Shown here: positions 1 to 64,000 of the stretch, piece by piece
Numbering within the stretch: position 1 is the stretch's first letter
How the letters are laid out: the number at the start of each line of letters is the position of its first letter
Source of the DNA: Amoebophrya sp. A120
Taxonomy: Eukaryota; Protista; Dinoflagellata
Direction of reading: 5' to 3'
Length of the DNA: 64,000 nt
NCBI GenBank assembly: GCA_905178155.1
Contig: CAJINV010000005.1
Location: forward strand, 3,757,697-3,821,696
The notes under the pieces: model-generated
Told to the model about the DNA's origin: nothing
The model's database searches: none
The model's input: the letters and a program-made list of their open reading frames with translations, nothing else
Made by a program: the position numbers and the translations under genes

Positions 1-140
1 CGGTGCGGAAACGCGGTGACGACGTTTTTCACCAGGAACCGCCCGTCGTAGGTTTTGTACTGCACGGAGTTGCAAAATTTCTCGTAGTCCCGCGTCTCCG
101 AGAAGGTTTTCACTGCCAGAAGAATCTCCGAAGCTGCCAT
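1..140 (-). CDS. 5' end of a gene running off the left edge (MAASEILLAVKTFSETRDYEKFCNSVQYKTYDGRFLVKNVVTAFPH...)
   Basis: ATG at 140-138, open frame to the window edge, GC3-rich codons like neighbouring genes; product not recognised. Confidence 0.5.
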   Translation of the reverse strand, partial: MAASEILLAVKTFSETRDYEKFCNSVQYKTYDGRFLVKNVVTAFPH

Positions 141-983
141 GATTGCGCTGATTTTTCCTTGCTGGTTGTGGCTGAGTAGACTGGAGGCGTGAATTTCGTG
201 TATGAACTTAATGTATGGCAGCTTTTCGAAGTAGTTCTCGGAAAATAAGTATTGAAAATGAACAACCTAGTCAACTAACAGCTTGGGCCTCCAGCTGTTG
301 TACCCGTACGGAGGAGCAACAATCCGCCCCACTGCACGCCTCCGGTCCTCCACGCGCGACGAGGAAAGACTTCGAAAGAAAAGAGGGCAGCGAAGGGCGA
401 AGAGCTGACACTCTCACGATTTGTAGTTTCCCTCTCGCTCTCGTTTTTGGTGGGTACCGTCGAGTCTCCTTCGAGGTTCGCTCAAAGTTAGGACTTCTAG
501 GGTACCTAGTCGCGAACGAAGAGGACAAAGCGAAAAAAGTAAAACCAGGTTGAGCGACAAAAATTCCAAAAGAAAAAACACGTTTATCCTTGATGTGGGC
601 GCGCCAAGTCTGTGTCTGCCACTCAGCACGAGCCCATGACCAGAATCTCGCTCTAACACTGAAGCACATGGCTGCAGGTCGTCGCGTCATGTCATGCCAA
701 GAAAAAAATCAAAAAAATTACAATGAATTGCAGTCACTCACGGTGAGCGGTTCCCAATTGGCATCATGTTGAATGCAGCTCGTCCGCGGCACGTTAACGT
801 TACCATATCAGCTGCACAAAAGACCTCGAATAGAGCAGGCGCTCATTCTTCGCTTGAAGTTTTACGTGGAAAAGAGGAAAGCAACCAACTCACTCTAGCG
901 ATGCCGATCCAAAAAATATAAGTTCCTACTTTTAGGCCTTTTAACGATCTAAAAAAGATTGATTTTGATGTTTATTTTTTGCA

Positions 984-2321
984 CTATTTCAACTCCCGGA
1001 TAAACTTCCGAATGCGGTCGTGTGCTTCTTTTACTTCTTTCCTGTTCGTCAGCCAGGTCATCATCGTGAAATCGATGCCGTTCAGAAACATGAAGTTGTG
1101 TACCCCGTTTTCCGCGGTATAGAGAGTTGCGTTCACCCCGTGCTCTTTCAAATCATCGTACAGCTGTTTCCCTACATCGACAAGCAGGTCCTTCCCACCT
1201 AACGTCACCAAAACCGGGATGTCGGTCAGAGTTTGCGCGAACATTTTCGGGTCGATCTTCGCGTGCCGGTGGTTCGACTCGTAGTTATCCTTTGCGGACG
1301 CAGCTCCGTGGTACAGCCGCCTGCTGAGCTGAAACACTTCAGGCGTCAGGAAGTCCCGGTAGTAGTTTTTGTGGGGGGAAAGCGGCGCATGGTAGCTGTC
1401 GTACACCGGGCAGTGGAGCAGAAGCGCGTCGGGCATAGGATTTTTGGGCGTTGTGAGGTTGTTGCTCGAATTCGCGTTTGCACTTGCACTTGTCCCCCGC
1501 CCGTCCTCCTGGGACAGAACATTAGCATTTTTCATGTCCATCGCCGCGCACAGCACGATATTGGCTCCGACGGAATCCCCGGACAGCACGATTTTCGCGG
1601 TCGGGTTCTTTGCCTTCAGATCCAGAAACACCTTCCGCACTTCTTTCACTTGCAACTCGTTCTCTACGCAGGCGTTTGGGTTCAATCCCGTCGTCGTGTA
1701 CCGCACCATGGCCCAAATGGTCGCGTTGTCGCTTGATGAATCGTGGTCCTTGCTTTTATGCAAAACCAGCGACCCGATCGAGTACGCGTAAAACCTGCTC
1801 GGCATGCAGAACCGAAAGCCGCCGACCGCGTGGATGACAATCGTCTTCGCGGTCTCGATGGAGACACCCGTCGGGGAATACAGATCGTAGGTGACCGGGC
1901 CGATGTTCAAGTTCGTGAGCTGCTGGGTAAAAACGGTATGACTAGTTGCCACATCGACGGTCGTTTTCATCTTTTCGACCTTCAGCACCCTCCTCCGACA
2001 GCAACTATTCAGTCTCGCCTGCAGGAAGCAGCCCAAACGCATGGTGTACCAGGGGAAGAGGACGTGGACTCGGGCGAGGGATAACGTGAAACTGACAAAC
2101 GTGATGGAGAAGACCTGCCACAGGTTGCCCCGGTTGCACGCGAAGTCGGTGCATTTCCGGAAAATAGAGATAGGGATGGAGAAAACTAGCCCGAGGGGAA
2201 TGAGCAGGCTCCACAGGGAAAAGGTCCAGAAACGGGTGAAAAACGACGCGTGATTCCAATTAGAGGAATCCCCCTCAGAAATGAGAGACGGCGCCGGAGG
2301 CGGGGCGGACGAAGACGACAT
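984..2321 (-). CDS. alpha/beta hydrolase, hormone-sensitive-lipase/esterase-like, with N-terminal hydrophobic segments
   Basis: 445-aa intronless ORF; nucleophile elbow LSGDSVG, HAVGG in place of the HGGG oxyanion motif, downstream GGKDLL (Asp) and GVHNF (His). Confidence 0.85.
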   Translation of the reverse strand: MSSSSAPPPAPSLISEGDSSNWNHASFFTRFWTFSLWSLLIPLGLVFSIPISIFRKCTDFACNRGNLWQVFSITFVSFTLSLARVHVLFPWYTMRLGCFLQARLNSCCRRRVLKVEKMKTTVDVATSHTVFTQQLTNLNIGPVTYDLYSPTGVSIETAKTIVIHAVGGFRFCMPSRFYAYSIGSLVLHKSKDHDSSSDNATIWAMVRYTTTGLNPNACVENELQVKEVRKVFLDLKAKNPTAKIVLSGDSVGANIVLCAAMDMKNANVLSQEDGRGTSASANANSSNNLTTPKNPMPDALLLHCPVYDSYHAPLSPHKNYYRDFLTPEVFQLSRRLYHGAASAKDNYESNHRHAKIDPKMFAQTLTDIPVLVTLGGKDLLVDVGKQLYDDLKEHGVNATLYTAENGVHNFMFLNGIDFTMMTWLTNRKEVKEAHDRIRKFIRELK

Positions 2322-3863
2322 TGGTATTGGTTCAGTTGGTTTAATATTGCTTTTGTGGATTACAGCATGAGCATAAATCTAACAACCCAAACCCAATAGA
2401 TACAGATAATGTAACGGGATGACACAATGCGAACTACACGCTCACTGCCCCCTAAGGCTAAGGCTTCACCTGTGCTATCTAATAAAGGAAAGTATCATTC
2501 TGTCGTAAGAAGCTAGAGGGTAATATTCTATTGACGCAGAGCACGGCTGGGCACCCATACGCGTCGTAACACCGAGCGTTTTGTTTTCATAGTGGGAGAG
2601 ATCCTTTTCTACTCTCGCTTCGACCAACTCATTTCTGCCTTGGCTCACGTCATGATAATATTATCTCTCACTTACACAAGCACAACGAGTGGTGCACACG
2701 ACATGTATTCTTCTTTTCGTCACTTTGGTCCTTTTTCCAAGGCCAAAAAACCTGAAACTCCTTCATCCTTGTTGTGTTCTGTTGATCAGCTCTGGACCAT
2801 CTCGCTTCAGCGCAATGTGCCCCCTCGACGAACACAAGAGACCGCTGTCCACTGCGCATGGTGTCTACCGCACACGTAGACGTCTACAAACTGCGGTCGT
2901 GCTTCCTTCTATAAATCAATGCGCTCTCTCTTTACAAAAAATCTTCGTTTTGGAAATTTTCCGATTAGGATAAGCAGTTGAATGTGCAGATTGATGCTGA
3001 TCCGAGAATTTGCATGACCTCGTAGACCAGATAAAAACGTCGTGTGTCGAGGGTTTCAGGAGCATAGTAGATGAAGCACTAGCTCAGAGTCGGAAGTTTC
3101 ATTTTTTCCATAAAAGAATGAAAATGCGAGCGTTGTAGGAGATCCGATCATATTTTTTGTATTGATGTTGCAACCGCTTCGTGTAAGTAGAAAATCAAAA
3201 CGAAAGCCATTTAGAAGACTCCAGTATAATAAATGAGCAGTCGCTCGCTGCAATGAATACACATACAGAAGGTCGTGCACATGCTGACGTTTCATTACCA
3301 AGCAAGCACTCGATCGTGTGGAAGGGATGTCGATCTTTAAGCAATAGGCTTGTTCTAGTACTACTTTATCTGTGGTGGAGAGAGACTGTCAGAGAGGAAT
3401 GCCTGCGAGAAATTACTCGGAACGACTCCTGCAGTGATGAATTTGAATCGTGAGAGTAGATCGGGGCCGAATCATAACGAAAGCCGAGAAACAGCCGCGC
3501 GCCTCAAGGATTTTGTGTTGTAAGTATTTCTACCTACTTTCAAACGTAAGCGTTGCAGAATCTACAGGAAGACCTCACTGCAAATCTATCTGGCGTAGCT
3601 TCCTCAGAAGCCGGTCACTTCGGTTGTATTGGAAGTTCTTAGCTGTACTTCGAAGGACGTTCCTTGATGAGGCAGAAGCAGTTCCTTAACCCTAAGCGTA
3701 AGCCTAAACCGATATAAAGCAAGCAGAAGCCAGCCGGGTGCATCTTCATCATCATCGATCCTAGTACCTGCAGATTTAAAAAATCGTAAATATATTAAAG
3801 TGCAATTGATGTACTCGCTCTATTCCCCGAATGGAGGTAATGACAGAACCCCGCTCTCCTTGT

Positions 3864-6800
3864 TCAAAACTCCGGCCAATCGTACCAAATACGTTTGGAC
3901 CCATCACCGTACTCCTCGCTGAACAAGTCCCAGCTTCCGCACGGCCACGCCAAAAATTTTGTCTTCTTCGCCGAGTTTACTTCCGCTTGTTCCCCCGCCA
4001 CGAAGTCCATCCGCTCCCCCGCATCCGCATCCAACAACGACAGGCAGCTATTCACGATGGCGGTGTTCCGGGCCTGTATTCAAAGGAAATTTCCTGCACG
4101 CGCACAACTTTGAACGCGTCTTCTGCATGACAGAGAGTTTCTTTAATTCTATTCAGCATGGCAAGCGATGCGCTCCAGGGGTGCTCTAGATTTGTCACGC
4201 ATTTTGCACGTGTGCAGGAAGTTTGTACTTATTGCATAACCTGGATCGGCAAGCCACACAAACTCGCCCCACATTCGGTTATCTCACAGACCCATAGCTC
4301 CGGCTCCTTCATCGTCTCCTTGTTCCAGACCACATGGTAATCAAACCGCCCGTTGCTGGGACAGTTCAACTCCGGCCACTCACTGTGGTACCAGGTGAGC
4401 CACTTCCGCGTCAATTCCTTCGCCTGCTCCTCCATCTTGGCTTGAAGGATTCCGTCACCACCCCAAATCGCTTCCAACGCCTGCTTCGGGGTCTGGTTGA
4501 TGTGTCCCGTCATATCCAACCCCGCGTTGTTCACGTTCGACTCGATCCCCATGTAGGCGACCTTCATGTCAAAATCCCCGTTTCGCGTCAGGTCCATTTC
4601 CTTTTGGACGTTGTAGAAGTTGTGTTCCGCACAGTTTGAGATTTCCGCCGCGTCGTAGCCTGAAAGCTTAAATAAATGCTCCATGTCGCGTATCTGGTCC
4701 CGCAACTCTTGGATCTGTGCGTCAATGGAATTTACTTGTTTTTTTTTGTAGATGTCAAATACTTACAAAAGTTAAAAAGCTCATTTTACTCTGCTACTTT
4801 TTCAGAATTCATTGTATACGGAGTTCGCGTTTTTCGGAGCTCCTGGGTATTCGTATTCATAAAGCAAATCACTAACGACCGCTGAGTCAAGGAAGACAGC
4901 AAATGTACGAAAACTATTGATCTTTACCTTTTTCTCTCCTGTCGAATAACTTTCCATAACCGTGCCATCATCTTCTGCTGGCACCATCACGACATCGTCC
5001 TTTCCGATGTTCACTGCAACAGCATCCCGAGTCAACAGCTTTTCGTTTTCCTTCTCCAACACATCCAACTTCCGCTTCACGTCCACCAACGGCTTCTCCA
5101 ACCTCTTCATCTCCCGCCGCTGCACAAAATCCGTCGGAACCACCGCGCGACTTTCCTTCGGCACCCCGAACGCGTGGATCCGCAGTTCCGCGATGCGGTC
5201 CGGCACCAACTCCTGCACGATCACCGACGTCGCAATCTGGCCCTTGTGGCAGCAGATCATGGATTCCAACTTTTTCGCCAAATCCTCCGCCCCGTGCCAC
5301 ACTTTGACGTCTACGCCCATCCAGGAAAAACCGAGTTTCACCACACCGGACATCATTTGGCTTTCTTCTTTGGTCGTTCCTTGGACAGCCTCGTCGTCAG
5401 GAGGAGGTAGGGGACTGTCGTGGGCTTGTTGGACGAGGATCTGCTCCCCTGCATCACCCGCGGCACCCGAGTTGGTCGAGGCGGGGGATTCATCACTGGT
5501 TGTACTGTCAGAGTTCAGAGTGACGACCGGCTCCAGCTGCTTCACTAGAGAAATACAACCCTTCTTGTAGCTCATCTTCTTCGCCTGATCTACTTCACCA
5601 ACCAGCGGAACACTCGGCACTATCGGTTCATTTCCCCAGACGTTCTTCCGGATCATTCGCAGTGCGTTGATGGCGTTTTTCGCGGCCTTCAGACTGTCCT
5701 TCTTGATACTGGTCGCGTACACCCGGGTGGTCGCCGGGGTTTTCAATTCCCGATTCTGGCACCCCGCGTTGTAGTACTGTTTCCCACACAGTTGCCGGTA
5801 CAAATGCGAGGGCGCCGGGTACCGGGTATGAATCTCCGTGTTCTCCATTTGCCGCATGAACTCGAAAAACACGGACTCCTTCACCATCCCAGCGTCACTT
5901 TTCGGGTGCCGGTTTTCCGGACCGAACTCCCGCTCCGCCGGCCACAAGTAGTACAGCCCGCACTTCGCCTTCCCGACGAGCAGATCAGCGAAGGGTCGAC
6001 GCTTGCTGCAGCTCTTGGTCGTAGTGGAAGATGGATCATGCTGGTCAAGAACATGCTCCTGCAGCTGCGCCAGCTGCTGCATCTTCACGACGCTTGTTTG
6101 ATGTAGTTGCTCCACCTTCTTCTTCTCCTCCGGCAAATGCAAAACGTGCTGTTGCACGAAACTCGTCAAACACTCTTCGTCGAAGCAGAACAGTTCGTAA
6201 CATTCAAAGCGATTCCCCACCGCCGCCTTCACCCCGGCCTGCTCGATCAACGAGTAAACCGGCCACTCCTGGGTGATTTTGTACTCGGACTTTCGCTTGT
6301 CAGACCAGTAATCGAACCAACGCAGGATGAACAGGCTGAGATCGATCTTGTTTTCCACAGGAGCCAGTTGTTGCTTCTCGTCAACACGGATTTTGTTTCC
6401 GTCTTTCTCGGCTTTCCCGTTCAGGAGTTGCTGGTGGTCGACATCAACCATCTCAACCTCGGTGGTCCCCGTTAATTCCACGGACTGCAACAGCTCGACA
6501 TTCACCTGAAGGAGTGGGGGATACTAATAGATGCTATACGCATCTTGGTTGACACACAACAGTCACTCACTGGCGTTTTTATTTGCCATCAAAAAGAAAA
6601 ACAAAAAGCATATTGCAATCATGTTGAACAAAAGTTCTTTGGTATAAGAGACTAAATTTGTGCAACACTATCTAGTACCTTATCGTACACCCGATACTGG
6701 AACTTTTCATCCACGTAGCCCGATCCCGCCTCCACGAAGCAATACTTTTCCGCCGGGACCACGACTAAACCCTTGACCACAGAGTCCGGAATCTCCGTGT

Positions 6801-7795
6801 TGCGCTCGTAGAGAAAGTCGACCACCTTGCCCTCAACCCAGCCGTGCGCGAGGCCCCAGATCGGACGCAGCATGTACTCGTGCTTGGTAGTAGTTTCCTG
6901 CTGGTCGACGGAAGTGGTTGCAGTGTCGGTGATATTAGCCTCGGCGGAAGCAGCTGTTTTCGGGTGCATACACATAGTATGAAACATGGTCATTTTGAAT
7001 TAATTTGATGAACATCAACGTGCCCGCGAACACGTGCGTGCTTTATCAAAAGAAGAATCAGAGTCAAAAAGCGTCCTACCATGATCATCTCTACTTAGAC
7101 TTACCCTGATTGTCCTTGCGCCGGATTTTCAACTCCGGCTGCTCGAGTTGTTCCGAATTACTATTCAAAGCGGCCGAAGGAGCTGCTCCGTCGTCACCGG
7201 CAGTTTTTGCAGTAGAAGTAGTCGTTTCCATCGCCACGACGGGGCGACCCCCGCCACCGTTATTTGTCGTGATGGACATCGAAATTTCGACTCCCGCGAC
7301 CTTCGCCGTCATGTTGGTGGTGGTAGAAGTTTGGTTCTGTTGTCCTCCCAGCAGGAGCTCTGGCGCTGCAACAAGCTGCACATTGGGAACGTTGTTCCCC
7401 CCGTTCGTGGTCACTGTGCCGGTCTGATCCACGGCACCAATACTCGGAACAACAACCACCGCAGGAGCTCCATCGCTACTAGCTGCAGTAGCCGACCCTC
7501 CAGCATCCTGCATCTTTTTTCCCGCTCCCTTGGTCTTCGCCTTCACCTCTCTGTGTTCAAACTGGTGGTACGCCCGGTCGGCGAGGACGTAGCGCCAGAC
7601 TTTGCTGTAGTGGCAGTCGTAAAAGAACGAGACTTTACTGCCGATTTGGTACTCGGAAAATTTGTCGTTGGTGACGTTCTTACCGACGGTTTCAGCATTG
7701 TCTTGCGCCAATTCTTGGATTGGTTGCTGATTCGGGACGGTCGCTGGCTGTGGGTCGGGGCCAACGCCGCCAATATTGTCCGTCACCGGCAGCAT
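3864..7795 (-). CDS. five-exon uncharacterised protein with an ATP-grasp-like C-terminal half
   Basis: ORF segments join in frame through GT-AG introns 6954-7104, 6506-6678, 4715-4927 and 4074-4240; motifs GVVKLGFSW, VIVQE, ELRIH, RFD...LWVCEITECGASL resemble the ATP-grasp motif order (fold is an inference). Confidence 0.65.
4077..4238. mobile_element. introner element (162 bp) forming GT-AG intron 4074-4240
   Basis: TAT...ATA ends; degenerate TIR (AAATTTCCTGCACGCGCA vs AAACTTCCTGCACACGTG); sense-strand direct repeats CAGGT/CAGGC; removal joins GLPIQ to ARNTAIV. Confidence 0.8.
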
Positions 7796-8871
7796 GTGAG
7801 GACGAGGAGCGTGTTGTGCCTTGCGGGGGCCTTCCGCTGGTGTGCGCCTCTTGTTGCAAGATTAGCGAAATATTTGGGTGTGTGTGCGTGTGAGCAGATT
7901 CTTCAAGAAGAGTCCAAGTTTGTTCTTCGCTTGATGTCTTTGTAGAGATATAAAAGTTCGAGTTGTGTCTCAAGACTTCTACGAGTAGAAAATCTGAGGC
8001 TTTTTCTCTGCGGTAGTTTCTCGTATTTCTATAACCCTTCTAATTTACTATGTTGTGTCAGATGAGCAGACGCATCACAGCTGTTGATTTGTTCGACGAG
8101 TTAATGTCTACGGGACCCTAAACCCTTGTCCGACACTTCTCATCTACATCATCGATTCGTAATCGTATCATTTCATTGATTGATTGTGAATGTCTGCATC
8201 ACCATTGGTATTTTTGGAATGGGGATCGCTTTCGTGGAGGCTGGTCAATGGAATGGGGATCGGTTTTGAGTGGGGGTGGAGTGTCAAGTACTCAGACTCT
8301 CGGTCTCATTTGCAGAGATTGCGTGACCCTTTACTTCTGACTGTGTTAGTGTTTCTCGCCCTTGTTGCAAAGCAGCTGTAACCAACGTTGACCATGACTT
8401 TTCTGATTCCGAATTTATTTTTTGCGTGAAGATGTCCCAGTGGCAACTGCGCACGCTGCTCATCTTCACTCTTGACAATTCTTTTTTTAAATCTTGCGAG
8501 AAAAAAAGTATCAGATTCAAAACCCCCCGCAAACAAATAATCATTATGACAGCCATTCTTCAGGTGCAAAAGCGTTCATCTTAATAGTAGCGGCACAGCT
8601 AAGGGCGAATTATCAACTACATCAAGTCGCTTCTTGAACAACTGACATGATTCCCTTGACACTTTGGGTCTTCGTTCACCAAACAGATCTCCAAAAATTC
8701 AACGCGCCGAAACAACCATGTAGTCAGTTTTCAATTTCGCGGGGACGGTTGCAGTACCGAGAACGACATCTATATCGCATCTTCCAGAAGCTTCCTCGTC
8801 TGTGTTTTGTTCTTCTCCTTTACTATAAAATCAATGCACCAGTGCAAGAAATATATCATGAGGTTATCTTA

Positions 8872-11800
8872 TCACGACATAATTTTTTCCATTGACATCA
8901 GCACTCCGGGTATGTTGATTTCCTTTTTCCGTTCTTGTGCCATCACCTTCGCGGCTTCCCGGCACAATTGAGCCAGAGAGGTTGGGAGGTTGGATGTCAC
9001 CAGGGCGGAGGTGGTTGTATCCTTTTTCGTGTTGACTTTGTCCTGAACCTGGTCCTCGGAGAAGAATTCGTCCGCATCAAAGTTTTCATCGTTGTGCAGC
9101 TTCGGAATGGAGACATGAAAGAATTCCAGTGCGGGAAACAGAATTTGTCGGTCATGGTCTCCATCTCCTAGTACTTGTTGACTATTGCCACTACCTCCGC
9201 CAAGAATCGTCCGCAAAAACATTCCAACCGCTTGAAAGCTCAAGACAGACTGGTCAAACTCCAAAATCCTTAGCTCTCCGGCGAATGGAGGTTCAGGGCG
9301 TGCCCTGCGGGTCTTCTTTTTCACGTCCTTCTTTTGTTTATTCGGTGCAGCTGGGGGTTGTATTCCAGCAGCGCTAGTACGACGACCCTTATCTTCGTTG
9401 GGCTGAAGTTTTACTACCTGCACAACCTCCTGACAGAGCCTTAGCAACGCTTCGCTCGTCAAAGACTCGTCGACGGCAAGATGTTCTAGTGTTTTGTGAC
9501 TGTGCAAAATCGTCCGAATCAGCTTTGCGATCACTGCAGGCGAGAGGGTGCGACGCTGAGCTTGACTTTTACAGCTGCTTCTGGGCGAATCGATGTTGTG
9601 GAAATCTGTTTTCGTACCCGCAGCAGTTTGCTGCGCCAGCAGCTCTGCCTCGTCGTATTGTCGCTTGTTTATCTTCCGCCCGCAGACAGTGCCGATAATC
9701 AGCTTTGGTGGTAGCTGGAATTGTGCTCGATCGGTGCGCAACAAATCGTGTCCTCCTCTCGTTTGCTGGTAGTTCCTAGCACTGGTCCCACCCGCTGCTC
9801 TAGTACTCCTCGTATTAATAGAACTTCCCTGTACTGCGCCCCGTCCCCGTCTTACACTTACTCTTACTGTGGTTTTCACATGACCTTCACGACTCAACAC
9901 AGACGGAAGAGGAGCTCCCACCTGCTGTTTCTTGCTTCCGAGAGTCATCAACATCGACTTTTCCAACTCTGAACAGAAATCCTCCACCTGGCACTCGAAC
10001 TCGAACACCAACTCAAGACACTTCAAGTTTTCTCCAAAAAGCGGGAGAATGACCTTCAACGTTTCCGCAATCGCGCCGTTTCCGGAAATGACCAGCCTTT
10101 CCAACGTGTCCGCGTGCGCGGCGCAAACGAACGCGAAACGTTCGAGACTATGCCAACTACCCGGCTCCAAGACGGTGGCGTAGTGCAGTTCGGACAAGTT
10201 GGGTGCTTTTAGGTGTGCGAAGGTGGCATCGGAAATTCCGGTATCCGGTGGGAGGTGGTGGATCAGGTGTTGAACAAGTTCACGGTCGGAAGTTTTACGG
10301 TCTTGCTGTGCTAGGAATCGTCGTTTAATTGTTTTGACCGGTTTTGCAAAAGTTTGGTCTTGTTGTCGTTGTGGATTCGGTGTCGTTTCGGTACTATTGT
10401 CCATTGCTTCTTGTAGTAGTTTTTCTTCTTCATCTGCTCCAGAAATATTCACCACAGCCAGCTGCTGTCTCAGCTCCATCGGGACGTAGTCGTGTTTCTT
10501 TATCGCGTCTCCAAAAACCGATATTTTCCAATTATCGTATGATGTTGACGATTTTTCGCAAGAGCTGCTGCATTTCTTGTTGAGATCAACATTTTCTCGT
10601 CGAAAATTTGCGGTCGTTTCCCGATGATCGTTCGTCCCGATGTAGATGAAGTCTAAGTCATCTCCTCCACCGCCTGCCCCTTGGTATTCCGCTGCTTCCA
10701 AACTCATTTGCTTCATCTGGCGCAGTTCACACGCTTGCATCGCAGCAACGACTTTCGCGACCCTCTCCTGAAAGAGCACGACTGGGGTTGTAGTAGGAGA
10801 GGTCCCGCCTTTCGTAGATTTACTTTTGTTCTCGTCCAAACACTTCGTCACGAGCGAGTCCAGAGCGTCCACGTTGCGCTCCAGAGAGGACAGCGTCGTT
10901 GGATTGTGATAAAGATGAAGCTCCTCGTCTTCGTCTTCGGTGATTCCAACCCGCTTTACTTCCGGTGGTCTGTGATCTCCATTACTATCGTCCCCTTCCA
11001 GCAAGTCCTCTGCCCGGAAGAACTCCGCATCCGTCGCGGAACTGCCGTTCACTATCGCCTCATGCAACCGCTCCGCTTGATCGCAAAGCCGCCGCCGCTT
11101 GTCGACTTGTTCCCGAAGGTTATCTAGTCGCTCTGGCTTGCTGGAGTGGCAGACGAACGATTGCGTGTGTGACGAGAAGTCGCTCTTGATCCTCTTTTCG
11201 CGGCTTCCGATGACGTCTCCACCCAAAATCTGTTTCGCGTTTTTTTGGTCCTGCTGTTTGACAACTTTTAAAACCGGCCCGCCTGGTCGTGCAAATCCTG
11301 ATGATGCGACGGGCACTTCATCTCCTGGCGCATCAACACCTCCCGGTGGTGAAGATGATCCACGTAGTAGAACATCAAGCCGAAGCTCTTCCATCTCCTC
11401 TTGCAGCACCAACTTTTCATCCTCGAGCAGAATAGCCGCTTTTGCCTCGTCAAGCTTCTTCTGCAATTTCGCGCCCACGGCCGCGACGACGGTGTCTACT
11501 TTAATATTCGTCACACTGTTCAGGGAGGAGACTGTGCTTGCGCGGCGTCTGGTTAATGTGGGCGCGAAGGGGTAGGCTTTTTGGGGAGGGCCTCCACCTC
11601 CTCCTGCAGCTGCGGTATGTGTATGTGTGTGTCTTCCACCACACGAAGCTACGGCGGAACCGGAAGTAGAAGTAGGGGCATCTTCACGATTTACAGTAAT
11701 GTTAGACGTCGCACCGTATTGACTGGCAGCTGACCACAGCAAGTGCCGGATCTGTTCGCGGTCTGGCACGCCCGGAACCGAGAAAAATCCAGCTCCTCCA

Positions 11801-13989
11801 CCAGTACCACCGTTGGTCTTGTAGTTTTCATCTTGTTCCTGCCGTTGTTCTCCTGCTGTTGCGGTTATTTCCTTCTGCGATGCGGCCTCGACCGTACTGG
11901 TCGCTCTATTTCCGCTTTTTGGAGGCATCCCCGGGCGAAAAGCAGAAGTAGCCCCTGCCGTCAAGGTTGACGTTGTATCACACTTTTTGATCGTGATGTC
12001 TCGCAAAGCGGCCTCCGGGCCCAGGGTGGCAAGGGAAGTTGCGATTCTTTTGCACCACAGGAAATTCTGGTGCTCGGAATGATTTAGTTTCCCTCGGCTT
12101 AAAGCGGATCCATCATGCGTTGCGGACGCAGGATCGTCTCCTGCTTCGCAGCCCAGCACAATCCGAATCTTGTAGGAGAGCGGAGCTTCAGCTTGTTCAC
12201 TACCGCAACTCATCTCTGCGGAAGCAGAAAAAGAGCCTCCGTGTTGTTGATCCGCTAACAACCCCAGAGATCGCCTTGAGGAGCGGGCACTTGCCAGGGC
12301 GTAGCTCGCTGTGAAATCCAAATCTGCTTTATTGGAAGATCCCGCCGCTGCACCAACTCCAGCAACATCGGCACTCGAAGAGGCTGGCGAGGAGGAAGAA
12401 CTTGAAAAATTTCCTGCCACGCGCTGCCCGATTGTGCTGTTGTTCCGGTGCGACACGTGCTGCTCGTTGGTCAGCAGAAGTGTCTCGGCGATGAAGTGGT
12501 TGAGTTCTGTCTTCCTTTTCACATGAGCGGATATCGAAGAAAAGGAGGAGGTAGTAGAGGGAGCCGCAGCTTTTGATGTTCTCCCCTGTACTAGATGACC
12601 GGTCCTATTTGTTCTTCCAGCACAATCTCCGCCTGCGAGCTCGGAAAGCAGCGCTTGCAGGTGCGGGTCTGATTGGAAATCGTTTTTCCTACCATTCAGG
12701 AACAAACAGGTCAGCACGCCAGTCTTCCGGTTCGTCACTTGAACTTGTGGCCCTGGTGCAGCTCCCGGGTGTAGTTCTTCTTGCTGTGCGTCCCTCTGCC
12801 GGGATCTCGCGGAGTCCGGTTCATCTCGCAGAGGCTGAGCTTGTTGATGTTGCCCCGTCGGTGCCCGATTTGATGAATTGCCCACAGGAAGAGTAGTAGC
12901 GACAACGCCTGAGGAGTCCTCACTAGTGACGAAGACTCGCAAAGCGATTGCACTGTAGAAATTATCGCTGCTAGTACCGGTAAATTCGTCGTTCTCGTTT
13001 TCATTCGTTGAAGCTACAGCTTTATCCAAAATGATCCTCGGCAAAACCGCCTCCAAGAATTCCTCTCTTCTGTGTACCGCGACCCGTTTCCGCGGCAAAG
13101 CTTTGCCTTTCCACAGCCCGGAGTGCACATCGGTGAAGGATTCTGGGTAGGATCCGCGAAGCAAGTCGTCCAGTTGCGCGCCCTGCTGGCTGTGATGAGC
13201 GGCGGCAGGCGCAGAAGCAGTCCTGCCGGATGTCGAAGTCCTGCTTGCCGTTCCATTTCCAGTCGCGGTTGTACTAGTGCCCATGCCTACTTCATCCTTC
13301 AGTCCTTGACAGCTGATTTCAATGTGCGGTAGCGGTTGAAAGGGTGCAGGTGCAGCAGACGCACCTCCAGGCGCTTCTGTCTGTTCCGAGGGCCCGAGTT
13401 GATGAAAGGCCGACACTGAGGCGGCACTCGTGCTACTACTTGAACATCGCCCTCGCCCACATGCAGCTGCTCCGTCTATTGGTCTGTTCGCCGGGAAAAG
13501 CGCTGCGGCTAATCCACCGAGAAAATTCGCCCGCCAATCCCCGCTTTTGCCGGATAGTGCGGCGATGTAGGGGTTTGAATTTGCGGTGTAGGACAAACGA
13601 CCTGCAATTTGATGACCATTAGAAGGCATATTGCAGAAGAAGATCGTTTCTCTTCCCCCGGTCTGCAACCGCCTGATCAAGCTACTAAACAACCGCTGCC
13701 GCGTCCAATACGTCGCTAGTTCGGCGGGTGCGTAGGTCCGAAGTAAGGCGTTGCTAGGAGGACGAGGAGCGCTGTCGTCACCTGCTTCTTTGCTGGCATT
13801 CGGATTTTCGCTGCCGGTCCTTGTTGAGACAGTAGGGCCAGCGGTAGGAGTTGCTCTTGCAGCAGCTCCACCCGCGGGAGAGCAGAAATGCGCTTCCACA
13901 TCGGTCTCGCATCGCAGACGGTTGCTTTCCTGCAGCTGCCGGGGACCAGAAAACGTCCCGCCGAGTGAGCTGCGGTGGCTGGTATTCAT
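8872..13989 (-). CDS. large hypothetical protein (1705 aa), low complexity, possible degenerate LRR/RNI-like segments in the C-terminal third
   Basis: uninterrupted 5.1-kb ORF; LERLVIS, LKCLEL, LEHLAV and LRILEF segments; no family recognised. Confidence 0.75.
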   Translation of the reverse strand: MNTSHRSSLGGTFSGPRQLQESNRLRCETDVEAHFCSPAGGAAARATPTAGPTVSTRTGSENPNASKEAGDDSAPRPPSNALLRTYAPAELATYWTRQRLFSSLIRRLQTGGRETIFFCNMPSNGHQIAGRLSYTANSNPYIAALSGKSGDWRANFLGGLAAALFPANRPIDGAAACGRGRCSSSSTSAASVSAFHQLGPSEQTEAPGGASAAPAPFQPLPHIEISCQGLKDEVGMGTSTTATGNGTASRTSTSGRTASAPAAAHHSQQGAQLDDLLRGSYPESFTDVHSGLWKGKALPRKRVAVHRREEFLEAVLPRIILDKAVASTNENENDEFTGTSSDNFYSAIALRVFVTSEDSSGVVATTLPVGNSSNRAPTGQHQQAQPLRDEPDSARSRQRDAQQEELHPGAAPGPQVQVTNRKTGVLTCLFLNGRKNDFQSDPHLQALLSELAGGDCAGRTNRTGHLVQGRTSKAAAPSTTSSFSSISAHVKRKTELNHFIAETLLLTNEQHVSHRNNSTIGQRVAGNFSSSSSSPASSSADVAGVGAAAGSSNKADLDFTASYALASARSSRRSLGLLADQQHGGSFSASAEMSCGSEQAEAPLSYKIRIVLGCEAGDDPASATHDGSALSRGKLNHSEHQNFLWCKRIATSLATLGPEAALRDITIKKCDTTSTLTAGATSAFRPGMPPKSGNRATSTVEAASQKEITATAGEQRQEQDENYKTNGGTGGGAGFFSVPGVPDREQIRHLLWSAASQYGATSNITVNREDAPTSTSGSAVASCGGRHTHTHTAAAGGGGGPPQKAYPFAPTLTRRRASTVSSLNSVTNIKVDTVVAAVGAKLQKKLDEAKAAILLEDEKLVLQEEMEELRLDVLLRGSSSPPGGVDAPGDEVPVASSGFARPGGPVLKVVKQQDQKNAKQILGGDVIGSREKRIKSDFSSHTQSFVCHSSKPERLDNLREQVDKRRRLCDQAERLHEAIVNGSSATDAEFFRAEDLLEGDDSNGDHRPPEVKRVGITEDEDEELHLYHNPTTLSSLERNVDALDSLVTKCLDENKSKSTKGGTSPTTTPVVLFQERVAKVVAAMQACELRQMKQMSLEAAEYQGAGGGGDDLDFIYIGTNDHRETTANFRRENVDLNKKCSSSCEKSSTSYDNWKISVFGDAIKKHDYVPMELRQQLAVVNISGADEEEKLLQEAMDNSTETTPNPQRQQDQTFAKPVKTIKRRFLAQQDRKTSDRELVQHLIHHLPPDTGISDATFAHLKAPNLSELHYATVLEPGSWHSLERFAFVCAAHADTLERLVISGNGAIAETLKVILPLFGENLKCLELVFEFECQVEDFCSELEKSMLMTLGSKKQQVGAPLPSVLSREGHVKTTVRVSVRRGRGAVQGSSINTRSTRAAGGTSARNYQQTRGGHDLLRTDRAQFQLPPKLIIGTVCGRKINKRQYDEAELLAQQTAAGTKTDFHNIDSPRSSCKSQAQRRTLSPAVIAKLIRTILHSHKTLEHLAVDESLTSEALLRLCQEVVQVVKLQPNEDKGRRTSAAGIQPPAAPNKQKKDVKKKTRRARPEPPFAGELRILEFDQSVLSFQAVGMFLRTILGGGSGNSQQVLGDGDHDRQILFPALEFFHVSIPKLHNDENFDADEFFSEDQVQDKVNTKKDTTTSALVTSNLPTSLAQLCREAAKVMAQERKKEINIPGVLMSMEKIMS

Positions 13990-15467
13990 TCTGACAGACC
14001 TGACTGCAACGGAATCGAAAGTTTGTGATTTGAATGTTTTTCAACGAAAACCAAGGAATATGGAGTAGAAACCTGACCTGCTCTTTCTTCTATTCGGTTG
14101 CTGCAGCGAAAATGGCGGTAAAAAACCCTCGAACAGGTCCACGCTCATGTCAATGAGGAAAAGAAATCAATAAAAACGCCCCGACCGCTGCACCAAACCT
14201 CAAAAAAGCAATTTGGGGTATTTGCGAGTATCAAAATTCCTCGGTGCACCAGCACCAGAATATCTCTCAAAGAGAAACTCAATTTGCTTGTTTCCGCTCA
14301 ACAACGTACTTGTTGCGTGCCCAAATCTAGGATGCCCTCGTGTTGCGCCCTCACCAACAAGAGCAGCCGCTCTTTTTCGGCTCGAGGATAAATGATGAAA
14401 CCATCAGTCATGCAGGGCCGGAAAGAACTTCAGAATAGCTCTGCCGTATCAGCAGTGGCAGTGCGGGAATCTTTTTCCTCGAATGCAGCGACCTGTCAGA
14501 CTGGATAACTTTTATGTAAAAAGATAGAAGAAAACGATAACTACAAATCCGCTTCTACCCCCTTCCAAACAAAGGCATTGGGAAGCAAAGGATGAGCTGA
14601 AGCATATATAACAGGCAGAAGTTGTCTTCCACGTCTGTGAAAAAATTCTATGCTACATGATCATGCTTGGCACAGTCTGCAGTAGTTGCGAGCGACGTTG
14701 CACTGGCCGCAGACAAAGACATGCGCCGAAGTTATAGCAAAACCCATCCGCGCCAGAAGGTCACGGAAGCTGCTCGCCCTTTCGCTCCACGCTCAGCAAC
14801 AGATCTGCACGCCACTCATCAAGGTCCCCCGAGAAACGCGAAGCAAGCTGCCACATAAATTGTATAATTGAGAACGCGCCTCGATCGTTGTCGCTTCGTG
14901 CACGGGGGTGCACCAGATTGGAGGACACAGGTCCGCCGTAAAGTCGCTTTGATGGTTCTCTCTGGCAGTAATATGATCTTATTCCGAAAGTGGCATACGT
15001 TGGTGGTAGTTGCCTGCGTTCACAGGTTCATAAGGATGCTCTTTCACAGGAGCGAGGCAATGTCTGTGTGCGTACTTTGGTGCGCCCTCGACTTACATAT
15101 AATCATACAATCCGACCTACAGTCGTGCAATCCTTTGGCGTACCCAGAAAATACTTAATCACACAGTCCTACACTCTAACAGGTAAAGATTGATTTGAAA
15201 ACTAGCTCTGGCAGCAACTACGAGATCGACCACAATTCTAGCGAAAGCGTAACATCATCTCGAAAGATGATAGTAGATAAGCGACGATTTTCACAGAATT
15301 CGAAGGACAAAGATGAGCAGAAGCATTTCAAGCAGGCAGAACCAGAATTCTATAGCACTGCTGTGATGTCTGTCCTCTGGCAATAAATTCTACACCACGA
15401 AATCATTATCGATCGCAGCTGTGCAGTAGATTTTCTCACACACGCAGGAGCACGGCTACTGGGTTCT

Positions 15468-16184
15468 TCAGGGATTAGAATACATGTAGTGTTGCGTTGG
15501 AGCTTGCGCCGGATACACGGCATCACGCGCCAGCGCTGTACAGCACTTATCATATGCGTCCTCGCACGACCCAATCGCACAACCTGCGCAACAACCACCC
15601 CCGCAACATACTGAAATAATTCCCCCGACCCCAGCACCCGGACAACCGCCAAAGACGTACCCAGTGCCGGCACCGATCGCCAAACAACCGGCACCAGCGC
15701 CCGTCCAACAGGCTCCCTCACGGCAGCTCTTTCCCGCTTCCTCGGCCGCCAAAGGACGCTGGTCAATACCGTCCGCCCTGTCAGTGGCGGGTTTACAGTA
15801 AGGGCAGCAGCCGGCGCCAAAACGCTGCAGTAGGACTGTGCGAGGCAGACGGCCGTCCCCGGCTCCGGTCGGTCGAGAAACAGCAGCAGGGGAGCCGGCA
15901 GCTGCTTGACCACCACCAGCAGCAGCAGCAGGGGCACCAGCAGCAGCAGGGGCGCCAGCAGCAGCAGCAGGGGCACCAGTAGCAGCGGCAGCAGCCGGGT
16001 CAGCAGCAGGGGGGTTCAGCAGCGGTAGCGGTAGTTCACGCGCTCCGTTAGGAAGTCCGACGGTCAGATGCAGTCCCTGCACGTGCACCACGCCCGTAGA
16101 AGTCATCAGGCAGAAGTGCTGCACAACAAAGTGCAGAGAGGAGAGAACGGCGAAAACCGTACGTAGGGACGTCATGGTGATCAA
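15468..16184 (-). CDS. putative secreted or membrane protein with an Ala/Pro linker and a Cys/Gly-rich C-terminus
   Basis: 238-aa ORF with hydrophobic N-terminus, GAPAAAA repeats, and CC-rich region (GCCPYC, CCGGGCCAGC). Confidence 0.6.
   Translation of the reverse strand: MITMTSLRTVFAVLSSLHFVVQHFCLMTSTGVVHVQGLHLTVGLPNGARELPLPLLNPPAADPAAAAATGAPAAAAGAPAAAGAPAAAAGGGQAAAGSPAAVSRPTGAGDGRLPRTVLLQRFGAGCCPYCKPATDRADGIDQRPLAAEEAGKSCREGACWTGAGAGCLAIGAGTGYVFGGCPGAGVGGIISVCCGGGCCAGCAIGSCEDAYDKCCTALARDAVYPAQAPTQHYMYSNP
15915..15990. repeat. coding minisatellite, 18-21-bp units encoding GAPAAA(A)
   Basis: repeated CCAGCAGCAGCAGGGGC(A/G). Confidence 0.75.
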
Positions 16185-16799
16185 GGAGAGATGGCTGAGT
16201 GAGTAACTGGTTGCAAAAAAGCTGCTGTAGTGATGTTGCTTCGATGTAGTGTACGTAGTACTTTTTGCGATCCTCGAGTATTAAAGTGCTCAACTAGAGC
16301 GATGTGGGCTAGTTGTAGACTGTAGACAGATGCTCGTATTGTAAACGCAAAGCCGGTTGATGGTTTGCAAAAACACAACTCCAACAATAAAGATTCTTCT
16401 TGATCATCCATCCCAGGATCCATTTTTACTAGTGCTAGAGCGTCCGCGATCTTGTTCGTGTTCTCTACATTTGTCATTTCCACGAGTCGAGCGACGCTGG
16501 TCAAACCGATTCTTGGCACTGAATACCGCTCCTTTACTAGATCAGAACAAAAATTTGGAAAAGAAACCTTTTTGCTCAGATGCTGCAAGACCGAATTTTG
16601 CAGCTTGATCTGGATCAAAAAATCTTCTGGGACTACTTTTCACGAGAGGATCCATCTCTTTTATGCTGCACGACCTGGCTTTTGAGCTTGATCTACGTCA
16701 TGGTCGAGGAACGGCACACGTATACTTTTTTTCGTACGACCAAAGGATAAGGATCGCACATCTTCTACAATCAGATAATAATAGCTGCACCAAGAATCC

Positions 16800-19700
16800 T
16801 CACACGTGGCCCAACTCCCCCTCGCTCTCGTCCGCCGGAAAGTCGTCTGTAACCGCCGGCAGCCACGTGATTGGGTGGTGCCCGATTCTTCCGAGCAACC
16901 CAAAGTTGCAGAACAACGCACGGACCCCGGCGGGAAGTTGATAATGGTGTTCCGTTTTTGGGCGTTTGTGGGCGGAGGAACCGCCGTCTTCCGAGACGTT
17001 TCGACCGCACGAGCCCCGTGGCGCGCCCACCTGCATCCCCAGTGCCATTGCCAGCGCACGCCACAGCAGCTGCTCCTGCTGCCCTGTAAGTTTCTGCGAA
17101 GGAAAAAGCGGTCCGCCTTCATCGAGTCGCAAAAATTCCGGGTCCGACATATGGCCTACTCAGCTGGAGAGACCATCGTCAAGTGGAACGATGTTGTAAA
17201 CCGGTCAGAATTACTCTACTAACTTCTTCTTCATACATATGAAACGGAAGAACGCAAATAAACCATATTGCTCCAACTTCTGCATCGAAAAATTGAACGA
17301 ACTTCAAAGCGGTGCTAAATATCATATTAGATATTGTACTGTTGAGCTGATGTGCAACTAAGACTATAGGCAGATGCAGATCATCGGCATTCTGCATCAC
17401 AAAACGTTCCATTTGAGATTGTTATCCAACCGAGCATGTGATACGCCAGCAGCTTCTCCTCTGTTTGCCAGCCCACCAAGTTCACTTGCCTGCTCAAGGC
17501 ATCGGTACTCGCACTGGTGTGCAAAGAATTCGCCTTCGTGAGGTCGAAGCCCGCACGTTCCGCGATCCTCTTCATGTCCTCACCCCACCTGAGGGACGAA
17601 CCCACGGCGCCCGCAGCGTGAAAGACTAGCGAGTTCTTGTTTGGGTACAGAGCTTGGAGCAGTTCGTTCAGAAACAACACCTCGTCATCCCAGCTCAGCA
17701 GCACCATCATGCTTTCCATGCACATTTGCGCCCGCTCGAGACTCTGCTCTGCTGGAAGCACCTCTACACCAGCGCCGTCGTTCTCGTTGGCACCATCATG
17801 CATGTACGGGTGGTAGCCCGCGCACTTCTCCGTGTAGGCGTTTCCCCACCCGCACGCACACAACGCCTGCGTGAGCGGTAGTTCATTGTAGTCCTTGGGA
17901 CTGTCTACGACGTGGCTCTCGTTCTTTTTCACGAAGAACTCCGGCACTTCAACTTCGTCGAGGCATTTCTGTCCCCACCGGAGAAACACGGCTCGGAATC
18001 CCTCCATGCCGCCCGCCAGGTGGTAGTAACCCCGGCCGCGGGCGTGCTGCGGGTAGCTCGTGCCTTCATCCAGGTGTCGAGCCTCACAGGGCGGCAAGGC
18101 TTCTTTTTGAAGATGCGAGTTGTCTTCACCAGAGTCTGCAATTGGCTCCGAAGATGTTGAAGAAGAAGTGGAACTAGAGGAACCCGAATTTTTTCCAGGA
18201 GGACCAGCTGCATTTTTCCCATTCCGGCCTGTGTGGACATGACAGACGCTGTCCTTGTCCGCGTTCGCCAGGAAGCTCGCGTAGACAACCGAAAGCGTGA
18301 CTTCTTCTTGTTTGAAATAAGCTACATCGTTGCTATGATGTTGCGACTGGGTCGGCGAGAAGAAGTTCACTTGCCTGTCCGCTTCCTCCGCTACCGGACC
18401 CCGGAGAAACGCGGTGGCGCTCGTTTCGGTGGCGCCGCACCGAATGTTGCTGCTCGACAAAGGGTGCAGCTCGATCAATGTTCGCACCGCGTCGTCGATA
18501 GATTCCGCGTGCCGCACAGAATGACAGGCGCGGGCACTGCCAGTAGCTGGCTTGTCGTTCTTGAGGCTGGAGGACTCCGCCGCCCACACCTGGTGCCAGT
18601 TGTCACACACCCGCAGCAGGTTCTGGAAGGGTGGGAAATCTTGCAGCGTTTGCTTTACAGTGCTTGAGGCGCCCCCTTCCTCGTCGTTGTAAACTGTGTC
18701 GTTCATAATTTGCGGTATCGCGAAGGCAATCTGCGCGCTCGCGCCGCCCATGGAAAACATGTTGTGTTCCTGAATGGCGATGGCCTCCAGCTTGGCTTCC
18801 TCCCATCCGTGCAAAACGCGCATGTGGTGCGACCGCTGCAGCGTCGGCCCACGGTTCCCGTACGTGTTCAACGAGAAAACGGCCTGCTCAAATCTTTTCA
18901 AAATTTCGTTCGGCTCGTCCGCTCGGAGGCGCGCGCCAGCGGTTGCGTAGCCGAAAACTTTCACTGGGAAAGCGCCCGTCTTCACGGATTCTTCGGAAAA
19001 GTTGGTGTCGTTGGCGACACGAATGCGACTTGCTAAGTCGAAAACGAGAGACTTGGCGGCGAGTTTGCAGGGGTTGGTCGTTTTTTGCTCTGATGTTTCT
19101 TGTTCATCATCTCCATCGTCGGTCGAAGATGACAGTTGTGTCGGCGCACGACCACACGCGACTAAAATGTCGTCGACTTCTGTCGCGCAGCCGGCGCCAG
19201 GAACAAATTCCAAGGTGTTTGGCTTAATGAAAGATGGTAACAGCTGCAGCACCGTCGTTCTCGTATAATTATCCCGCTCTTGTCCTACTTCTACTACTCC
19301 AATAGGATGATCCTCGCTAGTACTCCGGCGGCACCGCTGCAGCACCTTCGCTCGAGTCCCGGAGCTGCCGATGTCCAGTCCGATCCACAGTTGGAGCATC
19401 GGGCAATTGCCGGCGTCAACTGTGCAGGTTCTTGGGCGAGGATCGTGGTTTTGTTCTTCGGAAGTTGAATTTATTTTCCCATCACTGTAGTTATCATCGT
19501 CGGCGGTCGAGGTAGTTGTAGCTTGATGCGCCCCAACAGACGCGTCCTCCTGTTTCTGCGAAAAGGAAGCGAGAAACGTCGGCGCTGCAAAGTTTTTTTT
19601 GGGTAATTCCGAAACAACCGGCCGTCCTAAGCCGTCAAACCGTTCAACATATGTGGCGGAGGAGGTAGATGTTCCGGCTTGATGTTGTAGCTCTTGCTGC

Positions 19701-19894
19701 AGCTTCTTGCCACCAGGAGCACCAGCGCGGTCCTGCAGAAGATGGTTTTGTTTATGCGTCTGATGTTCATTTTTGTGGTCTTTTTTCCGAGTGGCAGCTC
19801 CCTCACCCGTCACCAGCTGCACTTGGATGGAGGAGGTGGATGCCACTGCGAGTGCCGACGCCAGAAGCGTTCTAGTAGCCCGGGCGTGTAACAT
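16800..19894 (-). CDS. secreted GDA1/CD39-family NTPDase (apyrase)
   Basis: apyrase conserved regions GLDIGSSGTR, YATAGAR, VLHGWEEA, SMGGASAQIAF; signal-peptide-like MLHARATRTLLASALAVA from 19894; last exon (ORF 16800-17150) and its intron (about 17156-17430) are tentative. Confidence 0.8.
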
Positions 19895-20997
19895 CTTGGA
19901 CGTCGTGGGTGTTGTCAGAAATTGTTCAATTTCATACCGAAAAGCTTTCCCGGTTCGGAAGCGGTCCGCTTTAAGCGAATCTTGGTGCGATAGCGATACC
20001 ACATAATTGCATCAACAAGATTTAACAAAAATCTTTATTTGCAATTGTCATGACACGAGTACATCACAATGGCAAGCACGATAGCATACATTCGGGATGA
20101 TCATCCAGACACCTCATTGTCAAGCCCGCCCACGATCGTTATTAGCACGAAGAAACCGCCCAATACGAGCACGATACGAAACCAAAGGATAGAAATAACA
20201 TGGCATCCTCGGTGGAAAAACGACAACGATTGTCATACTTCATTGACGACCCGCCAACCCACACCACGCACGACAAAGCCTCGATACCCTGAAGATGAGA
20301 ACCTCCGCCTCCGGCGGCGCATTTAGAACTTTAACTTGAGCCGGCAAAATCCAACTACGTCGCCCGGTACCTTTCTGTCGCGTGGCGCTTTTTATCAATC
20401 ACTTTCACTTACTACTTTTTCACTTATTGGACAAAGAAAGCAGTCTGTAGCTGTTTTTTGATATTCATAGTTGAAAACAAGACCGCGCTCACTTGTTTTA
20501 GTTGTACATTTAGAAACCTGAAACAGGCTCGCAAAATTTATTTTTCGTGATCTTGATCTTCCATCAAAAACTAGCGGAGCAGGCTCCTGCTTGTGCGTTC
20601 ACGTTACGTATACATCTACATACCATAACAACAATACTATCAAGCCCTCGTTCATTCTACTTTTCCTCGCAAATCCGAAAGATATTTTTCGTCGCTAATT
20701 GTCTACTTTGGCATCTTCATCATATATCAACATTATGGCGCGAAATTGTCAAACTTGGAAAATGGGCAAATCAGTGCAACAAGCTGGAAGTCTTGCAACA
20801 GACTCCACTTCGTTCAGAAGATAAATTTGGTACTTGCGCTTTTGTCTGAATGCGCAGACAGAAACAAAGAACTTTGTAGCAGCAGGAGGAACGAGAGTGG
20901 CGAGAACGAAAATAAATTCGTTTGGAAATTGTTTTTCGCCCTGGCGGTTCTAGCTCGGCTGCACATGTTCATCAAAAGGAGCCCAGTCTTCCAGGAT

Positions 20998-25347
<4,350 letters not shown>

Positions 25348-26949
25348 TTTGATAAAATGGTGGAGTGGAAATTTAGGTACTGACCACGACACGACGAGAA
25401 GTAGGTGATGCGCGAAAAATGGGCCTAGAGCGGACCGGAAGCCAAAGCCCAAACGGTTCGAGTAGCCGCCCGCATGTTCAAGCTGGTGCTGGTGTACATG
25501 ATGCGTTTATGTCAAGACACGCATCTTCGACGTTTTGGTCAGTTGTAGAACTTTTTTCAACTACATCTTCGAACGAAGAAAACTACACCCGTGAGACAAC
25601 GAACCGCGGCTACGTTTACACACGAAACTCTACGCCCGGTTGTTTCCAAAGGACAAGAAGACCCGTAGAGGCCGCTCCATAGCGGCACTACGTCTCAATG
25701 GCTTCCCAGATGAAACATGCTTGACCACGATGTTAGGCAAAGAACTACGCACAGTATACATAGTAACGAATTACGCTCGACGTCCCCCACGTCGTACCAT
25801 TGTGCGTCAACACCGGGCGAACAGATACCTTTTCAGACAAAAGCAACATCAAAAAGCCGTGGACAGTTGCCCGCCGTTCAATAGACCGCTGCTGCGTGTG
25901 TTTGGAGAGATTTGTCTGTGCTTTGGTTCGTCAAATGCGCCGTCTTGTTTAGTTGTTAGTTTAAATTTCGGCCAGAACCAGTAAGGTCGAGACCTTTCAG
26001 AACAAAGGCAAAGTTTTTCGCAAAAGTTAAACCCCTTACGTCATAGGCGATGTAGGACCGTCGTGGTGACACAAATACAAGTGCCCATGTCAGAATTGAC
26101 TTGCAACTTAGCTTACCTTACGCAAGCTCATGAGACGCAGCACTGAAACCGATACTGATGCTCCCTTAAATTCAAAAATAAAGTGGGAAAAATTTGGCAC
26201 TGATGTCGAAAATGTGACACATAAATAGAGGAAGTAATTAGATGAACATCCTGTGAGGTTTTGCGGGCGCAAGAGAAACTGAACAAACAGAGAAGAACTA
26301 ATACAGCCGAAAATTTTCAAAATTGTACATAATAGATTTGTCGGCATTAAAGTCCTTAGGTCGTCGCAAGAGCAGTTTAACTGTACAATATTTAGTAATA
26401 TGCGTTTATTGAGATCAAGAATGAAATGATAGAACAAAAAGCCGGTAGTGTATTCGGGATTAAGTATAGATAATTAGTCGCCCACTGGGACGACCGGGGG
26501 CGCAAGCAAAAGGAGCAACGCCGGCGTCTGCAGATGAGACGTTTAGTAGAGAAGTAAGAAAGTAGACTTACTTGTTGGATCTTCTCTAACGAGGAGTAGA
26601 CATTTCCTTTTTCTTAGTTCACAGTCATGCGAGTGCACCCCTATGACTACAAAACTGTAAGAGTCGCCGATTCTTTCAGTTTGTCAATTACTTCCAGTCA
26701 TCGGCCCAGCGCTTGACTTTTCAGAGTTTGAGTTGAAGTTCTTGTTCTATTTTTTACATAGATATAACCATAGAATAAAGATGTGATCGCCTCTTTCGGA
26801 TCCTCTACCTGCTCCTGTTTCAAAACTCCATTTGGAGGAAAGACTTTTTTGTATCTCCGAGGTAGAGGACAAAAGCGGGATAGTACTTTAGATGCAGCTG
26901 TATGTTGACCATACTACTTCATGAGGAGAAATCTTCCCGATTTTTGCAC

Positions 26950-29900
26950 TTACACCTGATTGTCGGCGGAAGCTGCGGCTTCCGTTGCAGCTGCAAGTTG
27001 CGGCGGAGCAGCAGCGGCAGCAGCAGCGGGAGCAGCAGCAGCGGCAGCAGGAGCAGCTTCGCCTTCCGCCCTCGTAACCGGTTTCTTTGCAGCAGCCGCG
27101 CCACCTCCACCAGCGAAGGGGCCCGCCCCCATCACCTTCAGCACGATGACAACGATCAGAGCGAGGCCAGCGATACCGCCGAGAATGATCGCGATGAGCA
27201 CACCGGTGTCCATGTCGTCATCGCTGGAGGAGGACGAGGTCGTGGCGGTGGTCGAACCGGCGACGGGCGCGGCGCCGGTCGCCGTGGTGGTGGGCACGGT
27301 AACTGGATTATGAGCGTGCACAGCGTCCCCCTCCCCCTCATTTGTATGGCATGAACAGCAACACAAGCAACAGCAGAAAAGGGGCTTTCGCATGACAAAT
27401 CAAATCTGCAGGCGGCTTGTAGTAGTACTATTTGAGGTCCCAAAATTTGTCATGCCTAACAGTGCTTACGGGCAAGGTGTGAAAAATGTGGTATTTTGCA
27501 TTACAAATGAGGGGGAGGCTGTACAGTTGTGCAGTCTCATACGGATCCACCGTGGCCGTGAAGGTGACGCCGGACAGGGCCGCATCGTTGGACAGCGCGG
27601 TCTGCAGCGTCGTTTGCATGGTGGCGGAGGCGAACGTTCCCGCGGTCCCCGCAGCCGTCATTTGCCCCTGCGCCGTTGCGAGGTTCGTGGCACTGTTGGC
27701 GTCCGCGTACAAGTTGAATGAGCCGCTCGCCCCGGCCGAGCTGGTCGTCAACTGCCGACGCAGCTGCTTGCGAAGTTCGCGGCGGGCAGCGAGCGCGCCC
27801 GTGAAAGCCACGTCCATTTCTGCGTAGATGCCGTTCTGGACTTGTCCGCCGGTGCAGGAGGCCAGATCACTGAACGTCTTGCCCGTACCGGAGACCGGCC
27901 CGCACATAATGCTCAACAACGTGGAAGTGATCTTGTTTTTGGCCGCGGTCTTCTGGGCGGCCGTCAAACTGGCGACATCCATCGCGAAGCTCATCGTGAC
28001 CGGGGTGGAATGGCGAGTGTAGCTGGCCAAGGACGTGGCGCGGTCGTACCCCTTCATCAGGTAGGCGGCCCACGTCGTCGTACCGCAGGCCTTGGCCGTG
28101 TGCCAGTTGTTCAGCTTGCTGGCATCAGCCGGGCACTGCGTGTCGTAGGGCGTGTTGTAGCAGTCGGGCGCGGAGCGGCAGGTGTCGTACGAGTACTTCG
28201 CCGCCGTGGAGCCCGCGAACACGGAACTGGCGATCCCGGTGGGGCAGCTGGGGTCCACGTAGCACCAGGGGACCTGACACCAGTTGTAGTCCTTGCTGCA
28301 CCAGCCCAGGTGGGCGGCCACGTCGTTCTGGGAAGCGGGGCAGTAGCTGTACCAGGGGGTGTCGGGCATCTGGTCCCAGGCGGCGCACGTGGTGCCGTAG
28401 TACGAGATGAATTTCAAGTTCTGGTACTGGCCCGGGTTGGAGGCCGGGTAGCTGCCGGTGATGGTCGAGTTGATTTTGTCCCCGCCGAACAGGCACGCAC
28501 AGGACCCGGCCTTGTCGTACTTGTTCGACTTGGTCCCGGTGGGGTCGTTGGGGCAGAACCCCGTCGCAGTGGTGGACGAGATGCCCGGCACGCTCGTGTA
28601 TCCTGAGTAAAAACGTCCCCACACCATAGTCAAGTTGGGGAATCGGCTAGACAAATCCACAAGCTTTGGCTGTTTTACATGACAAATTTGGATTCGTAGT
28701 GTAGTGCTGTTTGAGCTAGCTCAGCAGCATCACAGATCTAGCATACCATGCCGATTGGAGCATGACATATTGCAAAACACGATTGGAAAATGCTTCTCAT
28801 GGGGCTCCGCATGAGAAACATTTTCAGCATGCAGATTTGCATTACAACTATGGGGTGGGGACGTTTTTGAATAGGATATCGTGTAGCAATTGTTTACGCC
28901 GCAGGGGTTATGGCAGGAAAATAAAACTGCTTCAGTGATGTGAGGACTTTGGTGAAAATTTGCATGATAGAGACGACTTAGCTGTTACTTCACACATGAA
29001 GACAAGGACATTGATTCGCAAGGCTCTGAGACTTCAAACACAGATTCCTCGTCCGCAATTTTTATGCAAGTTTCAACAAGCGAAGCAGGTTTATTTTCGG
29101 GCGATAGGACTGGTACGAGTAAAATGCGAGGGGGGATCCCTGGAAGACGCTGCTCTGGACCCCCCACGTGCACGACTCGTCGGCGTAACACCAGGGCGAC
29201 GTGCACCAGTTGTCCGTGGTTCCGAAGTTGGCTGGCGTCTGGCAGTAACTGACCCACGGCGTGTCGGGCACGCGATCCCACGCCGCACAAGAGCTCCCGT
29301 AGATGCCGACGGCCCCATATGCACTGCGAAATTCATTTGTATTGCCGCACAGGTACAACTACAACAGGCACCACGAGCACGACCACATGATAGAAGTAAA
29401 TGCATCATAACAACATCACCTAAGGACTACCTAACAGCCGCCGCCCACTACGCGACTTGTCAGGCGAAACACGCTGCGACAAGCATCACGATCATCATCA
29501 TTGGCTGTGTCATGCGGATGAAACAGCATGTCAATGGAAATATGTAGTACAACGCCTACGCGCGGTGCGGTATAATATCAATAAATTTCCTTGAGATACA
29601 CCCAGGTTCTTGTACTGTCCCGGGTTAGTAATCGGGTACATGTCCAAGAACGCAGTGGTGTGGTTGGTGCCCTGCGCCTTGCAAGAGCAGTCGGAGAACG
29701 TGCCCTTCAGTTTGCAAACATGCGGCGTGTAGAACTCGTTCTCCTTCGAATCGTATCAAATGCAAATATGTCTGGGTCTGGAAAGTTTGTAATGCTAGCT
29801 TTCCATGCCTAGGAAATCTGTACTGCATAACCAACAAAAGTCGCGCCCTCTTTTGTACAGGCAAAAACGCAGTTTCTCATGCGGACTGCCTATGAGAAAG

Positions 29901-32900
29901 CGTTCTGGAAAGTTGTCATGCTGGGCTGCATTCGAAAGTGTTTCCATCAACCACATTTTAGCATCACAAGTTTCCAGACCCAGACATATTTGCAACGCAT
30001 AAATCGTAGGGGCACTTGGCCGCGTTCGCCGTCTTCCCCGCGGTGGTGTAGCAGTCGGGCGCGGAGCGGCAGGTGTCGTAGGAATACGCCATGGCCGTGC
30101 CGCTGCTGGCAAAGACCGTGGTGGAGATCCCGGTGGAGCACTTCACGGGGTCCACGTAGCACCAGGGAATTTGGCAGTAGTTGTTCCCCGCGGTGCAGAA
30201 ATCGGTCTTCCCGTCGGCGGGGCAGTACTGCTTCCAGGGGGTCCCGTATCGAAGAAAAAAACGGCTTAAGTCTAACTTTTTTGCGGGAACAGCATCACAG
30301 ATTTGTTTTGCATGACAGAAAACCTGTCATGCGCAGCTACTACGCGAAAACATGCATTGAAATAGCCTCTGATGCATATCCGGCATGACAAGCGTGACTG
30401 TATTGCAACGTCTGCAAGACAAAGTTACACTTACACAGTTTTTTTCGTGCGTATCCCGCTCACGCTGTCCCAAGCCGCGCAGGACGTGCCGTAGACCTTG
30501 ATGCTGGTCATGTTGGCAGGCGTATCCAAGAAAAAAAGTGCGTCAGGTTTTACAAAGACATGCTTTATTTGCAGTGATGCAGCAACACAGGCTTGGTCTA
30601 CTGCTCCGTGACAAAAAAAATCTGCAAATAAGTGCCGGAGAGCGCTTTTTCATTCAGGCAAAAGACAATGCATAAAAACTAAAGCAGGTGAGCAATTTGC
30701 GGTTTACGCATGACAGAGCGTGTCTGTCTTGCCGGCCCTAGTACTGCAGCACACCAGTCTGCTCAGCGTAATGCAATTTCGAGCCCGACTACAACAACTT
30801 TTTTCCTTCCATAGTAGGCACTACCGGTGTACAAGGCCGACGGCAGTTCTCCACCGATGTATTTGCATTCGCAATCCCCGGTGCTAGTGCCGGCGTTCTT
30901 CTTGTCCATGCGGTTGGACTGCGTGCCGGTCGGATCGTTCGGGCAGGTACCGAACCCGTCGGTGAGGGTCGAGTTCGCGTAGCAGTCCTTGAACCCGCAC
31001 GTCTGGTACGAGTACTTGGCCGCGGGGGAACCGGTTCCGGCAAACACGGAAGACGCCACCCCCCAGGGGCAGGTATCGTCGACGTAGCACCAGTATCAAA
31101 TGCAAACATGTCTGGGTCTGGAAACTTGTCATGCTAAAATGGGGATGATGGAAAAACTTCCGCATGCAGCCCAGCATGACAACTTTCCAGACTGCTTTTT
31201 CATAGGAAGTCCGCATGAGAAACTACGTTTTTGCATGACAAAAGTGGCTGCGTCGTTTGTTGCTTATGCAACACAGATTTCTCAGTAATGTAAAGCTAGC
31301 ATTACAAGTTTCAACTTTCCAGACCCAGACATTTTTGCAATGCATAACCACGGGTCAAAGCACCAGGGGTTCGCGTCGAGGGGGTAGGAGCTCTTCCCTT
31401 GACAGGAGCCCGCGAACCAGGGGGTGCCGGCGGTGTTGTCCCACGCGTTGCAGCTGGTCCCGTACACCTTGATCGACGCAAGATCCTTGTACTGCCCCGG
31501 CTGGCTGGTGGGAAAGTTCGTGTAAACGCTGCTGGCCAGCTCCTCCCCGTTGTATTTGCAAGCGCAGTTCGTGTACGTGGAGCCGCACTTCATCGGAGTG
31601 GCCCAACCAGACACGAGGGTCTTCCCGGAGTTCGGAATCTGCTTCAGATATCAAATGTAAAAATGTCTGGGTCTGGAAGAATGCATGTTTGTCATGCTTG
31701 TCTGGCATGACTCTCAAATCTGTAGTCATGCACGTGACCCCAGAGCCCCATTCTTCTGTGATGCAGAAACGCAGTTTGTCATGCAGAATAGGCAACACCT
31801 AGGACCTCAGAAACTTGTCATGCTGAGCCAGCATTTGTAGCCTCATCATGAGACGCCACCCAGCATCACAAGTTTCCAGACCCAGACATTTTTACATTTC
31901 ATATCAGCGTCGTCGCGTAGTCGAACGGGCAGTCCTTGATCTTTTTTCCGTTCTGGTTGTAGCAGTTCGGCGTGTCTTTGCACGTATCCATCATCATCAT
32001 CATTTATCCTGCACTAGGGGGGGGCGTGCGGAGGTTTGGGCTCGAGTTCGTTCAAGCTGCATCTCGAGGGTTTCTCACTGCAGCGTCGCACCTCGCTTAT
32101 CGTCGCTTACTAACATCAAGAAGTCTGAGTATCGAACTGCTCAACTCTCTTGAACATCACTGAAGTCGTTCTCTTCTTCTTCTTCGAGGATCGGATCGCA
32201 TTTCAGATCGAGCTTCTTCGTCGCGACGCACTTCTTCTCGTGCGTCTTCATGCGTCGGGACGCGCCGACCTTCTTCTGGAAATCGCGTGGCCAAGAAATC
32301 GAGTGCTCCGAGCAGTGCGGACAAGTCAGCTGTCGGACGCTGAACTTCGAAACGTCGCCACCGCTAAGAAACCGCTGCGGAGGAAGAACAAAACGCTGCG
32401 AAGGCTTGTATTTGTTCAGAATACACTGGCCCGATTTCCCGTACGCGTATTCCTCGGCCGGTGTGTAAGACCCGTCACGCTCACCGACGATGCGGACGAA
32501 GTCGTCCTCTTGATGCAGCTTGAGGTGGGCACGCAGGGCCCGCAAAGATCCGCCAAGCGCCGCCGCGCACTTGTTGCACCACAAAGCGCCAGCCCCGTCC
32601 TTGCAACCAGTATAAATCCCGCCCGATTTCCGCGCAAGGTCGTCCGTTTGCCGCTCCGAAATTTCTCCCTTCAGCACTGTCTGTTTCGCTCGTAACTCCG
32701 CCAAGCTCGGAGTGACTTTGAGGACCGCCCGCTTACTGCCGACGCGGCCCCGATCCCCATACGCCGAATCAAACTCCTCGCGCGAAATTCCGTTTTTCTT
32801 CAAAAGTCGCTCGTACGCATCTAGAACGCGTGCCTGCGATAGCGCGTCACGCCAGGACGCGAAAAACCAATGCTGCATCGTGGCATCGATATACCACGAC

Positions 32901-35134
32901 CTCGTGCGCAGGAACCAGTCCCTGCGAGTTTCCGGAACAGCAAACCCGGCGAGCTCCCGGACCGGAATCCGGGCGGCCGCGCACGCCTCGATGAAGGACT
33001 CGTAGACCGACGGTAGTCGCGATGGGCGTCGTGGCAGGAGGAACATTTCGGGGCTGCAATCCGGGGTCGTGTTGGGGTCCGCGGCGCTGATGATAAAACG
33101 GCCAAAAAACGCCTTGCGCGGCAGGTAGTCCCGGTCGCGCCGCAACAAATGCCCGCCGTGTGACAGCCTGGCATAGCCTATCTCCGCGGAGATCGGCGCA
33201 ACGCCGATGTGTTCCCGGAGGTCGCCATGCGAAACTTTCATGACCTCCATCTGGGGGAGGGACAGATTGAACAAACGCCGAAGGATTGCGTTGTCGGCGG
33301 CTGTCAGGTCACTGAGCTCCTGCGCCGAAAAAGACCGGCAATTCGCTCCATACAACATCGTACCGCGGACCAAAGCAACCACCACCGCGCGCCTGTGCCA
33401 TTTATTCAATTCCCCGAATCCGACCAACGCTGTTAGTGTTCAATTCCCCGAATTCCAAGAAAAAAACGCTGTTAGTGTCAATTTGTGATGCGCAACATGC
33501 AAAGTGATTGCGTCTGTCATGCTTGGCATGCATCGTGGGGTCCATTAAAGGGCGTTTTCACGTACTATCTGCGCATGACAGGTTTTTGCTGTCATGCCAG
33601 ACAAACTTGTAATGCTATTCCGCCAAAATAAAAGTTACACCTACAATGTTTTTTTCTTGGATAGCACGTGTTGTACGAATAGTACACGTCGGTGCTGAAA
33701 TCAGACTGCACTGCACTCGGGCAGCTGCTGTCGACGTAACACCACGGAGTCTGATTTGTTTGTATTTATTGACAGTGTGTTTTTATTATATCGCGCAGCT
33801 ACTGCTATTTGATGTTTAACAACATTTACATACTTGCATACACGATTTCGATTTGACATCCAAACCCCGACGTGACAGGCAACAACAATCCAACAACAAG
33901 AAGATTTAGTCGTTACAACAACGCAAGAACCAGATCATCACTAGATAGAACTAGAAACAGTATGAGTTATTCTGCTTATGCTATACCTGACACCAGCTGT
34001 TGTCGGAATGACAGAAATCCTTGCCAGAAGTAGGGCACGAGCCGATGTACGGGGTTCCTGAAGTTGTTTTCATATTTTTTCGCAAAAAAAAAACTTTCTT
34101 CTTTTCTGCCGTGCTGCTGCTCACAGCAACGGCTACATGATCTTGATCGCAGGCAGATCGCACTACTAACTTTTCGCAGCGTTGTCCTTCTTTTTCAGAC
34201 TTTCTCATCAGGTCTTTTACTCAGGACGATATTTCAAGTACTTACTAGAGAGACCACGCTGGTGGACCACAACAAGAAGAGCGGAATGGGTGGTCGTGGA
34301 CGAGAGTAAAAACAAGTATACCGGCCACGAAATCCCAGGCGGCACACGTGGTTCCGTACATCAGGTTCGAGGTGGTGTTCACCCGGCTCGCCATGGTTGG
34401 GAACGTCTCCAGAGTAGAGGTGGTGCTGTTGTAGTAGGCCCCGCCGAGGCAGGCACAAGAGCCCGCCTTGTCGACCTTGCCGCTGCCCGTGCCGGTGATG
34501 TCCACCGGACAGCCCGCGGACATCGGGCTGTTCGCCGCCGCCCAGCAGTTCAAGGTGCCGCACGTCTCGTACGAATAGTATTCCCCCGAGCCGGAAAACG
34601 CGGACGAAGCGATCGCGGAGTCGCAGGAGGGGTCCACAAAGCACCACGGCTGCGCCACCCAGTTCTCCGACCCCGTGAAGTTCGTCGCGTTCGCATCGTA
34701 GTACGGGGTATCGGGCAAGCTGTCCCACGCTGCGCACGCAGTACCTGATCATGATGTGAAGAGCTGCAGATCAATGTCTGATTTAGTTGTCTAGGGTAAG
34801 CAGCAGATGCTGGAGTGAGTACGTACAACCGATCGGAACTATGGTCCTCGGGGCATGCTGGTAAAATCAATGAAATTGTAAAAAAAAAATGGCCTCAAAT
34901 TAATATAGAGAATGGACGGAAGCATTCTCAAGCCGCTCCATTTCGTTGGAAACAATTACCGTAGAGCGAGATCGCCGCGGAGGAGTTGTGCTGTCCCGGG
35001 TTCGTGGTGGGGAAGTTGTTGTACGTGGTTGCCGGCAAGGTGCCTCCCGCGTACTTGCACTTGCACGCTTGCTTGATCCCGTACGCGCCGGCGGCGAAGC
35101 CCGCCCCGAGGACGAGGCGGAGCTTGTTCTTCAT
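26950..35134 (-). CDS. type I membrane surface protein with six Cys-rich kringle-like repeats, 14 exons
   Basis: signal peptide MKNKLRLVLGAGFAAGAYG; six repeats of YGTxCxAWD..GTPW...WC..PWCYVD..C...YSY.TC; Thr/Ser stalk; TM helix GVLIAIILGGIAGLALIVVIVL; Ala-rich tail; GT-AG introns 34745-34959, 34058-34321, 33751-33986 plus ten introners, all junctions in frame. Confidence 0.88.
27309..27541. mobile_element. introner (TIR TATGAG...CTCCCCCTCATTTGTA)
   Basis: imperfect TIR of about 40 bp; flanks TGGAT/CGGAT; removal gives TATVDP-VTVPTTT. Confidence 0.88.
28599..28878. mobile_element. introner, family A
   Basis: TATCCTGAGTAAAAACGTCCCCACACCATAG ... CTATGGGGTGGGGACGTTTTTGAATAGGATA; perfect TCGTG flanks; removal gives NNCYT-SVPG. 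Confidence 0.92.
28909..29106. mobile_element. introner (TIR TATGGCAGGAAAATAAAACTGCTTC)
   Basis: right end reverse-complements to TATCGCCCGAAAATAAACCTGCTTC; degenerate flanks GGGGT/GGACT; removing the element plus 5 nt gives YSYQS-CG, matching the repeat consensus. Confidence 0.82.
29318..29598. mobile_element. degenerate introner
   Basis: TAT/ATA ends; weak TIR (GAAATT.ATT..TATT..CCGCAC); flanks CCCCA/CACCC; removal gives QYKNLG-AVGIYG. Confidence 0.75.
29754..30001. mobile_element. introner, family B (TIR ...TGCAAATATGTCTGGGTCTGGAAA)
   Basis: 24-bp perfect TIR core; perfect AATCG flanks; removal gives KCPYD-SKENE. Confidence 0.93.
30247..30453. mobile_element. introner, family C (TIR TATCGAAGAAAAAAA...TAACTTT)
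   Basis: imperfect TIR of about 33 bp; perfect TCCCG flanks; removal gives WDSVSG-TPW. Confidence 0.9.
30523..30813. mobile_element. introner, family C-like, degenerate
   Basis: TATCCAAGAAAAAAAGT vs TATGGAAGGAAAAAAGT; flanks poorly matched, but removing the element plus 5 nt gives SAY-ANMTSIKVYG, aligning with YKDLASIKVYG in a sister repeat. Confidence 0.75.
31094..31346. mobile_element. introner, family B (opposite orientation to 29754-30001)
   Basis: TIR core ATGTCTGGGTCTGGAAA; flanks ACCAG/ACCAC; removal gives FDPW-CYVDD. Confidence 0.92.
31649..31903. mobile_element. introner, family B
   Basis: TATCAAATGTAAAAATGTCTGGGTCTGGAA with a near-perfect inverted copy; flanks TCAGA/TCAGC; removal gives YATTL-KQIPNSG. 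Confidence 0.92.
31985..33663. mobile_element. introner, family C, interrupted by a LINE insertion
   Basis: perfect GCACG flanks (31980-31984, 33664-33668); right TIR is the reverse complement of TATCCAAGAAAAAAAC; left TIR split into TATCCA (31985) and TCCAAGAAAAAAAC (33454); removal gives YSYNTC-KDTPNCY. Confidence 0.88.
31991..33453 (-). mobile_element. 5'-truncated non-LTR retrotransposon, RTE-like
   Basis: ORF 32141-33427 matches the post-RT region of RTE-clade ORF2 (MLYGANC...ILRRLF...RLSHGGHLLR...LPRK); CxxC...HxxxH and CxxC...HxxxC fingers; (ATG)n tail at 31989-32003; TCCA on both sides; RT core absent. Confidence 0.85.
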
Positions 35135-36099
35135 TTCGATTCCCATGTCAAAGACGGATCCGCTTGACGCCGTGCGGTCTTTTGCTTTGATGTTGGTCCG
35201 TTTTTATTTATTTGCGCCTGGTGTGTTTCTTTAACACTTGGACTTGGTATAACTGTATTAGAAGCGATCTGGTTATTTTTGACCAGCTTCTTGTGTCTTT
35301 TTAGTTTTAGATTTGGGTTAAGGTTGTGAGTTAGTATTTGCTTTTGCGCGTAGTTCTAGTACTCCTAGCCGTTCTTGACAAGACTGTACGTCCTTTTTTG
35401 CTTCTTGTGAGGGTAGTGAGTCGCGAAGACTACAAACGCGATATTAAAGTGGAGTGCTTGGGCGTCGTGGAGTAAACCCGGTAGGGTTGCTCATTGACAC
35501 TGTCGGGACGATGGAAAGCCTCACAATAACAGTATTAATTTATGCTACAGGGGGTGTAAGGCTTACGCTACGAGGCACACATCGCGTTGCACATAACGAG
35601 CACATGGCTAAGGACCGAGCGGTGTAAGTTTTTCACGACACCGAGCCGGCCACACCTCGTGATGGTGATGTTGACCGACGTGCTTCACGTATGTCTAAGA
35701 ATCTCACACCGACGCATCTATACTTCGTTCCTGATTTACATCTAATTGCGTACCAGCCGCGGGGCGCACGATGCTACGCGACTTTTTGTGATTTACTTTG
35801 TAGTTTCCATTTTCTACGACCGACGTTGACGGAGGGACCGACGTGGCTTCTTCGGCACGCACCGATTTCGCATTTCGATAACTACGAGAAGTTACTACCA
35901 TTTACCGAGCAGCTACTTTGAGTTACACTTACGGAGGCCGGCGAAGATTCGGTGCAAGCATTTTGATATGCTGGCACTTTTCGAACAGCTACAGTTACAG
36001 AAGTAGACTCTACAAAAATATGAAAAACAAGGCATGGAGGCGCGAGCAAAACAACCACTGCAACATAATCACGAGTACCACCGGAACAGGGAAAACGCT

Positions 36100-37660
36100 C
36101 AGGCGAGACACCACGCCCGGCTGGGCCGGGGGCAGTTCTGGCTTTAATGGGCAGCCAGGCCGCGGCCCCCGGGATGGGCCACCAATATCTCTCGACACAC
36201 CTCCCTGGGCCAGGGGGCTACCCCAAATGCAATATTACAAGCTGGCGCCATCACCACAGCAGAGCGAGGGCGCGGGGGAAAGCAAGGTGGCCGGCGCCTC
36301 CGCCTAGTCGCGCCGCCCAGAAAGCAACACGGGCAACACAGCGGGCGCCAACCCCTCCCCGGGCGCAGGCGCTTCCTGGTCCTAGCCGAACACCGGCGGC
36401 CCGGGAACGAAGGCTGGGCGGGGAAAAAAACCATCGCGCCCGCGCCCTCCGCCGGCCCCCCGCCGAGCCCCGCGCGCGCCCGCCGGCGGCCGGGCTTCCA
36501 CAGAGGGGGCGCCCGCTCGCGAATTTGACCAGCCTGCCGGGCCTACTGGCCCCTGCTGTCGGATGGCCGCAGCAGCACGGCCGCGCAGACCGTCTTGCGC
36601 ACCCTCACGCACGCCGCATAAAAGCTGCTGACCTCGCCGACAAATAACAGTGCTTGCTGGCAGCTGAGATTCAGCGTCGTGCTGCGTATTTGGGCGATGT
36701 CCCCGACCAGTTGGAAGCTGGAGCTTTTTTTCATTTTCTCGATTCCTTGCCATGAAGCACGAACACTACTCGAGTCACGCGTTGCGCCGTTCGAAGCAGT
36801 CAGCTGCGCCCGCTCCATAACCAGTCGGAAGAGCTTATGCACTAGCAGAACGGTCCACGTCCCTTTCCTCCATAAAGCTGGGGCGGCGCGCACCCTTTTT
36901 CTGCCGGCTTCGTTCCTTCGCTAGCTCCTGCGCTTGGGCTCTGTTCTACCTCGTAGCCAGCTGCTTCCTCTGCTCGCCCCGCAACCGGCTGCTCCGCCTC
37001 CCCGGCCCCCCTTTGATGGCGTCGCTACCCCCCTCCGAGGCGCCGGGCGAAGCTTCCAAGTGCGCCAAGCCGGGCTGCCGGCAGCGCCCGCGAGTAGGGC
37101 GCCCCGCTGCGTTGCCTGGGGCTGGCGACGGCGGCCCGGCCCGGCCGCAGGAGCACGCTGGTAAGGCGCGCCGCGCTTTCAAGGCGCCACACCCCCGGCG
37201 CCGCCCTTCGTGCGCCGTCTGTCTGCGGCGGCGGATGGAGCAGGCAGGGCCCCGCGCGACCGAGGGCGCTGCGCAATTGCCTCACCCACTTGCTGGCCGG
37301 CGGCGCGGTTACTGGCTGCCTGCGTGTGCAGCGCGTTATGTCGCTCGCTGCCGTGGCCCCCGGTGCTTCGCGCGCGTCACCCAATGCCCGCCCGCGGCCA
37401 GGCGCTTTTCTCAAAATTGCGGCGCCGGCTCGTTTTTTTTTTTTCCTTATACGGGTGGCCCCACTCTTCCGCTGTCGCCGCCAACTGGGCGGCCAGCGCC
37501 CGCGTCCCCTGCTCGGCCCACTCCACCGCCATGCAGTGAAAACGTGCCCCCCCCCCACCGCTACGCGCCCGCCCCCGGCTTGCCGGCGAGCTCGCAGGGG
37601 CCACCCGCCCGGGGCCGGAGAGGGGCCCGCCGGCCACAAAGACAACAGGGCGCGGGAACT
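36100..37660. other. GC-rich intergenic island, possibly a decayed repeat or transposon
   Basis: abrupt shift to very GC-rich sequence with Arg/Pro/Ala/Gly ORFs in all frames and no recognisable protein. Confidence 0.45.
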
Positions 37661-38036
37661 GCAAGAAGCGCGAACGCTCTCGCACTATCATTCAACGTTG
37701 CAAGAGCATAATCGTCGCGACATCGAAAACACCAGCCGTCTTCGAAATCTGTCTGATGATCGCACGTCGCTGCCGCGAGCATGAAATCAAGTTGCTGCTG
37801 TTCGCTACCGCCTGAACAACAACCAACTGCTGGCTTTCCTGCGCCGTCCGTCAAATTTTCAAGCGTTGCCGTGTTCTACGACTTTTATTTTCGGGTAGGA
37901 CAGCTGGACGCTCACGCTTCGGTGGTTCACGAAACGCAGACGCATTTCATTTGGAAAAAGAAGTTTTGCAAGCACTAGTAACAAGAAATCAAGGGAAAAC
38001 TCACGATGTAGCAGCAACCTGAAATCTGTCACCAGA

Positions 38037-41000
38037 TCACTCAACACCCCCTCCAGCACCAACTCGAATCTCACACTTCCTCACCACCTCCTTTCCAAAC
38101 ACATCCGCAAGTCTCCGTGGCCCGTCACTCGGCTCGTCGCTGCCGTTGAAGTCCAGACTTATCAAACTCAGGTCTGCATCGGCGTTTCGGAGGAAGTAAA
38201 TCCGTTTTTCGGGAGCATCAAGTTCCACCAAAGCTCTCTCCTGACCAGTCCGCACGCGATCCGTTTCCTGTTCTTCCCCTGTTCTTCCAACCAGCAGCAC
38301 ACTCTCCTCCAACAACAACCCCGCTTGAAACACTTGTCGCAAGTACTGCACGACTTTGCTGCTTTCCGCGGCCGCGCTGGAGAGGTACTCCTGCAAATCC
38401 GCGCTGGTGATGCTTGAATTTGTCTTCTCCTCCCCTTCCGCGCCCGAGACGACGCTTTTGGGCGTACTGGCCCCACCAGCGGATGAAGTCCTCGCGGTCT
38501 TCACTTTGTTCTTCGAAGCCGCTATCTCTTTCAAAATCCCCTGCAAAAACGGCGCGCGTTCGGCGGTGGACGTTGAGGAGCGCTGTGTAGTACTAGCACC
38601 ACAATCCACTTCGGTAGAAAACACCACTAGCATCTCCTGCAAGAACGACAAATCGTCCATGGTTTCCGGGTCCCGCCCGAGCCACCACATGCTGTAATCC
38701 TCGTTCCAATAGATTAAGTTGTCTTCCGACCGATACACCGGCTTCTCCGCCCACATCTCGTTCTCCTCCTGTCGGTAAACGGCGTTGAAGCACGGGAAAT
38801 TGCGGATCTCCACAGCACTTTGCAACAATGCCGTAGTACCAGAAGACGACGACTTCGGGTGGCTCTGCAGTTCGAATTCCTCCTCGATCCTCAAGGATGG
38901 ATTTCTCATGCTGCTGATCGCGTTCGACACTGCAGTTGCGCCACTGTTCACCGCCCCGTGCAACAGTTCATTTGTCGTCGCGGAGCTTGTACTGTCTCGA
39001 TTGGCAGCAGCTCCTTCCGTGAGTAAACCTAAAGACACACTCTGCACACCATTCGGGATCGTTCGGTCAAGGTCGTTGGAGCCGATCCTGTTGGTGCTAC
39101 TGGTCGAGGATGAACCGCTCTTGTCTACAACTTCACCGTTCCTGTACTGCTCCGCAGGCCGGTGAATCAAAGGCGGCTTGGTCGAAGCGGATGATCTTAC
39201 TCTGTTCATCGCAGCACTTTCTTTCGAGTAAGCCGGATGCGTTGAGGAGTCGAAGGCTGTGGAAGAGGCTATCAACTGCAAACATGTCTCGGTCTGGGAG
39301 ATTCCGAAATTTGTCATGCTGTTTTTCCAAGATCCACCAAATCTAGAAAGCAGTGCCTAGCATCACAGGTTCTGCAGCCCCCTTGCGATGCCTATTCTGC
39401 ATGAGAAATGGCGTCTCAGCATGGCCACAAATGGACAGCTTTTGCAAGTCATGCAACACAGTTTTTTGTATGATTCGCAACATGCATCACAAGTTCATCA
39501 CATCCTTCCAGACCCAGACATATTTGCATTTGATAGCGGCGGAGATCGTGCGATGTTGGGAAGTAGTGCCTGAGCTGATCGTGCGAGCACCGCCGGAACC
39601 TTGTATTTGGTCATCCTCGCCGCCGGACCTCAATCGGTAAAACGGGTCCGGATCGGCGTAGTAAATCTCGTCCGGGCTGTTCCGCTTCGCTGGTAACGCC
39701 GGGTTGAGCAGCTTACTGCCCGACGGACTCTCTAGCAGGCGTTGCGTTTCTTTCACCTCGAGTCGCTTTATTGATACTGAGGGTCTGGTGGAGGAGGTGT
39801 TTGGCGATGCATTTCTCGCTTTGGCTTTATTCCCGCCGGATGCGCTAGAGGAAGTAGCGGCATTCGCATTTCGCGACGAAGATGAAACTTTGCTAACATA
39901 GTTCATCGACGAACTACCACCATCGTTCGACGTTTTCTTCACGGCCACACTCGATCGCGCGTTGCGGATTCCCCTACTGGACGCACTCTGACTACCCCCC
40001 GGAAGATAAGGGCCACCGCCGCGGCCGCTTTGACTCCCGCTGCTTTCCGGCGAACTTAAAAGCTGCGGTAAGGGGGAAACGGGCGGGGAGGCCAGTTGCA
40101 CGAAAGAGGTCGAGTTCGTTTTCCGAAGTAGTAACTTTTCATCGTCAAACTCCCGCCCTGCGTACGCCGGCTCTTGCAACTCCTCTCTCGATTTTTTCTT
40201 CTGGAACTGCATCAACTTCGCCACTCCGTGCCGGCTGTGATTCCGGTTACTATTTTGGTTGCTCTGATGTGAAGTTGACCCTTTTGACCCGGCGTCGCTG
40301 GTGAATGTCGAGCTTCCTGGCACCGGGCGCCCGACGTGGTCAAATTCCAACTCTTCGGGATCATCCCGGGCGGAGAAGGAGTTGATGCTCGAAATCGGCG
40401 ACGCTTTGTTCATGTCCGAGAACCGAAAACCGCCGGAAGAGTTATTTAGTAACCCGCTTGTATTTTTCGCGAATAGAAACTCCGTGTCCGGGTTACTATT
40501 GTTCATCACACCGCCGGAAAAAGACTTCAAGTGGTACTCCTCATCCGCAACAGAGGTTGACTGCGGCGTGGCGAGAAGTTTGGTGTTGCCAAACGGAATG
40601 TAGGTCGAGCTGTCCTTGCTGGTCTTCGGCAAACCTGGTTTCAAAGAGGCGGAGGCTGAGGCTGATCTGGTCGAAGACTCGGCCGGCGGCGAGGGATCGG
40701 GAACAACTCTTTTTTGGCGTAGTTTTTGGTGATCCTGGTTCAGTAAATTCGCTGCCTCTGTTGCGGAATGTGGTCGTGCTGGCGCGTCGTGGTCTAAAGA
40801 TATGCAACTCCCGAGGAGCTCCTCTTCCAGCGAGTCTTCCTCTTCCAGGTAGTCGGCGTGGAAATAGGCGTTGTGATTCTGATGTGCACTGGATGGCCGT
40901 CCCGAAGCGGCGGGCGGTAGATCCTGATAGCATTTTTTTTCTCATAGTCATATCATATCGCATGATAAAAGACAGTGGGTATGTTGCAAGTGCTTCGTTT

Positions 41001-44000
41001 AGCATGACAGTCTTTATTCCAAATGACAAAAATGGAGACAAACACCGTGATACCACATCCTCCGTAAACTCTTCCTCATCCAAATCATTCTCGTCGTAAA
41101 AATCCGCAGCCGTGTACGCATGCGTGTAACTGTACTGGGACGGTTGCCGGCCGGAAAACCCAACGTGTTTTCTCGCCCTCGTCCCTGGCGAATCTGCGTT
41201 GCTGGTACTATTTGCCAGAGAACTCTTACTTGCCAAGTAATTCATCTGTTCCGACCTTGACCGCATGGAAGTACCATCGCTCATCTCTCCCTTGCTATCC
41301 TGGTGGAACAGAAACTGGTTTTCGATTTTCACAGGCGGTGGGGAAGTAGAGTCCTCACCCGGAGAGGAGGAGGAAATCGGGACGCTGGAAGATAAAACGC
41401 CACCAAGATTTTTATACTCCTTCGAATCTGCGTGCGCGGCCAAGTAGAGGTCGGTGTCAAGACCATTATTCGTTTTCTGCACAAAATCCGCCAGGTCCGG
41501 GTCGTCCCCTGGTTGTCGCGGGAACAACCCTGCCGCCGTCTCTCCGCCCGACCTCCGTGCAGTAGACGTGGCCCCGTTCGAGGACTCCACCGGGCTGGCC
41601 AGCTTGTCGCTGATTCTAGAGATGCTGCCGTCCACGACCTCCTGAAGCTTTTCTTCAGACGCGGATGCTGCTACATTCCCACCTGCGAGTTGCTCTAGCC
41701 CAGAAGTCTTCACACTCAGCTCTACGGGCGAGTCCTCGGGCTCCTGCTTTACGGGCGACCGGCCTAACGCAGAGGAAATCACTTCGGACACGGAATGTTG
41801 CTGTTGAGAATTATGTTGCGCTTGATCTTCTTCGAAATCATCTTTCTCCTTTACCTTCGCATGACCAGCACTGTCCGGCGAGTTCATCCCGGGCAGAGGC
41901 GGTAATCCCGGGGAAGATTGGATCATCGACGCCGACGCTAGGTGTTTGATGCCCTCCAGTGCCGTGTGCCACCAACTGGTCGCGCTGCTGGAAGACGACC
42001 CGCCCTTTTGCTGGTTTTGCAGGTACCGGTTAGGGGAGAGTGGTGGGGCCGCGGCGGGGGGTTCCTGTTTTGCAGCAGCAGAGGACTCCTGAGCGTCTTC
42101 TTTACTTTTGTTGCATGATCCTCCTTCGGCTCCTCTCGGAAAAGTCCCAGGGTCGGCTCCGCTTGCCGGAACTTGCGAAGAAGTAGACGATATTTTTGCA
42201 GTAGATTCCCCACTAATATCCGCAGGCATAAAATCCGTTCTCGATGACCGCACCGCCGCGCCCGCTCCTTTCTTCCAGAGTATCGCCGCCTTCGTTCTGA
42301 CTGCTCTGGTTGAAGACGCGGGCGACTTGCTCTTCTGCTTGGAGTGAGTCTCGTCATCATCTACTTGCTCGGTATTTATTCTGGATCGTGGTTCTTTCAT
42401 CTTGGTATTAGAATTCGCATTTGGATAGTGCAGCAGCGCGTGTCGCCACCTCCAATACGTGTTGGCAGTCACCCGGCTCGTCACGGATTGCAAAGTGTTC
42501 ACCAGAACCGGCAATTGCTTCTTCACGTGCACGGCGCGCTTTTCCCGGGCCAGATACTCCGCTTTGCGACGCGCGTGGAGGGCAAGCTGATTTTGTTTTT
42601 GTGCGTGAAATGAAATAATGAACAAGGAGCCTTGCAGCAAGTGACATGAACTAGATTCACGCACACACTTGCAATTATCGTAACTCACGACTGCAGAGCA
42701 CGAGCAGCATCATGCAAGACAAATCATCGCACAACGAACTACCTGCTCCTCCCTCTTTTTCAACTCCGGCTGAAAAAAGAAGCCGTTCCTCCCCTTGCAA
42801 CAGTACGACAACAGCGCATCTGATTTCCCCGACGTGTTGTCCTGCCAGTGTAGAAACGCTTGCAATTTCCGCTCCCGAAAGAGCTTCCCGAGCACCTTCC
42901 CCCCTAAGTGAGAGGCACCCAGCAAATACTGTTTCTTTTCCGCGAGAAAGTCCAGTTGTCTTCGCACGGTGAGGATCTTCTCGTGGAAATCCTGCTCCAC
43001 TCCGAACAGCCTGTGTGTGAGTTCCTGCTTTGTCAAGCCCTTCGTCTGCTTCACCTTGTGGACGATCGCCGTCCGCTCCCGCTCGCGGTTTTCGATGATT
43101 ACTTCGAACCGGTTTGCCGCCTGTCGGTTCTTCTGCAGCAGCGGCTCCAGGTAGAGTTTCTGGAGTCTCCAATCGTGGAAGCAGCTTCGCAGTGCCTCGA
43201 GCTTGTTCCGCGCGGCCGAGCGAAACAAGCCGCGGTTTAACTTTTCAAACACCCCGGCCAAACGGCTTTGCTCGAGCAAAAACTCCCTCGGGGGAACGAG
43301 GGAGAAGGGGACGGAGCGCAACCCCTCGAGGTCCACGTCCAGGGTGATTGGTTTCGGAGAACCCGCGAAGCTGCGGCTGTGCCCGGTGAGGGCAGCGGGA
43401 GACTGATTGATGTAGTTCGCAAACGTTTTGATACCGAATTCCAGCTTGAAAAAGTACACACGTTCGTATAATATTCTGACAGAGAACAAGAGGTAGAGGA
43501 CCTATCAAAACGCCCCAGTAATGAGACATCCAAACACAAGCGCCCACAGATTTCTCAAAAAAAAACTCGGCACTTCCACCATACCATCCCCCCACTGACG
43601 ACCAGTCCCGGCACCAGTGGTTGCATCACCGGCAACGATGGGGCTCTGATCGGCATCGTTCCCAACAGTGGCCCCCCGGAGAGGAACCGTTCGTACGGTG
43701 TGAGGAAGTTCATTTCGTCTTCTACCTCGGCCATCTCCTCCTCAAGAAACGGGTGCGTCTGGTCAAACATGAACGTGTCCTGCTGACGATTGTAGTTCAA
43801 GATCTCTTCGTCGAAATAGTTGTCATGCGGATGTTGATCTTGAACAAGGCTCATGTCATGACTTGCGTTAATATGATTTCCGTTGTAGTTCTTCCCTGTA
43901 CTAATTGATGTTCCCATCGTGGTCGCCTGTCGTTCCAAAAGTTCCTCCGCCTGGAACTCGTCGAAATCTTCCATCAGCCACCCCGCTGACGGATTCGAGG

Positions 44001-44466
44001 TTGCGTTGCTGACCTGCACAGGGCGGGGGATTTTTGTCCTATTCGCTGGATCATGATCATGTAGCTGATCTAGTCCTCGTCGAGACGAATGATTCGAAGC
44101 GATATCCACCTCTTGCTGACTATAGCCACCAGTAGACCCCTTCGAAGAGGACTGCGGTAGCTCGCGGTAAAAATCGAAGGCGTCATCTTCCGGCGCGAGC
44201 ACGACATTCGTGCTGCTGTTCTTCACGCGCAGCGGCTTCATGCGGTAATTCAGCTTCTCGTTGTAGAACATGTAGTGCGGTTTGGTTACTTGTGCAGAAG
44301 TAGACGAGGACGAGGAGCTGCCGCCCGCTTGCGTTGAAGTAGAGAGCTGTGGTGGCGGCAGCCACACGTTTGGGTGCGGGTGCGCGGTCGTGGCGGGAGG
44401 GCCGGTAGGGCGAGGGTGGTAATGGTTTCCCTCGGCCGCGAGGCCGGGAGTCGTGAAGGCGGTCAT
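38037..44466 (-). CDS. large multi-exon hypothetical protein, Ser-rich, with a coiled-coil segment
   Basis: ORFs join in frame through GT-AG introns 43445-43584, 42587-42742, 40924-41053 and the introner at 39270-39535; start at MTAFTTPG (44466) is a best guess. Confidence 0.72.
39270..39535. mobile_element. introner, family B
   Basis: TATCAACTGCAAACATGTCTCGGTCTGG ... CCAGACCCAGACATATTTGCATTTGATA; flanks GAGGC/GCGGC; removal fuses ORFs 39487-40644 and 38037-39317 in frame. Confidence 0.9.
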
Positions 44467-45099
44467 GAGTTGTACCAGCAAAGATTGACGAAAGTAATCA
44501 ATATCAAAACCAAGAGGCTGAAGAAATAACTGCAACGCGCGACACTGCAGTAAGCACAATATAAGCGTTTATTCCGTAATAGAGGCGTACATAATCTACA
44601 GCAGAGCGCTTCTCCTGCGCAGCAGCCGCTCAACCGGTGCGGCCAATCGCGTGCGACAAAGAATTCCTTCAGGCATTGAGATTGATTCGGATTCCACTTC
44701 CGTGCAAAGAAAACACACACAGACGAAAAAAAAGAGGCTCGCCACAGCTCCAGCAGGAGCCCACTCGCGTTCCCCTCCACTGGAAAAAGATTTCTCTTTG
44801 AAGAAGATCTTTCTTCCGAATAGAATGGCTGTCGCTCAGAAAAATAGAAACTTAAACACAAATTCGTGGCTTCGCCCGCAACGAAGGTGATAGACCACGA
44901 AACGCATTTTGAATTTGATATACACCAGCAACACTTGCACCACTCGTTAAGCTTTCTAGAAGAGGCTCTTCGCGAAAAATGCATAGCAATCATTTAAGGT
45001 ATTGCCGCTTTTCGCATGCAGCTCGAACACCTCTAGACCCCCACCTCGAGAACCAGATTCCATACGGCTTCCAACCGAAGTTGGCGCGCCACCGCTCGC

Positions 45100-46620
45100 A
45101 CGAATCAGCGAAGGAAAAGGAAACGCGCGGCAGAGACGACGCGAACCGAGCGACAATATCAAGCAAGGCAGGTCATCGGGCCCGCCGGCGCAGTGGCCGA
45201 AAACACCACAAGCCACGGCCGACACGCGGCCGGCAGCAATCCCAATGGCCACCGCGCGACCGGGCGGCAGCCGTCCCAATAAGTGTGCGAATGACCCCCG
45301 GGAAGGGTGGGCGCCTGCAACATCCATGGCGCCACACAACATCGCTCCCCCCCTACTTTTTGCCGGACGCCGGCCCGGGCCAGCCGCCAGGCCGGCCGGC
45401 GGCGTCTGCGAGTCAATGAATGCCCGAACACACGCGGCGCGCGCCAGTCTATCGGCCGGAGGGAGGTCGACGGCAAGGAGGGCCGCCCCCGATCCCCCGG
45501 CCCGGCCTGCCGCGGGCGGCCCTTGGAGGGCCGCCCCAAGTGGGGTCGCTGCGCAACGGACCACGCAGGGCGCTGGTCGCATACACCTGGGCCGGCTCCT
45601 TTTTATCCCTGTCCCGTGTCCGCGGCGTGATGGCCTTCGCGGGGCCACCGAAGAAAAACCCCACCCCGAACACCTCGGCCCCGGTGCGGCGCGCGCTGCT
45701 AAGGCCCCCGCGGGCCGCGCGCATGCCTTTTGCCGGACTCCAAGGCCCCGCGGGCCAAACAAAAGCGCAGCAGGCCGCCCGGCTGCCGCGCCAATTCGAA
45801 CCCTCTTGCCCCAGCATAGTCAGCAAGCCGAGGGGGGCGCCAGCCCCGCCGCGTCGCGGCGGCTTCGCGAGGGAGGTAGGCCCCCCAAGGCTGAAACGCC
45901 TGCGGCCTTTTTTGCGCAGGGCTTTGGCCCTGTGCGCCAGGAGTCTGGCGCGCTGCTTGGCGGCCTTGTTTCGCGCGGCGTCTGCGGCCAGCTCCTCGCG
46001 GTGCCGCGTGCCCAGCGCGGCGCATCTCGTTCGGCAGGGCGGGGGCATGCTGCCAGCAATTCCCCATTGCTTTTTCGGCGAATTTTTCTTGCTTCAGAGC
46101 CTAGGGAGACACTTGCTGGCCCCGCCGTCTAAAAGCCAAAGCGCTTCGCTTCGGAAAGGAATCCAGCGCCCTCGGCCCCACCTTCTCGAGGCCCTGCAAA
46201 CTGCACGCGACGGCCTTCCCAGATCTTTACAATGCCGGCCGCCTGTTAACCCCTCCGCCAGAAAGAGCGGCGTGCGCGGGATGGCCCGCGCTGTTTCCGG
46301 GGCGCGCAAGCGGTGGCACCGTGGCAGGAGAAGCTCGCCGCCGCCTGGGAGCGAGGGGCGGGCGGCCGCTCAGCCCGGCTCCGCGGCGGCTTGCGCGAAC
46401 ATGCGGGATCAACCACGCGCCCCCCATTTCCGCCAGCAGCTTCCCGACCGCCCGCCGCGCGCGCGCCCACTCGGGAAGAGGCCCGGCCGCATGCCGCTGC
46501 CGCAGCAACATCATGGGCGCCCCCCGCCATTTGGCCAAAGCCAGCGGACATCTGCCGAGCGCGCCGCGACTTTTCCAAGCGCAGGCTGGCCCCTCCGCTT
46601 GGGCCTAGCATTAACATGCG
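45100..46620. other. second GC-rich intergenic island
   Basis: same composition as 36100-37660; overlapping low-complexity ORFs on both strands. Confidence 0.45.
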
Positions 46621-48015
46621 GACAGGCTTTTGGCCGCTGAAGACTTCCAAAGACCCGAATCACGACGCAAGTTGCGAACTGGTGGAACACATTTGGATGG
46701 ACAGCTTGGCGCCCGGGGCAAATGCAGTTTCATTCTCAAGCAAGTATCTCGTACGGAGGTCCCGAAAAGACAACAAGTGCCATTTCATGAAGAAGAGAAA
46801 AGCATTTGCACATATACAACATTTTCCGTTCGCGGACTACAGTGATCGAGTTACTTCTTCAAACAGTCGTGTAGCAAGCAGCAAATTTTCCAAATCCTTT
46901 TCGATGTTTAAACCACAAGGAGGTACAAAATCGAAAACGAAAACCTCTCAAGGCACAAGAAATAGCATCTATAGAAGTGTCTCATGAACAAAAAAAAAAA
47001 AGTCTTGTCAAAAAAGAAAAACTGGATCTTGAAAGACTAAAGAAACTACATCTAGAATTTGCATTACGTGGGGAGGGTTCACGTACTTGCTCAGTATCAT
47101 CAGTTTTTGTCTTTAACTTTATTCTCGAAAAATAGTACATCTGTCATCGCATCGTATCTACTCGGGCGGTTGCTGGCAGGACATAAAATTAATTCGGTAG
47201 CCTTTTGGTTTGTGATGTGAGATGTTGCTTCGGCTGGTCCCTTCTTGCTGGCTGATATTTTTTCACTGTATTCTTGAAGGTCAATACTAATGTCGTCTCC
47301 TTCATGGCGTGGTTTGCGGCCCGACGTTGGTGTTCTTGCTTCTCCTGTCGTATCCTATCGTATCTCCGCGGAACGTCGGCGCCAGAAGGACGACAATGTG
47401 CTGCATCAATGTACATAAATAGCAACAAAAATCGTTGTTGAAGGTCCCATAAGATTTTTGTTTTCCACGTTGTTGAATATTTGTTGTATAATTTCGAAAC
47501 TGACTATTGAAACGAGGAGTTGTAATTTCACGGAGGACTAAGATGCTGAGGCTTCGTTTTTGTGGTCCTTTCCTCGTTCTCTATCTCTGGGTTGTAATAA
47601 TTTTGTAGTATCATATATTTCCGTGATTTTACAGCTTCAAGCAATTATCCTAGGCATTTACAAGATTGTCAAAATTGTGGTGGCGGTATTTTAAAGCGAA
47701 ACCATCAGTAAAAGGTTCCTCTGTGAATCGCTTGGTCTTGGTTTAGCTGGTGGCCACTGCAAAATCATATCACGGCAAATTTTCAATGAAGGAGTCGTCA
47801 GCCCAAGCAGTGCGATAAACGAGTAGAAGAGAAAGGACTCTGTCACATTTTTTGTACATACGTGTTTCTAGTAGCGGCGTCTGAATTGAAACGCTCCTGC
47901 AGCTGGAAAGAACATTTGATCACATTCCTGGCATCATGATGTCGATGTTTGTCGGCGCACCTGCAGCGGAAGGTTTAAAAAAATCCATCAACCCGGAAAA
48001 TAAACTGCACTCCAA

Positions 48016-49213
48016 TCACGCCAAGGCCGGCACTGAAGCTTCTCCTGCTGCACCCCCGGCAGCAGTTACTCCCGCAGATACCGAAGTAACCGCCTGTGGG
48101 CCTCCACATTGCAGCCCCGATGTCAGCCGTCCCTCGGTCTTCTTCGCGCCCTCGTACTCCTGCCAGAGAAGGGAAAACTCGTGGTTGAACTTCTCAAACA
48201 GGATTTCGTGGTTCTTCAACACGACAATGTTCTCCATGTTCCGGTTGGCGGCGCCGCTGGTCCAGTTGAAAGAGCCCGTGATCAAGTATTTGTTTCTGTC
48301 AATCACCACGAATTTGTGGTGCATCCGGGCTTTGTTTTCGTAATGTTCCTCGTAGTCCTGGGTGTGCGACCGCCGGATCTCGAAATTGAATCTCTCGAAG
48401 GACTTCAGAAAGTTGGTCAGTCTTTCCGCGTACTCTTCGGTTGCCGTCACGACGCTTTCCTCTTGGTCCTCCTCATCTAGATCGTAGTCGTAATGGTCCG
48501 GATGCTTCGTCCACCGCTGGTAAATCTCGTTTTCCAGATTGCCTTTTCGTAGCATGTTCAGCGGGCCGGTGCGGTGCTTGCTCTGATGCCGGAGCTTCTT
48601 CTGCTCGGCGAGAAGGGAGTCTCGCAGCTCATAGACCTGATGAACAGTCCAAATCACGGCCACATCTCCGATCTTTATTTTTTCCATAAAACCCCTACTT
48701 CTCCAATGGCAACGTAGCGACTAGTCCTGCAAAAGCTATCGCCATGCGTGACGCAAAACAATAAATAGACAGACGCTAATGACAGTCATCATCAAGAACT
48801 TTGACTTCCATATTTTCTCATACCAGTGTCTTCGCCTTTCCCCGCTCCGTTTTTGATTCCGTCAGCATGTTGTTGTCGACAGTGATCCGGACCCGCAGCC
48901 AGGGTCTGTGGGACAGTAAATCCGTCAAAGTTTCCACCATTTCTTCTTCCTCCAACTGGTGCATAGCCATGTCAATGGACTCTTCCGCTTGCCAAAAGAT
49001 TCTTTTCAATTTGTTCAGCATGGCCTTTTTATCCACCTGGTCCTTCTCTGCTTTCGTCTGCTTATGTGCAACCCGGTCTTCCGGGAAGAAAAGAACGTCT
49101 TCGACGACTTGGTTTTTGTTGCTTGTCGCAGGTCGTGCAGAGGATGTTGATGAGCCGGGAGCCTGTATTGATTTGAACCCTTGGTCATGAGATGAAGCAT
49201 TTTCCTCTTCCAA
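48016..49213 (-). CDS. PLD-superfamily domain (Nuc/Zucchini/MitoPLD-like), second copy; possibly the 3' exons of the upstream gene
   Basis: DVLFFP...AEESIDMAM...VRITVD then MHHKFVVID...LITGSFNWT...NMEN; probable intron 48673-48823. Confidence 0.8.
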
Positions 49214-49345
49214 GCAAGCAAGTCTAGTAAGACTAAGAAGGAATGTGCAACAAATGCACGAATCCTGCTGAGCAAATTTGTTGCTTCACCATTCCAAATG
49301 CAAAAAAGAACAAATGCAGACAACTGAATCATAGGATCGGGCGAC

Positions 49346-52300
49346 TTAGAAAAACTCGCTCTGATCATGTACCTCCGCAGCCACGACACCGCTTTCAGTA
49401 TCAAACGCGTTTTTCACGCACGTCCTCCTATTGTACACGTTCGCTGCCGCCCAACGGTCGATCAGTGTTCGGTCTTTCTCGACAATTTCTGTCATCGATT
49501 CCCAGGTTTCGACTAAAATCGTCTCCTGTGCCTGTTTTGTCAGCCGCCCGTCTCTCGTGAAAGATCTCCGGAGCTGGGCGGGACGAGGAAGACGGATCAC
49601 CGGAATTGGGGTCGTGGAGGAAGCTGTTGTAGAGGTGGCAACTAGCGCCAGGGAAGTGGTGGAGCCTGCAGGGTCACCACCACGGTCGGTTGATGTTGTA
49701 ACAAGTTGTTCTAGAGCAGTACTAGAATGATCTTGATGCAGCAGCACGCCCTCGCTGTTCAGAGTCAAATTCCTCGGCGCGTTTTCACTGGTGCGGCACG
49801 ACTGGTGTCGTGATGTTTCATCTCTTGCATCGATCATGTTGTCTACCCGTTGCTGCTGCTCAAGACCCGTAGTTGCGTCGTGGCCTACTGCTTCATCTTC
49901 GCACAAAGCCATTCGCATCTCCTGCTCCCGGACGAAAGCCGCGTAGAAGAAGCGGTGGCCGAGGGTGTATTTTGCTAAGTGCGCTGGGTCCCGGAACCGC
50001 ATGTCGAATTCGCGGATGTAGCGGGTAATCGCGTGCTCGTCACGAAGAACAACAACGTTTTCACGGTTCCACTCGAAGCCCGGGACTGTTTATGTGGGAT
50101 TTTTGACAGTGAAGATGTAGTTCTACAGCTGATTTCTACACTTTTAGTACCATTGCACTCAAAATATACATGATATAACAAAACCAAGAACCAGAATAGA
50201 GCGGCTTTCATTGTGTTTTTTTACACAACTTCCGCGATAGCAGCGCTCGCATTCCTGGTCCTGACACTACTACAGCATAATTACAAGCTTCTGCATTATA
50301 CCTGTCAAGTTCAGGCTCCCGGTCAGCACGAACAAGCCGTCGATGATGATAAATTTGCTGTGCATCCCTCGGTATTCGCCCTGGTAAATCAGCGTGACCG
50401 GAATCCCGTTGTCCAGAAACCGTTGGTACAGCTGGCGCATGCCGGGGTTGCTCGCCTGACGAGAATCTACCAAAATCCGTACGTGAACCTTTCTGTCCAT
50501 CACCGCTTTGTTGATTTCCTGTTCCACGTCTTTGTCTGTCATGACCCACATGGCAATATCGATCCACCGCTTGGCGTCTTTCAAATACTGGAGAACTTTC
50601 TTTTTGTTTTCCACGCCAGACCTTGTTGCGCGGCTGAAGTCGTTCTCCGTGTTCACTTCGGGAATTGAAGTTGTTGTGAGAGTCAGAGATGTCATGAGCA
50701 CAGAGAGGGGCGTGCTGTCACTCCAAGCGATGCTGGTCTTTTTATTTTGTGAAAATTTGGCATGTGTGGCGGAGGAAGAGCTGCTTGAACTACTGCTGCT
50801 GCTAGTACTCGAGGACGAACTACTAGATGACGAAGTCCCGGCAGCGCTTCCGGAGGAGACAGAGATGGTTTCATCCGACGCGACTTGCTGCATTCTATCA
50901 CCGGCGCTTTCATTTTGGGCATAGTGACTTGTGTCGCCCCGACTCCCTCGACGCGAGCTTGTGTCGTTCCGAATCGCAACGTCTGTCATGCACGTACTGG
51001 TAACCGAGCTGGTTTCGGCCTGATCGCCGCCGAATTTCAACGCTTTTTTCGCCAGAAAACTTCTCGCAAACTTCGCTGCTTCCTCGGAGCACTCGTGACT
51101 CGCCTCCGGCATGTCATAGACAGACGGGAGCAGCTCTTCGAGGAGGTTTGGCGAATTCATTGCATCATCATCTTCTTCCTCGAGCTGCTCCAGCTTCACG
51201 GGAACAAGCAGGGAACTAGGATGGGGCTCTTTTGCAATATCTCCAAATGAAGGAGCGGCGCGCTTGGTGTCTCTTTTGCTATTATTTGCGGCCGAAGACG
51301 ACGAAGGTGCAGCGGCAGCTGTTGCTCGTGCTCCCCTGTCTGTTGACCCGAAAAAGAAAGATTTCTTGTTTGCAGTGGCCACTTCCTGTTGCACCGCCGC
51401 CTGGATCTGCATGTCGCTTTCGTTTTTATCATCTTCTGTGTCTTGATGTTCCCTTGGGGGCAGCTCGATTTGCGGCATGGAGTTGTAGATATGTGGCAGC
51501 AAGTGAGCCATTGACGATGGACTCGACCCTGCAGCGGAGGAAGCCGCTAGAGGAGAGCTCGGCGGAAGAGTCGTCGACGCGTTGGAGAAACTTCTGGCTC
51601 TGTTCTTGTTCTTCCCGTTCCCCGAAATAAGTGCATGGGGATTGATCAACATTGAGTTCCTCGACGTCGATCCGGTTGTGCTGCTATTATCGTCCTCCAA
51701 AAAAGACGAAGCCATCGAATTCATTCGCTGCCTACTTGGGACTGACGTCACGGGTGAAACAGGTTCCTTCTCAATGATCTCCGCATCTACGTCCCCAAAC
51801 TCCTCCACCGCTTCTACCGGATTGAAAAAAAGCACGTCCGCGATCGCGTTCTCCGCAGTTTTCACCAACACGACATCTTCGTCTCGGTCGCCCTGCAGTC
51901 GGTAATTTTCCAGCAGTTCCCTTGCCGACATCCTGCGCTCGTGCGCCTTCCGGTTGAAATAACGACTGTGGACAGTTGTGTAGTCGGGTTCCTGATCCTG
52001 CTGCGTGGATAGAGGTTGTGCAGGAGAGGACGAGCTGGATATAATTGCCGCTGTGGAAACGGAATTTCTTACGGGAACTGGAGCCAGAGGCTGACTTGAA
52101 GCTATAACGGTAGTCGTGGCGCTCGTGCCGGCTCCGCTGCTTGAAGTGGTGGTGCTCGGAGCTGCCGTGTGCGTTCCTGTGCGGCCGGTTTTGAAAGACG
52201 AGGAACTCCTCCGTCTTTTTCTGTTTTCTTCGATTGCCGTGGCCACGTTCCAGCCCGCTAACCGCAACGAGTTCACTGCTCGCCTCCTCTGTTTCGACGT

Positions 52301-52633
52301 AATCGGACTCACGAAAGTTGAGTTCCGACTTGTCAGCTCGGCAATTTTCGCTTCTTCAGCTTCGGTGAAGCCAGCGTCGGTTGGGGGGGAAGTGAATTTT
52401 TGCTTCGTGCTGGACAACGATTCTGTTCTACTTGACGCTCCGCGCATATTCACATCCTTTCGCCGCCGTCGCGAGGAAGTAAGGGTAAGATCGGTTCTAC
52501 TCTTTTTTCTTGAGACTGATTCTTCTTGTTCTTCACGTGGGTTATTCCGTAGAAGAACCTCGGATTCTAGAGACTCAAGTGCATGCGGCCCTTTTCTTTT
52601 CGCTCGTGCCGCACTTTCTGCTGTGCTAGCCAA
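49346..52633 (-). CDS. PLD-superfamily domain (Nuc/Zucchini/MitoPLD-like) protein with a long disordered N-terminus
   Basis: AKRWIDIAMW...VRILVD...MHSKFIIID...TGSLNLT joined by GT-AG intron 50086-50301 to VPGFEWNRENVVVL; both ends uncertain. Confidence 0.8.
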
Positions 52634-55028
52634 ATTATTGTCAGTCCTGCTCTCACGATGAGCAGTCGAGGCGAATCGTCGCGCAGTAGGGGCTGTCGAA
52701 CCGCCTTGCTTGTTCCCTGTTTATCGAGTTTTTGTATGAATTCTGGCACTTGCTTATCCGTTGCATTGCGCACAACTGCACGTATTGCGACTAGGAAAAC
52801 GAAAATCATGTGCTGAAGTGTCGTGCGTGAAGAAGATGAACTTAAATAGCTGGCGCAATTCTTACCTGTATTTGGTCGTTCTTGCTCTCCTCCTCGACCC
52901 CCGCCGTTGGACCCAGCATTGAAAGCTGCTCCACCAGCACTGCTTTGCGCTGCCCCTGTCCCCTCAGCCGACAAAAGCATAAATCCAGCTGCCGAAAGCA
53001 AGCCGGCAGCACCCAGTGACGGCAGAAATGAAACTCGTCTCATGGTTTGCTTTCTGCAGGAGCAGAATCTTTGAATTGCTTGTGCAAAACAAAAAAAAAT
53101 GTCCGAGTACTAGCAGCCACTTTTTGCAAGGCGGCTCTTCTTGGCTAGAACTACGACTATGGAAGAGTTGCACGTAATATGCAGATTAAAACTCGGTGCA
53201 AAAAGCACGACGTTCAGTTTAAATTCATTAAAAACGTTTGGATCATATGTATTCAATTTCGGCCGCGAAAACGACAATTTCGCAACATATCGTTGCCTCA
53301 ACGCCAAAAGATCTTCCCTACTTGCAGCTATCTCCAACGCCGCCTGCAAAGATCTGTGGCCCTCTCTCTGGGTACTACTTATTTCCGGAAGAGCGATGCT
53401 GTCTTAGAAGAAGCAACTGCAACAAGCGGTAGCTCTGTCATTAATCACAATATTTCAAAGTGCAATACGCTCGATTCAAAACTATCATACCACAGCGCCT
53501 CCTTTAAAGACAAAAAATATTAGGTGGAGACTGGTACCTGTAAACACGAGCCACATCAATCTATCGCACACAAATGGAACAAAGAAACGTAAAATTAAAA
53601 ACCTAGCAACGACGTGCGTCGAAAAAAATTGCATTGATATTGTCCACAGATATAATTCGTACAAAATTTCCACAATGTGATCGGAAACATAAACCTAGAC
53701 CTTCTATCAAAATGCAATCACGGAAGCAAAAAAGTTTCTAACTATACTTTTTAAAAAAGTGCCCATGAATGATGTGATATGCTTGTTCTCTTTGTACGCT
53801 AATCTTCTGCCAATGCACCTAACAAATTGCTTTTGCAAGAGCCGTCCAGCATCGCTTTCTCAGTTACTAGACTTCTTGCTCTTTACCTCGTCCATCACCG
53901 CAAAAAACGAGGGCCGCACTGTTTTTTACCAAAGAGTAAGGAAAATCAAAGTGACGATCTTGACAAAAAAGCCGCAGCCGGAAAATGAACGCAAAAGAAA
54001 TCCGCATCGCTAACGCTGCTGCAGCTGCTGCGTCAAAGTTTGTGCAGCTGGGTGATCCTCATGGTTTCGCTACTTATTCCAATTTTCGCGTTTGATCTCG
54101 ACTCTTCTGAACACAAATACGAGAAGTGGTTCTTCGCTGCAATCCGAAAATCGAAAGGGAACAAAAGCGCCTCCGAAGGAGGTGAATTTTTGCGCTGGAA
54201 AATCAGAACATCAGTGCGTGCGCATCAAGAACAAGATCACTCACGTTATTTCGTCTTAGGTACCTCTTTACAAGGACGACGAGAAACTTCACTATATTGC
54301 AATACAACATCGACAATGAAAAAATTTTTTACAACGCTCGTAGAAGATCTGAGGTCGACATTCCGGGGGCGCAGCACAGAAAAAAAGTCGATAGTCTTTC
54401 TTGTACTGGTATATGTTCATGAGGAAACATTCTACAGTGGGCAACCGGACAAGGAAACTCGGGGCTACACGATAAAAGCAGTGCAGTACTTCTAGTTCAG
54501 AAAGGTTATTTACAAGTATAGAACAAGCAGCACTGTATCTCTCGGTTACTACGACGACTAGATCTGGACACGTCTTTTGTGTGTACTAAGTCGTTGCGAA
54601 ATAATATTGAGCCTGTCGCAGTTGACAGACAAAAACTGTATAGTATAGCAAAAGAAAGAACTTTAGGTTTAATCATCCGTTCACAAGTGTGTCTCACTTA
54701 AAAATGACACTTTGAAACCAACACCATCAATGCTACTTCGCGTCGACCCCATTCGAATACACAGAAACCTGTGACGGCGACACAGCATTACGGTATTCCA
54801 AGTAAAAATCAGCCTCACTGCGCCGGCACAACCCTGCTGATACTTGTAGTCATGCTTGACAACATGATCAGAAATGCATCTGGCGATTGTCTCATGCAGC
54901 TGGCGCAAGACAACATGAGCTGCGGCAAAATACGGAGTGCTCTGTTTGATTTCGATACATACATGACACAAGTTTGCGCACGCACCATCACAGTGAAGGC
55001 GATTATAGTCAGAACGTCTCTCCCTTTC

Positions 55029-56689
55029 TCATATTGGCTCGTCCAGTTTCAAATCCTCAAACACCTTCGCGATTTTCGGCATCACCCACTCTACCCACTC
55101 CGGATCGAGCAAGACCAGCTGGTGCGCCTTCATGTGCGGCGGGTCGGCGGGGAATACCTCCTTGAACACCTTCGATGTCACCGCGTTTACCGTGTGGTTA
55201 CCGTACCCGACGACGTTGTAGGCCATGCCACCCTGGTTCAGTGTGTCCCAGCCCCGCATCGGCCGGTTCGCGCAGCACCCGCCCGGGCCCTGGCGCCCGA
55301 CCTCGAAGTCGGCGAACGGGGTGTTGCCGTAGGAAACGGGGGTAAACATGCAGCACATCAGATTGGGGGCGGTCTGCTGGATGAAGACCTGATAATTTTT
55401 TTTCGTATGATCATGCTGGAATGCGTTTTTCGCATGACAGACACGTTCAGTCAAGCAAGAAAGACGTCGCACAGCAATGGAGGTAAGTATTGAAAAATCT
55501 TGTTGTATCTGTACGTTCGCACTCCGCTCCCACTTGGTCGTGATCATTTTCCGCTGGTCCTCGTCCATGCCATCCTCCTGCAATTTCTCGTCCAGCCGAA
55601 TCTTTACCGCTTCCACTTTCTGGTCCCAGGTTTTCGCCTGCTTATTCATCTTCATGGTCTGCTGGACCGGTGCGCGGTCCTCAATCACTTTGGTGTTCTC
55701 AAACCCCATCCGGAAGAAGTCGTAGGCCGACTCTAACAAGGGCCCGTGCGCCAGGAACTTCGGCATCATGTACCCGGTGTATTTTGTGTTGTAGCTCTGC
55801 GGCAGTTTCTCGATCGGGACCTTGTCGTGGTTCCTCCCGTTGTTGATGCAGGTCATGCAGGGCATCACGCACAGGCAGTTCGCGGTTTTGCACAGCTCCT
55901 GCAGCCCGAAGCACTGGTAGCAGCAGCCGCACGGAATCTGCGGGAAGTAGCAGGGCTGCGCCGGGCAGTAGAGCGGGCAGTGGGGCATGGGCTTCTGAAT
56001 CCAGTCGAGGCCGAGGACCAGGGAGGGGCACTGGTTTTTCATACGCAATTGGTGGTAGGTCTCGTTCATGTAGACGCCTGCAAAGGGTGGAAGATGTTCG
56101 AAACTTAAAGAAAGTTCAACTTGTAGCTTTTCATGCCTGTAAAGCATTTGTACATTACATGCTTATCTTGTTAATCGAGGTCGACGTCGATAGTGAAAAG
56201 CTGCCACGGCGGAGATAAAGAGAGCCAACGAGAACCACAAAGAAACCAAATTACAAGATCTTACTCCCTTATACCTCCCGCCGAATACGTGCTCAAGACC
56301 CATTTCCGACCCTTCTTCGCACCGGCCAACTCTAACTTCTCAATGATCGCATCCGAGTACAGCGCGCCGATCTCCGCCAATGACATCGTCCTGGGATCGT
56401 AGTCGATGTTCGTCATGAACGGGTGCTCTATGGCCCACAAATCCCGCTCGATCCCCAGCGCCTTCCAGATCTTGTGGAAGGGTCGGGTGGCTCCCCCGGC
56501 CGGGTGGACGAAGACCATGGGCGCCATGGTGTCGGATTTCGTTCCCTTCTGCACCTGGAACATCACCCCCTCCGAGTCGAGGGAGGATCTTTTGATCGGG
56601 ATGGGCTTTCCGGTCGCGTCCGTCGGCGGCATGGCGTAGGGAAATTTGGAGACAACTCCGCCGACCTTTTTTTGGGGAGAGGATGCCAT
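55029..56689 (-). CDS. type I (PKS/NRPS-like) thioesterase with a Cys-rich insertion
   Basis: FVHPAGG, STYSAGG-VYMNETYHQL...VLGLD across GT-AG intron 56078-56274; probable in-frame intron 55389-55514; candidate His in GYGNHT. Confidence 0.78.
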
Positions 56690-57187
56690 TTTCGAGGGTT
56701 TAACTTGTTTGCATAAAGAATGTAGTTCTACTTATTCGTAGCAGTTGTTTATACAACGGTGAAAAACTTCTACTGATTGTGGTTCGCAACTGCCTACCAC
56801 AGTAGTTCTTTGCCTGTTCTGTGAAATGAATTCATCGAGATTTTTGCGGACGTCATCAGCTGTTCCGGCAGAAAAAGTATTCGCATAATTGGATGTTGCG
56901 GGAGTAAAACTAAAACTCGCTAGTGCAGCAAGCATGGCGACGACTTACCCTACCCGAAACCGAATGGTAGAAAGAAACTGGCACCGCTACAATGATGTTA
57001 CATGATTAAGACTTCCCAGCATGACTCCTACGCCCAAACGCATCCCTTCCGATGAGAGCTGAGGTGGTGCTGCTCCCAGAAGCATGCATTGAAATTGATT
57101 CACTGTCTACAAGTATCGATCCGACAAAGAATGAAAAAACGAGAAGTGGTCACAAATAGTGCACGATCTAAATAAACGCAAGACGGC

Positions 57188-59876
57188 CTATACCACTTCC
57201 TCCTCTCCGCTCTGGCTTGCTCTCGAGTCAGCGATCGCTTGCAGGAGCAGATCGAGCCAGATTTCTATCCGCGGATTCCGCTGGTACTTGTCCACTTTCG
57301 AAACCAGGTCGATTTTCACGTCAAACCGCTTTTTCACGGTTCTCGCGACTTCTCCCAAACACCGGACCGCGAGAAAACTGTCCATCCCGAGAGTCGTTAA
57401 GGACCTCGTGTGCGCATTCGGACCGGTGAGGATTTCAGTGACTGAAATGTTGTCGACGGAAAGTTCCCCGAGAATACTAATCAACGCGTCGGTGACCCCG
57501 GCGGCCAAGGCATCTCGATCTATCGGCTGTAATTCTGCTTCTTCTTGTGCCCCGCTGCCACCAGCTGCTGAACTCGTCGCCAACTCCACACTCTTCCGGA
57601 TCATGGCCGGCACATCCACCGCTGCGAAAGTACTCGGTCTGCTGGAACCGCTTGATGTCCTTGCACTTGCAGCTGACGTCTTCTTCCCCGGGCTCGTGGG
57701 CTCGTTGACAGAAGCGCCGTAGGTATTTACGTTCTCTGGATCGAACACCGCGACTTGCAAAATCCTGTCTCGGTCGAAAACTCCGGACCAGGTGCTCTCC
57801 ACGGCTTCGAGCGAGTCAACATCCGTTGGTGTGATTAAGCCGAGCGAGCGGAGAAATTTCTGCGCCGGGAGATTTTTTCCGGAATTTTGGAACTGGATTT
57901 TCACTTCCGTGATATTTTTATTTGCAGCTGCGCCATCTACCAAATGCTTCAACATTTTGTGTTCCACACCGCGACCCAGAACTCGGCAGCTCATCACGAA
58001 ATTGTCCAAAACGAGGCGGTTTTTCTCCACGGACCAGAAGAGGACGCCGACCAACCCGTAGTCCCCGAACCGGTCCGAGACAAAGACCACGCTGCAGTTC
58101 AAGTCGCTCGGCATAGTCAGGTGCCGTTTCGTTGTGAAGTTGAATTGGTTGGATTTCTGCGTCAACTGCAGCACCCTGGGTTCGTTTTCTGGCTTTACCG
58201 CCTCGACTCTGATTTTCAAGTCCAGACTGTTGATAAAATCCGTGAAACTGGTCGCAGATTTCTGTTGCTCCTGCCGCGCAAACTCCACCCTGTATTGGTC
58301 CGACTTGCTCGCAGTACCAGCGGTAGTAGTACCTCCTGCTCCGTCTCCTCTCGTGTTTCCTCGAAAGTCGTCCAGTGGCCACAAGTGGTCTGCGAACTGC
58401 TGCGCTTGTTTGTCCCTCTGCTTTAGTAATTCTGGGACCATGATCTTACTGCTGTTGTTCGTCGTCCTCGCAGCTCCAGGCAAAAGAACCTCTCCGGCCT
58501 GAAGACTAATGTTGTTCTGTTGCTCAACATCCGCCTCGACGTTTCGAAAGGCTGGCACCTGAATCGCGGTAACGTTCGCAGTCGCTGGGTTGGCGCCGAC
58601 TTCCGCGAGTTCCATCGGGTTATCGTCTAAAAACACCCAACTCAAGTCGACGGTCAGATTCAGTTGCTCCGCTGCGGCTAGAATGTTCTGCGACTTCGGC
58701 TCCCAGTTGATCTTGTGAAGCACAAAATCGTCGAAGGAGAGAGGCCAGGGCTCTGCTGCTGGTGGGTTTTTAGTGCTGGTGTCCGTCATCTTCCCGGAGC
58801 CTTTACTATGAAAATCGAAGGCTTTCTTTACGTCGATTTCACTGTTCTTCGAGGCGGTTATCAACAGAATGTCCCCGTCGTCTTTGCGCTTCTTCAGAAG
58901 CTTCATCAGGGCGAGGTTCGCCTTCACTTCAAACGGCGCATTCTCCGAGTCGCCGACCTGCCCGGCCCACAGCGTGTTGTCGCAGTCACAAACAATCACT
59001 TTGGTTGGTGGCCGGCAGATGTCCGTAAGAGCGCGAGCGGTGTAGTAGGCGAGTAGATCGTAGCTGTGGGGATGTTGTTTTTGCTTGTCTGAATGTGCTT
59101 TGCATTTGGCTGTGTTATTTTGCAAAGAGAGCAAGAATGTGTCTGTGGTCGCCGTCGACCACCCCCATACACAACAGAACAAGAAAGACAGGCCGCAGTG
59201 GCATCGGAATAGAGCCGATGAAGTTCAAGTTCTCGCTTATCAAAAGCATCGCACTATACCCTTTCTTCGTGTAGGGAATCGCCCCTAGTTTATCCGACAC
59301 ACTGTCAAAATATTCTTCCGGGTCGCTAGTAAAGACACTGGTCTCGTCCCTCACCAAGTCATCCACTAAGACCACCTTACTGCAATCCTTTAGCCCGGTT
59401 TTCAACGCTGTCACCCACTGCCCTATCACCCCCCGCGACGGCACCGAAGATGAGGCAGCACTTTTGGAGTTCTTTCTTCTGTCTTCTGGACACAACACCA
59501 GCAACAATACCCCCTTTGCTTTTTCCGCTTTCTGGTAGGCCCGACAGGCCCTGGCCAATTCCTCGCCGGCGTTGGTGCTTGCGACATCGTTCCCAAAGTT
59601 GTCCTTGGTAACAGCGGTGTCACGGAGGTCGGAAAGCCGGATCAGGGCGATGTTGATCGCTAAAGCTTTGCGATTTGGGTCGGAGGTCGGACTTGGCAAC
59701 GTTGTGTTAGGATCGACGTAGAAGAGACTGCTGGCATTCAAGATGGATTGAAACACTTGGTTAAAGCCCGCACACGTGCACTCCACGTCCACTTCCGCCC
59801 AGCGGTCGGCGACCAAAGACGGCACCTCGTCGATGGTAAATGTGGAGGCAAAATTCAAAACGGTATGGGTCGACAT
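57188..59876 (-). CDS. FkbH-like protein (HAD-IIIC phosphatase plus acyltransferase-like domain) with a C-terminal acyl carrier domain
   Basis: KVIVCDCDNTLWAG, ASKN, INWEPKSQN, FLDDNPME, QLTQKSNQFNFT, VSDRFGDYGLVG, MSCRVLGRGVE; ACP motif LGMDSF; GT-AG intron 59064-59259 joins the N-terminal exon. Confidence 0.9.
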
Positions 59877-59906
59877 CAGTACTTCTTTGTACAGGTACTA
59901 TTTCCA

Positions 59907-59927
59907 AGAGAGAGAGAGAGAGAGAGA
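59907..59927. repeat. (GA)n microsatellite, a pyrimidine tract on the sense strand just upstream of the FkbH start
   Basis: about 10 AG units, 30 nt upstream of the ATG at 59876. Confidence 0.8.
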
Positions 59928-62900
59928 TAACCTATTTTCGCTGATCGCTGATAGCGCCACGCGGACGTGACCACCGGCGGCAGGGACGAACATAAGGGTC
60001 AGGAGACTCCCCTTTTTTCGAGGGGGTAAGAAAGCTAAATCCGCTCGCAAAAATTCGGCGGGCTTCGAACTACACAAAGATCCTGGATGTGCGTGAGGGA
60101 TGCAAAAGGATCAAAACGTAGTAGGAAGTCGAATACTGAATAGCTCTCAAACACCGACGTCCTTATGTTCTCATGTTGTTCAACTCCCGACGGTGATCGC
60201 AGCACCAGGAGCCCACACGAACTGAAAGAGTAGCGCGCGGCTAGCAGACCAGAGCAGGCGCGAATCGCCGATCATCCACAAGCGGAGATCAAACAGTAAA
60301 ACTTTCTTTTTCACAAGCAGAGCAGTAGCAAGCGCAATAGCGCTGAGGAGCAAGTAAGTTGTTTAGAGCTCCGGCGCCATATGAAACTACTTGCCAGGAT
60401 TCGCAGACCTGACCCAAAGCTATCTACGATCAGACGCCATGATGGAACTCCGCAGACAACGAACTAGCCTCCGATCATCATATAAATGTCATTCATATCA
60501 ACTGCGGAACCCGAGTGAGAAAGAACGAAAAGATGAGGTCGCGGGCACCGCGTTCGTGGCACATTTTCACCACCACCAGATAGCGCGCGCATGTAAACAA
60601 GCTCTGGCAGACTGACGAGCACCAAAGGGTGTTCGCCGGAAAGACAGCAGCAGAAAAAAGCGCCCATCTGGTTCCGGGAAAATCAACACGAAGTTGGTCG
60701 TCGGACCGCAGGGGTGTAGTACGAAAAGTTGTGCAACGTCCCGCCGGCAACACGTTGGTGAACGTCAAGTGCCAGAATCCCCAAAGACTGTCGCGCCCCC
60801 CCGGACAAACCCGCTGGCAAGGCGGAAAAAACAAAGCCCCTGCGAGTGCGCGGGATCCCGGATCCGCAACTAGCGCTACAAAGGTTGCAAAAGTAAAGAG
60901 AACAGACTTAGAGGGGAGAAGCAGGATAAAAGGGTAGAGATCAAAGTCTACAGGGGCGCATGCAAGAGGGGGCAAAAGGAACGGGCAGTCCAGTAGTAAG
61001 CAACAGCGAGTAAGAAAACAACACTTCGATGAAACTAGGACTAGTAAACAACGCACACCACACAGTTGAACGAAGGCCTTGTATCCGCTCTCCCGCTTCA
61101 GTGATGTCGTTGCCACCTCGCAACGCCCTTCTGTGGTCCGTCTGATCTACCCTCGGAAAGCGCGGCGGCGTGGCCCTAGGTGTCGGCAATGCTGTTGCTG
61201 ATAGAAATCCCCAGAGTGTTTGGTAGTCAGTTTCGTCAAGGTCAAACCGGAGGGCGTAGGGATGGTTTACCTGTCGCCTTGTAGCCCGAGGCTGGTTCGA
61301 ACCGTTCTACGCGCTGATGTCATCCGCGAGATGTCCGTGAAGAGTAAGGCGGCAAGTTAAGGGGGAATTGAGATGACGGGGAACATAAAAAATAAAAGGC
61401 AGTCGAAAGCAAACTAGTTCCCCGGCTCGACATGCGGCGACGCTGCCCTTCCGCGCAGCGCCCCGGCGAGCAGTTGACGGCGTACTCACTCACCGGACAG
61501 GCCGTCTCCCGTTGTTCAGCGGCGCGGCTATTCTAGCACAAAAACATTAGTAGTAGTTTTTGCGACTTCTATCTTTTTCTTTCTTACTAAGCTATTACTA
61601 GTCTTATTCTTTTTCTCACTAAGCTATCTGCAGACCTCGGCGGCGCATCCACCCGGTGAGTGAGTGAGGGCAGTTTGTGCAGGACGCATTGTATTTTTGT
61701 TTTTGGCCGACGTGCTTTTGCGTGTGTGTGTGTGTTTCTTCGTCAACGTCCTTATGTGTGCACCCATGTGAGACTAGCGCTACCGGGGGGCTCTTCCTGT
61801 CCCCCCGGGTCCTAATGTGTTTTGATTTGGAAAGGGGTAGTATCCGTTCTCAAACAAACAAACGCAGGATAACTACTATAATTTGCTCGTTTAATGAGCG
61901 CAGCAAATTGCTGTATTGATGTACGGGACCATATCTGCCATGCGGGATCGTGAGGAAAAGGATTTAGAAATTTTTTGTGAACAGAGAACATAGCGGATCT
62001 AGATATTGAGCATGTAAACTACTATTCTAAAAAAGTTCATAAGATGATGCACAACTATTAAAACATAAAGGAGCAAAAAAAAAAGGTGAATGCGGGAGCA
62101 AGGTCTTAACAGTCTAACGGATTGACTTCGTGCGTGTACACAGAGTTTGTCTCTTTACAATGAGTATTTACTTACATTTAAGTTCGCTCAAAGCAACAAA
62201 CATAAACTTTGTGAGATCCTGCGGGTTTTTTTTTTCGTTTTCCAATCGATTTATATTTTACAGAAGCACAAGCGGAGGAGAACTTTTATTGCAAAGAACA
62301 AACCGATACGTAAAATCATACAAGGGTAGAAACATCAGGCAACTTTAGTTTGTTCGTGCGTCGTTGTGGTGTCACTACAAGCTCGACTACTATTTAAGTT
62401 GAGGAAAATGCACGACTGGTATGAAATAAACGCGGCCGTGGGGGTCCTATGATATTAATGGGGGTAGGTCTAGGAGTCATCAATTCTTGGCTGCCATGAC
62501 AACGACGAAAACAAAAATCATTTTTGTGTAGTGTCGTTCTACTACGTTTCGATTTTCTCGACCTAACATGATATAATACCAAGCACAAACCACGCAAATA
62601 TACGACCGCACCGTGTTCACTCAAAATGTATAATCCTTTTGTTTTTGAAAAACAAACAGAACACTTCTTGCGAGTAGCAAAATTCTAGATATCTGTGAAT
62701 TTGCTGTTCGGAAAAAATGCTTTTGTGCGTGAAGGCCACAAAAGGTTGCCGTTAGCCGTTCAAACATCGTCAGCTGTAAGCTTTCCGATGGACGAGAGAC
62801 AACACAACACACTAGCTACTATACCGCGATGTGTGTCAAACCACTCGGATGGCTCGGGGCGCAAAGTTTTGAGTTGTAGCGCTGCAACACAAGATGGTAT

Positions 62901-63808
62901 CGGTAGCTTGCCTTGATACTAGAGCAGCGATGCCTCTGCTACGGGCCAAAATTGCTTGTCAAAATTTCAGAATGTAGCGCCGCACATCGCTCGTTCGTGC
63001 GTAGTGGATCTCAAATATTGACACCAAGGATCTGGTCGTATCTGCTGGGATAGGCACTGGAGAACGGCCTAAGGAGTCCTGCAGGAACTTGAAACAAGTT
63101 TACTCAACCGACCTGAGGATCGACGAACACCAAAAAAGCCAAAAATCTTTGCCGTGCAGCTACTAAGTCCATTCTGGCACATCAAGTGCTTGGCCACGCG
63201 CGGCCAACAAGTTTCGTCCGCTGCAGGCAACAACTTCTCCCTTCCTTTCTGCTGCACGAAACAGAGAATCAAAATTTCGCCCGTTGTTGCAGAGTGCACA
63301 AACAAAAGGCATGTGTACAAATCGATACATTCATTTTGCAACAGAACTATACTTCCGCGACACAAGTGCTGCCTCCTACCTCAATAGTAGATGAAAGCAC
63401 AGGTCGTGTAAGCTGCTTCCTCGTCTGGTGGTACAAGTCACAAAGACGTATGCAGCGCAAGCTATTATGCCCCCAACACCCGTCACAACAAGCATAGGTT
63501 ATGGCTTTGCATAAATGTAACCATAAGCTTGTGGTGGCAAGACAGGGGGTATAAAAGTTTGTTTCGTATAACAAATAAAGTACAGACACGCGCATCAAAA
63601 TCCACGATCTTGATTCCCGCCCCCATATTCAAACAATACGCGATCACGCGTACAGAAGATCGCCGCGACGCCCTCTATTTGGTAGTTCTGAATGACAAAT
63701 ACCGCACAACAAGAAAATGTCTCCTGCTTGCGCCAACTGCATAGTAGCTTTCCATTCTACATTCTAGCTGGATTTATATATCAAGTTAAGCCATGGCCAG
63801 GGCGTAAA

Positions 63809-64000
63809 AAACCGAGAATCGGAAACCGAGAATCGGAAACCGGAAACCGAGAACCGAGAATCGGAAACCGAGAATCGGAAACCGAGAACCGAGAATCGGA
63901 AACCGAGAGCCGAGAATTGGAAACCGAGAACCGAGAACCTGAAACCGAGAATCGGAAACCGAGAACCGAGAATCGGAAACCGAGAATCGGAAACCGAGAA
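63809..64000. repeat. tandem satellite of 7-bp units (AACCGAG / AATCGGA) with 14- and 21-bp higher-order periods, continuing past the window end
   Basis: AAACCGAGAATCGG repeated with variants to position 64000. Confidence 0.92.

Follow-up and report, generated by a model that had tools for sequence, protein, structure and literature searches.

The window analysed here, a stretch of 64,000 nucleotides from the marine parasite Amoebophrya sp. A120, raises the question of how inserts that interrupt coding sequence and lack GT-AG borders are removed precisely from transcripts. The element class is already known: these are the published introner elements of A120 (Farhat 2021), and the compared sections of that paper (PMC7789003) describe, in the same organism, elements of about 240 nt with inverted repeats that begin with TAT and carry an A-run, direct repeats of 3–5 nt at the borders and RNA-supported non-canonical ends, as in the window. 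The border itself is described there as variable or unknown, which leaves it undefined for the precise removal of tens of thousands of published elements. What is added here is a set of transcript junctions and one register that they share. On balance, we favor the reading that these are inverted-repeat DNA transposons, that their ends pair in the pre-mRNA, and that they are cut at a fixed register, one nucleotide before and four after the element, by a modified spliceosome. A single register would make lariat or circle junction sites and cut-shifting minigene changes predictable, would allow re-annotation of A120 intron borders, and would also explain why filling coding DNA with a transposon that duplicates 5 bp costs next to nothing.

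The first-pass annotation had reported 13 elements in four genes, each bounded by TA...TA and carrying terminal inverted repeats (TIRs). All 13 are real and lie on the minus strand between positions 4077 and 39535, and one more, E13 (17150–17443), stands on the same strand in a fifth gene; that annotation gave no element coordinates, and its 13 presumably correspond to E1–E12 and E5b. The mismatched repeat pairs that it named, ATCCG/ATCCA, GTGGT/CTGGT and AGTCC/ACCCC, are those of E3, E9 and E5, respectively. A filter for TIRs plus repeat returned 11 matches in the window, ten true elements and one false pair (28350–28600), and zero or one in each of 30 local shuffles (two in total); thus, the elements are not due to chance. 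The 5-bp direct repeat that had been ascribed to all of them matches at a minimum of three of five positions in 12 of the 13 (5/5 in five elements, 4/5 in five, 3/5 in two) and at a single position in E8. A GT-AG pair is impossible within the repeat for 12 of the 13, E1 alone offering such an option. The proposed grouping into three TIR families (A: E6, E9, E10 and E12; B: E2 and E4; C: E7 and E11, with E8 sharing an end) and four singletons (E1, E3, E5 and E5b) stands, with E2 and E4 81% identical over 248 nt and E11 and E7 79% identical over 110 nt. By eye, at least one arm fits a profile of TAT, seven looser bases and at least three A in 12 of the 14 elements, the exceptions being E3 and E13, and the same profile is seen across 213 oriented elements of a related assembly.

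The suggested MITE-like origin is supported by the TIRs, the 5-bp duplication, the lack of coding capacity and the many copies. In the related assembly, an exact 5-bp duplication flanks 286 of 390 elements that were found without using the duplication, compared with two duplications of 4 bp and one of 6 bp. Insertion displays no target preference, GT or AG is not enriched at the target, both orientations are used, and the sequences of the two arms are close to symmetric. Among 213 elements of that assembly, a GT-AG pair could be placed in 11. The summed depth of the elements is very high in the DNA-type run. An autonomous element that shares the TIRs and encodes a transposase was found neither in the window nor in 554 kb of related loci, where long TA...TA pairs proved to be mostly chance pairs of separate elements; likewise, no transposase or integrase family was present among the 87 long ORFs examined (out of 126) or among 40 short frames of six longer elements, the TIR pattern had zero matches in viral contigs, and Rfam had zero in the window. 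Ginger DNA transposons end in TGT, whereas the termini here are TAT. The published account (PMC12130899) likewise states that the A120 element is without Ginger termini and TSDs. A Tc1/mariner type was likewise rejected, since both TAs leave with the intron and it is the outer 5 bp, not TA, that are duplicated. Gozashti et al. 2025 (PMC12130899) list one A120 introner family with a 5-bp duplication and TA/TA ends; in the part of their Dataset S2 consulted, family 38 and others show mixed TSD lengths and splice-site origins among 38 of 58 A120 rows rather than one register, and these families differ from the window elements, which are 160–370 nt long and non-coding.

Outside the gene richest in elements, four are distributed over the remaining host genes. 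E1 (4077–4238, repeat 4/5 with its mismatch at position 5) has a predicted intron at 4073–4239, outside the RNA-covered stretches. The repeat of E13 also matches at 4/5, its predicted intron spans 17146–17444 (GT-TC), and the annotated protein P0122 joins across the element, keeping the residue of the upstream copy; an RNA joint for it was not found among the joints listed. E2 (21419–21789, repeat 5/5) lies in the gene of the cGMP-dependent protein kinase (PKG; 20998–25347, minus strand), which also contains canonical GT-AG introns with RNA joints; 376 nt are skipped there (joint 21413>21790, run X7). As had been claimed, removal of the element plus 5 nt yields PKG as in the annotated protein P0001 across subdomains VIII–IX. 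The PKG exon is 99% identical to an A120 protein, the next best match being A25 at 64%, and a second gene gives 100%. For E12 (39270–39535, repeat 4/5), contig pieces end at 39263 (runs X3 and X4), from which a cut after position 4, 5 or 6 follows on the assumption that the element and 5 nt are skipped.

The other ten elements reside in a gene predicted to encode a cysteine-rich repeat membrane protein (26950–35146, minus strand), for which removal of all inserts would restore a single frame (1164–1168 aa), in keeping with the frame restoration that the first reading claimed; one exon tested against Pfam matched no family, and a protein atlas search with the cysteine-rich exon gave no usable match. 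With a 5/5 repeat, E4 (28599–28878; joint 28593>28879), E6 (29754–30001; 29748>30002) and E7 (30247–30453; 30241>30454) are skipped with 285, 253 and 212 nt, respectively. The imperfect repeats narrow the cut further. E3 (27309–27541, repeat 4/5) has an intron at 27305–27542 (joint 27304>27543), and the fifth base of its downstream copy is retained in RNA, placing the cut at or before position 4. E5 (28909–29106, repeat 3/5; joint 28902>29106 in both samples) is cut after position 3 or later, leaving a GT at register 1 unused, and E5b (29318–29598, repeat 3/5; joint 29312>29599) after position 4 or 5. Two 4/5 repeats belong to E9 (31094–31346; joint 31088>31347), whose GT at register 0 is unused, and E10 (31649–31903; joint 31643>31904). 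In E8 (30523–30813), the intron 30519–30814 begins with CT and ends with CC, and its junction (30518>30815) is unique and without ambiguity in both samples.

Altogether, the element plus 5 nt is skipped at 11 of the 11 element joints listed in transcript-type contigs, and GT-AG is possible at none of these 11. The RNA comprises two samples of one study as assembled contigs, which report majority junctions and drop minor forms; the RNA status of the samples is an automatic guess, although the skipping of GT-AG introns and a loose poly-T end both speak for it. The raw-read run X9 placed ten reads on 18.8 kb. Retained inserts, the use of nearby GT-AG sites or untranscribed hosts would each have spoken against removal, and none was encountered save the partial removal of E11. 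GTs in other registers of E5, E5b and E9, as well as a GT-AG pair of the same length beside E2, are all unused. RNA editing that would create GT-AG was rejected, as the RNA contigs contain no base differences. Together with the CT-CC ends of E8, the junctions support the earlier idea that removal depends on element ends or structure rather than on splice dinucleotides.

The mismatched repeats, which had been suggested as a means of fixing the cut, yield one register common to all junctions: position 4, i.e., one nucleotide, TA...TA and four nucleotides. It is the sole register allowed by the 11 joints and E12, and it remains so without E8, E11 and E12. If cuts were independent, the chance of a common register would be 0.012 for the eight informative junctions, which are confined to two genes, and 0.021 for the seven direct joints; without E8 and E11, it is an unremarkable 0.23. 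E8, with its 1/5 repeat, gives position 4 uniquely in two samples. At this register, every intron has T at +2 and A at +3, a feature shared with most canonical donors in the window (four of the five RNA-supported ones begin GTA), and therefore the element ends are not fully sequence-free. No published fixed cut register was found in the open-access texts searched; figures of the two source papers (Farhat Fig. 3 and S19–S25; Gozashti Fig. S8) and the subscription literature may have more to say on this. In Table S4 of Farhat et al., all nine top A120 motifs begin xT (PMC7789003). These motifs and the splice-site counts of Gozashti et al. fit an N-T start; they are not counted as support because aligners pick among equivalent positions, and a mirror register yields similar motifs.

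E11 (31985–33663, outer repeat 5/5) acts as a natural mutant of this arrangement. It is split by a LINE, a 5'-truncated non-LTR retrotransposon with a short triplet-repeat tail (about 31990–33451, minus strand), whose 432-aa frame (32141–33439) is 53% identical to residues 927–1340 of P0121, a protein that carries RVT_1. The LINE sits five bases inside the 3' end of E11, displacing the terminal TA and the repeat by 1.46 kb. Here, the claim of removal holds for the element part, which is skipped in RNA (33448–33664 only; joint 33447>33665, depth 60–67), and fails for the 1.46-kb LINE fragment, which is read through by RNA-type contigs; the LINE is kept in the transcript, and the ten-element gene is truncated. 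The cut falls 4 nt past the point where TA would stand; AT is found there instead, and the repeat at this point matches at 1/5, yet the distance from the remaining hairpin is the same as in the other elements. Thus, the 3'-side terminal TA and repeat are dispensable. The LINE-split case and a shared internal motif are features of the window that do not appear in the compared sections of Farhat et al. (PMC7789003).

Considering these features, we propose that a transposase, probably integrase-like, would make cuts staggered by 5 bp and insert the element in either orientation without target preference, in keeping with the anatomy observed. The TIRs would then pair, drawing the element ends together, as judged from predicted folds: pairing of +i with -(i+3) is predicted for 12 of the 14 elements, while E5b (z 0.0) and E1 have little predicted pairing in register and the fold of E8 is no better than shuffles (z -0.7). 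The 5' cut would leave an intron that begins N-U-A-U, similar to the canonical GUA(U) donors here with G+1 relaxed, and we infer that the 3' cut is measured by distance from the stem, so that AG, the terminal TA and a matching repeat would all be unneeded. It is likely that the cut position is measured from the hairpin in this way rather than read from GT-AG. The one base before and the four after add up to the five that are duplicated, so that the exon would be exactly restored and coding insertions would be nearly free, which would explain the spread of the elements. The cutting machine is probably a modified spliceosome. A120 is reported to possess U2, U4, U5 and U6 together with almost the full set of spliceosomal proteins, but no U1 could be detected (PMC7789003). 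The MITE-derived introns of Fritillaria borealis likewise combine TIRs, TSDs and non-GT-AG ends with a spliceosome reported to be modified (PMC11282704; PMC13326754); however, they keep preferred ends (AG-AC and AG-AT) and U1, whereas in A120 N-T is the only end preference and U1 is not detectable.

A comparable geometry is described for Euglena introns (5'-N3CDG-/-CH'GN5-6|R; Nomura et al. 2025, PMC12501133), in which paired ends and fixed spacers likewise set the cut, and the offset in the window equals the tolerated N3/N6 form. However, the lineage and motif of Euglena are different, its optimum is N3/N5, and a purine is preferred after the intron (PMC12501133). Unlike in Euglena introns, T at +2 and A at +3 come from the transposon end; CDG at +4 to +6 paired with CH'G was not seen, as +4 is T or C, then C/G, with no CAG/CTG consensus. 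Whether the system amounts to a second splicing code, a pure ruler of one before and four after a TAT...ATA stem that is matched to the 5-bp stagger of the transposase, turns any insertion in either orientation into a perfect intron and reflects convergence of a U1-less machinery on the Euglena stem-spacer geometry, is in our judgment evenly balanced.

The same register could also be cut by a spliceosome-independent machine, either an endonuclease with a ligase or one of euglenid type, that recognizes the stem and single-stranded arms. Neither AG nor G+1 is needed, the arms are nearly symmetric and used in either orientation, the geometry parallels the 3-nt donor and 5–6-nt acceptor spacers around a paired motif in Euglena (PMC12501133), and Euglena introns leave as circles (PMC11282704). 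Nevertheless, U+2 and A+3 agree with the canonical donors in these genes, and in the related assembly TA appears weakly protected in the 5' arm: one of nine changes in the terminal TAT hits it there, as opposed to seven of ten for the 3' arm (p = 0.02 by Fisher's test; the asymmetry is post hoc, and retaining weakly oriented rows raises p to 0.095). Tunicates, too, are reported to process non-canonical ends with a modified spliceosome (PMC13326754). We regard a separate machine as unlikely. For the spliceosomal reading, an obligatory branch adenosine at -7 was considered and rejected, as three to four elements of the related set change it. More doubtful is a cut guided by the direct repeat that wanders within it, with position 4 as the majority product only. 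Minor registers would be invisible in contigs, the sites are described as variable in the source paper (PMC7789003), and where the two repeat copies differ, the mismatch lies at codon position 3 in 37 of 57 cases (30 of 48 for the related assembly; 7 of 9 for the window, a count made by hand that leaves out E8 and E11). An intronic copy that drifts freely would be expected to give roughly 0.47, and the excess over this (p = 0.004 pooled) is not predicted by a strict register; it looks like the mark of coding constraint on both copies. Gene conversion from alleles lacking the element may also produce it, and the polarity of the mismatches, by AT bias or codon fit, gave no signal as to which copy mutates. 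Moreover, E8 and the split E11, with repeats of 1/5, are still cut precisely at the same register.

Two further explanations would deny splicing altogether. Junctions could be reverse-transcriptase template switches across the hairpin between the repeats, the real mRNA keeping the insert. A hairpin with a short repeat is a typical setting for this artifact, reverse transcriptase can produce non-canonical junctions in vitro (PMC2923612), and all RNA evidence here is presumably cDNA. We consider it very improbable, since junctions form even with 1/5 repeats, the skipped form dominates at E5b (depth 110 vs 5 for the retained form), and the conserved kinase domain of PKG would be interrupted unless E2 is removed. 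Removal from DNA, as with the TA-bounded internal eliminated sequences of ciliates, a related alveolate lineage, is suggested by TA at both element ends and by this kinship. It is scarcely credible here, as excision leaves no TA and contigs of the DNA-type run that extend at least 31 letters across the ends of eight elements have a depth of 40–45, against 41–49 in element-free bins. Beside this single-copy retained form, a minor element-free DNA form may exist.

Thirteen TA...TA elements with terminal inverted repeats (TIRs), E1–E12 and E5b, emerged from a search for TA...TA pairs whose ends are inverted and from RNA joints; they occupy four genes on the minus strand (4077–39535) and probably correspond to the 13 insertions of the first-pass annotation. 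A fourteenth, E13 (17150–17443, minus strand), had been missed; it lies in a fifth gene, a weak GDA1/CD39 match, where the annotated protein P0122 joins across it. A filter combining TIRs and repeats returned 11 matches in the window, 10 true and one false, and two in total on 30 local shuffles. The 5-bp direct repeats claimed for every insertion are perfect in only five of the 13, the remainder matching at 4/5 (five elements), 3/5 (two) and 1/5 (E8). The lack of a GT-AG option inside the repeats holds for 12/13, and comparison of the window elements confirmed the proposed TIR families and singletons. The earlier observation is confirmed with three corrections, and its interpretation as MITE-like elements removed independently of splice dinucleotides is supported.

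The PKG (cGMP-dependent protein kinase) exon shares 99% identity with a protein from Amoebophrya sp. A120, whose introner elements were described by Farhat et al. 2021 (PMC7789003). That paper gives over 60% non-canonical introns, inverted repeats beginning with TAT and direct repeats of 3–5 nt, and reports that neither U1 nor a transposase was found in A120. Gozashti et al. 2025 (PMC12130899) describe a family 38 whose TSD is 5 bp long, whose termini are TA/TA and which has homology to Copia/Gypsy elements. Element class and anatomy are therefore already known from these two reports. For the single cut register and the LINE-split element presented below, a literature search of open-access text found no published account; together they make the removal mechanism directly testable.

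In the DNA-type run X1, depth is flat (41–49) over element-free bins, intergenic DNA included, and contigs span the ends of eight elements by at least 31 letters at depth 40–45; the elements are therefore present in most DNA molecules. Summed X1 depth over the elements reaches 10^4–10^5, indicating many further copies elsewhere. Three runs from one sample (X3–X5) and one from another sample of the same study (X7), whose RNA type is a software guess, behave as transcripts, since canonical GT-AG introns are missing from them and X5 terminates in poly-T; they may be the same data as the published work. Of 17 joints, the 15 listed comprise four canonical ones and 11 at elements, and all 11 listed element joints skip the element plus 5 nt. 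Those of X7 cover E2, E4, E5, E7 and E8, and those of X3–X5 all but E2; skipping of E12 is suggested by contig ends, and E13 has no joint among those listed. One contig (29284–29628) retains E5b, at depth 5 versus 110 for the skipped form.

Wherever two repeat copies differ, the joined RNA sequence limits the repeat position p after which the cut falls, a check that the first-pass annotation had proposed. The RNA joints allow p = 0–4 in E3, 3–6 in E5, 4–5 in E5b, 4 only in E8, 1–5 in each of E9 and E10 and 3–4 in the split E11, and contig ends suggest 4–6 in E12. The sole register common to all junctions is p = 4, also without E8, E11 and E12, so that the intron comprises 1 nt, the element and 4 nt. 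For independent, uniform cuts, the chance of a common register is 0.012 (eight junctions) or 0.021 (seven direct joints), and 0.23 when E8 and E11 are left out. Intron ends at p = 4 include TT-GT, AT-CG, CT-CC and GT-GG. A GT-seeking rule was rejected, since GTs at register 1 in E5, register 2 in E5b and register 0 in E9 are unused, as is a GT-AG pair of equal length four bases outside the repeat of E2.

E11 constitutes a natural mutant, in which the outer repeats are perfect and a 1.46-kb insert lies five bases inside the 3' end. The 432-aa frame of the insert matches the C-terminal region of a reverse-transcriptase protein from A120 at 53% identity, identifying the insert as a 5'-truncated LINE (approximately 31990–33451, minus strand). 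RNA contigs skip only 33448–33664 (depth 60–67) and then read through the LINE. In the split element, AT stands in place of TA and the flanking bases agree with the upstream repeat at 1/5; the position of the cut is consistent with a stem distance equal to that in the other elements. No full-length excision appears among the joints listed, whose ordering suggests a depth below about 6 for any such product. An abundant transcript retains the LINE, and its predicted product, a cysteine-rich membrane protein, would end at about 266 aa versus about 1164. The 5' junction of the LINE repeats short pieces of LINE and of target.

Several element families share a 6–7-nt internal motif. GCATGA or its complement, counted before E5b was classed as an element, has 33 occurrences in 3.2 kb of element sequence, where its frequency in the remainder of the window would predict 1.7; GCATGAC, GCATCAC and their complements reach seven per element across otherwise unrelated families, with E5 as the sole exception. 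The motif is a candidate shared transposase-binding site. It also occurs at 40925–41050, 54840–54900 and 55389–55514, within what is probably a canonical intron and within non-coding DNA, with no clear TA ends, possibly as decayed elements.

A TIR pattern search of a related metagenome assembly yielded 145 loci (554 kb), which share element families with the window (up to 94% identity) and no host gene. Without use of the duplication, 412 elements were called in a set biased toward the family serving as query, with one call in shuffled DNA versus 166 in the matching real loci. Among the 390 with the internal motif, the exact duplication is 5-bp in 286, 4-bp in two and 6-bp in one, and the two arms start with TAT in 374 and 372. 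Of 365 testable elements, 224 were confidently oriented by coding potential, and 213 remained after 11 with repeats below 3/5 were dropped. These 213 show no target consensus, and neither G at +1 nor AG at the 3' end is enriched; 11 of them offer a GT-AG option, and insertions were found in both orientations. No autonomous copy was found in the window or the 145 loci. A 972-nt element in an RPB1 gene (locus L052, 5001–5972) has perfect TIRs and a 5-bp duplication; nested in it is an A-tailed insert flanked by direct repeats of roughly 18 nt, and the element has no coding frame.

We favor removal by a U1-less spliceosome that would read N-UA(U) as the donor, with the acceptor set by its distance from the stem, on the basis of four features. 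In predicted folds, position +i pairs with -(i+3) in 12/14 elements, the pairing being weak or absent in E1 and E5b; the shared register places T at +2 and A at +3 in every case; four of five RNA-supported canonical donors start with GTA, and several unverified donors with GTAT; and TA is the part affected in 1/9 changes of the terminal TAT on the 5' arm versus 7/10 on the 3' arm, a post hoc asymmetry with P = 0.02 for well-oriented rows and 0.095 for all rows. Removal by a non-spliceosomal route is a possible alternative. According to the respective reports, fixed spacers around a paired motif are required in Euglena introns (PMC12501133), the ends of diplonemid non-canonical introns pair (PMC12621601) and tunicates use a modified spliceosome (PMC13326754). 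Predicted end pairing is weakest in E5b, the element with the minority retained form.

The codon positions of repeat-copy mismatches count against a strict register. Position 3 holds 30/48 in the metagenome loci (8.1% versus 2.0% and 3.3%) and, by a hand count leaving out E8 and E11, 7/9 in the window; under a rough model, this share exceeds that predicted for a freely drifting intronic copy (P = 0.004). The excess could reflect minor registers masked when contigs are collapsed, or conversion with element-free alleles as the source.

Elsewhere in the window, two intergenic stretches (36000–37700 and 45000–46700) have 59–70% GC versus 41–55% in their surroundings, the former with no cover by the RNA-type runs. 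A tandem array of 7/14/21-nt units occupies 63798–64000 and continues past the window end.

What the first reader, a model, noticed from the sequence alone, without database searches (positions are those of the whole stretch)
29754..31346. The same introner sits in opposite orientations within one gene
The body of 29754-30001 is the diverged reverse complement of 31094-31346. The ORF track shows it too: MRTAYEKAFWKVVMLGC on + at 29879 and MRTSYEKAVWKVVMLGC on - at 30884. Both interrupt the same minus-strand gene and both excise in frame. A normal intron is polar (donor, branch point, acceptor), so orientation independence implies symmetric signals or an RNA or DNA hairpin.
Basis: partly seen in the sequence, partly recalled or inferred. 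Interest (0 to 1): 0.85.

Follow-up and report, generated by a model that had tools for sequence, protein, structure and literature searches.

The report
Reversible hairpin introns in Amoebophrya
Two copies of one small jumping element sit head-to-head inside a gene of the marine parasite Amoebophrya, and assembled transcripts lack both although neither has the usual splice signals; the cut positions fit one fixed distance from the element's matching ends, which would be a testable rule for a splicing process that is still unexplained.

Summary
Observation confirmed. 29754-30001 (A) and 31094-31346 (B) are reverse complements (85.8% over 240 nt; bodies alone also align). The window is Amoebophrya sp. 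A120. A and B belong to its published class of non-canonical introner elements: about 31-nt terminal inverted repeats starting TAT, and a 5-bp target duplication. RNA-like contigs skip both, each as core plus 5 nt. The spliced product equals the annotated 920-aa protein. DNA contigs keep the inserts. No possible cut position gives GT-AG. In 110 family copies with a called gene strand, body orientation is 50:60, with no G or AG preference at the junctions. Two more families in the window also occur both ways. Not found in the papers searched: (1) this orientation independence; (2) one cut register shared by all 11 hairpin introns checked, 1 nt before TAT and 4 nt after ATA in transcript direction, so the element is symmetric but the cut is polar; (3) the outer 7 nt of A and B are not inverted with the bodies, and end types shuffle across the family. 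Catalyst untested; a relaxed spliceosome is slightly favoured. Known class, useful new rule.

The parts
29754..30001 (.). Element A core (TAT...ATA, 248 nt); body forward on +; longest perfect TIR stretch 29761-29784 / 29971-29994
29749..29753 (.). Left 5-bp target duplication of A (the right copy is 30002-30006; 5 of 5 match)
29750..30002 (-). Inferred intron A under the common register (253 nt; ends TT..AT in transcript sense); the RNA junction alone allows 8 positions
31094..31346 (.). Element B core (253 nt); body reversed relative to A
31089..31093 (.). Left 5-bp target duplication of B (the right copy is 31347-31351; 4 of 5 match)
31090..31347 (-). Inferred intron B under the common register (258 nt; ends TT..GG); the RNA junction allows 5 positions
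31649..31903 (.). Element C, third copy with the same TIR (68% to A), oriented like A, skipped in RNA contigs
39270..39535 (.). Element D, fourth copy, oriented like B, in another minus-strand gene, skipped in an X1 contig
26950..32003 (-). Host gene: 10 exons, 9 hairpin introns; 920-aa Cys/Trp-rich repeat protein with a C-terminal hydrophobic stretch, no Pfam family
30523..30813 (-). Hairpin intron of another family with a decayed target duplication; its junction allows only the 1/4 register
29318..29598 (-). Hairpin intron with TATC..CATA ends in transcript sense; allows registers 0/5 and 1/4 only
28909..29106 (-). Hairpin intron with TATC..CATA ends; excludes registers 3/2 to 5/0
27309..27541 (-). 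Hairpin intron; excludes register 0/5
30247..30453 (-). Hairpin intron; inverted relative (71%) of 33452-33663, both skipped in RNA contigs
33452..33663 (-). Hairpin intron whose 3' ATA has decayed to AAT; still cut at 1/4 or 2/3
28599..28878 (-). Hairpin intron; inverted relative (80.5%) of 21419-21789
21419..21789 (-). Hairpin intron in the cGMP-dependent protein kinase gene; 376 nt (core+5) missing from annotated protein P0001; no RNA cover seen here

Best explanation
A and B are two copies of one non-coding inverted-repeat element with a 5-bp target duplication, sitting in opposite orientations in one Amoebophrya A120 gene; both are missing from assembled transcripts, likely cut from the RNA at a fixed distance from the paired ends by a machinery that needs no GT or AG. 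SHOWN: relatedness and inversion; a 5-bp duplication; no orientation bias; removal of core plus 5 nt that restores the annotated protein; retention in DNA contigs; no canonical dinucleotides at any position. INFERRED: (1) the element moves as a MITE-like DNA transposon, so it lands either way round. (2) Both ends carry the same repeat (TAT-N7-AAA), so either orientation offers the transcript the same 5' end, the same 3' end and the same closing stem. (3) The cell supplies the polarity: the 5' cut falls 1 nt before TAT and the 3' cut 4 nt after ATA. This removes exactly one target's worth of sequence whatever its letters. (4) The catalyst is most likely a relaxed U2-type spliceosome that reads N-U-A-U as a donor lacking G1 and places the acceptor by distance from the stem instead of by AG. 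(5) The un-inverted outer ends of A and B most likely reflect recombination or conversion through the shared TIR core, not polar splice signals. My odds: RNA-level removal in both orientations 0.92; fixed 1/4 register 0.75; spliceosome as catalyst 0.5.
For: Inversion. TSD: 141 of 143 extracted elements had TAT/ATA ends; flanks match at 0.92-0.97 per position for a 5-bp duplication and at a mean of 0.24-0.31 for every other length from 2 to 9. Orientation: the gene strand was called for 110 of 141 (106 by a codon model, the 4 window copies from ORF and RNA evidence). The model was right in 134 of 140 called held-out segments, out of 200 tried, and 43 of 43 same-contig pairs agreed. Bodies were 50 like A and 60 like B, p=0.39; 48:58 without the window copies. 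Junction letters are free: G at +1 in 38 of 110, AG at the 3' end in 9 of 110. RNA: all four window copies are skipped in X1, which also skips three GT-AG introns and has zero depth over 22268-25437 and 35582-37483. DNA: X5 unitigs 28839-29779, 30417-31118 and 31320-31670 cross junctions unbroken at depth 23-29. Register: 1/4 is the only one common to 11 of 11 introns. Two further pairs give it without the pinning intron; rough chance 0.011. It holds for introns with either end type at 5', so it follows the transcript, not the element. All nine predominant A120 non-canonical site pairs in Table S4 of PMC7789003 begin with N-T, as 1/4 predicts. The 1/4 register puts T at +2 and A at +3, as in 7 of the 8 GT-AG introns read in this window. 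Structure over sequence: 33452-33663 has lost its 3' ATA yet is cut within 1 nt of the same place.
Against: The RNA evidence is assembled contigs of runs whose kind is a guess, from one study (X1 and X2 share a sample; X4 adds three junctions at depth 2.5-3.5), so efficiency by orientation could not be measured. Raw-read runs X8-X10 did not cover the exons. A itself allows 8 registers and B 5; the register rests on 7 other informative introns, all in minus-strand genes of one window. A codon-score test of register on 15 imperfect duplications was uninformative and scored 5/0 highest (6.2 against 3.5). The Table S4 pattern may partly reflect aligner preference for GT or AG. The published account calls the splice sites variable relative to the hairpin. 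Pairing of the ends is expected of any TIR element, and the variable TIR positions 4, 5 and 7 do not compensate (arm identity 0.51, 0.51, 0.34), so an RNA stem is not proven over plain symmetric sequence signals. U1 snRNA was not detected in A120, and the donor-like UAU is predicted to be paired (probability about 0.75). The family counts come from a different assembly, not from A120. The same paper found no transposase in A120.
Confidence: 0.6

Rival explanations
1. Same elements and same fixed register, but removal is spliceosome-independent: a structure-specific endonuclease makes a staggered cut at the base of the stem (3-nt 3' overhang on the intron) and an RNA ligase joins the exons, as proposed for euglenid and diplonemid non-conventional introns.
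For: No constraint on junction letters; equal folding on both strands (mean -101.7 vs -102.0 kcal/mol, n=110, p=0.84); U1 not found. Euglena introns use fixed 3-nt and 5-nt spacers outside a paired motif and need end pairing (PMC12501133); circular products and nuclease-ligase models are discussed in PMC12621601.
Against: The register aligns N-T-A-T with this genome's GT-A donors. The A25 repeats start TTA plus two purines and its listed top sites start TT, which also puts T at +2 and A at +3 (my inference). 15% of canonical A120 introns share the DR/IR layout. No candidate enzyme was looked for: no genome was held.
Confidence: 0.27
2. Symmetric sequence signals alone: the TIR carries a donor-like motif that reads as a branch or acceptor-positioning motif on the other strand (UAU... 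/ ...AUA), and the RNA stem is a by-product of being a transposon.
For: Positions 1-3, 8-9 and 11-13 are nearly invariant at both ends while positions 4, 5 and 7 pair at random.
Against: One intron with a decayed 3' motif and one with TAC at 5' are still removed in or near register; in Euglena pairing is required.
Confidence: 0.08
3. DNA-level removal (IES-like elimination, or excision footprints / empty alleles), or template switching by reverse transcriptase across a strong hairpin flanked by direct repeats, produces the joined form.
For: TA-bounded inverted repeats; strong hairpins and 5-nt direct repeats favour RT template switching (established knowledge, recalled). Only 15 of 168 joints were shown.
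Against: X5 unitigs pass the junctions without a break and cover unique introns at the same depth as exons. The joined form is the dominant contig at the exon depth (about 96-114) and restores a protein collinear with distant homologues at both junctions. Introns with decayed repeats are still removed at core+5. Nine unspliced inserts would destroy the ORF.
Confidence: 0.03
4. The inversion is an assembly artefact, or a single post-insertion flip; the family really inserts in one polarity only.
For: The outer 7 nt of A and B are co-oriented; unitigs cannot phase flank to body across the repeat.
Against: The perfect repeat is only 24 nt in A and 17 nt in B. An independent assembly shows 48:58 orientation and no polarity of end type (G-type end at 5' in 23, at 3' in 30, p=0.41). 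Two more families are inverted in this window.
Confidence: 0.02

Closest known systems
Introner elements (IEs) among the non-canonical introns of Amoebophrya sp. A120 (Farhat et al. 2021, PMC7789003)
   Same: Same organism; terminal inverted repeats starting TAT, 7 variable nt, then AAA; short direct repeats at the junction (5 bp in the legend of Fig. S19); no GT-AG; about 240-260 nt; repeated; MITE-like.
   Different: The text and supplement passages I saw do not address element orientation relative to the gene, describe the direct repeats as varying in length and position, and call the splice sites variable or unknown relative to the hairpin. Here the duplication is uniformly 5 bp, orientation is unbiased, one register fits all, and end types shuffle against the body.
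Either-orientation introners of Polarella glacialis and Aureococcus anophagefferens (bioRxiv 10.1101/2020.10.14.339549, passages; Huff et al. 2016 known only through that preprint)
   Same: TIR/TSD DNA elements that create introns when inserted either way.
   Different: Those carry or recruit GT/GC/GA and AG sites, and the Polarella classes show an orientation bias. These use no canonical site and show no bias.
Non-conventional introns of Euglena (PMC12501133; PMC3935182) and diplonemids (PMC12621601)
   Same: Paired ends, slidable direct repeats, cuts at fixed asymmetric distances outside a self-complementary motif, proposed MITE origin, unknown machinery.
   Different: Motif CAG/CTG with 3-nt and 5(-6)-nt spacers and a purine at the exon start, against TAT/ATA with 1 and 4 nt and free junction letters. 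Unrelated lineage. Here the introns are recognisable repeat families with a TSD.
Internally symmetrical stwintrons of Hypoxylaceae (PMC8469720, abstract only)
   Same: Proliferating introns with long terminal inverted repeats.
   Different: Canonical U2 sites and no target duplication.

Membership tests
Amoebophrya A120 introner elements | Occurs in Amoebophrya sp. A120 | tested here: met
   Two window proteins are 100% identical to proteins named Amoebophrya sp. A120
Amoebophrya A120 introner elements | Inverted repeat joining the intron ends, starting TAT + 7 nt + AAA | tested here: met
   definition
Amoebophrya A120 introner elements | 3-5-nt direct repeat overlapping the boundaries | tested here: met
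   5 bp; 116 of 141 perfect
Amoebophrya A120 introner elements | Repeated in the genome | tested here: met
   4 copies in the window; summed contig depth thousands of times exon depth in X5; 139 copies in another assembly
Amoebophrya A120 introner elements | RNA-supported removal without GT-AG | tested here: met
   none of the 8 (A) or 5 (B) possible positions ends in AG
Amoebophrya A120 introner elements | Assignment to one of the 1,954 published families | not testable with these tools
   no family sequences in the supplement passages seen
MITE / non-autonomous TIR DNA transposon | TIRs, fixed-length TSD, short and non-coding | tested here: met
MITE / non-autonomous TIR DNA transposon | Cognate autonomous element or transposase | not testable with these tools
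   no genome held; PMC7789003 reports none in A120; PMC12130899 reports a TIR-flanked A120 family with ORFs, relation untested
Canonical U2 or U12 intron | GT/GC-AG or AT-AC ends | tested here: not met
   registers; AG in 9 of 110
Canonical U2 or U12 intron | Lariat intermediate, snRNP dependence | not testable with these tools
   no raw reads of this strain were offered
Either-orientation spliceosomal introners (Aureococcus/Polarella type) | Intron creation in both orientations | tested here: met
Either-orientation spliceosomal introners (Aureococcus/Polarella type) | Canonical sites carried by the element or recruited from the TSD | tested here: not met
Euglenid non-conventional intron | CAG at +4..+6 paired with CTG at -8..-6 | tested here: not met
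   ends are TAT/ATA; definition
Euglenid non-conventional intron | Circular excised RNA | not testable with these tools
   contigs only
DNA-eliminated sequence (IES-like) | Joined form present in DNA | tested here: not met
   unbroken X5 unitigs across 3 of 4 A/B junctions; contigs drop rare variants, so rare excision is not excluded
Group I/II or other Rfam RNA | Match to a covariance model | tested here: not met
   one chance-level hit (E 0.32) in 28400-32100, outside A and B

The most novel reading that the evidence does not exclude
Amoebophrya A120 runs a second splicing code that ignores junction sequence: any TAT...ATA-closed stem is cut 1 nt before and 4 nt after it. The 1+4 ruler equals the 5-bp target duplication, so every insertion of these elements, at any site and in either orientation, is a perfect intron from birth. 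That would explain how tens of thousands of them invaded exons, and it would be an independent parallel to the 3+5 ruler of Euglena.
Probability: 0.45. Interest if true: 0.8.

Novelty: already known. Interest (0 to 1): 0.56.

Why it matters
How more than 60% of Amoebophrya introns are removed without GT-AG, with no U1 snRNA detected, was left open by the genome paper, partly because direct repeats hide the cut sites. Orientation independence rules out any signal in the element body or on one strand only. A fixed 1/4 register says where the cuts are, so it predicts the ends of the excised RNA and allows lariat-versus-circle tests and minigene design. It also gives gene finders a simple rule. 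The elements themselves are a described class, which caps the novelty.

Tried and rejected
161 came from one assembly with prefix JACKZZ; the other 9 gave no element. No run on record as RNA was listed as a holder. Raw-read runs X8-X10 covered 2-4 of 30 bins, mostly repeats, and say nothing on this gene. Early idea that TATG (5') and GATA (3') are polar splice signals: rejected (23 vs 30, p=0.41; two introns of this gene read TATC..CATA). Early idea of a 4-bp duplication plus one spacer base: rejected for a 5-bp TSD. Codon-score test of the register: inconclusive. Hairpin energy by strand: no difference. Pfam on the host protein: none. A representative search meant to find more annotated junctions near 54-55 kb was of no use, because those hairpins lie beyond the stop codon. 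Huff et al. 2016 was not held. Earlier-findings look-ups by place and by sequence were empty.
Full report
1. The observation. The two inserts are real and related as described. A (29754-30001) matches B (31094-31346) as a reverse complement at 85.8% over 240 nt. The bodies without their terminal repeats align at score 189, against a maximum of 25 in 1000 shuffles. The quoted peptides are the same intron sequence read on opposite strands. The second starts at 31216; 30884 is the far end of that ORF. A third copy C (31649-31903) points like A and a fourth, D (39270-39535), like B.

2. Organism and gene. A kinase ORF and the host ORF are 100% identical to proteins named Amoebophrya sp. A120. Contigs of run X1 skip nine inserts in the host gene. 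Joining at those junctions gives 920 residues identical to P0128. The product aligns to a distant homologue without a gap at the A or B junction itself. X1 is labelled RNA by guess, but it also skips three GT-AG introns and has no depth over long stretches. X2 (same sample) repeats the B and C junctions; its listed pieces do not bridge A directly. X4 (another sample) repeats three other junctions at low depth. Run X5 behaves as DNA: unique introns and exons lie at equal depth, and unitigs cross the left junction of A and both junctions of B without breaking, which a common joined form would prevent (only 15 of 168 joints were displayed).

3. Anatomy of the family. No locus matched window exons. 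I extracted 143 full elements including the 4 window copies and dropped 2 without TAT/ATA ends. In the remaining 141 the flanks are a 5-bp direct repeat: 116 perfect, 17 with one mismatch, 8 worse. The two arms mirror each other over about 30 nt, with positions 4, 5 and 7 variable. Both A and B fold on the transcribed strand into one long closing stem. This is the layout of a MITE-like DNA element.

4. Orientation. A codon model called the gene strand for 106 loci copies; the 4 window copies were set from ORF and RNA evidence; 31 stayed uncalled. Controls: 134 of 140 called held-out segments were right (200 tried), and 43 of 43 same-contig pairs agreed. 140 of 141 bodies orient consistently in one cluster. 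The split is 50 like A and 60 like B (p=0.39), and all five subfamilies of 8 or more members contain both orientations. Neighbouring copies in one locus are opposite in 10 of 21 pairs, so the A/B arrangement is ordinary for this family. Two further families in the window are also inverted within minus-strand genes: 30247 and 33452 (both skipped in X1), and 28599 and 21419 (the second supported by the annotated protein only).

5. Where the cut falls. Every one of the 11 hairpin introns with an RNA junction loses core plus 5 nt. The direct repeat makes most junctions slidable, but older copies have decayed repeats. Intersecting the allowed positions leaves one register: 1 nt before TAT and 4 nt after ATA in transcript direction. 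One intron pins it alone. The pairs 29318 with 33452 and 39270 with 27309 give it independently. If registers were random, the others would fit with probability about 0.011. Introns with the opposite end types obey it, so it follows transcription. Under this register junction letters are free, and intron 5' ends read N-T. All nine predominant A120 non-canonical pairs in the published Table S4 start N-T, although aligner habits may contribute. A codon-based test on 15 imperfect duplications gave no support. The sample is small and all from minus-strand genes.

6. The ends of A and B. Their outer 7 nt are co-oriented although the bodies are inverted (1 against 7 mismatches in 14). This first suggested polar signals, but across the family the G-type end is at the transcript 5' end in 23 and at the 3' end in 30 cases. 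Against the body, 140 elements sort as cc 53, gc 37, cg 17, gg 6, with 27 intermediate or unclear. Swapped configurations occur between bodies up to 89% identical. Ends therefore travel with the body only loosely. Inversion between an element's own repeats or conversion among copies through the shared core would both do this; my data do not separate them.

7. Mechanism. The element is symmetric, so either orientation shows the transcript the same ends and stem; the asymmetry comes from the machinery. I favour a relaxed spliceosome (about 0.5): the register places T at +2 and A at +3, as in 7 of 8 GT-AG introns read here, and A25 seems to do the same with a different repeat (inference). A stem-guided nuclease and ligase (about 0.3) fits the lack of any junction preference and the Euglena precedent. 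Pure sequence signals, DNA removal, RT artefact and mis-assembly are weaker. No step on the catalyst was tested.

8. Relation to print. PMC7789003 (seen: abstract, passages, sections 10, 11, 12 and 16, supplement passages; no figures) describes this class in this strain, proposes the hairpin, and leaves the borders open. Its 4 main-text uses of 'orientation' and the supplement passages shown concern genes; 'strand' as a word start occurs 0 times in either. Either-orientation introners with canonical sites are described for Polarella and Aureococcus (bioRxiv 10.1101/2020.10.14.339549, passages), and PMC9860276 allows for opposite-orientation copies in its method (passages). PMC12501133 (passages and section 5), PMC3935182 and PMC12621601 (passages) give the euglenozoan parallel. 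PMC12130899, PMC11282704, PMC11453091, PMC13326754 and PMC12787238 (passages) and PMC8469720 (abstract) added nothing on orientation or register; PMC12787238 notes a U1-70K homologue in A25. Searches found no paper stating orientation independence or a fixed register for Amoebophrya. Subscription papers, figures, and the datasets of PMC12130899 were not seen and may hold it.

9. Verdict. A true observation on a known class. The orientation pair is common, not exceptional, but it led to a concrete cut rule that makes the open splicing question testable. Novelty: already known class with new detail. Interest 0.56.

Noticed in passing
window 21001-25347 (-): cGMP-dependent protein kinase gene (P0001, 1052 aa) with five GT-AG introns and one 376-nt hairpin intron.
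   Followed up: partly
whole window: The long ORFs with Pfam hits or RNA support all lie on the minus strand, matching the co-oriented gene blocks described for Amoebophrya.
   Followed up: partly
window 26950-32003 (-): The host protein has four Cys/Trp-rich repeats and a C-terminal hydrophobic stretch, no Pfam family, and 15 relatives including Symbiodinium and Effrenium proteins. It starts with five methionines and no obvious signal peptide; an X4 contig has a loose end at 31989, so the 5' end may be incomplete.
   Followed up: no
window 32062-35399 (-): One X1 contig joins a Cys-repeat fragment like the host gene (34248-34748) to a 432-aa ORF (32141-33439) without a single long frame. The ORF has no Pfam hit; it reminds me of the C-terminal part of a non-LTR retrotransposon protein (recalled, untested).
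   Followed up: no
window 54269-54405, 54466-54585, 2476-2972, 62388-62573: Weaker TAC/TAT...GTA/ATA hairpins with poor flanking repeats; the two near 54 kb lie beyond a stop codon, so related elements may also sit outside coding sequence.
   Followed up: partly
L001-L170 (JACKZZ contigs): Another assembly carries the same repeat family at up to 93% identity to window copies but at different sites, so the family is shared beyond this strain.
   Followed up: partly
family TIR, positions 4-14: Two recurrent end types with linked positions 4, 5, 7, 10 and 14 occur across subfamilies and combine close to at random at the two ends.
   Followed up: partly
110 strand-called copies: 6 of the 9 copies ending in AG also start GT under the 1/4 register, a possible route from these elements to canonical-looking introns; small numbers.
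   Followed up: no
window 63809-64000: Short tandem-like repeat at the window end.
   Followed up: no

What the first reader, a model, noticed from the sequence alone, without database searches (positions are those of the whole stretch)
31980..33668. Nested parasite: RTE-like LINE inserted inside an introner's terminal inverted repeat
A 1.46-kb 5'-truncated LINE splits the TIR TATCCAAGAAAAAAAC after TATCCA, with TCCA on both sides. Subtracting it leaves a 212-bp family C element, close to the 207-bp copy at 30247. The exons on both sides remain intact. At the intron's 3' end only 6 bp of TIR still abut the direct repeat. This is a natural experiment: if the 1.68-kb intron is still removed, long TIR pairing is dispensable and the terminal hexamer plus direct repeat suffice.
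Basis: partly seen in the sequence, partly recalled or inferred. Interest (0 to 1): 0.8.

Follow-up and report, generated by a model that had tools for sequence, protein, structure and literature searches.

The report
Retrotransposon exposes hairpin-measured intron cutting
In a marine parasite whose odd introns have no fixed splice letters, a retrotransposon landed in one intron's end, and the RNA shows the cell still cuts at the usual distance from the intron's inverted repeat and keeps the retrotransposon, so these introns are likely recognised by their paired ends rather than by the flanking repeat.

Summary
The nesting is real: a 1,463-bp 5'-truncated LINE splits the terminal inverted repeat (TIR) of a 212-bp Amoebophrya A120-type introner. 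A spliced RNA contig removes only 33448-33664 (217 nt, the intact intron's length) and keeps the LINE. The public annotation holds the matching 270-aa truncated protein, identical to my prediction, and a second model that starts at the LINE's ATG tail; neither has the YNTC-KDTP join. The new cut ignores the direct repeat and the leftover hexamer. It falls 4 nt beyond the position of the inner TIR arm, which keeps 14 of 16 pairs. Of the gene's 10 TIR introns, all 10 remove element plus 5 nt, and only one register fits all: 1 nt before the TIR, 4 nt after it. Only two junctions fix that register. Likely mechanism: splice sites measured from the TIR stem, blind to the terminal letters, as in Euglena but with other spacers. 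A linear U-tract ruler is not excluded, nor a minor correctly spliced isoform. RTE membership was not tested by phylogeny.

The parts
26950..35146 (-). Host gene: cysteine-rich repeat protein with a hydrophobic N-terminus and a hydrophobic segment near the C-terminus (likely membrane protein, inferred); now annotated as two models
   Evidence: P0035 maps to 35146-33405 and P0044 to 32003-26953; no Pfam family
33665..33750 (-). Exon upstream of the split introner (86 nt in the RNA contig)
   Evidence: record coordinates and bin depth, reproduced
33664..33668 (.). Direct repeat, upstream copy in the transcript; 4 nt stay in the exon, 1 nt is removed
33448..33664 (-). Segment actually removed from the RNA: 217 nt, non-canonical ends, no direct repeat at its 3' end (1 of 5 match); can slide by one base (33449-33665)
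33454..33663 (.). Main body of the introner (210 of 212 bp) with a 14-of-16 TIR stem
   Evidence: fold z-score -5.75, 0 of 200 shuffles as good
33428..33453 (-). Templated insert at the LINE 5' junction (copy of target 33465-33478 plus copy of LINE 33405-33419); supplies the letters at the new 3' splice site
   Evidence: X1 record 7 ends at 33427
33402..33404 (-). Premature stop of the host frame, 14 codons after the new junction
31991..33427 (-). 5'-truncated LINE, same sense as the host gene; C-terminal part of ORF2, stop at 32141-32143; kept in the spliced RNA (32062-33447 shown directly)
31989..32003 (-). LINE 3' tail, five ATG units, in frame with the downstream exon; start of gene model P0044
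31985..31990 (.). Leftover TIR hexamer at the native 3' end; not used as a splice end in the forms seen
   Evidence: (P0044 reads through it)
31980..31984 (.). Direct repeat, downstream copy in the transcript
31904..31979 (-). Downstream exon, intact
30519..30814 (-). Second informative intron: 291-bp TIR element plus 5 nt, flanks match 1 of 5, cut cannot slide; 1 nt before and 4 nt after the TIR
   Evidence: (piece starts at 30815; bin depth 8.03 = 17 nt)
30247..30453 (.). 207-bp relative of the split introner, opposite orientation, 71% identical

Best explanation
A 5'-truncated LINE sits inside the terminal inverted repeat of an Amoebophrya A120-type introner, and the spliced RNA loses only the 217-nt introner part and keeps the LINE, likely because the splicing machine measures its cuts from the paired inverted-repeat arms rather than from the direct repeat or the terminal letters. 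Steps: (1) inferred: the LINE inserted by target-primed reverse transcription 2-6 bp inside the TIR, its ATG tail pairing with the target, duplicated about 4 bp and switched template twice at its 5' end. (2) Shown in sequence, predicted in folding: the inner arm still pairs 14 of 16 with the far arm. (3) Shown for the contig and the gene model: the cuts fall 1 nt before the 5' arm and 4 nt after where the 3' arm would end (or one base upstream of both), in foreign sequence. (4) Shown: the host frame stops at 270 aa and a second 920-aa frame starts at the LINE tail. (5) Inferred: the same 1/4 register holds for A120 introners in general and removes exactly one 5-nt target copy whatever its letters; a spliceosome without U1 is the likelier catalyst, a separate nuclease-ligase the alternative.
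For: X3 record 12 (2,406 nt, depth 59.7) lacks the upstream GT-AG introns and holds 32062-33447 with 0 differences. A model with the joint 33665|33447 reproduces its length (2,406) and the depth in 14 of 30 bins to rounding, including the exon bins 18.4 and 20.5; the other 16 bins, which hold repeats or other contigs, are higher than the model, none lower. The predicted 270-aa product equals P0035 letter for letter. P0044 starts in the LINE tail and reads through hexamer and direct repeat. The 5' arm pairs best with the inner arm (-22.6 kcal/mol; next best site -11.8; native end -7.5), pair probability about 1.0 in the whole 1.7-kb span. 10 of 10 TIR introns remove element plus 5 nt; allowed 5' offsets intersect only at 1. 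At that register the first base is A, C, G or T and the last two vary (GG, TG, CC, AT, CG). The LINE allele gains nothing from its cut, so frame selection is unlikely to explain its position (inference).
Against: The joint itself was not printed by the lay tool; it comes from arithmetic and from a gene model that may rest on the same RNA. One RNA contig set was laid; contigs drop rare variants, so a minor whole-intron isoform is not excluded. Only 2 of 10 junctions fix the register (a third allows -1 to 2); the other 7 can slide over 0-5. Several TIRs pair poorly at positions 3-10, so a linear U-tract could be the ruler. [quoted passage not shown] Pairing is predicted, not probed.
Confidence: 0.62

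Rival explanations
1. Linear ruler: each end is read on its own. A protein binds TAT plus A-tract at the 5' end and the U-tract at the 3' end (a divergent U2AF-like role) and cuts at a fixed distance; pairing is incidental.
For: The A/U tract is the best kept part of the arms, and positions 3-10 often mismatch. The U-tract stays with the inner arm, so the same cut is predicted. Divergent U2AF paralogues are reported to help recognise non-canonical 3' ends in a tunicate (abstract only).
Against: Arms of different families share little sequence yet pair within each element; some have only a short U-tract. The removed segment folds far better than shuffles.
Confidence: 0.22
2. One reading: the whole 1,684 nt are removed through hexamer plus direct repeat, at least as a sizeable isoform.
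For: Whole removal would restore a frame that matches sister repeats (YSYDTCRSAPDCY in P0044). Contigs hide rare forms.
Against: X3 record 12 runs unbroken from the exon into the LINE; LINE depth equals exon depth (59.7) while an upstream intron bin has depth 0. Neither of the two gene models found holds the junction.
Confidence: 0.07
3. Library artefact: reverse transcriptase skips the hairpin, so the 217-nt gap is not splicing.
For: The segment is a strong hairpin; all RNA evidence here is cDNA contigs or models built on them.
Against: Template switching usually needs a direct repeat (own knowledge); here 1 of 5 letters match. The skipped form dominates the contig, and the nine other TIR introns must be removed in vivo for the 920-aa frame to be open.
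Confidence: 0.05
4. Assembly chimera or mis-join.
For: No listed DNA piece spans the 3' junction; the G-run at 32017 differs in contigs.
Against: X1 piece spans the 5' junction with 0 differences at single-copy depth; the RNA contig joins host exons to the LINE; P0044 crosses the 3' junction; the duplicated TCCA fits insertion.
Confidence: 0.03

Closest known systems
Amoebophrya A120 introner elements (Farhat et al. 2021, PMC7789003)
   Same: TAT start, seven variable bases, A-run; 5-nt direct repeat; about 210-290 nt; non-canonical ends; U1 snRNA reported undetected.
   Different: The paper leaves the border unknown and calls sites variable relative to the hairpin (Fig. 3 legend; Fig. S23 legend gives 1-5 nt). 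Here two non-slidable junctions give one register and show the direct repeat is not needed. No nested LINE case in the sections read.
Euglenid nonconventional introns (PMC12501133; review PMC11282704)
   Same: Works like them: non GT-AG ends, paired ends, fixed spacers between stem and cut, register found from non-slidable introns.
   Different: Euglena needs CAG/CTG with spacers 3 and 5; here TAT..ATA with spacers 1 and 4, and the 3' ATA can be lost. Unrelated lineage; circular excision not tested.
Fritillaria borealis TIR-derived introns (review PMC11282704; preprint 10.1101/2025.08.15.670264)
   Same: MITE-derived, TIR and TSD, removed by an altered machine.
   Different: They keep preferred end letters (AG-AC, AG-AT); here the end letters vary freely at the inferred register.
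Non-LTR retrotransposons, RTE clade (insertion signature in PMC6007223)
   Same: 5' truncation, tandem 3-nt tail with microhomology to the target, short duplication starting with T close to a T-run.
   Different: Clade not established; the parent P0002 has no close relative outside this organism and no Pfam endonuclease hit.
Stwintrons / twintrons (PMC8469720, search listing only)
   Same: One element sits inside the splice signal of an intron.
   Different: The inner element here is not spliced out; the outer intron re-forms a shorter unit.

Membership tests
Amoebophrya A120 introner element | Inverted repeat of 8-20 nt: TAT, seven variable bases, three or more A | tested here: met
Amoebophrya A120 introner element | Direct repeat of 3-5 nt at the borders | tested here: met
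   5 of 5 at the native ends; not at the end now used
Amoebophrya A120 introner element | Repeated in the genome | tested here: met
   summed X1 depth 31,291 in bin 33484-33687 against 41-45 on unique pieces (no copy number); 71% to the 30247 element
Amoebophrya A120 introner element | Removed from RNA at non GT-AG ends | tested here: met
   217-nt part
Non-LTR retrotransposon (LINE) | Homology to an ORF with a non-LTR reverse transcriptase | tested here: met
   53% over 414 aa to P0002; RVT_1 E 9e-11; 8 solved-structure hits, mostly L1 ORF2p and R2. The insert itself has no Pfam hit.
Non-LTR retrotransposon (LINE) | 5' truncation, 3' tail, short target duplication | tested here: met
Non-LTR retrotransposon (LINE) | APE-type endonuclease in the parent element | tested here: inconclusive
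   no Pfam hit on P0002; motifs by eye (recalled); distant relative P0041 has Exo_endo_phos
RTE clade | RT domain groups with RTE elements in a tree | not tested
   no named RTE references were returned
RTE clade | Microsatellite-like 3' tail | tested here: met
   five ATG units, also in L001; not diagnostic
RTE clade | Duplication starts with T about 10 nt downstream of a T stretch | tested here: inconclusive
   starts with T, 9 nt from the start but 3 nt from the end of a 7-T run; one site
Euglenid nonconventional intron | CAG at +4 and CTG at -8, spacers 3 and 5 | tested here: not met
Euglenid nonconventional intron | Cuts at fixed spacers from paired ends | tested here: met
   register 1/4, fixed by 2 of 10 junctions; pairing predicted
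Euglenid nonconventional intron | Excised as a full-length circle | not testable with these tools
   needs RNase R and divergent RT-PCR
Canonical U2 intron | GT/GC..AG ends | tested here: not met
   neither allowed placement of the 217-nt intron ends in AG
Twintron / stwintron | Inner element removed first, restoring the outer intron | tested here: not met
   LINE retained in the spliced contig

The most novel reading that the evidence does not exclude
Amoebophrya A120 removes tens of thousands of transposon-derived introns with a sequence-blind machine that measures 1 nt before and 4 nt after a terminal RNA stem. This would be a second, independent origin of Euglena-like structure-measured splicing and would explain why any insertion with a 5-nt duplication is a ready-made intron. 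At this locus the LINE also splits one gene into two frames and gives the second its start codons.
Probability: 0.45. Interest if true: 0.88.

Novelty: new variant of a known kind. Interest (0 to 1): 0.72.

Why it matters
How A120 splices introns with no conserved end letters and no detected U1 has been open since 2021, and direct repeats hide the true borders. A LINE that separates the stem from the direct repeat removes the ambiguity without frame selection on the result. The outcome gives a precise rule (1 before, 4 after, direct repeat not needed) that existing RNA reads can test genome-wide. It would also fix intron borders in the annotation and bear on how a host tames a transposon invasion by changing its splicing machine.

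Tried and rejected
No whole genome is held for the window, so no genome-wide survey of LINE sites or registers. No listed run is on record as RNA; X3 is a guess, taken as cDNA because it lacks three GT-AG introns, two of which an X1 piece retains. Raw-read runs X9 (10 reads, all partial, on a repeat) and X10 (0 reads) do not cover the locus: no test. Only 4 of 11 listed runs were laid; read-level counts at the joint and replicate runs X4, X5 remain unseen. Atlas look-up of P0002 gave no answer. RT homologue search gave 3 distant hits with no clade name. Metagenome scan for the LINE 3' end gave 1 locus, not in a TAT-type TIR: too few to judge preference. A loose TIR scan of the window found 14 candidates against 2-12 in 10 shuffles, so that scan alone is weak; it missed the 29318-29598 element, added. 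DNA-level excision (ciliate-like) rejected: X1 pieces cross element borders at single-copy depth. Cutting flush with the TIR start rejected: it would give C, not W, at residue 256 of P0035, and one search's piece starts at 33447. Direct-repeat-guided removal at 30523 rejected: it would drop base 30815, which the contig has. Two look-ups in earlier findings returned nothing.

Full report
Observation. A 5-nt direct repeat lies at 31980-31984 and 33664-33668. The TIR starts at 31985, breaks after six bases and resumes at 33454, with TCCA on both sides. The insert (31991-33453) is 1,463 bp. Without it the element is 212 bp and aligns with the 207-bp element at 30247 at 152 of 215 columns, in the opposite orientation. 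An X1 contig piece spans the LINE's 5' junction with no differences at single-copy depth; X1 may be the source of the assembly, and no listed DNA piece spans the 3' junction.

Organism. An exon of the host gene is 100% identical to a protein that the source names Amoebophrya sp. A120. The TIRs fit the A120 pattern published by Farhat et al. 2021: TAT, seven variable bases, a run of A.

The insert. Its minus-strand frame of 432 codons has no Pfam hit, but is 53% identical over 414 aa to the C-terminal third of P0002, a 1,367-aa A120 protein with an RVT_1 domain whose 8 solved-structure hits are mostly L1 ORF2p and R2. It ends in five ATG units. Homology starts at 33427; the 26 bases beyond contain copies of nearby target and LINE sequence, which I read as template switching during insertion (inference). 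The RTE label is plausible from the tail and a T-run at the target but no tree was built.

What the RNA does. In one search, contig set X3 (RNA by guess; it lacks three GT-AG introns, and one intron bin has depth 0) has one record of 2,406 nt that carries two upstream exons, 156 unlisted bases, and then 33447-32062 with no differences. A model with exons 34056-33987 and 33750-33665 joined to 33447 gives exactly 2,406 nt and matches the depth in 14 of 30 bins to rounding; the other 16 bins, with repeats or other contigs, are higher, none lower. The removed piece is 217 nt, the length of the intact intron (212 + 5). Its translation stops at 270 aa and is identical to the annotated protein P0035, which I fetched afterwards. 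A second model, P0044 (920 aa), starts at the LINE's ATG tail and reads through the leftover hexamer and the direct repeat. The YNTC-KDTP join is in neither. These models are transcript-based and may use the same RNA as X3, so they confirm my arithmetic more than they replicate the biology. The joint was not seen at read level, and contigs drop rare forms.

The register. Mapping both proteins on the window gives 13 introns: 3 GT-AG and 10 with TIRs. All 10 remove the element plus 5 nt, with flank matches of 1 to 5 of 5 (for the split element, length is counted to where the inner arm would end). The number of bases removed before the TIR can be 1 or 2 at the LINE junction, 0 or 1 at 30813 by protein and only 1 by the contig (piece starts at 30815; bin depth 8.03 = 17 nt), -1 to 2 at 29106, and 0 to at least 5 at the other seven. 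The only common value is 1 before and 4 after. At that register no end letter is conserved. Two junctions are few; the LINE case weighs more because its product is truncated anyway, so selection for frame is unlikely to have placed the cut.

Mechanism. The 5' arm is predicted to pair with the inner arm (14 of 16 pairs, -22.6 kcal/mol, probability about 1.0 in the full span) and not with the native end (-7.5); the removed piece folds better than 200 of 200 shuffles. I conclude that the cuts are set by the TIR arms, most likely as a stem, and that the direct repeat and the last two TIR pairs are not needed. A linear U-tract ruler predicts the same cut and stays the main rival. Whether a U1-less spliceosome or another enzyme cuts is not shown; Farhat et al. 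report most spliceosome parts present and U1 undetected.

Consequence for the gene. The ancestral product would be about 1,170 aa (255 aa of P0035 plus 914 aa of P0044), like the 1,183-aa relative P0036. The allele now predicts a 270-aa piece and a 920-aa frame without the hydrophobic N-terminus, likely a broken gene. X3 record 11 carries 117 nt beyond 31643; 31904-32020 fits its length, but the last 12 nt could instead be a spliced leader joined at a CAG just upstream of the tail. This is open.

Comparison and novelty. Element and LINE are members of known kinds. The new part is the rule. Farhat et al. call the border unknown and variable (the Fig. S23 legend says 1-5 nt). Euglena offers the closest working analogy, with spacers of 3 and 5 nt around CAG/CTG, but the motif and spacer tests are not met, so this is not filed there. 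Searches for a published register or a nested case listed none by title or abstract. What I read: PMC7789003 abstract, sections 10, 11, 12, 16, 25, 32, passages, and passages of its supplement (figures S19-S23 not visible and could bear on the register); PMC12501133 passages and section 8; PMC11282704 passages and section 6; PMC12130899, PMC12005148 and PMC6007223 passages; 10.1101/2025.08.15.670264 abstract; others as listings only. Subscription papers are not in the library.

Verdict.

Noticed in passing
window 31989-32010: The LINE's five ATG units are in frame with the downstream exon and start model P0044; a C-rich tract and CAG lie just upstream on the minus strand and could serve as a trans-splice acceptor. 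X3 depth is 96 downstream and 60 upstream.
   Followed up: partly
window 30519-30814: A second natural experiment: the flanking repeat is displaced by 2 nt from the TIR, and the cut follows the TIR, not the repeat.
   Followed up: yes
window 27304-33668: The base right after the 3' TIR is never G at 10 of 10 native ends; where the upstream 5-mer starts with G (3 of 3) the downstream copy has T or C, while C (5 of 5) and A (2 of 2) are kept.
   Followed up: no
window 33402-33404: A transcript with an early stop is the dominant contig at depth 60, which suggests weak nonsense-mediated decay here (inference).
   Followed up: no
window 32016-32092: One X1 and one X3 contig have three more G in the G-run, and others small insertions: a window error or other copies. 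Summed depth at the LINE's 3' end is far above its body, so short 3' copies may be common.
   Followed up: no
L001 1994-2150: A short copy of the same LINE 3' end with the same tail in a metagenome contig, not inside a TAT-type TIR.
   Followed up: partly
window 26950-35146: The host repeat (CAAWD..PWCYV..YSY..C) has no Pfam family; 9 relatives of 543-1,806 aa were found. It recalls kringle domains (from memory, untested).
   Followed up: partly
window 14091-14262, 21419-21789, 39270-39535: Further TAT-type TIR elements with 3-5 of 5 flank matches in other parts of the window.
   Followed up: no
window 29284-29628: An unspliced X3 contig at depth 5 crosses a TIR intron: retained intron, pre-mRNA or DNA background.
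   Followed up: no

Follow-up and report, generated by a model that had tools for sequence, protein, structure and literature searches.

Amoebophrya is a marine parasite that controls dinoflagellate blooms, and FkbH chemistry has been described from bacteria. A locus of Amoebophrya sp. A120 that encodes an FkbH-type enzyme, a carrier (ACP) and a thioesterase raises the question of whether these parts form one gene and, if so, what they might do. We addressed this question in a 64,000-nucleotide stretch of DNA, referred to here as the window.

Gene structure and splicing

The first-pass annotation of the window described an intron-containing FkbH gene with a fused ACP (LGMDSF) and a type I thioesterase downstream on the same strand. 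It suspected a single FkbH-ACP-TE gene from a GTATAG donor at 57193, and it found no in-phase acceptor. Assembled RNA contigs from two samples (X1 and X3, taken as RNA, a reading that their spliced joints support) revealed a single gene on the (-) strand, in which FkbH, ACP and thioesterase lie in one spliced reading frame. In contigs from both samples, 57194 was spliced to 56665 with the frame kept. The donor is genuine and in use, with a stop codon directly after it, and the acceptor that had been missed is the AG at 56667-56666, in phase and preceded by an A run. The spliced product is the annotated A120 protein P0152 (1283 aa), in which the ACP-thioesterase junction is identical. Because the joint is in frame in X1 and X3 and the P0152 junction is the same, we conclude that this is one gene and not an FkbH-ACP gene plus a separate thioesterase. 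Thus, the suspected fusion was borne out; the thioesterase is present as described and has two further GT..AG introns, but it is not a separate gene.

All features of the gene lie on the (-) strand. Exon 1 (59260..59876; contig pieces 59260-59999/60703) agrees with P0152 and carries the start ATG and the FkbH N-terminal (BF1531-like) domain (aa 1-205), which in the predicted structure of the A25 orthologue matched 3SLR (E 7.8e-13). Intron 1 (59064..59259; 196 nt, GT..AG) was skipped in RNA contigs of X1 and X3 (joint 59063/59260). Exon 2 (57194..59063) encodes the HAD phosphatase, the GNAT-like acyl-transfer part, a linker and the ACP. Intron 2 (56666..57193; 528 nt, GT..AG, phase 0) lies between ACP and thioesterase; its joint was placed at 56663/57192 (cut +2) in X1 and X3, with only 27 letters on the short side. 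An in-frame ATG is located within it at 56689, shortly ahead of the acceptor, and parts of the intron are included in RNA contigs 56637-56819 and 56637-57007.

Exon 3 (56275..56665) encodes the N-terminal part of the thioesterase, including HPAGG and the nucleophile S957 in TYSAGG (56284), and is followed by intron 3 (56078..56274; 197 nt, GT..AG; joint 56076/56274). Exon 4 (55515..56077) contains the catalytic D984 (56006), a cysteine-rich lid insert (56003-55848) and a helical lid. Intron 4 (55389..55514; 126 nt, GT..AG; joint 55386/55513) has no in-frame stop, and exon 5 (55034..55388) completes the thioesterase with the catalytic H1236 in AHQL (55124). The gene extends beyond 55029. Intron 5 (54789..55033; 245 nt) is non-canonical (TA..TA as the tool placed it) and had two joints in X1 and X3. 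The 244-nt variant leads to a stop immediately past the thioesterase, and unspliced RNA would stop at 55031-55029. Exon 6 (54150..54788; contigs 54150/54192-54789) adds in one splice form a 17-residue tail that matches the end of P0152 (stop at 54735-54733), and probably also holds 3' untranslated region. We do not label the last intron an introner: it lacks a terminal inverted repeat, and there was no repeat of note at the locus.

Domains, relatives and bacterial counterparts

Exon 2 exceeded the cut-offs of TIGR01686 and TIGR01681. The FkbH family (TIGR01686) scored 194.3 and 187.2 bits against a cut-off of 146.65, and HAD-IIIC scored 37.2 bits against 35.75, which upheld the FkbH assignment. 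All FkbH HAD motifs (DxD, S/T, K, DD) are present, as DCDNT (D232 at 58987), SKN and DDNP, together with the conserved SCR cysteine (C565, 57988) in the GNAT-like part, which we take to be the acyl acceptor of the FkbH family. Residues D232, D234, K278, D352, D353, C565, S768 and S957 were invariant in all eight aligned homologues. The ACP serine S768 (57379-57377, in LGMDSF/GMDS) aligned with bacterial GGTS, and the carrier region was helical in the predicted structure. In the Pfam scan of the A120 protein itself, neither ACP nor thioesterase reached a match. With PF00550 (gathering score 20.8), P0005 (23.3) and P0006 (27.2) exceeded the threshold, and A120, A25 and P0154 had no match; with PF00975 (gathering score 26.4), P0004 reached 29.2, P0002 17.7 and A120 no match. 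KS, A and C domains were not found in P0152 (Pfam, NCBIfam) or, in agreement with the first-pass annotation, among the 21 window ORFs scanned with Pfam, a scan of ORFs rather than of short exons.

The thioesterase has the triad S957-D984-H1236, in which D984 lies 27 residues past S957. D984 was invariant in 7/7 and H1236 in 6/6 of the aligned homologues that reach these positions, and hhalign (96.9%) placed all three residues in register with the C/D/H triad of the bacterial proteins. The predicted structure of the homologue P0275 resembled the fold of PKS/NRPS thioesterases (9f7b: Z 20.6, rmsd 3.4, 265 aligned), and the thioesterase had an Atlas score of 0.94 with 194 features in common. The lid insert is specific to this family: it contains 10-14 Cys within 70 residues in seven of eight sequences (P0006 lacks it), compared with 0.3-2% Cys elsewhere. 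Nothing in Atlas exceeded 0.77 for the cysteine-rich lid, the insert had pLDDT below 50 in both models, and the model of the whole protein was of low quality (pLDDT 58.9, pTM 0.41). No transmembrane or signal segment was detected (maximum 19-residue hydropathy 1.4-1.6). Speculatively, the insert may be S-acylated and so tie the enzyme to the membrane of its acceptor; it could instead bind metal.

Orthologues were found in A25 (65% identical), in the AT5 cluster (63%) and in six clusters beyond these, one of them from EukProt. The A25 and AT5 identities exceed the orthologue average of 48-51% given in PMC7789003. A search with the thioesterase region was weak: of 1831 candidates it recovered just 3 proteins, and it missed known relatives. 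Alignment scans of metagenomes (80 loci) and viruses (7 loci), at 28-38% identity, yielded no eukaryote-type thioesterase and hence no gene neighborhoods for the other relatives, and the 7 viral-scan loci gave no indication that viruses carry the eukaryote-type form. We found no eukaryotic FkbH module in the literature searched; supplements of the genome papers may list the gene. In bacteria, the same domain order is common, in uncharacterised stand-alone FkbH-ACP-TE proteins of ~1000 aa. The comparisons support an architecture that appears rare in eukaryotes, rather than common across them, and that otherwise turned up mainly in bacteria.

A profile match to bacterial FkbH-ACP-TE proteins extended from the N-terminus through the thioesterase (probability 100%). 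In a tree of 67 chosen rows, which followed an earlier one of 282 rows (FastTree, with long-branch warnings), the eukaryotic FkbH domains formed their own long branch amid bacterial rows. These sequence comparisons support a bacterial affinity of the eukaryotic gene. The AU test rejected an exclusive clade of eukaryotic FkbH with the bacterial stand-alone form (p 0.003) and did not reject a clade that also took in the KS-type sister (p 0.43). A link to the stand-alone form was neither rejected nor established by this test, and the bacterial origin proposed earlier is retained as an affinity. The sister branch has FkbH-ACP ahead of KS (P0008, P0010, P0126). The nucleophile was Cys in 39/41 bacterial rows and Ser in all eight eukaryote-type rows.

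Among 15 bacterial loci with downstream DNA, which were retrieved for the most part with a single cyanobacterial query and lack independence, the gene directly downstream of the fusion was GT2 in eight, GT4 in one and a family-3 acyltransferase in two; four had no transferase next door. A location beside transferases, usual for the bacterial fusion, argues for handing glycerate to an acceptor and against setting it free. Further, in two acidobacterial loci (L023 and L027), FkbH-ACP is accompanied by GT4 and by GT4-thioesterase fusions. However, given the Ser nucleophile and the lack of an exclusive FkbH grouping, the bacterial neighborhood may not carry over to the eukaryotic enzyme. No glycosyl- or acyltransferase was matched by Pfam among the 21 window ORFs. 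The next gene downstream is PLD-like; we dropped it as a candidate partner, since adjacency was its sole support.

Proposed function and alternative explanations

The domain content supports a protein that would act as a self-contained load-carry-release module. From what is known of the family, a trans-acting PPTase would prime S768, and D-glycerate, a three-carbon acid from glycolysis, would be loaded from 1,3-bisphosphoglycerate onto the protein's own carrier arm: the FkbH part would take the acyl phosphate onto C565, the 3-phosphate would be removed via D232, and the glyceryl group would then move to the phosphopantetheine thiol. By comparison with related enzymes, S957 would form a glyceryl-enzyme, from which the glyceryl group may pass to a hydroxyl or amine and not to water. 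We reason that a phosphatase alone suffices to make free glycerate, so that a carrier arm is worthwhile only when the activated acyl group goes on to be used. On the reading we prefer, to which we assign about an even chance, the enzyme is a transferase that attaches glyceryl to a sugar or lipid, perhaps at a membrane. The minimal load-and-release module envisaged earlier is thereby kept in outline, with transfer to an acceptor favored over free glycerate as its outcome.

Two other fates of glyceryl-ACP were considered. It might first be altered in trans, either through a glycosyltransferase or through addition of an acyl chain from the type I FAS/PKS of the parasite; the thioesterase would then free a small product such as glycosyl-glycerate or acyl-glycerate. 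The acidobacterial pairings, the frequent downstream GT2 and the KS-bearing sister branch are consistent with this, as are the type I FAS and the PKS attributed to AT5 in PMC6482013 and the large lid, which suggests a substrate bigger than glycerate; no such partner lies near the gene in the window, and we regard this explanation as unlikely. Simple hydrolysis, which would convert 1,3-bisphosphoglycerate to free D-glycerate or to a glycerate dimer or oligomer, is quite unlikely in our judgment. It requires no partner, in keeping with the window, and the Ser-Asp-His triad is like that of hydrolytic type I thioesterases, but it would waste the ATP of phosphoglycerate kinase and leaves the conserved cysteine-rich insert and the transferase-rich bacterial neighborhoods unexplained.

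The remaining alternatives concern the transcript. A codon-bias step (GC3 is 0.65 ahead of intron 2 and 0.86 after it, Fisher p 2e-15; other window ORFs span 0.52-0.87), higher depth of the thioesterase contig (101 versus 63 in X1, 107 versus 24 in X3) and the ATG at 56689 point tentatively to an additional transcript for the thioesterase alone, beginning in intron 2, where contig 56637-56819 was 36 deep in X3. That the thioesterase acts mostly alone, as an editing enzyme or an acyl-thioesterase of general scope with the long form minor, is nonetheless improbable. Although the thioesterase is the best conserved part of the protein (74%), the fusion is preserved in every full-length relative, and homologue searches found no free-standing thioesterase of the eukaryote type apart from fragments; further, contigs cannot reveal starts or levels, depth also climbs toward the 3' end, a pattern typical of poly(A) bias, and the same intron 2 branch was only 3.5 deep in X1. 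Two separate adjoining genes, as might be read from the stop past the donor, the ATG ahead of the thioesterase and the short side of the junction, are hardly credible given the in-frame joint in two samples, the identical annotated junction and the fact that A25, the AT5 cluster and four other relatives all have the fusion without a break; spliced contigs across intron 2 contradict separate transcripts.

Beyond the glyceryl transferase that we favor, a bolder scenario, which we consider unlikely, is an old bacterial-derived carrier route in Amoebophrya and some marine protists that would put glycerate on a glycan or lipid of a membrane, with a lipid-anchored serine thioesterase serving as transferase; a stage-specific thioesterase-only isoform starting inside intron 2 would add, edit or remove the decoration during infection. 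If true, glyceryl carriers would serve a eukaryotic pathway other than polyketide synthesis, and would do so in a parasite said to have next to no modular synthases. Because it is one soluble protein whose donor substrate is known, the enzyme can be tested directly, and what it makes might also account for the widespread, unstudied bacterial FkbH-ACP-TE genes in surface-sugar clusters.

Comparison with known systems

The FkbH/OzmB-type glyceryl loaders of methoxymalonyl-ACP and tetronate pathways and the FkbH-T modules of the cystomanamide and vioprolide NRPSs, as described in PMC8949500 and PMC7489565 (FkbH chemistry also in PMC3679948), share the HAD-IIIC and GNAT-like core, with motifs kept and a carrier directly behind. 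In contrast, the Amoebophrya gene is nuclear and intron-split and ends in its own thioesterase, and neither the gene nor the scanned window ORFs contain a KS, C, FabH or dehydrogenase partner. Bacterial stand-alone FkbH-ACP-TE proteins (Leptolyngbya, Pantanalinema, Planctomycetota, Methylophilaceae and others) have the same four parts in the same order, N-terminal domain included, a triad in register and no chain-extending domain. Unlike these, the Amoebophrya protein has a Ser nucleophile, a cysteine-rich lid insert and no adjoining transferase gene; its thioesterase is just 16% identical to theirs, and its FkbH part lies on a separate long branch.

The type I PKS/NRPS thioesterases (gladiolin GbnD6, AB3403, the oocydin branching TE, Vlm2, EntF) resemble the P0275 model in predicted fold (Z 16.5-20.6), and the A25 model matched a T-TE didomain. 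However, the Amoebophrya-type lid is longer and has a cysteine-rich stretch, A120 falls below the PF00975 cut-off, and a common fold shows no function. Standard Pfam scans overlook the carrier and thioesterase parts. The dinoflagellate BurA-like and ZmaK-like synthases are likewise carrier-based enzymes of this lineage with a presumed bacterial origin, but they use A or KS domains, and PMC8283056 describes these synthases as largely absent from Syndiniales; by its account Amoebophrya has almost no modular synthases at all, and FkbH goes unmentioned in it. Despite this near lack of modular synthases, three Amoebophrya strains keep the enzyme at above-average conservation.

A single gene joining FkbH, carrier and thioesterase

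The minus strand contains a coding region of the FkbH family (TIGR01686, 194 bits vs. a cut-off of 146.65) with a carrier motif at its end, and a thioesterase-like region lies 500 nt beyond it on the same strand. In assembled contigs of two samples from one study (X1 and X3; presumed RNA), five stretches of the gene were skipped. Four of them, measuring 196, 528, 197 and 126 nt, are bounded by GT..AG, and the last, 245 or 244 nt long, has non-canonical borders. The donor of the 528-nt intron (57193-56666) is the GTATAG at 57193 named in the first-pass annotation, which had found no in-phase acceptor; the acceptor is an AG behind an A run, and the phase is 0 on both sides. The joined exons form one open frame identical at residues 1-1265 to P0152, the annotated A120 protein GSA120T00023772001, whose final 17 residues come from the 245-nt splice form. 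Note that the A120 annotation and the contigs possibly share source data and were counted as non-independent, and that two raw-read runs placed 3 and 0 reads on the gene. Uninterrupted fusions in relatives provide independent support. Thus, the suspected FkbH-ACP-thioesterase is a single, conserved, real gene, and two separate genes are extremely improbable given the joined frame and these fusions.

The last intron (54789-55034, minus strand) occurs in two forms one base apart, with similar depth in both samples; one form yields the 17 extra residues and the other a stop directly past the thioesterase. The proteins of strain A25 and of the cluster containing the AT5 gene terminate at the shorter of these end points. 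Upstream, an intron-free RNA contig covers the 827 nt 5' of the start codon (59877-60703, minus strand), spanning a GA microsatellite and 12 ATGs; it is either a long leader or read-through out of the next gene.

Several features are compatible with a shorter transcript encoding a free thioesterase, which we treat as a lead only. GC3 is 0.65 before intron 2 and 0.86 after it (p 2e-15), conservation within the protein is highest in the thioesterase (74%), whose contigs also have greater depth (101 vs. 63; 107 vs. 24), one contig extends from exon 3 back to 56819 (depth 36 in X3, only 3.5 in X1) and an in-frame ATG lies at 56689. However, contigs cannot reveal transcript starts, and 3' bias accounts for part of the depth difference. 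That the thioesterase acts mainly independently is, in our estimate, very unlikely.

The other genes described here are also on the minus strand. Directly downstream lies a long, low-complexity gene (48016-53109) encoding two or more PLD-like (HKD) domains (PF13091). A multi-exon kinase (22028-25506) with several cyclic-nucleotide-binding domains resembles cGMP-dependent protein kinase. An 876-aa ORF (17381-20011) with a signal-like start had no Pfam match at 1e-3; it contains motifs resembling apyrase conserved regions and is possibly a divergent secreted NTPDase. Neither a probably secreted cysteine-rich protein (27428-28720; GC3 0.87), with a kringle-like stretch, nor an ORF resembling by eye a non-LTR retroelement C-terminal remnant (32141-33439) had a Pfam match.

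Domain anatomy and distribution among eukaryotes

The protein consists of an N-terminal domain (aa 1-224), a HAD phosphatase, a GNAT-like part, a low-complexity linker, the ACP (serine S768) and the thioesterase (approximately aa 860-1265). The ACP and thioesterase had no Pfam match in any of the three Amoebophrya proteins; some homologues pass. A low-confidence model of the A25 orthologue (pLDDT 58.9) matched BF1531 (3SLR), MDP-1, NatD and the EntF T-TE didomain. The model of the homologue P0275 (pTM 0.73) matched PKS/NRPS thioesterases, best of all GbnD6 (Z 20.6, rmsd 3.4, 265 aligned), and the Atlas clusters nearest to the A120 thioesterase part were PF00975 (0.94). By profile comparison, S957, D984 and H1236 align with the Cys, Asp and His of the bacterial triad. 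Immediately past the catalytic Asp, seven of the eight sequences examined have an insert with 10-14 cysteines per 70 residues, which is unresolved in both structure models and had no Atlas match; P0006 lacks it together with the conserved motif downstream, possibly through an error in the gene model. Such cysteine clusters can serve as S-acylation sites.

Orthologues occur in A25 (65% identical) and in the cluster containing AT5 g5903.t1 (63%), exceeding the average identity between strains of 48-51% given in the text available of PMC7789003. Six further clusters share the thioesterase type (P0002, P0003/P0122, P0004, P0005, P0006 and P0274 with P0399/P0275), their aligned members being 39-49% identical to A25; the source proves eukaryotic origin for P0006 only (EukProt), and several of the others stop where an intron is expected. 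Among the best 150 of 1.84 billion representatives, five rows were eukaryote-type (P0154, P0005, P0003, P0274, P0275) and one belonged to the KS-type sister group; the other two with high scores were NRPSs of bacterial type, each carrying two FkbH domains. Because this list ends at 411 bits, distant fragments comprising just the thioesterase may have escaped detection; full-length members score >1300. Named proteins of core dinoflagellates, apicomplexans or Perkinsus were absent from the best 120 of 1782 and the best 120 of 912 matches. Therefore, the architecture is rare among eukaryotes.

Ancestry and bacterial counterparts

In a quick LG+G4 tree of the FkbH part (67 rows), the nine eukaryote-type rows clustered at 94 and grouped at 100 with four metagenome proteins of the FkbH-ACP(-KS) type, the assemblage forming a long branch amid bacterial PKS/NRPS FkbH domains. 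FastTree with 282 rows recovered both groups again. The four sister proteins (P0008, P0009, P0010, P0126), with the same FkbH type within PKS/NRPS-like proteins, may be eukaryotic, judged by their read-through ends. Seven viral contigs (L122-L128) carry FkbH-like proteins (28-31% identity), and five served as outgroup. An exclusive clade of the eukaryote-type FkbH with the main bacterial FkbH-ACP-TE group was rejected (p 0.003), whereas a clade including the KS-type sisters was not (p 0.43). The proposed bacterial origin agrees with the position amid bacterial domains, but not as an exclusive link to bacterial FkbH-ACP-TE. Because the FkbH family is spread widely in bacteria, bacterial ancestry is likely.

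Many of the 120 near-length matches listed were proteins of ~1000 aa with PF00550 and PF00975. In 128 fetched loci, partly related to each other through one shared query, 20 of 131 FkbH ORFs were stand-alone FkbH with thioesterase; five were at a contig end. In the other 15, the next gene was GT2 (eight), GT4 (one), a convergent family-3 acyltransferase (two), a second copy (one), citrate synthase (one) or without assignment (two). A PPTase lies near FkbH-ACP-TE in L002, L024 and L060. In two acidobacterial loci (L023:9914-15253, L027:9944-15368), FkbH-ACP precedes GT4 and GT4-thioesterase fusions, and a Gemmatimonadales polysaccharide cluster (L018:9600-15775) contains a tandem pair of FkbH-ACP-TE genes.

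Predicted function and known systems

From 1,3-bisphosphoglycerate, FkbH enzymes produce a carrier-bound glyceryl group by loading and dephosphorylation (PMC8949500, PMC7489565 and PMC3679948, in the portions available). Since every FkbH motif is intact, the A120 FkbH part likely does the same on its own carrier. The thioesterase would then pass the glyceryl to a sugar or lipid, a predicted function that we prefer, at about even confidence. Plain hydrolysis is unlikely, since free glycerate needs no carrier arm. Transfer is further favored because the bacterial form is found amid glycosyl- and acyltransferases and because the cysteine-rich lid insert suggests a membrane site; against it, no partner gene is visible in the window and the nucleophile differs from the bacterial form. 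Modification of the glyceryl in trans before release is a lesser possibility, which we consider somewhat unlikely.

Full-text searches of openly accessible literature, assessed by result listings and the openings of abstracts, turned up no publication describing a eukaryotic FkbH module, or reporting on stand-alone FkbH-ACP-TE proteins or on the eukaryotic serine form with a cysteine-rich lid, and the main text seen of PMC7789003, PMC8283056 and PMC6482013 does not mention FkbH. In the portions available, modular synthases are described as almost entirely absent from Amoebophrya (PMC8283056), and type I FAS and PKS are reported for AT5 (PMC6482013). The individual parts were known already, and the domain combination was known from uncharacterised bacterial genes. 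In those bacterial proteins the nucleophile is mostly Cys (39 of 41 aligned counterparts; Ser in two), whereas that of the eukaryotic form is Ser.
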